Virus record (IMG/VR): IMGVR_UViG_3300032164_000005 | Reading direction: 5' to 3' (one strand) | DNA from: an uncultured virus (IMG/VR IMGVR_UViG_3300032164_000005) | Taxonomy: Duplodnaviria; Heunggongvirae; Uroviricota; Caudoviricetes | Length of the DNA: 20,000 nucleotides | Shown: positions 1-20,000 of the stretch, one piece after another | Layout: each line of letters starts with the position of its first letter | Position numbering within the stretch: the first letter of the stretch is position 1 | Translations under genes and position numbers: made by a program | The notes under the pieces: generated by a model | Databases searched by the model: none | What the model was told of the DNA's origin: nothing | Seen by the model: only the letters and a program-made list of their open reading frames with translations

Positions 1-149
1 GGCTGAACCCGACCCACGGCAACAAGGGCCTGTCAGCGCGGATCGCGCTGCTCGAGCGCAAGATCGCCGCGATCACCAAGGCGCACAAGAAGATGATCAA
101 GAGCCTCTCGGCGAAGATGTCGCATCGCCGTCTGAACAGCGGCTACTAG
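1..149 (+). CDS. 3' end of a basic protein: (R/G/W)LNPTHGNKGLSARIALLERKIAAITKAHKKMIKSLSAKMSHRRLNSGY*; 5'-partial
   Basis: Open frame from nt 3 to TAG 147-149 with GC3-rich codons, followed by a terminator hairpin; not in the ORF track because it lacks a start in the window. Confidence 0.75.
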   Translation, partial: LNPTHGNKGLSARIALLERKIAAITKAHKKMIKSLSAKMSHRRLNSGY

Positions 150-170
150 CCGAGGCTCCGCGTCGAAGAT

Positions 171-215
171 AAGGGCACCCGTCGCAAGGCGGGTGCCCCT
201 TCTGGTTTCTCCTTC
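171..215 (+). terminator. Intrinsic terminator-like hairpin
   Basis: gggcacccgtc-GCAA-ggcgggtgccc stem with a GNRA loop, followed by the pyrimidine-rich cttctggtttctcctt. Confidence 0.7.
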
Positions 216-255
216 CACATCGCACGCCGCGCCCCGCGCGCCGGACGCTGAACGG

Positions 256-264
256 TGGTAGATT
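256..264 (+). promoter_or_regulatory. Extended -10 (TGGTAGATT), leaderless start of the 272 gene
   Basis: TGnTAnnnT 7 nt upstream of ATG 272; no SD. Confidence 0.55.
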
Positions 265-271
265 CGTCGGC

Positions 272-526
272 ATGACTGACCCCGTCTCGGCCTTGCTCGC
301 GCTGCTGCCTCCGACGGTCCGCGTCGTCGTGAGTTCGATCCTCTCGCTGATCGTGCTCGCGTCCGTGATCATCGGCGCGCTTCCGACGTCTTCGTCGAAG
401 AACCCGATCGTGAAGGCCTTGCGGTTCATCGGCGGCCTCGTGCATCACGACGAGGACGGCACGATCAAGCTGCCGTTCTCGAACTACGTGATCCGCGTTG
501 GCGTGACCCCGCAGGAGAAGAAGTGA
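272..526 (+). CDS. Holin-like small membrane protein
   Basis: 84 aa, hydrophobic helix VVVSSILSLIVLASVIIGAL, basic C-terminus, heads the lysis cluster. Confidence 0.6.
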   Translation: MTDPVSALLALLPPTVRVVVSSILSLIVLASVIIGALPTSSSKNPIVKALRFIGGLVHHDEDGTIKLPFSNYVIRVGVTPQEKK

Positions 527-966
527 TGCGAAGACTGCTGTTCCTGGTGGTTCTCATGCTTCCCGTCTCCTCGTGTACGGACGCCCAGTGGCGGCAGTTC
601 GTCGAGATCAACACGAAGGTCGCCAACTACGTGAACGACGCGATCCTCGCTCTGAGCCTCGTAAGCGGCCTCGTGGAGAGCGCGGTGCCGCCGGGCGACC
701 GAGGTACGGTGTCGGACGTCTGGGACGCGATCAGGGCCTGCAACGAGGCTCTCCAGGCGGAGGCGGACGTGGTTCAGCACTCGAGCGCGCCGCTCGACAC
801 GCCCGCGCACATCGCCGCAGCGTTTCCGAGCTTCCTGGCCGCATGGAACCACCTGACCAACGCGTTGCACGGTCACAACCTGCTGCCGTCGTCCGGGCAT
901 CCGATGGCGACCCCTCACACGATCCGCACGCCGCGCCTCGTGCGCGACGCAACGGTGCAGCACTGA
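523..966 (+). CDS. Putative lipoprotein (possible spanin/lysis accessory protein)
   Basis: MRRLLFLVVLMLPVSS-C resembles a signal peptide II with lipobox; GTGA overlap with the holin-like gene. Confidence 0.6.
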   Translation: MMRRLLFLVVLMLPVSSCTDAQWRQFVEINTKVANYVNDAILALSLVSGLVESAVPPGDRGTVSDVWDAIRACNEALQAEADVVQHSSAPLDTPAHIAAAFPSFLAAWNHLTNALHGHNLLPSSGHPMATPHTIRTPRLVRDATVQH

Positions 967-1014
967 GATTACGGCGTGCGTTTCTTACGTCGCATCGCAT
1001 AGGCCAAGTATAAC

Positions 1015-1947
1015 ATGAATTCCCAACCAGGATCTGTCCAAGACATCCCGTGTCCGATGCGTAACGGCCTGAGTCTTTGGATCTGGCCGGGCGGACGCGG
1101 TGAAGGATGGAAGAGCGCGCACCAACAGGCCGACAGGGCCCTGGCGCTCGGTGCGACCGGCGTGATCGCGCAGTCCGGTCTGAGCGCCCCCGTGTGGCTT
1201 GCAGGGCGCGACAAGGGCGATGCGGTGCCCAGGTTCGAGGTCTTCCAGCAGGCGGGCCTGCAGGTGACCGCAGGCCTCGGGATGGACGGATCGGAAGCGA
1301 CCGTCGCGACGATCACGCGCGCTGTCGTCGATGCCGTGGATCTGCCGAACGTGCTGGTCATGGCCGACGAAGAGAAGATGTGGTGGGAAACGCCCACGGG
1401 ACGCGCAGCCGCGAAGTCGATCGTGGCCGCCGTGATCAAGGCGAGGCCTCTCGCGCCGACGCGCGGCATGTGTTGCCCGTGGTGGAAGCCGGAAGTTCAC
1501 TCCGGCGCACCGGACCATGAGTTCTTTCCGCTGTTCCACCACTTCTTCTGCCAGGACTACGGCGCGAGGGGCAAGGACGCCCCGCTGGACAACACGCTCT
1601 CCATGCTCGCGCACTCGCGAGAGTCGTACGCGAAGCGCGGCATCTCCCCGGACCACATCCATCTCGCGTTCCAACTCTACGCGCACAGCCTCGCGAACGC
1701 GGGGCGCATCGTTCTGTGCGGCGAGCCTGTCATGGCTGGGTGGGACGTCGAAGAGATGGACGAGCACATGCATCTCGCGCTGCTGGCTCGCGCTCGTCTG
1801 ATCGCGCTCGGCTATCTGCCGTCACGCGGCGGCCTCGTGTCGTTCCAGGCGGGGGCGGGAATCACTGCGGACGGCATCCTTGGTCCGGTCACGCTGCGCG
1901 CTCTCGCCATCTCCATGTCGGGAATACTGGATCCAGGGCTGAAGTAG
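1015..1947 (+). CDS. Putative cell-wall hydrolase: TIM-barrel-like N-terminal domain plus C-terminal PG_binding_1 domain
   Basis: C-terminal LVSFQAGAGITADGILGPVTLRAL matches the peptidoglycan-binding consensus; the N-terminal alternating beta/alpha pattern with MADEE is reminiscent of GH25-type enzymes (inference); start could be 1057. Confidence 0.7.
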   Translation: MNSQPGSVQDIPCPMRNGLSLWIWPGGRGEGWKSAHQQADRALALGATGVIAQSGLSAPVWLAGRDKGDAVPRFEVFQQAGLQVTAGLGMDGSEATVATITRAVVDAVDLPNVLVMADEEKMWWETPTGRAAAKSIVAAVIKARPLAPTRGMCCPWWKPEVHSGAPDHEFFPLFHHFFCQDYGARGKDAPLDNTLSMLAHSRESYAKRGISPDHIHLAFQLYAHSLANAGRIVLCGEPVMAGWDVEEMDEHMHLALLARARLIALGYLPSRGGLVSFQAGAGITADGILGPVTLRALAISMSGILDPGLK

Positions 1948-1952
1948 CCGCC

Positions 1953-2129
1953 GTGGACGATCCTCCGCACCGTCCATCGGTGAAGCTCGAAGCGGTCACG
2001 TTCGAGCAGGAATTCCAGCACTGGCTACGCACGCGAGGGGCCGTGTACCGGTTCGATCTGACCGACGAACAGATCGAGCGGATCACAGAGCACGCCGCCT
2101 CGATCGCGAGGCGTCACGGAATGACATGA
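1953..2129 (+). CDS. Hypothetical protein (58 aa)
   Basis: GTG start, coding-like codon usage (KLEAVTFEQEFQHWLR...), fills the intergenic gap. Confidence 0.5.
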   Translation: MDDPPHRPSVKLEAVTFEQEFQHWLRTRGAVYRFDLTDEQIERITEHAASIARRHGMT

Positions 2130-2131
2130 CA

Positions 2132-2160
2132 TTGCTTGTCGGTCCGCAAGCGGATAGTAT
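2132..2160 (+). promoter_or_regulatory. Sigma70-type promoter TTGCTT-17-TAGTAT, leaderless start at ATG 2168
   Basis: -35 at 2132-2137, -10 at 2155-2160, ATG 7 nt downstream. Confidence 0.6.
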
Positions 2161-2167
2161 GCCGCCC

Positions 2168-2452
2168 ATGACAACGACGAAGAAGCGCGTCACGGCGAAG
2201 ACGAAGAAGACCAAGAAGCGCGTCACGAAGAAGCGCGTTGCGGCGAAGCGTGGCGGCGGTGCTCCGCAGAAGACCCCCGGAGGACTGAAGAAGATCCTGT
2301 ACGTGCGGGCCCCTGCGGATCTCGTTGCTGCGCTCGATCGGCGCGTGGAGGCGGACCGGAAAAGTACCGGGTTCAGCGTGTCCAGAAGCGACGTTGCGCG
2401 CACGCTTCTCACGAGGGCGCTGAGTGCTCCTGACGGCACTTCCGGCAGCTAG
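2168..2452 (+). CDS. Ribbon-helix-helix DNA-binding protein with a Lys/Arg-rich histone-like N-terminal tail
   Basis: KKRVT-type repeats, then ILYVRAPADLVAALDRRV...SRSDVARTLLTRAL (CopG/Arc-like pattern). Confidence 0.7.
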   Translation: MTTTKKRVTAKTKKTKKRVTKKRVAAKRGGGAPQKTPGGLKKILYVRAPADLVAALDRRVEADRKSTGFSVSRSDVARTLLTRALSAPDGTSGS

Positions 2453-2475
2453 CACGGCTGTGCTATCGAGCACGG

Positions 2476-3078
2476 ATGAACACTCTTCGTTGGCTCTGGT
2501 TCGTCGTGGTTCTGCTCGTCGCGAGTCCTGCGGTCGCACAGCAAGCGAATCCGTGGGGAACGACGACCGATCGTGATGCCGCTCTGATGGTGGCAACGCT
2601 CCTGCATCATTACCCGAGCACTCCTGCTCGAGCATGCATCGAGGCACATCAACTCGAGATCATCGAGCATCTGATGGCCGCCGAGAGGCTCAGCGTGCCG
2701 TCGGGTCTGGCGCTGTCCGTGTCGTTTCACGAGACCCACGTCGGCTGCGATCGGAACGAAGGCGGAGGATGGGGCGCTCCGATCGACATACGGCATCGAC
2801 ACACGGCCGGTACGCCGGAGCACGCGATCCGCGCGCTGCGCCGATCGTTCGAGGTTTGTCACGACTGGGAGGGCGCGGTCAGCAGGTTCCGTTCAGGCCT
2901 CTGCCACCTGCCTCGCGGCGACCGGCGACGCGGGTACGTGCGAAGCGTGCTGCATCTCGCTGGTGTGATCTACCGGGCCGTCGATGGCAACAACCCTCGC
3001 GGGTTCGCGTTCCAGTGGGTCTTCAACCACGAGTGGATCGCGTCGTATCGCGTGGGGCTTCGTCCCGGAGGCGAGTGA
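2476..3078 (+). CDS. Secreted lysozyme-like/lytic transglycosylase-like protein
   Basis: Sec signal peptide (…SPAVA-QQ), LALSVSFHET with a candidate catalytic Glu, and AVSRFRSG…YVRSVL resembling the SLT C-terminal motifs. Confidence 0.6.
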   Translation: MNTLRWLWFVVVLLVASPAVAQQANPWGTTTDRDAALMVATLLHHYPSTPARACIEAHQLEIIEHLMAAERLSVPSGLALSVSFHETHVGCDRNEGGGWGAPIDIRHRHTAGTPEHAIRALRRSFEVCHDWEGAVSRFRSGLCHLPRGDRRRGYVRSVLHLAGVIYRAVDGNNPRGFAFQWVFNHEWIASYRVGLRPGGE

Positions 3079-3230
3079 TGTGTCGCAACGGCTGTACGAA
3101 GCCTGTGGTGGAGGATGACCTGTGCGAAGACTGTCTCGTCGGCGAGCTTGTGGAGTTCGCGGTGAAGTACCGTCGCGAGGAGGATCCCGATCCGCCGGTA
3201 CTGGTCCTGTTCGATCACGGAGGTGAGTGA
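3078..3230 (+). CDS. Small Cys-rich (CxxxC…CxxC) hypothetical protein
   Basis: MCRNGCTKPVVEDDLCEDCL…; TGATG coupling upstream and SD GGAGG. Confidence 0.6.
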   Translation: MCRNGCTKPVVEDDLCEDCLVGELVEFAVKYRREEDPDPPVLVLFDHGGE

Positions 3231-3976
3231 TGCTGGTTCTCGCTGGGAAGCAGATCGAAACGCCGTTCGCGTCCAAGTCATGGCTCGACGACCCGGCGTA
3301 CAGGATCGCGAACGACAAGGCTTCGCGGTCGGCGAACACATGGATTCGCGGCATCACGCTGCACACCACGCACGGAAAGTACCCGCAGCCGATCATCCCT
3401 GGTATGGGCATGCCGGGTTCCGCGCTCGCGAACATCCTGTACTGGAACAGGTCGCCTGCGTACGCCTCGGCCCATCTGCTGCTCGACCAGGACGGCACCG
3501 TGTGCCAGTGCGCCGACCTCGTGACCGAGACGACGTGGCATGCGACGTCGGTCAACCCCATCACGGTTGGCGTCGAGATTTGCCAAGCGGCCGACGGGTC
3601 GTTGTACCAGGGTCAGATCGACGTGGCGGTGAGCTTGTGCGACTGGTTGACGGTGCAGCTTGGCATCCAGCGGCAAGTTCCGCAGGCCTACGCCAACAAG
3701 CCCATCCAGCGGCTTGTGGATGGAGCGCGAGACTTCGTCGGCATCTTCGGTCACCGGGACCAGACGAGCGATCGTGGTCGCGGTGATCCTGGCGACTTCG
3801 TCATGGATGCTCTCGTGAAGGCTGGGTACGAGAGATTCGATCTCGATCGGCTGGAAGACAGGACCGCGTGGCGCGAGCGACAGGCTCGTCTCGGGATCGT
3901 CGCCGACGGTCTCCCTGGGAAGGCCACCGTGGCCGCGCTGAAGTCCAACCCGGACGGGCTGTGGGTGAGACGGTGA
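3227..3976 (+). CDS. N-acetylmuramoyl-L-alanine amidase endolysin (Amidase_2) with a C-terminal PG-binding remnant
   Basis: ITLHTT, SAHLLLDQDG, TWHA…NPITVGVE, IFGHRD and DPG motifs; C-terminal LGIVADGLPGKATVAAL; SD GGAGGTG. Confidence 0.92.
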   Translation: MMLVLAGKQIETPFASKSWLDDPAYRIANDKASRSANTWIRGITLHTTHGKYPQPIIPGMGMPGSALANILYWNRSPAYASAHLLLDQDGTVCQCADLVTETTWHATSVNPITVGVEICQAADGSLYQGQIDVAVSLCDWLTVQLGIQRQVPQAYANKPIQRLVDGARDFVGIFGHRDQTSDRGRGDPGDFVMDALVKAGYERFDLDRLEDRTAWRERQARLGIVADGLPGKATVAALKSNPDGLWVRR

Positions 3977-4239
3977 ACCATCCGGTCGACAAGCAGGGCC
4001 GAAGCGTGAGGCAGGTCGCGCTGCTGAAGTGGTTCGTTCGCAAGAACTACGTGAACCTACCCGACGAGGCGATCAACCGTTACGCCGTCGCGATCTACGA
4101 CTCGCTCAGCGAACTACCCGGTACACGAGGTACGCCCCGCCGATCAGCAGAAGCCAGCCCACAACGTCCACCTCGGTCCGGCCTCGACACCGACGCGGCA
4201 ACAACCCTGGACGACCGCCGCAGCGGCCACGCAGGATAG
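3973..4239 (+). CDS. Hypothetical protein
   Basis: GTGA overlap with the amidase stop; MNHPVDKQGRSVRQVALLKWFVRKNY…. Confidence 0.55.
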   Translation: MNHPVDKQGRSVRQVALLKWFVRKNYVNLPDEAINRYAVAIYDSLSELPGTRGTPRRSAEASPQRPPRSGLDTDAATTLDDRRSGHAG

Positions 4240-4275
4240 GGTTTCGTCGTCGTCTGGTCATGTCTCGGATCGTAG

Positions 4276-4281
4276 TAGAAT
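4276..4281 (+). promoter_or_regulatory. -10 box TAGAAT, leaderless start of the zincin gene
   Basis: TAGAAT 6 nt upstream of ATG 4288; no SD. Confidence 0.55.
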
Positions 4282-4287
4282 CCCACC

Positions 4288-4686
4288 ATGATGTCCCCGT
4301 CGATGCTGCTCACCCTGTTCAACGCGGAGCGGAACGAGTTCGCGAAGTACTTCCCGAAGGCCCGTGAGGCGCAACTGGCGATCTCGAATCGGGAGTGTTC
4401 GATCGGCGGTCGGTGCGGCCTTCGCGATCTTGGGTGGGCCTACGACGGGGATCACACGGTGACGCTCCTGCGTCGGTCGCTGACGCTGCCCGACAACCGG
4501 ATCGTCGGTCTCATTCGCCACGAACTCGGACATCTGGCCGACCCGTACATCAACGAACCAGGGGCGGAGCAGCGGGCCGACGACATCGCCGAGATGGTGT
4601 CCGGCCAGCAGATCCGGTACGATGCAGACGACATCCAGACCGTCGGACGCGGGAAGTACCCGCGTCCCCTCTACCTGCATCGGTGA
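4288..4686 (+). CDS. Minimal zinc metallopeptidase (gluzincin-type)
   Basis: IRHELGH (HExxH) plus downstream EQRADDIA (ExxAD third-ligand motif). Confidence 0.75.
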   Translation: MMSPSMLLTLFNAERNEFAKYFPKAREAQLAISNRECSIGGRCGLRDLGWAYDGDHTVTLLRRSLTLPDNRIVGLIRHELGHLADPYINEPGAEQRADDIAEMVSGQQIRYDADDIQTVGRGKYPRPLYLHR

Positions 4687-4690
4687 CCGC

Positions 4691-4936
4691 ATGGCACGTC
4701 GTCGTCGTCGTCGTCTCAATCCGACAACGCCCGAAGGGGCAGTTCTCGGCACGGCTGCCATCGGCGGTCTCCTCGCGAGCCTGTACTACGCGGTCACGGC
4801 CGTCGGGACGTCGATGAATCCGTCGGAGTCGCGTCGCCGTGCCATGCTTTCGGGCGGCATACTCCTCGGCACGATGACCGTGTTCGCTCTGACCGGCGAG
4901 GCTTCCGCGCGGCGACGCGAAGGGCGCGCGACTTGA
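4691..4936 (+). CDS. RxNP-tagged membrane protein (MARRRRRRLNP…, two predicted TM helices)
   Basis: ATG 4 nt after the zincin stop; hydrophobic segments AVLGTAAIGGLLASLYYAVTAVG and AMLSGGILLGTMTVFALTG. Confidence 0.75.
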   Translation: MARRRRRRLNPTTPEGAVLGTAAIGGLLASLYYAVTAVGTSMNPSESRRRAMLSGGILLGTMTVFALTGEASARRREGRAT

Positions 4937-4976
4937 GACTTGTGCGCGAGGCGAATCGCTGACATATGCTAGCGGT

Positions 4977-5318
4977 ATGCACGCTCGTCGTCTGAACCAG
5001 CAGATCATCGAACTGCTGCCTCCTGCCGTGATCGACACCACGGGGGTCGCGTTGATGGCTCGAGATGCTCACGGCTGCGGACGAGCGCGTGACTGGCTCT
5101 TGGACGGGAGCAGGTCAGACTTCAGCCGCGACTCGCTGAACGTCATCGGGAAGGCCTTGGACTACGCGAAGCAGCACGACGGGCTGCGGCGCATGGTCCT
5201 GGTGATCCCGCAGGCGATGGGTAGGATCGTGGCAAAAGGCCTGCTCACTCACGCGCCGGTCGCGGTCGTGGTGGTCGAGACGCGCGCCGAGGCGCTCAAC
5301 ATTCTGGGGGCACGATGA
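4977..5318 (+). CDS. STAS/SEC14 (SpoIIAA-like) domain protein, putative
   Basis: WLLDGS…GLRRMVLV…VVETRAEALNIL pattern; TATGCT -10 box 6 nt upstream. Confidence 0.5.
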   Translation: MHARRLNQQIIELLPPAVIDTTGVALMARDAHGCGRARDWLLDGSRSDFSRDSLNVIGKALDYAKQHDGLRRMVLVIPQAMGRIVAKGLLTHAPVAVVVVETRAEALNILGAR

Positions 5319-5587
5319 CGAAGGATGAACTGATGGCCCTGCTCGCCGAGATGGACGACGAGATCATCCTGGCGGACGGATTCGAGGATGCTTTCGTCGG
5401 GATCGCCGAGAGGTGCTCGAGCCTGCGCGTCGCGGTGTACGACTACGCCAGGGCCGTCGAGGTGTTGATGAAGCGGGATGGGTCCACGCACGAGGACGCG
5501 GTCGAGTACCTGGACTTCAACGTGCTGGGCGCGTACGTGGGCGAGCAGACGCCCTGGTTCATCACGTACCGGCCGCCGCCGAAGTAG
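5315..5587 (+). CDS. Conserved phage hypothetical protein
   Basis: ADGFEDAFVG…AVYDY…EDAVEYLDFNVLGAYVGEQTP is a pattern I recognise from phage proteins; ATGA coupling. Confidence 0.85.
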   Translation: MTKDELMALLAEMDDEIILADGFEDAFVGIAERCSSLRVAVYDYARAVEVLMKRDGSTHEDAVEYLDFNVLGAYVGEQTPWFITYRPPPK

Positions 5588-5860
5588 TCACCGTCGCGGG
5601 CGTCGCGGATCGACCGTCACCCCTTCGAGGATCATCGGCTGATACCTCGTACCGAACTTCAGTGACCGGATAACCTCGGCCGCATCGACCCTGCTGGTCG
5701 TGAAGATGGACGCGACCTTCTTCTTGCCGCTGTGCGCGATCACCGCGTATCCATCGAGGCCCTTGTACGAAGCGGGGTGGACGCGGAATACCATCGCGGG
5801 TCGTTGTTTGCTCATGGTCGTGATCCTAACAGGGAGACGCCCTGGTTCATCACGTACCGG
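5547..5860 (+). repeat. 26-bp perfect direct repeat agacgccctggttcatcacgtaccgg (5547-5572 and 5835-5860)
   Basis: Read directly; the copies bracket the 5588-5815 gene and its promoter. Confidence 0.9.
5588..5815 (-). CDS. Hypothetical basic protein (MSKQRPAMVFRVHPASYKG…, 75 aa)
   Basis: ATG 5815 is 7 nt downstream of the extended -10 TGTTAGGAT. Confidence 0.7.
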   Translation of the reverse strand: MSKQRPAMVFRVHPASYKGLDGYAVIAHSGKKKVASIFTTSRVDAAEVIRSLKFGTRYQPMILEGVTVDPRRPRR

Positions 5861-6018
5861 TCGTAGCCGGATGCGTGGGGGTGGGGTACGAGAAGAAGAT
5901 GATGTAGACGGCCAGCGCGCCAAGCAGGATCGCTCCTGGCGTCACCTTCTTGCCGGTCAGAATCTGAGAAATGGCGTCTGGATTGGTTCGTCGCCTGCTC
6001 ATGGTCGCGATCCTAACA
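5809..6018 (-). promoter_or_regulatory. Duplicated promoter/start unit TGTTAGGATC(A/G)CGACCATGAGCA (5809-5831 and 5996-6018)
   Basis: 22/23 identity; each copy has an extended -10, a 7-nt spacer and an ATG. Confidence 0.8.
5850..6002 (-). CDS. RxNP-tagged single-TM micro-protein MSRRRTNPDAISQILTGKKVTPGAILLGALAVYIIFFSYPTPTHPATTGT (50 aa)
   Basis: Translated by hand (below the ORF-track cutoff); has its own extended -10 promoter, an Arg-NP N-terminus and one TM helix. Confidence 0.75.
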   Translation of the reverse strand: MSRRRTNPDAISQILTGKKVTPGAILLGALAVYIIFFSYPTPTHPATTGT

Positions 6019-6207
6019 CGGCATCCAGACGGCCTCGACGCCGTCGGTCGTGAAGCCAGATGCCACCAGGACGCCCCGGAACGCCTCCGGGAAGGCCCGG
6101 ACGACCACGCGGCGCAGGCGTCGCCCCCGGTAGGCGAAGGCGACCCGTGCGCCCGCCTGCATGGCCTGCTGGAGGATCGTGAGGATGTGTTCAGGGCAGT
6201 GCAGCAT
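6013..6207 (-). CDS. Hypothetical protein
   Basis: MLHCPEHILTILQQAMQAGARVAFAYRG…; continues the minus-strand cluster; start uncertain. Confidence 0.45.
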   Translation of the reverse strand: MLHCPEHILTILQQAMQAGARVAFAYRGRRLRRVVVRAFPEAFRGVLVASGFTTDGVEAVWMPC

Positions 6208-6586
6208 CGTCCACCTCCACATCGTCCATCTGGGGGCGCGTCCCCTGGGCCCCGCCGGGCATGTCGTCCAGGGCCGCCGCCCTTCTCTCGTAGAGCGCGT
6301 CGTACTCCTCCTGGGTCACCTTCCTCGCGTCCGGGCTAGCAGGCGCGACGGCAGCTTCCTCGATCTGACGGATCGCGGCATCCAGGTACGGGCGCACCCA
6401 GGAGTCCAGGAAGAGGCGCAGCGGTGACATCCGGTCGGTCGAGTGCAGCAGTTCGCGTAGCTCGTCGGACAGGCGCGTCGGGTCATTCAGGTGCTCCTGC
6501 GCCTTCTTGAGCAGGCCCATGATCTGGTAGTTGATCTTGAGCTTGGGGCGCGCGTGACCGCGCCCGTTGCGAGGAGTGCGTCTCAT
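6191..6586 (-). CDS. Hypothetical helical protein
   Basis: ATGA-coupled to the upstream gene; coding-like codon usage. Confidence 0.7.
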   Translation of the reverse strand: MRRTPRNGRGHARPKLKINYQIMGLLKKAQEHLNDPTRLSDELRELLHSTDRMSPLRLFLDSWVRPYLDAAIRQIEEAAVAPASPDARKVTQEEYDALYERRAAALDDMPGGAQGTRPQMDDVEVDDAALP

Positions 6587-6777
6587 GTCCCTGCTCCGTG
6601 TGTGGTCGTGACGTGGTCGTGGATGTCGCCTGACGACGTCGTGGTGTAACCACAGTCGCACCGATACGACACCGCCGTGTGTCCGCCCGTGTTCTCGGGG
6701 TGCCAGAAGTCCGCTGTGCGGTCCTCGAACTCGACCACGGCGCGGGCTTCCTTGTTTCTGAACTCACGACGGTTCAT
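6583..6777 (-). CDS. Small C2H2-type zinc-finger protein
   Basis: YRCDCGYTTTSSGDIHDHVTTTH; ATGA coupling. Confidence 0.7.
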   Translation of the reverse strand: MNRREFRNKEARAVVEFEDRTADFWHPENTGGHTAVSYRCDCGYTTTSSGDIHDHVTTTHGAGT

Positions 6778-6995
6778 GTCGTCGCCACCTTTCCTGCTGC
6801 GAGGAACGCCTTGAAGTCCGTGCGGAACTTCTTCCACACGAACTGCTGGCACCGGCACCCCTTCGCGATGCAGGGCCCTTTGCCTTCGCCCATGTGCAGA
6901 TCCCGGTGCATGGACACCGGGCCGTCGCCCCTGTGCCCGCACTGGCACAGGCTCTTCGGGCCATCGAACTTCATCGCCTCGAGTACGGTCATCAT
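6774..6995 (-). CDS. Small Cys/His-rich protein
   Basis: CQCGH…H…C…CRCQQF; strong SD AAGGAGG. Confidence 0.75.
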   Translation of the reverse strand: MMTVLEAMKFDGPKSLCQCGHRGDGPVSMHRDLHMGEGKGPCIAKGCRCQQFVWKKFRTDFKAFLAAGKVATT

Positions 6996-7025
6996 CGCGA
7001 ACCTCCTTCGTGGTACAACTGGGTC

Positions 7026-7142
7026 ATGCGCAGGAAGCGAAGACGGAACCCGGACACCGGACCCGCAGGATGGCTTCTCGCCGCGACCGTGCTGATCGTG
7101 ATCGTGGGCTTCGCCGTCGCTCCTAGCGCCCCGCCTCGCTGA
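7026..7142 (+). CDS. RxNP-tagged single-TM micro-protein MRRKRRRNPDTGPAGWLLAATVLIVIVGFAVAPSAPPR (38 aa)
   Basis: ATG 6 nt after TGGTACAAC; lone plus-strand gene inside a minus-strand cluster; Arg-NP N-terminus plus TM helix. Confidence 0.7.
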   Translation: MRRKRRRNPDTGPAGWLLAATVLIVIVGFAVAPSAPPR

Positions 7143-7326
7143 TCTCGATGTGCTCCATCAGCATCGCCTGCTCCAGGCCCATCACGGTCCGCTGCCCACA
7201 CGCCGGGCAGGGATACCCCTCGGCATCGGGCTCGGTCTCGCTCCGTGTGATCTCGTTGCACGCGGTGCAGTACCCCGCGTACTCCTCGGTGCCCGCGTAG
7301 TACGCATCGCTGGTCATCACGATCAC
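7123..7326 (-). CDS. Zinc-ribbon protein
   Basis: CTAC…EPDA…CPACG; GTGA overlap with the ArdC-like stop; SD GAGGAGG. Confidence 0.75.
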   Translation of the reverse strand: MIVMTSDAYYAGTEEYAGYCTACNEITRSETEPDAEGYPCPACGQRTVMGLEQAMLMEHIEISEAGR

Positions 7327-8243
7327 GCCGCTACCTCCTCGGCGACCTTCTCGGACGCCTCGCCCCCGACGTTCAGCGCGTCGAGGATCGTGTTCGCGGC
7401 CTTCACGATCCGCTCGCCCACGCGGGCGATGATCTTCGTGGCCGGGTCGCCGCCGTTCTGCGCCCAGGTCGCGACGTAGGGGAACGAGTAGCACCCGGTG
7501 TCCAGGCCGAGGGCGTGCGAGACGATGAACGCCACGCTCTCTGCCTCGACCTCGCACACGGGGCGCTCGTGGCGCTCGTCGGACCCGTGGAGCAGAGAGT
7601 GCGCGACCTCGTGGACGAGGGTCTTGAACTGCTCCGCGCGGTTGCGACCGCCGGTCACGATCACGATCTCGCGTGACAGGCGGGAGTACCAGCCCTTCGC
7701 GCCGCCGCCGAATTCCGTGTCGGTCTCCTGGAAGCGGATCGCCGAGACGGGCGCACCCTCGAGTCCCAGGGCGACGTCGCGCAGGCGCTCGATGGACTGC
7801 TCGAACACCTCGGGCGCGTCGATGCGCGGCAACTCTTTGGACTCAGGGAGGGGCTCGCCGTCGGTCTGGCTGACGTCGAACACGGACACGACGCGGAACC
7901 GCACGCCCTTGAGCGTCTCGGTGGTCTCGATGCCCTGCGCGTCCGTACGCTTCACGTCGCGCTTGAACGGCACGGGGGCGAGGATCGCGTGGCTCTTGGC
8001 ACCGCGCACGACGTGGCGGTTCACGGACAACCACGTCTTGAACCCTGCGACGGCGCGCATGTCCGCGCCCTGGCTGATCAGGAGTAGCTGGTTCGCGAAC
8101 GAGTAGCGGCGCGGCGAGAGCTTGCCCAGGGTCGCGCTGGCGGTCAGCACGGCCTTCCAGTCCTCGTCCGTGTTGAGCGCCGCGAGACCGCGCTGCAGGG
8201 CTTCCTGCGCGGCCTTGACCCTGTCTGTCGTCTCGTTCGTCAT
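7323..8243 (-). CDS. ardC: ArdC-like ssDNA-binding/antirestriction protein with a C-terminal ImmA/IrrE-like metallopeptidase domain
   Basis: YSFANQLLL…VAGFKTW…VVRGAKSHAILAP…VFDVSQTDG N-domain; TLVHEVAH, EVEAESVAFIV and SFPYVATW; start 8243 follows SD GGAGG. Confidence 0.85.
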   Translation of the reverse strand: MTNETTDRVKAAQEALQRGLAALNTDEDWKAVLTASATLGKLSPRRYSFANQLLLISQGADMRAVAGFKTWLSVNRHVVRGAKSHAILAPVPFKRDVKRTDAQGIETTETLKGVRFRVVSVFDVSQTDGEPLPESKELPRIDAPEVFEQSIERLRDVALGLEGAPVSAIRFQETDTEFGGGAKGWYSRLSREIVIVTGGRNRAEQFKTLVHEVAHSLLHGSDERHERPVCEVEAESVAFIVSHALGLDTGCYSFPYVATWAQNGGDPATKIIARVGERIVKAANTILDALNVGGEASEKVAEEVAA

Positions 8244-8528
8244 CGTCGTACCCTCCACTGGGTCAGACGGCTGCCTACTGTGATTATTCTCGGAAATCGT
8301 AACCGATGGGAATACCGTTCGATTTTGTCGCTGCCGGATATCAGGCCGGGCTCGGATATCTGGCCGGGCTACCCGCCGGGGCCGGGATATCCGACGAGGG
8401 CTTTCCCCGTACGGCATCGCGCTCACGCGCGAGGTCACCGACAGAAAACGACGGTATTCCCATCGGTTACGATTTTGTAGAATATACCCAGAAGGGCTGC
8501 GTCTGACCGTGTGGAGGGTGTGACGATG
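8241..8528. repeat. Imperfect ~90-bp inverted repeat forming divergent promoter/5'UTR units, with a 25-bp perfect core
   Basis: aaatcgtaaccgatgggaataccgt (8294-8318) is the exact reverse complement of 8451-8475; both arms continue to agaata…gtctgacc..gtggagggt..gacgATGacg. Confidence 0.9.
8335..8391. repeat. Tandem 18-bp repeat cggatatc(a/t)ggccgggct x2 plus a third GATATC
   Basis: Copies at 8335-8352 and 8353-8370; GATATC again at 8386-8391. Confidence 0.8.
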
Positions 8529-8852
8529 ACGCAGACGACGACGATCGAGTGTCTGGAGTGCGGACGGCGCGACGCGGATCGCATGCTGACCCTGCGCGAG
8601 CAGGGCCAGACCGAGGGCGGCTGGGAGTTTCCGGTCTGCGCGCAGGACGCAAGCCGCGTGATCGGCCAGTGGTACGCCCACACGCACGGCGCGGTTCGCC
8701 AGCACGTCCTCGCGACGGGCGACGTGGTCGAGGGGCGCTGGATCAGCCGCGAGGCGGTGCTGGCGCTCAGCAAGCGTGGGATCTGGTTCGCGGGCGGGAC
8801 CATCATCGACGATGGGGCGATCGAGACTGTCTACCGTGGGAGGACGCGATGA
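8526..8852 (+). CDS. Hypothetical protein with N-terminal CxxC
   Basis: SD GGAGGG; MTQTTTIECLECGRR…. Confidence 0.75.
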   Translation: MTQTTTIECLECGRRDADRMLTLREQGQTEGGWEFPVCAQDASRVIGQWYAHTHGAVRQHVLATGDVVEGRWISREAVLALSKRGIWFAGGTIIDDGAIETVYRGRTR

Positions 8853-9334
8853 GCACGATGTTCGAGACCTCGATGGCCCGGTCCGGGCAGATCACCGTGA
8901 CCGCATGGCTCGACCCGATCCTCGGCGTCGTCACCGTGCAGCACGGCACCCGCGTGACCAACCGGATCCTGGTCGGTCGCCGCGCACCGGACTGGTCGGT
9001 CCGAGAACTGATCGCCTCGGCGATCGGCTGTGGCGTCGGTGCGGTAGGCGCACGGATGGACGACGACTCGTGCGACCAGTGCGGTCGCCACGTCGATCGG
9101 TGCCAGTGTCCTGCCGAGGACGACGGCGGCGACGCCATGCTGTCCGTCGAGACCGCGCTCGGGCTCGCCGAGACGCTGCGGTCGGACGGGCTGCGCGCCG
9201 AGGTGCGTGGCGACTCGATCGTGTTCGCGGGCGGCGCGTACGGAGAGCACTCGCTGTACATCCCGGTCTCGAGCAGGGATCGCGTGATGGCGCACTGGAA
9301 CGGGTACGTGACCAACAACGGCAGGAGTCTGTGA
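8849..9334 (+). CDS. Hypothetical protein (internal CxxC…CxC)
   Basis: ATGA coupling, SD GGAGG; MSTMFETSMARSG…. Confidence 0.7.
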   Translation: MSTMFETSMARSGQITVTAWLDPILGVVTVQHGTRVTNRILVGRRAPDWSVRELIASAIGCGVGAVGARMDDDSCDQCGRHVDRCQCPAEDDGGDAMLSVETALGLAETLRSDGLRAEVRGDSIVFAGGAYGEHSLYIPVSSRDRVMAHWNGYVTNNGRSL

Positions 9335-9588
9335 TGAGCCTTCAGGCGTACTATCAGGACTTCTGCCGGGGCTTCTGGGCGGATCCCGACGCGCGAGAGT
9401 GCGCGTGCCGTGGGTCCGGTTACGCCCTCTCGGACGTCGATACGTGGCACAAGTGCCGCTACCACCACGTTTCGGGGCAGCCGCACCCGGAGGACGAGCC
9501 CGTGCGGGACGAGGCCGCTGACGATCGGTCCGAGGCGGACATCGAGGCGGCACACCGGCAGGCGAACGACATCAACGGCGCAGAATGA
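9334..9588 (+). CDS. Hypothetical Cys/His protein
   Basis: TGATG coupling; CACRGSG…DTWHKCRYH…PHPE. Confidence 0.75.
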   Translation: MSLQAYYQDFCRGFWADPDARECACRGSGYALSDVDTWHKCRYHHVSGQPHPEDEPVRDEAADDRSEADIEAAHRQANDINGAE

Positions 9589-9599
9589 GGAGCACGACA

Positions 9600-10049
9600 A
9601 TGCTGTACACGATTGCCAACAAGATTTCTGGGCTCCGCCTCGGCACCTACACCGCGCCAACCAGCGACGCCGCGCTCGACGCACAGGCCCGTGACGCGGG
9701 CTACGCAAACCGCGCCGACATGCTCTCGGTGATCGGCGGCGACGGATCCGACATCTCGGTCGAACAGACCGAGATCATCGTGTACGTCGCTCCCGACACC
9801 CTCGGCACGGACGCGGCCTACCCCGAGGCTTTCGCCCGTTACGCCGAGGAGCGCCTCGCGACGATCTACGCCGGGGCAGAGATCACTGTGGAGATCGGCG
9901 AGGGGTGCGACAGCGTGCCTGACGGGGACGAGCGCGTGATGCAGGATCTGTGGGACAGCTACTGCGGGCTCACGAACCACGACTACGAGATCCTCGCGCT
10001 CGCGGTCCCCGAGGACCGGCGCGCGGGCTACCTCACAGGGATCGAGTGA
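9600..10049 (+). CDS. Hypothetical acidic protein
   Basis: SD GAGGAG; MLYTIANKISGLRLGTY…AALDAQARDAGY. Confidence 0.8.
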   Translation: MLYTIANKISGLRLGTYTAPTSDAALDAQARDAGYANRADMLSVIGGDGSDISVEQTEIIVYVAPDTLGTDAAYPEAFARYAEERLATIYAGAEITVEIGEGCDSVPDGDERVMQDLWDSYCGLTNHDYEILALAVPEDRRAGYLTGIE

Positions 10050-10061
10050 GCAAGTGAAGCT

Positions 10062-10092
10062 CCGGGTTGCAGGGTACGTTCCTGCAACCCGG
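10062..10092. other. Intergenic 12-bp perfect hairpin
   Basis: ccgggttgcagg-gtacgtt-cctgcaacccgg; no U-tract. Confidence 0.75.
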
Positions 10093-10125
10093 CACGACCA
10101 GTTTGCAGGAGACACGGAGGTTCAC

Positions 10126-10356
10126 ATGGACACGGGGTACGAGATCCAGAAGCTCGATCGGCGCACCTGGGTGACCGTCGCTCGCGGCGACGACCTGGAA
10201 CGTCTTACGACCAAGGCTCTGAAGATCGCGAAGCAGGATCGCACCGACGTTCGCGTTCGCGACTACGGCAAGGTGGTGGTGTTCACGGCGTACCGCGACG
10301 GGGCCTACAGCGGCCGTCGCGCGCCCGACGCCGACTTCGGCGACGGAGAGGGATGA
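10126..10356 (+). CDS. Hypothetical protein
   Basis: SD GGAGG; MDTGYEIQKLDRRTWVTVARG…. Confidence 0.75.
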   Translation: MDTGYEIQKLDRRTWVTVARGDDLERLTTKALKIAKQDRTDVRVRDYGKVVVFTAYRDGAYSGRRAPDADFGDGEG

Positions 10357-10561
10357 GACCGATGAATCACGCTGAACTGGCTACGAGCGCCCCGACGGCG
10401 TTACAGGCGCGTTCGAGTGCGTAGCCGAGGATGACGACGGAGTTCTCGGCGGTGCTGGCTGCGAGTGCATGAAGTTCAAGAAGGCGCGCAACCCAACAAC
10501 ATCGAGCCCGAGTGATCCTCGCGCTTTCGGCGTTCAGGGAGTGGTGGTAGCCTCCACCATC
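10353..10561 (+). pseudogene. Probable disrupted Cys-rich gene remnant running in frame into the next gene
   Basis: The ATGA-coupled ATG at 10353 closes after 23 codons, while a start-less frame from 10376 reads TGYERPDGVTGAFECVAEDDDGVLGGAGCECMKFKKARNP (compare CRCQQF in 6774-6995). Confidence 0.35.
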
Positions 10562-11626
10562 ATGCCCTACGCCACCCGAGTGAACCCGTTCGTCAGCCCA
10601 GCCGACCGCAAGAAGGTGCTGATGGCGCTGTTCAAGAAGTTCAAGTCCATGGGCGACGGCAAGGTGATCAGCGGTGGCAAGCACAACGTGATGCTTGCGA
10701 CCGAGGGCTACCGCACCGTGACGCTCGAGACGCTGCCGGACGACGAGATCCTGCGTCTCGCGCGCAAGCACGGCATCCTGCGGAGCGCGGGGGAGACGCG
10801 TGAGAATCCTGCTGGCCGTTCCGTGGCCGACGATCTTCGCAAGATGAAGGTCGGGCAATCACAGGCTCTCGCGGCCCCTCACTTCTCGGTGACACGGCAC
10901 AGCCGGACGTCGTGGGTACTCTTCGACTCGAGAAACCGTGAGCGCGCTCGGTGGGGTACGGCCGTTCAGATCGCCGAGGACATCAGGCATGTGGATCAGC
11001 ACGGCACTCTGCCGCCTCCGTCCGGCGCTCGCTGGAACCCGATCACCACGACGCAGGGCCGCCGCCTCCGTGCGAAGGGTTCGAAGCGTCGGAGCGCGGG
11101 GGAGACGCGTGAGAATCCTGCTGGCCGTTCCGTGGCCGACGATCTTCGCAAGATGAAGGTCGGGCAATCACAGGCTCTCGCGGCCCCTCACTTCTCGGTG
11201 ACACGGCACAGCCGGACGTCGTGGGTACTCTTCGACTCGAGAAACCGTGAGCGCGCTCGGTGGGGTACGGCCGTTCAGATCGCCGAGGACATCAGGCATG
11301 TGGATCAGCACGGCACTCTGCCGCCTCCGTCCGGCGCTCGCTGGAACCCGATCACCACGACGCAGGGCCGCCGCCTCCGTGCGAAGGGTTCGAAGCGTCT
11401 CGCCGGGCGCTTCCTGGCAGCACGTCGCGCGATCGAGGCCGAGGGCGGCGTGCCGAAGGCCCGCGTCGGCCGCATGAGCTACCAGAGCGCGGCGTACATC
11501 CTCGCGCACGGCAAGAAGACGAAGAAGCGCCGCCACACGGTCGTGCGCGGCGCGGAGCACGCTCGTGAGCGGCCCGAGAGCGACGTCAACGTCTGGGACT
11601 GGATCAACAAGACCTTCGGGCACTGA
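10562..11626 (+). CDS. Basic modular protein with five RxNP motifs (candidate polyprotein)
   Basis: MPYATRVNP…GETRENP…ARWNP…GETRENP…ARWNP…; TGGTAGCCT -10 box 8 nt upstream; alternative start 10469 (MKFKKARNP). Confidence 0.8.
   Translation: MPYATRVNPFVSPADRKKVLMALFKKFKSMGDGKVISGGKHNVMLATEGYRTVTLETLPDDEILRLARKHGILRSAGETRENPAGRSVADDLRKMKVGQSQALAAPHFSVTRHSRTSWVLFDSRNRERARWGTAVQIAEDIRHVDQHGTLPPPSGARWNPITTTQGRRLRAKGSKRRSAGETRENPAGRSVADDLRKMKVGQSQALAAPHFSVTRHSRTSWVLFDSRNRERARWGTAVQIAEDIRHVDQHGTLPPPSGARWNPITTTQGRRLRAKGSKRLAGRFLAARRAIEAEGGVPKARVGRMSYQSAAYILAHGKKTKKRRHTVVRGAEHARERPESDVNVWDWINKTFGH
10781..11398 (+). repeat. Exact in-frame 309-bp tandem duplication (10781-11089 and 11090-11398)
   Basis: No differences seen between copies; the ORF track shows identical duplicated translations. 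Confidence 0.95.
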
Positions 11627-11632
11627 GGCAAC

Positions 11633-11872
11633 ATGAAGATCGAATTCAACAGCGTGGATACGCTCGAGCACATCATCAGCCGCAGTCTGAAGGGGTTCAA
11701 CGCCAGGGTGACTCCCGTCCGTTCCACCAGGGGCGTGGCCGTCGAGATCCAGGGCGTGGCCGCCTACGACTCCCGATCGATAAACCTCTTCGTCAGGGAG
11801 ATCGACAAGAGCGGAGTGGCGCACGGTCCGCCGTTCAACCTGCGAGTGAAACCGTCGATCTTCATCTTCTGA
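11633..11872 (+). CDS. Hypothetical protein
   Basis: SD GAGG; TGATG coupling to the next gene. Confidence 0.75.
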   Translation: MKIEFNSVDTLEHIISRSLKGFNARVTPVRSTRGVAVEIQGVAAYDSRSINLFVREIDKSGVAHGPPFNLRVKPSIFIF

Positions 11873-12147
11873 TGAGCCCGCCGGAGATCACGTTCCGCGC
11901 GGCGAGCATCGCTGACCTCGAGAGCAAGATCGCCGCCTACGAAGTGCTCTTTGATGTCGTCCCATGGGTCGGCGTCGAAGGCACCGTTACCGCGTCCGAC
12001 GGCGACCCGGCGTGGCTCAGCAAGCCGCACCAGATCGTGGCCGTCGGCCGGAAGTTCGTCACCGTCAACCTCGGGGTCGAGGGAGCGTTCCGCATGGACG
12101 TCGAGAGGAACGCGAACGTGGCTCGGTACGCACTGAGGGCACGATGA
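11872..12147 (+). CDS. Hypothetical protein
   Basis: Translationally coupled on both sides. Confidence 0.7.
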   Translation: MSPPEITFRAASIADLESKIAAYEVLFDVVPWVGVEGTVTASDGDPAWLSKPHQIVAVGRKFVTVNLGVEGAFRMDVERNANVARYALRAR

Positions 12148-12851
12148 CTCCGCTCGTCTCCTGCATCTGCCTGACGACATGGCCCCGCCGTCGGGCGTAC
12201 CTGCCCGACGCGCTGCGTTCGTACCGCCAGCAGACGTACCCGGAGCGCGAACTCATCGTCGTGAACGACGGTGAACCGCTCGTGTCGCACGCGGCCGACG
12301 TCGCCGTCGTGAACCTGCCCGACGTCGGCCGGAAGTGGACGATCGGCGAGAAGCGCAACGTCGGCGTCCGCAAGGCTCGAGGCACGTACCTCGCGACCTG
12401 GGACGACGACGACGTCTCGATGCCGGATCGTCTGGCCGTCCAGGTGGATGCCGCGCGACGCTGGGGTGCCGACTGCGTCCTGGCCGACAAGATGCTCGTA
12501 GCCGACGAAGACATGCACCTCCTGGGTGACTGCGACAGGGGTCTCGTGAAGCCGGTACAGCCGTCCGCGCTCACGCGCCGAGACGCCGTGATCGCCGTCG
12601 GCGGATACCCGGTCTCGAACTACCGCGAGGACGCCGAGGTCGTTGAGCGGATCAAGCTTCTGCTACGTGGCGTTGTCACGACGATGCCGGGCTCGAACTG
12701 GTACGTGATGCGTCGGCACGGTGGCAACACGGCGACCGGGGACAACTCGAGCTACGCGATCTGTGCCATGCGGTCGCCGGATGTGGTTGAATACCAGCGC
12801 AGGGTCGATGCCATCAGGAGCGGGCCCGGCGGAGAGAACGTGACGCCATGA
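12144..12851 (+). CDS. Glycosyltransferase family 2 (GT-A)
   Basis: PLVSCICLT…QQTYPERELIVVNDG…GEKRNVGVRKARGTYLATWDDDD…PDRL. Confidence 0.93.
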   Translation: MTPLVSCICLTTWPRRRAYLPDALRSYRQQTYPERELIVVNDGEPLVSHAADVAVVNLPDVGRKWTIGEKRNVGVRKARGTYLATWDDDDVSMPDRLAVQVDAARRWGADCVLADKMLVADEDMHLLGDCDRGLVKPVQPSALTRRDAVIAVGGYPVSNYREDAEVVERIKLLLRGVVTTMPGSNWYVMRRHGGNTATGDNSSYAICAMRSPDVVEYQRRVDAIRSGPGGENVTP

Positions 12852-13222
12852 GACGCAGAAGGAACCCGTCGTCGGCCCGCACCCGGAACATCGTTCGCGG
12901 TGCCCAGATCGGCGGCGTCGCAGCACTGACGGTGCTCGTGATCGACAGCGTGATCTCGAGGATCCCCGCGTTGAACGGGAGTAGCTTCGTTCGCGGCATC
13001 ACACGCCTTGCGGCCGGTGGCGGACTCGCCTACCTCGCCTCGGCCCGCAAGACGATCCCCGACATCGTTCCGCAGGGCATCGTGGGGGGCGCAGTGCTGA
13101 TGACGGCCCTGGACGTAGGAACGAGCCTGATCTCGCGCCCTGCAGGGCTCCCTGCCCTCCCTGGACCTGCCGCTGCGGTGCTGGCGGCCGGGCAGCCGTG
13201 GCCCCCGCAACTGATGGCGTGA
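12848..13222 (+). CDS. RxNP-tagged membrane protein (MRRRRNPSS…, 2-3 hydrophobic Gly/Ala-rich helices)
   Basis: ATGA/TGATG-coupled between two GT genes; IGGVAALTVLVI, LAAGGGLAYLA and IVGGAVLMTAL segments. Confidence 0.8.
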   Translation: MRRRRNPSSARTRNIVRGAQIGGVAALTVLVIDSVISRIPALNGSSFVRGITRLAAGGGLAYLASARKTIPDIVPQGIVGGAVLMTALDVGTSLISRPAGLPALPGPAAAVLAAGQPWPPQLMA

Positions 13223-13956
13223 TGCTGATGCCCGCTGTGGTCACGGCGGTCTGGCACGGCGATCCGCAGCGAGAGCAACTGCTGCGCGATCACGTCGCCA
13301 ATTTGGCAAGGCAGACGATCCCCGTCGAAGCGATCTACGTCTTCGACGGAGGCGATCTGCCGCCGCCCTGGTTGAAGGCTCGCGCTGTGTGCGTGAAGGA
13401 ACCGCTGACGATCTACCAAGCGTGGAACGTCGGACTCTCGCTCGTTGGCGCATCCGTGGTGATGAACCTGAACCTCGATGACCGGCTGGCTCCCAACGCC
13501 GTCGAGGTCATGCAGCGGGCGCTGCTCGGATCGGATGCGGTCGCGATCGGCGGTGATTGGAAGGTCTGCTACTCGCAGCGCGACACGGACAACGTCCAGC
13601 CGGTCTACCCAGCGACGCGTCTGCCCTTCGTGAGGGCGTGGCCTCCGCCGCAAGGCGCGTTGACCCGGCTGGGCAGCGGGACGGGCGATCGTGGCACCTA
13701 CGGGCCCGCGACGATGTGGCGCACGAGCCTGCACCTGAGTCTCCCGCGCTTCCCGTGGAGGGCGGCCGACGGAACGCTTCTGAGGGTCGTCGGCGATCAG
13801 GCGTGGTGGATCCTGATCACCGAGCACCTGCAGCAGAAGATCCTCCGGCTGCCGCTGGTCGTCGGGAACTACTACAGCCACCCGAGCGGGCAAGCGGAGT
13901 TCCGCTCGGGCGACGAGTCCAAGCTCCTTGTGAACCCTGGAATCTCGCTGATGTGA
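13222..13956 (+). CDS. Glycosyltransferase family 2-like (GT-A)
   Basis: LARQT…IYVFDGG…TIYQAWNVGL…VMNLNLDDRL. Confidence 0.82.
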   Translation: MLMPAVVTAVWHGDPQREQLLRDHVANLARQTIPVEAIYVFDGGDLPPPWLKARAVCVKEPLTIYQAWNVGLSLVGASVVMNLNLDDRLAPNAVEVMQRALLGSDAVAIGGDWKVCYSQRDTDNVQPVYPATRLPFVRAWPPPQGALTRLGSGTGDRGTYGPATMWRTSLHLSLPRFPWRAADGTLLRVVGDQAWWILITEHLQQKILRLPLVVGNYYSHPSGQAEFRSGDESKLLVNPGISLM

Positions 13957-13981
13957 TACCGTTTCGCGCAGGAGCAGACCA

Positions 13982-14839
13982 ATGGCGTGCCGACCGAACC
14001 CGTACCATTCTCACCGAGGCTTGAAGCAGGATCTGGAGCAGTACCTGGAGAAGGCTGGAGTCTTCGCCGAGATCAAGCAGCGACGCGATGGCGTTGTTGA
14101 TGTCAAATCGCCCTACCAGTCGATGAAGCCGGAGACGGTTCGCGGCATCCTGAAGATCGCGAAGCGGCATCGGTTCCTGGCGGATAGCCCGAAGAGGGTG
14201 AAGGAAGAGATCAGGGCAGGCCTTCATCCGCTCGACCGCGCTACGGGTCGCCACGAAGACGAAGGATGGCTTGAGTCCCACAGCCGTCGCGTCGTCGTGC
14301 TCAGGCCGCCCACCGAACGCACTCGCGGCGTTCCGTCGCCGAGCATCTTCTCGGTCGGATCGACGCACGAACTCGAGGAACTGGCCGGGCGGCATGTGGG
14401 CCCATTCGACCCCGGCGAGTACGGCGACGAGCCCGAGTACGGCGACGAGGACGTCTACGACAACCCCAGCTTCAAGCACACCGCCCGCTACGCCGTCAGG
14501 AAGGGCAAGCGGACCGTGAGCTACCACCGCAGCTACTCGCTCGCCCTGGCGGCCCGTCGGCGCGCCGGGAAGGGCGCAACAGTCGTCGATCGGAAGAGCC
14601 TAGCGCGAGAGAACCCGACGAGCGGCATCGATCGCATGCCCGGCGAGACCCGCGAAGCCGCCGCGAAGCGGATGTCGATCCACGCATGGGACAAGGGTTG
14701 GCAGAGCGCGCACGAGAGGGCCATCCGGGCGTGGCGCGAGGTCGAGAAACACTCCAGCAGTCCGGCGAAGCGCCGCGCTGCTCTCGCGATCATGCGAACG
14801 CACGCCAAGCACTCGGGCGGGATGATCATCAGGGCGTGA
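13982..14839 (+). CDS. Basic modular protein with RPNP, YDNP and RENP motifs (candidate polyprotein)
   Basis: SD GGAG and upstream TGATACCGT -10 box; MACRPNP…VYDNP…LARENP…. Confidence 0.8.
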   Translation: MACRPNPYHSHRGLKQDLEQYLEKAGVFAEIKQRRDGVVDVKSPYQSMKPETVRGILKIAKRHRFLADSPKRVKEEIRAGLHPLDRATGRHEDEGWLESHSRRVVVLRPPTERTRGVPSPSIFSVGSTHELEELAGRHVGPFDPGEYGDEPEYGDEDVYDNPSFKHTARYAVRKGKRTVSYHRSYSLALAARRRAGKGATVVDRKSLARENPTSGIDRMPGETREAAAKRMSIHAWDKGWQSAHERAIRAWREVEKHSSSPAKRRAALAIMRTHAKHSGGMIIRA

Positions 14840-14999
14840 CCTGGATCCCGACCAGAAGTCGCTCGAGGTGGTCACCTTCGTGATGACCGACCAGACGATC
14901 CGCGAGGGCGGCGTTGCCGGGCCAACGTACGCCGCGCAGCCGTGGTTCCGTTCGTACGCGACACAGTTCGTCGCAGCCGTGGACAGGGCCTGCCGCTAG
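14835..14999 (+). pseudogene. Start-less coding-like frame (RDLDPDQKSLEVVTFVMTDQTIREGG…ACR*), possibly a frameshifted tail of 13982-14839 or a short gene
   Basis: GC3-rich codons; its TAG interlocks (CTAG) with the convergent stop at 14996. Confidence 0.4.
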
Positions 15000-15241
15000 C
15001 GTGGGCGCTTCACGGTCGGGCGGCGCGGCTTACGCTTCGGCTTCTGACGTTCCGCCCGTGCTTGATCCCGCATGTCCTTCAGCAGAGGCATGAGGGTCTC
15101 TGCCCATGACGGAGGCTTCGGTGCCGACGCTGCCGCTGCCATCACGGCGAGCGACTTCGCGATGGACTCCATCGCGTCGGTGAACCGTTCCTCGACCGTC
15201 TTCGGTCTCGCCTTCAACGCATCTTTCATCGTGACGGACAT
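14996..15241 (-). CDS. Hypothetical protein with basic C-terminus
   Basis: TGATG coupling; MSVTMKDALKARPKTVEERF…. Confidence 0.75.
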   Translation of the reverse strand: MSVTMKDALKARPKTVEERFTDAMESIAKSLAVMAAAASAPKPPSWAETLMPLLKDMRDQARAERQKPKRKPRRPTVKRPR

Positions 15242-15609
15242 CAGTTCTCTCCCATCTGCCGCAACGCAGGCGGCCACGCACCGGTCTCGAGCGCCTCTTC
15301 GAGGCAGAAGAACATCTGGTTCATCTCGTCGGAGAGGAACAGGAAGTAATGGCCGCACGACGAGCCATTCTCGATGTGATCAGCCGCTTCCTCGCTGAAC
15401 TTCCGCACCATGACCACGAGGCCAGCACGGGTGATCATCCCGCACGCGTACCTCTCGGAGACCGGCAGATCGCCGGTCTTCGCGAGCACCGAGTCGTTGC
15501 TGATCGCCACCAGCACGTCGGCCTTCGGGCTGACCCTGGCGCTGGTGCGGGCATCCCGAAGTAGCTTCTTGATCTCCGGGAGCATGGCCTGGAGCACATC
15601 GTACATCAT
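15241..15609 (-). CDS. Hypothetical protein
   Basis: SD AAGGAG; coupled on both sides. Confidence 0.8.
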   Translation of the reverse strand: MMYDVLQAMLPEIKKLLRDARTSARVSPKADVLVAISNDSVLAKTGDLPVSERYACGMITRAGLVVMVRKFSEEAADHIENGSSCGHYFLFLSDEMNQMFFCLEEALETGAWPPALRQMGEN

Positions 15610-15848
15610 CGCTCTGTCTCCTTGATTATTCTCTCAACCCAGCCGCAGCACGGACACTCGAGTTGCCCGTCCTTCTCGACGAGCCCGCGCTGCGTCTGTT
15701 GACCTGATCGGGCCGACCTGTACGCGGCCACGATCATTGCCCTCGCGTTGGCAGGGTTGGCAACCATCATCGTCCAGTACCGCACGACGATGATCGCCCC
15801 GGCGAGGGCACCGAAGAGCGTGAACACGATCGCGGACAGCAGCATCAT
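15606..15848 (-). CDS. Membrane protein with C-terminal CPCCG
   Basis: N-terminal TM helix LLSAIVFTLFGALAGAIIVV; ATGA coupling. Confidence 0.7.
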   Translation of the reverse strand: MMLLSAIVFTLFGALAGAIIVVRYWTMMVANPANARAMIVAAYRSARSGQQTQRGLVEKDGQLECPCCGWVERIIKETER

Positions 15849-16081
15849 GGCTTCCTCACGAACATGTGCATGTTCACTCGTGGCCCGGCCCGCCTTGGGC
15901 CGCCTACAAATCGCACTCGAATGGTGCGCTTGAACCCGTGCTGTTCCAGCGTCTCGACGTTCTCGTGGGGGACGTTGAGCGCGAATATCGTGACGTGGTC
16001 CGACCAGTGATCGACATCGACGCGCCACGCGAGGCTCGATGCCAGTTGATGCGCGACAGCCGCGAAGAACGGGATGCTCAC
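15845..16081 (-). CDS. Hypothetical protein
   Basis: GTGA coupling; MSIPFFAAVAHQLASS…. Confidence 0.65.
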   Translation of the reverse strand: MSIPFFAAVAHQLASSLAWRVDVDHWSDHVTIFALNVPHENVETLEQHGFKRTIRVRFVGGPRRAGPRVNMHMFVRKP

Positions 16082-16407
16082 GGCTTCGCCCGATGCAGTC
16101 CGCTGCGGATCGCCGTCGCGATGTCGAGCGCAGCCTTCGCCTGCGCACCGCTCTCCCACTCGCTCGCGTCGATCCATCCCAGGATCGCGGCAAGCTCCTC
16201 GTCGCGCCCCTCACGATGACCGCTGGAGCGGGCTCTGTTCATGCCTGCGACGTCGTAGACGCCGAGGTTGTCCAGCAGTTCGATCCAGTGCTCGCGGATG
16301 TCGAGCGCGTCGTCCGGGCACTCGTTGTCGATCTGGTCCCAGGCGTGACGGAACGCTCGGTAGCGTTTCATGTCCGCGATGAGCGCGTCCACCAGCTTGT
16401 CGCTCAC
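16078..16407 (-). CDS. Hypothetical protein with an 'E.AAILGWI…A..I' module
   Basis: GTGA coupling; SD AAGGAG. Confidence 0.75.
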   Translation of the reverse strand: MSDKLVDALIADMKRYRAFRHAWDQIDNECPDDALDIREHWIELLDNLGVYDVAGMNRARSSGHREGRDEELAAILGWIDASEWESGAQAKAALDIATAIRSGLHRAKP

Positions 16408-16751
16408 TTGAGATGCTCCTTCTCTTCGATCTCGTCGGCGATCCAGCCGAACACGTTGCTGAGCGACAACTCGTCCCTGCGTCGCAGCCACGCCACGATC
16501 TCGGCACGCTCAGCGTCGCGATGCTTCTGCTCGTCGTCCGGGTAGCCGGTGCAGTACGGCTGGCCGCATGTCTTGATCCCACGGATGGCGTCCGCCCCCT
16601 CGTTGTGCATCTCCACGAGCTTCTCCGCGAGAGTTTGTGCGGGCTGCGTGGTTCCCTGGCACGCGCACGACCACGTCTTGCCGTGCATGTCGGTCGGTCC
16701 CCACGAACACGGACCCTCGTGCGCTCGGTGCAGGCAGTTGTTGCAGTACAT
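16404..16751 (-). CDS. Hypothetical Cys/His protein with an 'ERAEIVAWLR' module
   Basis: MYCNNCLHRAHEGPC…; TGATG coupling. Confidence 0.75.
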   Translation of the reverse strand: MYCNNCLHRAHEGPCSWGPTDMHGKTWSCACQGTTQPAQTLAEKLVEMHNEGADAIRGIKTCGQPYCTGYPDDEQKHRDAERAEIVAWLRRRDELSLSNVFGWIADEIEEKEHLK

Positions 16752-17065
16752 CACCGTGGCGCGTCGCAGTCCGGCTTGCACCGGTCGTCGGGACCAGCAC
16801 CGCCCCGTTCGATCGCGTTCGCCGCTTCGGAGAACGCTTCCGCTCCCACGAGACACGGATTCCTTGGCTCGTTCCTGCAATCGGACTCGTCGGCGAAAAC
16901 CTCAAGTCGTCGGTCCGCCATCCCACGCAGCCACGCGACGATCGCCGCACGCTCGCGCTCCCTGTAGAACGCCTCGGGCGCGCACTCCTCGCACCCCTCG
17001 CACGGTTCTTTGGCAACCGAGTCCCACCCGCTGCCGTCGCAGCGCGACACGTCGTTGTCACTCAT
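16751..17065 (-). CDS. Hypothetical Cys-rich protein with an 'ERAAIVAWLR' module
   Basis: CDGSG…CEGCEEC; SD AAGGAG. Confidence 0.75.
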   Translation of the reverse strand: MSDNDVSRCDGSGWDSVAKEPCEGCEECAPEAFYRERERAAIVAWLRGMADRRLEVFADESDCRNEPRNPCLVGAEAFSEAANAIERGGAGPDDRCKPDCDAPR

Positions 17066-17285
17066 CGTCGTCGGTCTCCTTCTTCACGGTCGCCCCGACC
17101 TCGCGCTCGAGCAGCGCCAGCCCTGCGTTGATCACGCGTCCGAGGCTGATCTTCGCCGAGTCCTGCGCGATCTCCGGGATGCCGTCGATGCTGCGCAGCC
17201 GGATCGCCTCGCGCAGTTGGACCGCCCGGTCGTAGACGTCCGGGTGGACGCGGATGGTCTTGTACTCGGTGCTGGTGGTGCTCAC
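17058..17285 (-). CDS. Putative RHH-like DNA-binding protein
   Basis: YKTIRVHPDVYDRAVQL…SLGRVINAGLALLE; GTGA coupling. Confidence 0.6.
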   Translation of the reverse strand: MSTTSTEYKTIRVHPDVYDRAVQLREAIRLRSIDGIPEIAQDSAKISLGRVINAGLALLEREVGATVKKETDDDE

Positions 17286-17809
17286 TGTCCGGCCCCTAGG
17301 CGGGCTGGCTGCGCCCTCAGGAAGTAGTACAGCCGCTTGTTCCACCGGGCGTCCTCGAGCGCGTTGTGTTCGCCGCCCTCCTGCTTCGGATGCACCGGGT
17401 TGCCGAGCATCACCGAGTACTGCTTCAGGTCCATGCAGTACTGCGGGTAGCCACGCGGCAGCGAGAGCATCGTACCGAAGAGTTGGCAGAACACGATCCA
17501 GTCGTAGTCGGCGTAGTACGCCCAGAACTCGGGCCTGCTCGCGGGTGGCGCGAACCGCTGGATGTCGTCCGCGATCTCGCTGCGGGTCTTCCAGGCCGCG
17601 TTTCCGACCAGAGGAAGCTGCGGGATCACGTTCTGCTTGACCCAGTCGTTCGCGCGCCTCAGGCGTGCTTCGGAGTTCGCGGCGTAGTAGATGCGCTCGC
17701 TGTCGCTGACGATGCCGATCGAGATCAACTCGATGGTGTAGCCGTCGTCCATGAACTCCGTGTCGAGGAAGTACCGATCCCGGTCGCCGTGCTGGATGAC
17801 CTGATTCAT
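17282..17809 (-). CDS. DEDD 3'-5' exoribonuclease (Rv2179c/RNase AS-like)
   Basis: YFLDTEF…LISIGIV…DWVKQNVIPQL…WAYYADYDW…HNALEDARW. Confidence 0.9.
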   Translation of the reverse strand: MNQVIQHGDRDRYFLDTEFMDDGYTIELISIGIVSDSERIYYAANSEARLRRANDWVKQNVIPQLPLVGNAAWKTRSEIADDIQRFAPPASRPEFWAYYADYDWIVFCQLFGTMLSLPRGYPQYCMDLKQYSVMLGNPVHPKQEGGEHNALEDARWNKRLYYFLRAQPARLGAGQ

Positions 17810-17849
17810 TGAACCCTCACGATCCCGTTCTCGACGCTGATGCTGTAGC

Positions 17850-18038
17850 TCATTCCCACTCCAGGTCGGCCGGTGATGTTGCGGCAGGCGTCGGGTTCGT
17901 GCCGTAGCGAACGAAGATGGAGTGCGAGTTCCACGACGTGATCACGCCCTTGTCCGCCATGACGCGAGCACCGGGGAACGGGATGTAGACAACGCGGCGG
18001 CCGACGTGCTCCGGCGTGAGATCGGAGATGCGGATCAT
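17850..18038 (-). CDS. Small beta-rich (SH3-like) phage protein
   Basis: VGRRVVY…KGVITSWN…IFVRY…PADLEW; ATGA coupling. Confidence 0.75.
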   Translation of the reverse strand: MIRISDLTPEHVGRRVVYIPFPGARVMADKGVITSWNSHSIFVRYGTNPTPAATSPADLEWE

Positions 18039-18328
18039 CGTCGCGACCCCTTCGGCGGCGCGTGCGGGTGGCGCGTTCCAAGGTTCAGGTGCTGCAGCGC
18101 GCGGACCACCGCGAGGGCCTGGGTCATCGCCGCCGAGACCGACGAGATGTTGGACCTCGTGACGGTGACACCGAGCGCGTCTTCGCGGCTGGTCAGGGTG
18201 AACGAGTTGCATCCCTCCCACTGCTTCGCGGCCGTCCCGGTGACCGTGATGAGCCACCCGTAGACCCATCGGGTGCGCGTCTCCGGGTTGTGCCGGGTCC
18301 ACCGGTACTCGTGCCGAAGAGGATTCAT
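18035..18328 (-). CDS. Hypothetical protein
   Basis: ATGA coupling on both sides; MNPLRHEYRWTRHNPET…. Confidence 0.65.
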   Translation of the reverse strand: MNPLRHEYRWTRHNPETRTRWVYGWLITVTGTAAKQWEGCNSFTLTSREDALGVTVTRSNISSVSAAMTQALAVVRALQHLNLGTRHPHAPPKGSRR

Positions 18329-18882
18329 CGCTTCACGTCCACCCGCGCGACGGACGCCTCGGTGCTGAAGCCCTCGGGGTAACGACGTTGAAGCTTGCTT
18401 TCGTTCTCGCTCGCCACATCGGACAGCAGCGCATCGAGCGCCTTCGCTGCGTCGGCGACGTACCACATGATGTCGCCGCACTCCTCGCGCAGCTTCGACC
18501 GGTCGAGCGCGTGCCCGTGGATGATGTGCTTCTTCACGCGGTCCACGAACTCGCCTGCCTCGCCTGCGAGACCGAGGGCGGCCTGGAGCAGGTGCGCCTG
18601 CTCCGGCGTGAACGTGAGCCCGTTCTTCCACGCCACCGAGGTGCGCTGCGTGAGCTTCTGGTACGTGTCCAGGTGCCGCACCTGCATCGGTTCGTGCGCC
18701 GTGACGGCGATCCTGGGCACCAGCGGGTCGCCGCAGATGTAGCAGCGGGGCCCGCTCGAGGACTCCCACGCCTTGGACTGCGGATGCTTGCCGCATACGA
18801 CGGCAGGGCCGAAGTAGCGGTCGCACTCGGAGCATCCGTTCACGCGCTCGTCGTGCGAGCACTGTCTTCCGGCGCGGATCAT
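18325..18882 (-). CDS. mazG: MazG-like NTP pyrophosphohydrolase with a Cys-rich N-terminal extension
   Basis: ALGLAGEAGEFVDRVKK…EECGDIMWY…ENESKLQRRYPEGFS; SD AAGGAGG. Confidence 0.9.
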   Translation of the reverse strand: MIRAGRQCSHDERVNGCSECDRYFGPAVVCGKHPQSKAWESSSGPRCYICGDPLVPRIAVTAHEPMQVRHLDTYQKLTQRTSVAWKNGLTFTPEQAHLLQAALGLAGEAGEFVDRVKKHIIHGHALDRSKLREECGDIMWYVADAAKALDALLSDVASENESKLQRRYPEGFSTEASVARVDVKR

Positions 18883-19214
18883 CGTGTCCTCCTTGTCAGT
18901 CGGCGCGCACCGATGGAAAAGCGAGTCACGTCCAGGAAGCTGGTATCCGAAGAGCTCGCGACGAACGTCTTGCCGATGAGCGGTGCGGGCGCGCGGTGAG
19001 CGATGCACTCCGACGAGCAGTAGAACGTGCCGTCCTTCGCGACCCACCAGCCGTGCGGAGGCGAGCGGCCCCATCCGTTCTCGTGCATGCGTCCGGTGCG
19101 CTTGCAGCCCGGACAAGTGATCGTCGGGCCCATCACCGCGTGGTTCTGGTTGCCGGGATACTGCGGCGCGATCGGGTCGGTAGTGCGGTCGTTGGGGTCG
19201 CAGCGAGGCTTCAT
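18879..19214 (-). CDS. Hypothetical zinc-binding protein
   Basis: CPGC…PPHGW…YCSSEC; ATGA coupling. Confidence 0.7.
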   Translation of the reverse strand: MKPRCDPNDRTTDPIAPQYPGNQNHAVMGPTITCPGCKRTGRMHENGWGRSPPHGWWVAKDGTFYCSSECIAHRAPAPLIGKTFVASSSDTSFLDVTRFSIGARRLTRRTR

Positions 19215-19468
19215 CGCGCCACCTTCTCGATCGGCACGCCCGATCCCTTGGCATGTTCATCACAGGCGTAGTAGCGCCCGTCGATGATCCGAGTTGCGTC
19301 CCGCATGCAGCGAGGCGGTCCCTTCCAGTTGCACCACGGCTTGCGCGGCCACGGCTGACCGCACGACGAACACACTCCCTGCGTCGGCGGGTTGCCGTTG
19401 CCCACGCTCTTGTCGAGCCCGAGCGATGAGCATTCGGCGCAGACGAGCCATCCGCTCCAGAGGCTCAT
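19211..19468 (-). CDS. Hypothetical Cys-rich protein
   Basis: CAEC…CSSC…C…C…CDEH; ATGA coupling. Confidence 0.7.
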   Translation of the reverse strand: MSLWSGWLVCAECSSLGLDKSVGNGNPPTQGVCSSCGQPWPRKPWCNWKGPPRCMRDATRIIDGRYYACDEHAKGSGVPIEKVAR

Positions 19469-20000
19469 CGCGCCACCTTCTGTCGGCGCGCGGAGTCCGC
19501 AGCCTTCGCCCTCGCCACCGCCGACGCGATGCCTCGGTCTTCGTCCGAGACGCCGTGCAGCACGTCGAGCGCGTATGCCTTGGCCTCGTCTTCGGTGCCG
19601 TATAACTCGTCCCGGAACTCCCACAGGTCGCCGTAGATCGAGATCACGAGCCCGGCGGGGCCATCGGTCTCGATCTCGATGTGCCAGTCGTGGCACTCGC
19701 TCGTCCACTCCAGCCCATCCCACGTCCCTCGGGTGCAGCAGGTGTCTTCGCGTCGCGCCAGTAGCCCTTGTAGCGAAGCTACTGCGGCTTCCACTTCTGA
19801 CCGCGTCAACCGCATAGCGATCAACCCGCGCTTGTCCGGGGCGCTCTTCGCAATCTCGAGAACCTGCTCCCACGTCGCGACCCCCGCCTGGATGTAGATC
19901 ATCCCGACGGCGCGAGGATCAGGCTCGTTGGCTTCGACCGGCACGACGCCGCCAGACACGTCGCCGGGCGGGATGAACTTCAGCTTGTCAATCGTGCTGC
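19465..20000 (-). CDS. Hypothetical protein, probably 5'-partial
   Basis: Frame stays open to the window edge (…STIDKLKFIPPGDVSGG…); ATGA-coupled to the next gene. Confidence 0.7.
   Translation of the reverse strand, partial: STIDKLKFIPPGDVSGGVVPVEANEPDPRAVGMIYIQAGVATWEQVLEIAKSAPDKRGLIAMRLTRSEVEAAVASLQGLLARREDTCCTRGTWDGLEWTSECHDWHIEIETDGPAGLVISIYGDLWEFRDELYGTEDEAKAYALDVLHGVSDEDRGIASAVARAKAADSARRQKVAR

Follow-up and report, generated by a model that had tools for sequence, protein, structure and literature searches.

A recurrent R-x-N-P tetrapeptide near the N-termini of small membrane proteins and at module joints of mosaic proteins in an uncultured phage-like element

Why should otherwise unrelated proteins of one phage carry the same tetrapeptide, R-x-N-P, both close to their first residues and within their chains? 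We addressed this question on a window of 20,000 nucleotides (the whole stretch of DNA analysed, at 65% GC) whose source is an uncultured phage-like element. A preliminary description had listed such sites and proposed that they form a virion-loading and/or cleavage signal. All of the sites that it listed were found at their positions in the sequence and in the translations, and reading of the sites confirmed that their codons vary. The residue x was L, T, R, V, E, W, P or H in the R-x-N-P sites of the window, the residue after N-P was mostly T, S, D, A or I in its site list, and an arginine was located two residues before the asparagine in 12 of the 26 N-P sites having a residue there (duplicates counted). 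A literature search found no paper describing the R-x-N-P motif.

The census of the motif was based upon a model of the window with 49 genes and 6404 residues, from which the second copy of a duplication had been removed, and the null model consisted of 5000 within-protein shuffles. The results showed that R-x-N-P was present at 10 independent positions against 0.80 ± 0.87 expected (about 12-fold) and NP at 26 against 8.6 ± 2.9, while none of the 5000 shuffles reached either observed count; the enrichment claimed earlier is thus borne out in the window. The RENP and RWNP repeats of the earlier list count only once each, as they belong to an exact tandem duplication. Two annotated high-GC phages were used as controls, Mycobacterium phage Che8 (87 proteins) and Gordonia phage Cafasso (95 proteins), and their R-x-N-P counts were only about twice expectation (4 against 1.75 and 3 against 1.39, respectively). 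The excess in the window after scaling its expectation by the control ratio gave a Poisson P of 1.8e-5. An NP within the first 12 residues was found in 7 of the 49 window proteins (counted by hand from the site list, leaving out the cut ORF 3-149) against 4 of the 182 control proteins (Fisher P = 0.002; leaving out ORF 7026, which is doubtful, gives 0.007).

Comparison of the phases of AAYCC showed 28 occurrences in the N-P frame, 1 and 2 in the other sense phases and 14 antisense. Because 28 are in frame against 3 out of frame, selection of R-x-N-P acts at the protein level. It is scarcely credible that chance, base composition or a gene-calling artefact accounts for the motif. Small ORFs are easily over-called in DNA of this GC content, two arginine-NP ORFs (7026-7142 and 4106-4261, minus strand) are both unsupported, and the GC3 of the small carriers is merely moderate (0.70-0.74); such an origin is nevertheless contradicted by the shuffles, by the 28:1:2 frame bias, by the controls and by homologues on other contigs that keep the motif. 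R-x-N-P really recurs in the window well above the chance level, close to the N-termini of small membrane proteins as well as at joints within mosaic proteins.

In the first of these two settings, M-(R/K)n-x-N-P precedes a membrane helix; three of the small proteins of this kind are well supported, and a fourth ORF is doubtful:

4691 to 4936, plus strand: 81-aa protein beginning MAR6-L-N-P, RLNP at 4712-4723, hydrophobic segments at residues 16-32 and 51-67 (translation, gene call)
5850 to 6002, minus strand: 50-aa protein beginning MSRRR-T-N-P, motif at 5979-5990, one hydrophobic segment at residues 20-36 (translation; collection gene call on 5 contigs)
7026 to 7142, plus strand: 38-aa ORF beginning MRRKRRR-N-P, motif at 7041-7052, hydrophobic segment at residues 16-32 (doubtful gene, GC3 0.74)
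12848 to 13222, plus strand: 124-aa membrane protein beginning MRRRR-N-P, RRNP at 12857-12868 (translation; between two glycosyltransferase-like genes)

Independent gene calls exist in a public protein collection for the carriers at 4691, 5850-6002, 10469-11626 (with this start, not 10562), 13982 and 18035-18328. The collection holds none for 7026-7142, whose orientation is opposite to that of its neighbours, and the earlier inclusion of this ORF among the carriers is therefore unsupported. The motif was retained in a 99%-identical variant of the 4691 protein, and a 61%-identical homologue of the 12848 protein begins MKRRRRNP. In all four sequences, a 17-residue Kyte-Doolittle window of at least 1.5 begins at residue 15-20, that is, 5-13 residues past N-P, and the tail before it holds 3-6 Arg/Lys. 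A net positive tail thus directly precedes the first predicted hydrophobic helix in each of them, as in positive-inside signal-anchors, which follow von Heijne's rule and are found among the small membrane proteins of phages and bacteria. The carriers differ from these in that an invariant Asn-Pro closes the tail, that the same tetrapeptide also occurs in soluble proteins and that no family model matches them; the tailed small proteins had no NCBIfam match. No recognisable signal-peptidase site was seen in the translated N-termini of the small carriers. Twin-arginine (Tat) signal peptides, which have an S/T-R-R-x-F-L-K core, an h-region and an A-x-A site, were also considered and rejected, the tails having neither the F-L-K part nor the A-x-A site.

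In the second setting, R-x-N-P is located at the joints of two mosaic soluble proteins:

10469 to 11626, plus strand: 385-aa mosaic soluble protein (translation, gene call; alternative start at 10562 giving MPYATRVNP), with ARNP at 10484-10495, RVNP at 10577-10588, RENP at 10799-10810 and 11108-11119, and RWNP at 11030-11041 and 11339-11350 (translation)
10781 to 11389, plus strand: exact tandem duplication, unit of 309 bp, that covers a single module together with the RENP and RWNP at its joints
13982 to 14839, plus strand: 285-aa mosaic soluble protein, MACRPNP with its motif at 13991-14002, YDNP at 14456-14467, RENP at 14606-14617 (translation, gene call)

The start at 10562 put forward earlier does read MPYATRVNP, but it competes with 10469, the start of the independent gene call, which also yields a basic-NP N-terminus, MKFKKARNP, a site beyond those first listed. 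The description of six otherwise unrelated proteins was close to right, the N-terminal likeness of the two soluble carriers being non-significant (BLASTP E = 0.096). Positions 10781-11080 and 11090-11389 are 100% identical, and a 282-aa form without the duplication is carried by other contigs. Comparison of the homologues of the 10469 family (34-50% identity) showed that R37/N39/P40, R111/N113/P114 and R188/N190/P191 are invariant, while the segments between these three sites diverge in sequence and in length. In the 13982 protein, YDNP and RENP flank a module common to other proteins, and the N-P after this shared module is invariant in three of three sequences that have three different next modules. 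When the five homologues were pooled, NP was found 17 times against 2.1 expected and R-x-N-P 12 times against 0.22, with up to seven N-P per protein (homologue P0017). Conservation in homologues, at 61% identity for 12848 and in both mosaic families, together with selection at the protein level, supports the anatomy that had been proposed, in which the same tetrapeptide ends a leader and separates modules. Pfam gave no family for any carrier at E ≤ 0.01, nor for the mosaic proteins at E ≤ 5; the mosaic proteins have no recognised domain, the sole exception being a sub-threshold CrpP-related match in the 13982 protein (residues 209-243).

The reading that we tentatively favour, at a little under an even chance, is that R-x-N-P is a lineage-specific, uncut structural joint selected at the protein level, in which an Asx-Pro turn or a helix cap ends a basic arm or linker; the turn or cap, the way in which the small proteins lie in the membrane and the lack of cleavage are the parts of it that we infer. 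Asn-Pro would form the tight turn or the cap, which would halt a flexible Arg-rich or Ala/Arg-rich arm or linker, and the next structural element would then begin. In the small membrane proteins, the M-(R/K)n arm would be a cytoplasmic, positive-inside anchor, with a possible further role in binding acidic lipid or nucleic acid, and N-P would set it apart from the membrane helix that follows. In the mosaic proteins, the motif would survive module replacement and tandem duplication because the same joint would lie between independently swappable modules. According to IMG/VR, MRRRRNP also occurs in the C-terminal tails of large terminases, so the arginine run with N-P is not tied to membranes.

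Residues T, S, D, A and I, when placed after N-P, suit the N-terminal positions of helices. In an AlphaFold model of the 282-aa form, whose support for this structure is weak (mean pLDDT 45, from a 3-sequence alignment, with residues 106-205 under 50), a predicted helix at 114-125 starts at P114 of RENP, in the stretch under pLDDT 50, and another at 44-61 starts four residues past P40 of RVNP. The likeness to a helix N-cap or Asx-Pro turn lies in Asn-Pro followed by T, S or D, with helices predicted at or just past the proline, whereas such caps are degenerate and not lineage-specific and R, N and P are here invariant and strongly enriched. Passive linkers, like helix caps, are normally degenerate, and three residues kept invariant amid changing neighbours and modules resemble more closely, in the alignments, a site that some partner recognises. 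The strict arginine two residues before Asn also has no obvious role in a cap. If R-x-N-P is merely a structural joint, it would serve as an annotation rule marking module boundaries and true start regions, for use in orphan-rich soil phage genomes where domain models fail.

The carriers are found in unlike settings: a lysis region and a glycosyltransferase cluster, besides a stretch of small genes without assigned function. This makes it unlikely that they share a destination in the virion, and a generic structural device fits these settings better than one destination does. The targeting half of the earlier proposal would take the form of a short docking motif, not cleaved, that gathers unrelated proteins at one place by binding one common partner, which could be part of the capsid or of the packaging machinery, or else come from the host. 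Three defined residues invariant in otherwise variable surroundings, at exposed positions (at the N-terminus or where the structure model has low confidence), agree with docking, which we nevertheless consider improbable: no candidate partner was found, a membrane protein of the glycosyltransferase cluster and proteins of the lysis region are unlikely to share a destination, and several copies per protein are unusual for a targeting tag. In known cases of cleaved tags, the T4 capsid-targeting sequence is cut by gp21, adenovirus core precursors are cleaved, and tags on proteins of the staphylococcal phage 80alpha are cut by the host Prp. The likeness to these is a short N-terminal leader common to unrelated proteins. 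The differences are that the 6-11-residue arginine leaders precede membrane helices here and that no head protease, scaffold or capsid gene is present; the window holds no structural gene and no match to a capsid-type or head-maturation protease family.

Two genes of the window could bear on cleavage by an enzyme of the phage itself:

4288 to 4686, plus strand: 132-aa HELGH protein, candidate small zincin-like metallopeptidase (SprT-like match at E 0.025, below the Pfam cut-off)
7323 to 8240, minus strand: ArdC-N domain protein with a C-terminal HEVAH, anti-restriction type, zincin peptidase-like (domain match; HEVAH read in the translation)

The model of the HELGH protein had a pLDDT of 74, and its best Foldseek rows were abylysin, selecase, SPRTN and Wss1 at E values of only 0.01-0.3, abylysin and selecase being on the minigluzincin side. 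With ArdC-N and HExxH, the 7323-8240 protein has the two or more conflict-type domains, often with a zincin, that characterise polyvalent proteins. It is unlikely, although still the foremost of the alternatives, that one of these two enzymes recognises or cuts R-x-N-P and so would free the modules of the mosaic proteins and shorten the arginine leaders, along lines proposed in broad outline for polyvalent proteins. In favour of such a site, the tetrapeptide is strictly conserved where swapped modules join; the module that is internal in the 13982 protein is N-terminal in other proteins, where it starts a few residues from the N-P position seen here, and one homologue opens with MATRRYAIRVNPF, a sequence that can be read as a short leader with N-P at its end. 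The HELGH gene ends 4 nt upstream of the 4691 carrier gene, and a 53%-identical homologue occurs in a related contig, L002, where both mosaic families are found as well. Zincin domains are argued to process polyvalent proteins into units by Iyer et al. 2017 (PMC5512222), who also note that ArdC and N4 vRNAP travel uncut. No link between either peptidase and the motif was found, the co-occurrence rests on two genomes, the family match of HELGH is below threshold and its fold matches are weak (E of at least 0.01), and cutting MRRRRN|P would free peptides of just 6-10 residues and remove the positive-inside charge of the membrane proteins.

Like the polyvalent proteins of PMC5512222, the carriers include mosaics of small swappable modules, with an ArdC-N + HExxH protein in the same element; the R-x-N-P mosaics differ in that they are short (282-385 aa), lack recognised domains and do not themselves include a peptidase domain. 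The word 'linker' has no match in the text of that paper. The fuller proposal, that a small phage zincin (HELGH or ArdC-type) putatively cuts R-x-N-P as a shared code, freeing swappable effector modules and trimming leaders, we rate slightly lower again. If it were true, the genes for modules could be fused, split or tandemly duplicated without functional consequence, and the polyvalent-protein strategy of phages and plasmids would gain its first defined processing site; module processing of this kind has been proposed there but is not known to have been tied to a sequence. Whether read by a peptidase or by a docking partner, the motif would offer a defined, mutable handle on the assembly, processing or delivery of phage effector modules.

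Cleavage could also be autocatalytic, by attack of the Asn side chain on the Asn-Pro bond, as in the NPTH switch of FlhB/SctU. An NPTH string does occur in the window, in a partial gene:

1 to 149, plus strand: 3'-terminal part of an ORF truncated at the start of the window, beginning (G/R/W)-L-N-P-T-H, with (G/R/W)LNP at nt 1-11 and NPTH at nt 6-17 (translation; GC3 0.94)

The first residues of the window thus read LNPTH. According to PMC10328401, self-cleavage between Asn and Pro has been documented for a bacterial membrane protein, the anti-sigma factor RsgI (periplasmic domain), and for virus capsid proteins such as reovirus mu1/VP5; the known cases require that the turn or the end of a helix be folded and have polarising residues next to it. 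Our carriers resemble these proteins in having a conserved Asn-Pro in viral and membrane proteins, but their sites are in basic tails, linkers or stretches modelled under pLDDT 50 instead of folded domains, the residues after N-P vary, and no sequence or fold likeness was found. Since the carriers match no Pfam family, they match none of the autoproteolytic ones, and membership in RsgI-PD, the FlhB/SctU C-domain or reovirus mu1 was rejected; we regard self-cleavage as very improbable.

Slightly more remote still is the idea that R-x-N-P slows the ribosome and so paces folding or membrane insertion at the joints. The arginine is three residues before the proline, as in the RAGP of SecM and in RAPP. 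However, mutagenesis showed that the R-A-P core tolerates few substitutions (PMC12992588), whereas x is free here and Asn replaces Pro or Gly, the sites reading R-(L/T/R/V/E/W/P/H)-N-P when the arrest cores are R-A-P-P, R-G-P-P and R-A-G-P; sites at residues 6-11 also have almost no nascent chain behind them. The motif was accordingly not assigned to the arrest peptides.

Other sites were seen beyond those first listed. The antisense ORF at 4106-4261 (minus strand), probably spurious, begins MTRRRRNP. The 4691 protein has a second NP, followed by RRR, in the loop between its hydrophobic segments (NPSESRRR). The last site, MNP...RHNP, is in a protein near the end of the window:

18035 to 18328, minus strand: 97-aa protein starting MNPLRHEYRWTRHNP, RHNP at 18284-18295 (gene call, translation)

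RHNP was present in four of the four members of its cluster, while MNP was replaced by MSP in one of them.

All sites listed in the preliminary description were found in the window, and its rough estimate that R-x-N-P exceeds chance was borne out by 5000 within-protein shuffles from which the second copy of a tandem duplication was left out. The tetrapeptide was observed 10 times against 0.80 ± 0.87 expected and N-P 26 times against 8.6 ± 2.9, and none of the 5000 shuffles was as high as either observed count. Since N-P is slightly favoured in real proteomes, the same count was run on two curated high-GC actinophages, Mycobacterium phage Che8 (87 proteins; N-P 37 vs 29.8, R-x-N-P 4 vs 1.75) and Gordonia phage Cafasso (95 proteins, from the non-structural half; N-P 27 vs 16.2, R-x-N-P 3 vs 1.39). 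With the expectation scaled by the control background of about 2.2-fold, the ten R-x-N-P sites gave a P of about 2e-5. An arginine stood two residues ahead of the asparagine at 12 of the 26 sites having such a residue, duplicates counted. By a hand count that left out the truncated first ORF, 7 of the 49 window proteins had N-P among their first 12 residues, vs 4 of 182 control proteins (P = 0.002, or 0.007 without the doubtful ORF 7026).

The AAYCC pentamer occurred 28 times in the frame that encodes N-P, once and twice in the other sense phases and 14 times antisense, while the Arg and Pro codons varied between sites. This frame bias and codon variety indicate selection on the protein and not on the DNA, as had been proposed from the codons, and a DNA-level cause (a site or a recombination linker) was ruled out by them. 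The motif was also kept in homologues, as R-x-N-P or N-P at the joints of the 10469 and 13982 families (named, like all carriers, by gene start) and as MKRRRRNP at 61% identity. An origin of R-x-N-P in chance or artefact is contradicted by the shuffle, frame, control and conservation tests, and we regard it as next to nil.

Several sites and gene starts had to be corrected. Two RENP/RWNP pairs that had been listed as separate sites, 10799/11030 and 11108/11339, are the two copies of a tandem repeat with a 309-bp unit and 100% identity. This exact duplication (10781-11389) is found on one contig form, encoding a 385-aa protein, and the duplicated unit is exactly one module plus its two joints; it is missing from a 282-aa form on three other contigs and is thus a recent, polymorphic module gain. 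Gene calls of a public protein collection include 4691-4936, 5850-6002, 10469-11626, 13982-14839 and 18035-18328, whereas 7026-7142, 10562-11626 and the antisense ORF 4106-4261 are absent from them. The status of 7026-7142 as a gene is doubtful. Because the GC3 of 10469-10561 is weak (0.68 vs 0.82 in the rest of the gene) and one homologue begins just ahead of RVNP, either start, 10469 or 10562, is possible; a basic-x-N-P lies within the first nine residues from both. The antisense ORF 4106-4261 (minus strand) begins MTRRRRNP and has a hydrophobic segment at its end. It overlaps the plus-strand ORF 3976-4239 in the 3' part of the latter, where the coding signal weakens beyond about 4100. With a GC3 of 0.67 and no entry in the protein collection, the antisense ORF is probably spurious.

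Sites beyond those of the preliminary description.
10469: MKFKKARNP
18035-18328: MNP...RHNP
Loop of the 4691 protein: NPSESRRR

Conservation at the joints was clearest in the two soluble mosaic carriers. In an alignment of the 10469 family (three sequences 43-50% identical to the reference), R37/V38/N39/P40, R111/N113/P114 and R188/N190/P191 were invariant while the segments between these sites varied in sequence and length. In one member, RRNP and YGNP come after an additional module at the N-terminus. A leader of 11 residues, closed by N-P, is present in one homologue. The 13982 protein has a module of about 45 residues between YDNP and RENP, which is N-terminal in two other proteins; the N-P behind it was invariant in 3/3 sequences of the family, the next module differing in each, and one of them has additional RKNP and KRNP joints downstream. 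For five homologues on other contigs combined, N-P was counted 17 times vs 2.1 expected and R-x-N-P 12 times vs 0.22, and the residue ahead of the arginine was often alanine.

The mosaic proteins matched no Pfam family even at E <= 5, the 282-aa form gave no usable match in the ESM Atlas, a PDB sequence search returned only a chance-level row (E = 0.03), and the best Z in a wide VIA search with the mosaic-protein model was 4.0. Paralogy of the 10469 and 13982 proteins was not significant (BLASTP E = 0.096), and the 10054 protein did not match the 13982 protein. Directly behind RENP, residues 209-243 of the 13982 protein (14606-14710) resembled the NCBIfam 'CrpP-related protein', at E 7.8e-4 and with 19 bits where the family cut-off is 35. 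A match to a coiled-coil repeat protein, in which eight joints read KENP/KELP, reached only E = 1.3e-4 and was given no weight.

The second setting of the motif is an arginine arm before a membrane helix. The 4691-4936, 5850-6002 and 12848-13222 products and the doubtful ORF 7026-7142 begin M-(R/K)3-6-(x)-N-P, with a hydrophobic 17-residue segment 5-13 residues on. The MKRRRRNP protein, related to that of 12848, was the sole more distant homologue found for any such carrier; a variant at 99% identity to the 4691 protein adds no information. A sortase-type NPxTG signal, considered for the N-P-D-T-G and hydrophobic segment of the 7026 ORF, was rejected by eye, as this doubtful ORF has neither signal peptide nor passenger domain.

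Some carriers belong to a lysis region, another is part of a glycosyltransferase cluster, and others are surrounded by small genes of unknown function; these unlike settings make one common destination such as the virion, as had been suggested for the motif, unlikely. The gene model comprises about 49 genes.

Gene blocks (GC3 frame plot and ORF list) and recognised genes of the window.
3 to 5587, plus strand: gene block
5588 to 8240, minus strand: gene block
8511 to 14999, plus strand: gene block
14996 to window end, minus strand: gene block
523-966: lipoprotein-like start
1015-1947: PG_binding_1, weak (family match)
3227-3976: Amidase_2 endolysin (family match)
7323-8240, minus strand: ArdC-N protein with HEVAH (family match)
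12144-12851: GT2 glycosyltransferase (family match)
13198-13956: second GT2-like gene, weak (family match)
17282-17809: Rv2179c/DnaQ-like exonuclease (family match)
18325-18882: MazG domain (family match)

Three genes overlap head to tail at 12144-13956, namely that of the GT2 glycosyltransferase, that of an R-x-N-P carrier (a multi-helix membrane protein of 124 aa) and the weak GT2-like gene, a layout that we take to recall phage surface-polysaccharide modification cassettes. N-P-S/T, considered in view of these neighbouring glycosyltransferases, is a disfavoured form of the N-glycosylation sequon.

We then read 80 IMG/VR loci with MRRRRNP (L005-L084), among at least 117 matching stretches listed. 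An ORF of at least 35 aa was present at 36 of the 80, and only 2 of these 36 longer ORFs contained a hydrophobic 17-residue window (KD >= 1.6) within the approximately 55 residues examined; MRRRRNP was rejected as a general membrane-protein start for the loci read. About a third of the 80, as judged by eye, form one family, which tblastn places on the C-terminal tails of large terminases. The sampled motif being mostly without a membrane helix and including this terminase-tail family, an arginine run closed by N-P is a wider device. At the terminase loci, RRRRNP lies between the large terminase body and its acidic C-terminal tail. At ten further loci it starts a protein resembling, by eye, the window 5315-5587 product (phrog_13182).

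Asn-Pro followed by T, S or D is preferred at helix N-terminal positions and in Asx-Pro turns, and a basic tail ahead of a membrane helix conforms to the usual positive-inside pattern. In a low-confidence predicted model of the mosaic protein (mean pLDDT 45, from a three-sequence alignment), helices start at P114 and four residues past P40. On these three points, together with the unlike settings of the carriers and the IMG/VR sample, we tentatively place first the reading of R-x-N-P as an uncut structural joint, which would end a flexible basic arm or linker and begin the next element.

R-x-N-P could instead be a cleavage site of the zincin-like peptidases of the window, two of which are encoded there. 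Linkers and caps are usually degenerate, yet three residues are invariant here while whole modules change, as in the sites of polyprotein proteases; modules that are internal in the window proteins are N-terminal in other proteins, which start only a few residues away from the N-P position, and the 11-residue leader of one homologue ends in N-P. One candidate, the HELGH protein (132 aa, 4288-4686), lies 4 nt upstream of the 4691 carrier, is 53% identical to the product of gene 3982-4371 of L002, a related metagenome contig, and has a conserved downstream PGAEQRADDIAE. It is predicted, with weak scores, to fold like minimal zinc metallopeptidases: the model had a pLDDT of 74, the best Foldseek rows were abylysin and selecase, then SPRTN and Wss1, at E 0.01-0.3 only, and the Pfam match to SprT-like (E 0.025) was under the cut-off. 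The other, the ArdC-N protein with HEVAH, has the commonest polyvalent-protein architecture; Iyer et al. propose that zincins process polyvalent proteins into units, and also state that ArdC and N4 vRNAP travel uncut (PMC5512222). Nothing found links either window peptidase to R-x-N-P, and our tests gave no evidence of cutting at the motif. We consider this cleavage unlikely, and a role as a docking motif without cleavage distinctly more so.

Self-cleavage between Asn and Pro is known from the FlhB-type NPTH. It is also documented for RsgI and reovirus mu1/VP5 (PMC10328401); these known sites sit in folded domains, unlike those of the window, and self-cleavage here is very improbable. A SecM/RAPP-like ribosomal pause at R-x-N-P is more improbable still, the SecM/RAPP core tolerating few substitutions (PMC12992588). 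A full-text literature search outside subscription journals found no use of 'RxNP' as a protein motif, judged by titles and abstract starts, and no paper combining Asn-Pro, arginine-rich, bacteriophage and membrane.

The window has a GC content of 63-68%, nearly all of its genes are orphans, and neither tRNAs nor, by family searches, recognisable structural genes were found in it. Its proteins are also encoded on public contigs, the largest of them 73-75 kb long, and L002 (23.9 kb) has nine proteins in common with it and additionally encodes Phage_integrase, SprT-like and ParB-HTH genes. In our reading, the window derives from a temperate phage or from an integrative element of phage-like character. 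Among phages and plasmids, no near DNA match was found besides 63 bp (17703-17765, 90.5%) inside the DnaQ-like exonuclease genes of Che8 and 15 other records; of the 16, 15 are Mycobacterium and 1 is Mycolicibacterium. In IMG/VR, neither the 13982 protein nor the ArdC-like protein nor the alignment of the 10469 family found a match. Searches of the 12848 family against metagenomes and of the 10469 family against the genome collection were likewise negative, as was a tblastn search of phages for the conserved RVNP module. Family scans of 2476-3078 gave domain-level matches only, in unrelated 29-45% GC contigs without other window proteins.

The intergenic gap from which the ArdC-like gene and the plus-strand operon diverge is filled by an imperfect inverted repeat (8227-8542), whose 107-nt arms are 77% complementary and separated by 102 nt; it could be a regulatory or origin-like region. 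Two pairs of direct repeats of 35-37 nt flank a strand switch, 5547-5581 with 5835-5869 (91%) and 5798-5834 with 5985-6021 (84%); one copy encodes the 3' end of the 5315-5587 gene (TPWFITYR) and recurs downstream.

Follow-up and report, generated by a model that had tools for sequence, protein, structure and literature searches.

An Arg-run-Asn-Pro module heads five small, predicted membrane-protein ORFs of an uncultured phage

Introduction

Why would several small and otherwise dissimilar ORFs of one phage genome begin with almost the same peptide? The question is raised by a stretch of 20,000 nt from an uncultured virus (IMG/VR record IMGVR_UViG_3300032164_000005), called the window below, in which a sequence-only reading had picked out four short ORFs starting with a run of arginines and Asn-Pro and continuing into a hydrophobic helix. 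The positions and translations given for the four are correct and each does contain a hydrophobic helix; a fifth ORF of the same design, E, is added here.

ORF A, 4691-4936, plus strand: 81 aa, MARRRRRRLNP; helices at 17-35 and 51-69, a second NP at 43-44, charged C-terminus (...ARRREGRAT)
ORF B, 5850-6002, minus strand: 50 aa, MSRRRTNP, one hydrophobic helix (20-38)
ORF C, 7026-7142, plus strand: 38 aa, MRRKRRRNP, one strongly hydrophobic helix (16-32)
ORF D, 12848-13222, plus strand: 124 aa, MRRRRNP, three predicted helices
ORF E, 4106-4261, minus strand: 51 aa, MTRRRRNP...VVGWLLLIGGAYLVYRVV; the module, a 23-residue linker rich in Arg, Gly and Cys, and one hydrophobic helix (residues 31-49)

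The module and its expectation by chance

The six-frame translation of the window contains five matches to the pattern [RK]{3,}.?NP, and these are ORFs A to E. All five stand one or two codons past an ATG, and all five are followed by a hydrophobic helix, defined as a 17-mer with a Kyte-Doolittle mean of at least 1.6 within an ORF of at least 30 codons; the hydrophobic segments, of which each ORF has at least one, span 17-19 residues. Across 300 dinucleotide-preserving shuffles the window yielded on average 0.39 matches, of which 0.02 were start-adjacent; no shuffle (0/300) combined a start-adjacent match with a hydrophobic segment after it. The module can be written as Met, zero or one residue, three to six Arg or Lys, zero or one residue, and Asn-Pro, and it heads five small, predicted membrane-protein ORFs within 9 kb.

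The absence of evident similarity among the transmembrane segments, which the sequence-only reading had pointed out, is confirmed. The best local alignment outside the module (A with B) was matched by 7 of 300 shuffles and, being the best of 10 pairs, is unremarkable, and a profile of the family of D gave no match to A, B, C or E at E<=10. Since A to E are not paralogues, the module is attached to different proteins. As judged from their sequences, A to E are most likely real small membrane proteins with a selected N-terminal module.

Start signals and gene status

By exact look-up, A, B and D occur in public protein collections, and C and E are absent from them. The exact A protein is found on three contigs, with one R75L variant, and the exact B protein on five, with no other homologue found. 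Further indications come from -10-like hexamers: TANNNT lies 6-8 nt before only 10 of the 1245 ATG or GTG codons of the window, and six of these ten are predicted gene starts. B and E both have such a hexamer exactly 7 nt before the ATG.

6009-6018, minus strand: extended -10-like box TGTTAGGATC, whose hexamer, TAGGAT, ends 7 nt upstream of B's start codon
4269-4281, both strands, within the 26-bp gap 4262-4287: two back-to-back -10-like hexamers from the TANNNT scan, TACGAT (4269-4274, minus), 7 nt upstream of E's start codon, and TAGAAT (4276-4281, plus), 6 nt upstream of the ATG at position 4288

B has the orientation of its neighbours and occupies the gap 5816-6012; an identical copy of its box, at 5822-5831 on the minus strand, precedes the ATG at 5815 with equal spacing. 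The minus-strand genes 6774-6995 and 7123-7317 leave a gap of 127 nt, in which C lies antisense; with the 3' end of the second, convergent gene C shares 20 nt. Neither a TANNNT box nor a Shine-Dalgarno sequence precedes C: the -10-like box that had been assigned to it is TACAAC, which does not have the final T. The idea that C is an inserted cassette likewise finds no support: repeats do not flank it, and a clear promoter is missing. The gap's minus-strand RNA shows no more folding than shuffled sequences do (z = -0.18). C was also considered as a candidate type I toxin, a small hydrophobic peptide whose mRNA is overlapped by an antisense RNA; it has 38 aa, is hydrophobic and shares its 3' end with the convergent gene. 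E overlaps ORF 3973-4239 of the plus strand in antisense, at that ORF's 3' tail, and the codon score of E is indecisive (-0.11 per codon). Its Arg/Gly/Cys-rich linker is of a kind typical of off-frame translation of GC-rich DNA.

Support for expression is weakest for C and E. It could be argued that only A, B and D are genes and that C, E or both are chance ORFs in GC-rich DNA, as their absence from public protein collections, the missing start signals of C, and the overlap and codon score of E would suggest. However, a start-adjacent motif occurs in 2% of shuffled windows, and in none of the 300 together with a hydrophobic helix, so that two chance copies are very unlikely. In addition, the TACGAT of E has the 7-nt spacing of the TAGGAT of B, C and E share the unusual Arg codons described in the next section, and without C the 127-nt gap in a densely packed gene cluster would have no explanation. 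We regard chance origin of C or E as improbable.

Selection on the peptide

The module is selected at the protein level and not at the DNA level; the codons differ among the five runs. Of the 22 arginine codons in the runs, 19 are the non-preferred CGT, CGA, AGA or AGG; a set of 22 longer genes has these in 130 of 349 cases (37%), and the binomial p for the runs is 3e-6. The pentanucleotide AACCC occurs 36 times on both strands of the window, about 20 being expected, and this excess is largely due to in-frame Asn-Pro, with 19 AAC-CCN codon pairs within the listed genes.

One could also explain the Arg run chiefly by selection on nucleotides for a 5' coding end that is poor in GC and unstructured, which matters most on leaderless mRNAs; the peptide would then be a by-product and not itself selected. 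In favour of this, the 19 codons are rare or poorer in GC, GC makes up 53-63% of the first 30 nt of A to E in a window of 65% GC, and B and E look leaderless. This would leave the proline (CCN) and the constant Asn-Pro after the run unexplained. Moreover, the module is absent from four of six leaderless-type genes, three of the five tagged genes are not of that type, and the same peptide recurs in divergent members of the family of D in other phages. Such an origin of the module is very unlikely.

The three-helix family of ORF D

D overlaps a neighbour at either end: its ATG the stop codon of a GT2 glycosyltransferase gene (12144-12851), its 3' end the following ORF, 13198-13956. A profile search of 1.84 billion representatives returned 35 proteins at E<=1e-3, 15 of them at E<=1e-10. 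With a significant profile match over the three helices and the conserved residues (D33, R38, R49, R53, D89 and a C-terminal PP...G-x-P-W-x-P), D belongs to a previously unnamed family of predicted three-helix membrane proteins, so far seen only in metagenomes. A GtrA-like flippase, which has four helices, was considered for D because the glycosyltransferase gene adjoins it, and was rejected: no Pfam family matches D at E<=0.01, AF2 predicts three membrane-length helices, and the 33 family members gave only chance-level matches at E<=0.1. Searches of A to D against PHROGs and Pfam found no family at E<=0.01, holins included, and the 33 family members gave matches to three holin PHROGs, one member each, at E of 0.023-0.066 only.

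The sequence-only reading had named loss of Asn-Pro in homologues as an observation that would speak against it. Asn-Pro is in fact kept in the 61%-identical homologue of D, which begins MKRRRRNP, and three distant members also retain a basic run with NP. In the alignment of 33 members, five have the basic run and NP, nine a basic N-terminus without NP and 19 no basic N-terminus. The five NP-bearing members are scattered over the tree, which needs four changes, at least two of them forced by well-supported branches. The residues past NP are not conserved.

A proposed topology and anchoring device

The reading that we prefer, at a probability of roughly 45%, is that Arg-run-Asn-Pro combines a polycationic cytoplasmic tail with a helix N-cap and serves as a portable device which anchors a small membrane protein and fixes its N-in orientation. 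The Arg/Lys run would form the tail on the cytoplasmic side, and Asn as N-cap and Pro as first helix residue would end it with a signal for helix start; a preference for Asn as N-cap and for Pro as the residue that opens the helix is textbook knowledge, reportedly described by Richardson and Richardson in 1988. Proteins of 38-124 residues are too short for much co-translational targeting, and a tail that holds the N-terminus on the cytoplasmic face would leave the following helix N-in. The phage lineage would have added the module repeatedly to different membrane proteins, whose individual jobs may differ: D stands among glycosyltransferase genes, A and E lie on either side of a gene for a small HExxH protein just past the lysis genes, and B and C lie in a minus-strand cluster. 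It is from sequence and models that we infer membrane insertion, N-in topology and every function of A to E.

In the AF2 model of D, built with 33 sequences (pLDDT 85.4), residues 1-6 are coil and helix 1 starts at Pro7. The single-sequence model of A has helices at 14-40 and 44-80, the second starting from Pro44, right after Asn43, and the first from Pro14, three residues past the first NP. These helix starts are predicted, and by a program that has itself learned which residues are preferred as N-cap. Several observations count against the topology reading. The RRR in the inter-helix loop of A conflicts with a simple N-in, loop-out arrangement. The 19 of 33 members of the family of D without a basic N-terminus dispense with the supposed device. 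Finally, a plain topology device would be expected to be widespread, and the module looks rare: when 80 IMG/VR and 120 prokaryote loci with ATG-(CGN)4-AAY-CC were examined, the motif ran into a hydrophobic ORF in two of the former and two of the latter, and most matches were non-genic.

A possible recognition tag

Alternatively, Arg-run-Asn-Pro may be a shared address or recognition tag, read by some factor of the phage or its host, be it for sorting, a protease or a lipid or nucleic-acid partner, and used by the phage to co-regulate, localise or process several unrelated proteins. The same heptapeptide-like start on five unrelated proteins and its repeated gain or loss in the family of D would fit this, and the motif extends to other proteins of the window.

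10469-10495, plus strand: looser instance MKFKKARNP, N-terminus of a 385-aa basic, non-membrane ORF (10469-11626) with five internal R-x-N-P
13982-14002, plus strand: looser instance MACRPNP, N-terminus of a 285-aa ORF (13982-14839) with an internal ARENP

That the motif is not confined to membrane proteins would point to recognition more than to topology. Two large proteins are enriched in internal R-x-N-P sites. Among the remaining 37 proteins of the window, ten NP have R or K within the two preceding residues, where 1.5 are expected (0/1000 shuffles). Elsewhere, MRRRRNP heads a soluble-looking family of 92 aa at 9 of the 80 IMG/VR loci, which were chosen by the pattern itself and so give no evidence of enrichment, and RR(R)NP is repeated in three to five tandem copies in a 228-aa protein of the phage genomes L121 and L122 (16.7 and 18.2 kb, with terminal repeats).

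A small HExxH gene beside A and E would also be in keeping with a tag. The gene 3227-3976 codes for an amidase-type endolysin; E lies 130 nt downstream of it on the opposite strand, and A starts 715 nt downstream with two genes between. Between E and A is the conserved HExxH (zincin-like) gene 4288-4686, which is divergent from E and ends 4 nt before the start of A. Against Pfam its product stays below threshold (SprT-like, E = 0.025, 14.8 bits vs a cut-off of 25.6), and no small ORF with the module accompanies its only relative, which lies on a 137.5-kb IMG/VR contig. Any partner is hypothetical, and neither the variable residues past NP nor the pattern-based choice of IMG/VR loci helps the case. 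We consider a recognition tag of this general kind possible, if doubtful. Its most specific form, in which Met-(Arg)n-x-Asn-Pro is a portable address tag of this uncultured phage lineage, read by a dedicated factor (the HExxH protein being one candidate) that sorts or processes the proteins or times their removal, with R-x-N-P as the minimal internal form, is unlikely.

The type of phage

The source is probably an uncultured tailed phage of 65% GC from sediment metagenomes. The window does not reach the genes for capsid and packaging, by which a PRD1/PM2-like lipid-containing phage (double-jelly-roll capsid protein, FtsK/HerA-type packaging ATPase) would be told from one with an HK97-type capsid. 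The sequence-only reading had proposed that ORFs of this type encode virion-membrane proteins of a lipid-containing phage, with the Arg tails binding packaged DNA. A polycationic tail beside a membrane anchor is how a DNA-facing membrane protein might be expected to look. The genomes of known membrane-containing dsDNA phages of bacteria measure 10-20 kb, a range that includes L121 and L122 with their RRNP-repeat protein. But the contigs that carry the proteins of the window reach 73-75 kb, the DnaQ-like exonuclease has 294 matching phage records whose hosts include Streptomyces, Mycobacterium and Gordonia, and the nearest ESM-Atlas clusters of D are labelled Uroviricota. The five genes are also scattered among lysis, early and glycosyltransferase genes and form no structural module, and L121 itself has tail-fibre-like PHROG matches. 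A lipid-containing virion is thus unsupported, and we hold this explanation to be highly improbable.

Comparison with known systems

In the holin/antiholin pair of phage lambda, S105 and S107, the extra N-terminal positive charge of S107 keeps its N-terminus cytoplasmic. The ORFs described here are likewise small phage membrane proteins by prediction, A and E follow closely on the lysis genes, and A, with its two helices, ends in a charged C-terminus. Unlike the lambda proteins, they have four to six charges in place of one, an invariant Asn-Pro and no dual start, and three of the five lie far from the lysis genes. The single-gene lysis protein L of the ssRNA phage MS2 also has a basic N-terminal part followed by a hydrophobic part and is very small; here, in contrast, a dsDNA phage has its own amidase-type endolysin and the architecture occurs in five copies. 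Consecutive N-terminal arginines ahead of a hydrophobic segment recall Tat signal peptides (S/T-R-R-x-F-L-K, h-region, A-x-A). This identity was rejected: N-P, L-N-P or T-N-P follows RR, F-L-K is absent, 8-25 polar linker residues precede the helix, and C ends six residues past its helix, so that there is nothing to export. The bacterial small single-helix membrane proteins treated in the passages of PMC12648545 are similar in size, single helix and charge-set orientation; those passages describe no module of this kind, one that is stereotyped and repeated, stands on five unrelated proteins within 9 kb, ends in Asn-Pro and is kept in some distant homologues.

Concluding remarks

Phages encode many small membrane proteins, most of which have no annotation and many of which escape gene callers; two of the five tagged ORFs (C and E) are absent from a collection of 15 billion proteins. 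A short recognisable N-terminal module would help to find such genes. A new family of predicted three-helix membrane proteins has been defined as well, with D in a glycosyltransferase gene group. If the module is a topology device, it would be a clean natural example of how orientation is fixed in very short proteins; if it is a recognition tag, phages would be found to encode a sorting or processing signal of a new kind.

Occurrence of the module

The sequence-only reading described four micro-proteins that begin with an arginine run and Asn-Pro, and their coordinates and translations proved exact. The six-frame scan of the window with the pattern [RK]{3,}.?NP gives five matches, not four, and the fifth is a 51-aa ORF that reads MTRRRRNP...VVGWLLLIGGAYLVYRVV. 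The carriers of this N-terminal module (Met, at most one residue, three to six Arg or Lys, at most one residue, Asn-Pro) are as follows.

4691-4936, plus strand: ORF A
5850-6002, minus strand: ORF B
7026-7142, plus strand: ORF C
12848-13222, plus strand: ORF D (124 aa)
4106-4261, minus strand: ORF E (51 aa)

Each of the five matches stands one or two codons past an ATG and is followed, in an ORF of 30 codons or more, by a hydrophobic segment. In 300 dinucleotide-preserving shuffles the pattern occurred on average 0.39 times, 0.02 times next to a start, and in none of the 300 was a match next to a start followed by a hydrophobic segment; five start-adjacent motif ORFs are far beyond chance. Because the codons differ between the runs (CGT six times in A, AGA CGA CGA CGA in E, AGA CGC AGA AGG in D), the runs are not copies of one DNA element, and a DNA-level repeat or recent duplication is ruled out. 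The pentamer AACCC is found 36 times on the two strands together, where about 20 would be expected; 19 of the 36 are in-frame Asn-Pro in listed genes.

The transmembrane segments had been described as dissimilar, and this was borne out: with the module removed, no pair among the five aligns above expectation (the score of the best pair, A-B, is equalled in 7 of 300 shuffles, with 10 pairs tested). Since, in addition, a profile of the family of D finds D alone among all window ORFs, paralogy of the five is ruled out and the module sits on unrelated proteins. A reading of the module as a Tat signal was discarded.

Genomic context

The window DNA looks phage-like, with a GC content of 64-69% throughout. 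Four genes have recognizable products, and most of the remaining ORFs have no counterpart in PHROGs or Pfam.

3227-3976: Amidase_2 endolysin
7323-8246, minus strand: ArdC-like protein
12144-12851: GT2 glycosyltransferase
17282-17809, minus strand: DnaQ-like exonuclease

The stretch 272-3976 is a lysis-type gene group, no member of which has an Arg-run-NP start; its further members include the following.

272-526: membrane protein
523-966: ORF resembling a lipoprotein gene, with a lipobox-like LPVSSC
310-aa protein that weakly matches PG_binding_1
2476-3078: secreted-looking protein

When the window was compared with 50,697 phage records by megablast, the sole match was a 63-nt stretch in the exonuclease gene. 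The exonuclease itself matches 294 phage records, none of which reaches 60% identity; first among them is an uncultured 485-kb phage, and Tunturiibacter, Gordonia and Streptomyces phages come next. With ORF 1015-1947 as the query, tblastn against phages found nothing, the search for relatives of the ArdC-like protein gave just two distant loci, both metagenomic, and no related loci were found in viral contigs for ORF 13198-13956 or for alignments A1 and A3, or in genome contigs for A1. Public contigs that carry window proteins reach 73-75 kb. The window stretch is contained in 16 sediment-metagenome sequencing runs, with no RNA run among the holders listed; contigs from four of the runs, placed on the window, are short, of low depth and mostly identical or unrelated, and no substitution pattern for the small ORFs is readable from them.

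The four proteins first noticed had been taken for virion-membrane proteins of a lipid-containing phage or, alternatively, for host-membrane effectors. Because of this genomic context, namely the contig sizes and the many phage records matched by the exonuclease, we consider a lipid-containing virion very improbable.

Gene status of the tagged ORFs

Arginine codons in the five runs are non-preferred CGT, CGA, AGA or AGG in 19 of 22 cases, whereas their share in 22 longer genes is 37% (p = 3e-6), and this choice supports real starts for the five. Nucleotide-level selection on the 5' end probably has a share in the codon choice, although it cannot account for Asn-Pro.

D is clearly a gene: the stop of the GT2 gene and its own ATG overlap, a homologue shares 61% identity with it, and among 1.84 billion representatives its profile finds 35 proteins at E<=1e-3, of which 15 reach E<=1e-10. 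Its 3' end is overlapped by the 252-aa ORF 13198-13956, for which sequence searches brought up no match in Pfam, PHROGs or the PDB and no relative in IMG/VR. A and B are both present in public protein collections, and homologue searches with them bring up nothing beyond the two proteins and a variant of A that differs at one residue; C and E are in no such collection, and none of A, B, C and D has a match in PHROGs or Pfam.

The start of A lies 4 nt past the stop of the upstream gene. B has the orientation of its neighbours and is preceded by TGTTAGGATC (6009-6018, minus strand), with a TAGGAT hexamer that ends 7 nt before the ATG; an identical TGTTAGGATC box stands at 5822-5831 (minus strand), at the same spacing, before the ATG of the next gene at 5815. 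E has TACGAT, as in B 7 nt before the ATG. TANNNT at such a spacing is the architecture expected for leaderless mRNAs. In the window it stands 6-8 nt ahead of just 10 of 1245 ATG or GTG codons, and 6 of 40 listed predicted starts (272, E, 4288, 4977, 5815 and B) have it at 6-7 nt. E and the gene at 4288 face away from each other, both of their hexamers (4269-4281) falling within a 26-bp gap. Three points speak against E as a gene: its overlap with the 3' tail of ORF 3973-4239, an indecisive codon score and its absence from the protein collection. C, which has neither a TANNNT box nor a Shine-Dalgarno sequence upstream and is absent from the protein collection, is the weakest of the five as a gene; in its favour, it occupies a 127-nt gap within a tight minus-strand cluster. 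An RNA structure in that gap was ruled out, there being no unusual fold.

The family of D and the conservation of Asn-Pro

The alignment of the family of D comprises 33 sequences and leaves out an N-terminally truncated protein, a 301-aa fused form and a 481-aa protein. The family has three helices, with conserved charged residues inside them (D33, R38, R49, R53 and D89), and a conserved C-terminal PP...G-x-P-W-x-P. It matches nothing in Pfam or PHROGs, the model of D has no Foldseek match in PDB or BFVD at E<=0.001, and tblastn of D against phages gave none. For ten members the clusters were inspected; these ten stem from short metagenome contigs and lack an informative name, and the nearest ESM-Atlas clusters of D are viral, labelled Uroviricota. 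The profile was also run on 401 genomes per phylum in three phyla centred on the Nocardia, Terriglobales and Variovorax records, where it gave 1, 0 and 1 marginal matches (E about 2e-4), inside long ORFs.

Asn-Pro is kept in homologues in part only. A basic run followed by NP begins 5 of the 33 members (MRRRRNP, MKRRRRNP, MRSKRNP, MRSKRRLRSARSNP and MKRRRRVRNNP), nine have a basic N-terminus without NP, and 19 have no basic N-terminus. NP thus follows in 5 of 14 basic N-termini, which we infer to be far above the level of a random dipeptide. On the maximum-likelihood tree the five NP members require four changes, at least two of them forced by well-supported branches, and they cluster no more tightly than shuffled labels (100 of 500 shuffles are as low). 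Because they are scattered on the tree, the module is not a character of the family; it is an addition, with repeated gains or losses, although start-codon calls may hide it in some cases.

The motif beyond the five ORFs

Two longer window proteins have related N-termini.

10469-11626: 385-aa ORF beginning MKFKKARNP
13982-14839: 285-aa ORF beginning MACRPNP

The 37 other predicted window proteins contain 18 NP against 6.8 expected, and 10 NP with Arg or Lys at most two residues before against 1.5 expected; neither excess was reached in 1000 within-protein shuffles. Eight of these ten are R-x-N-P in the two ORFs listed here, two of them owing to a perfect tandem duplication. That duplication (10781-11399 in ORF 10469-11626; 309 bp, 2.0 copies, 100% identical) doubles a 103-aa unit with two R-x-N-P sites and may be recent or an assembly artefact. 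Residues 35-155 of the first ORF align weakly with residues 2-102 of the second (E = 0.096), both segments beginning at R-x-N-P, and the two may be distant paralogues that flank the glycosyltransferase group.

A scan of IMG/VR for ATG-(CGN)4-AAY-CC gave at least 117 stretches, of which 80 were examined; this count and that for prokaryote genomes are lower bounds and are not comparable with each other. The matches examined in both are mostly non-genes. Because the motif runs on into a hydrophobic ORF at just 2 of the 80 IMG/VR loci and at 2 of 120 from prokaryotes, a tag joined to a helix, as found five times in this window, is not common in phage or bacterial DNA. Nine of the 80 loci (L004 401-679 and eight more) belong to a 92-aa phage family that starts MRRRRNP. 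This family weakly resembles the untagged window protein 5315-5587 (phrog_13182; 28% over 79 residues, E = 0.016), as if the tag stood in place of that protein's own N-terminus. Two further loci, L121 (855-1484) and L122 (about 14700-15400), lie in phage genomes that look complete, measure 16.7 and 18.2 kb and have direct terminal repeats; the protein they encode, of 228 aa (range about 210-230 aa), has 3-5 tandem RR(R)NP[IV][GA] repeats ahead of a hydrophobic region rich in Gly and Ala, and it matches no Pfam or PHROG family. Among the matches listed, literature searches for RR(R)(R)NP gave only unrelated papers, and titles and abstracts on phage small membrane proteins mention no such module.

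The presence of the motif on non-membrane proteins, its tandem repetition elsewhere and its general rarity would suit a shared recognition tag, which we regard as unlikely. One candidate reader of such a tag is the 132-aa protein 4288-4686, encoded between the tagged ORFs E and A, which contains HELGH (HExxH) and shows a sub-threshold Pfam similarity to SprT-like zincins. Its one relative, 53% identical and encoded without synteny in a 137.5-kb IMG/VR contig, keeps HELGH; however, that locus has no tagged neighbour, and nothing ties 4288-4686 to the tag.

Possible role of the module

In the confident AlphaFold2 model of D built on the 33-sequence alignment (pLDDT 85.4), the chain is coil over residues 1-6 and enters helix 1 at Pro7, with further helices at 46-66 and 73-95. 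When A is modelled from its sequence alone (pLDDT 76), helix 2 begins at Pro44, directly after Asn43, and helix 1 at Pro14, three residues past the first NP. By analogy with reovirus mu1, spontaneous or autocatalytic cleavage could conceivably take place at Asn-Pro. By classical preference, Asn is an N-cap and Pro occupies the first helix position. Given these preferences and the modelled helix starts, the simplest picture is that the module would be a floppy polycationic tail with a helix start at its end. Tentatively, and with a probability of roughly 45%, we favour the module as a topology and anchoring device: the cationic tail would be kept in the cytoplasm and, together with the helix cap, would fix the N-in insertion of very short proteins.
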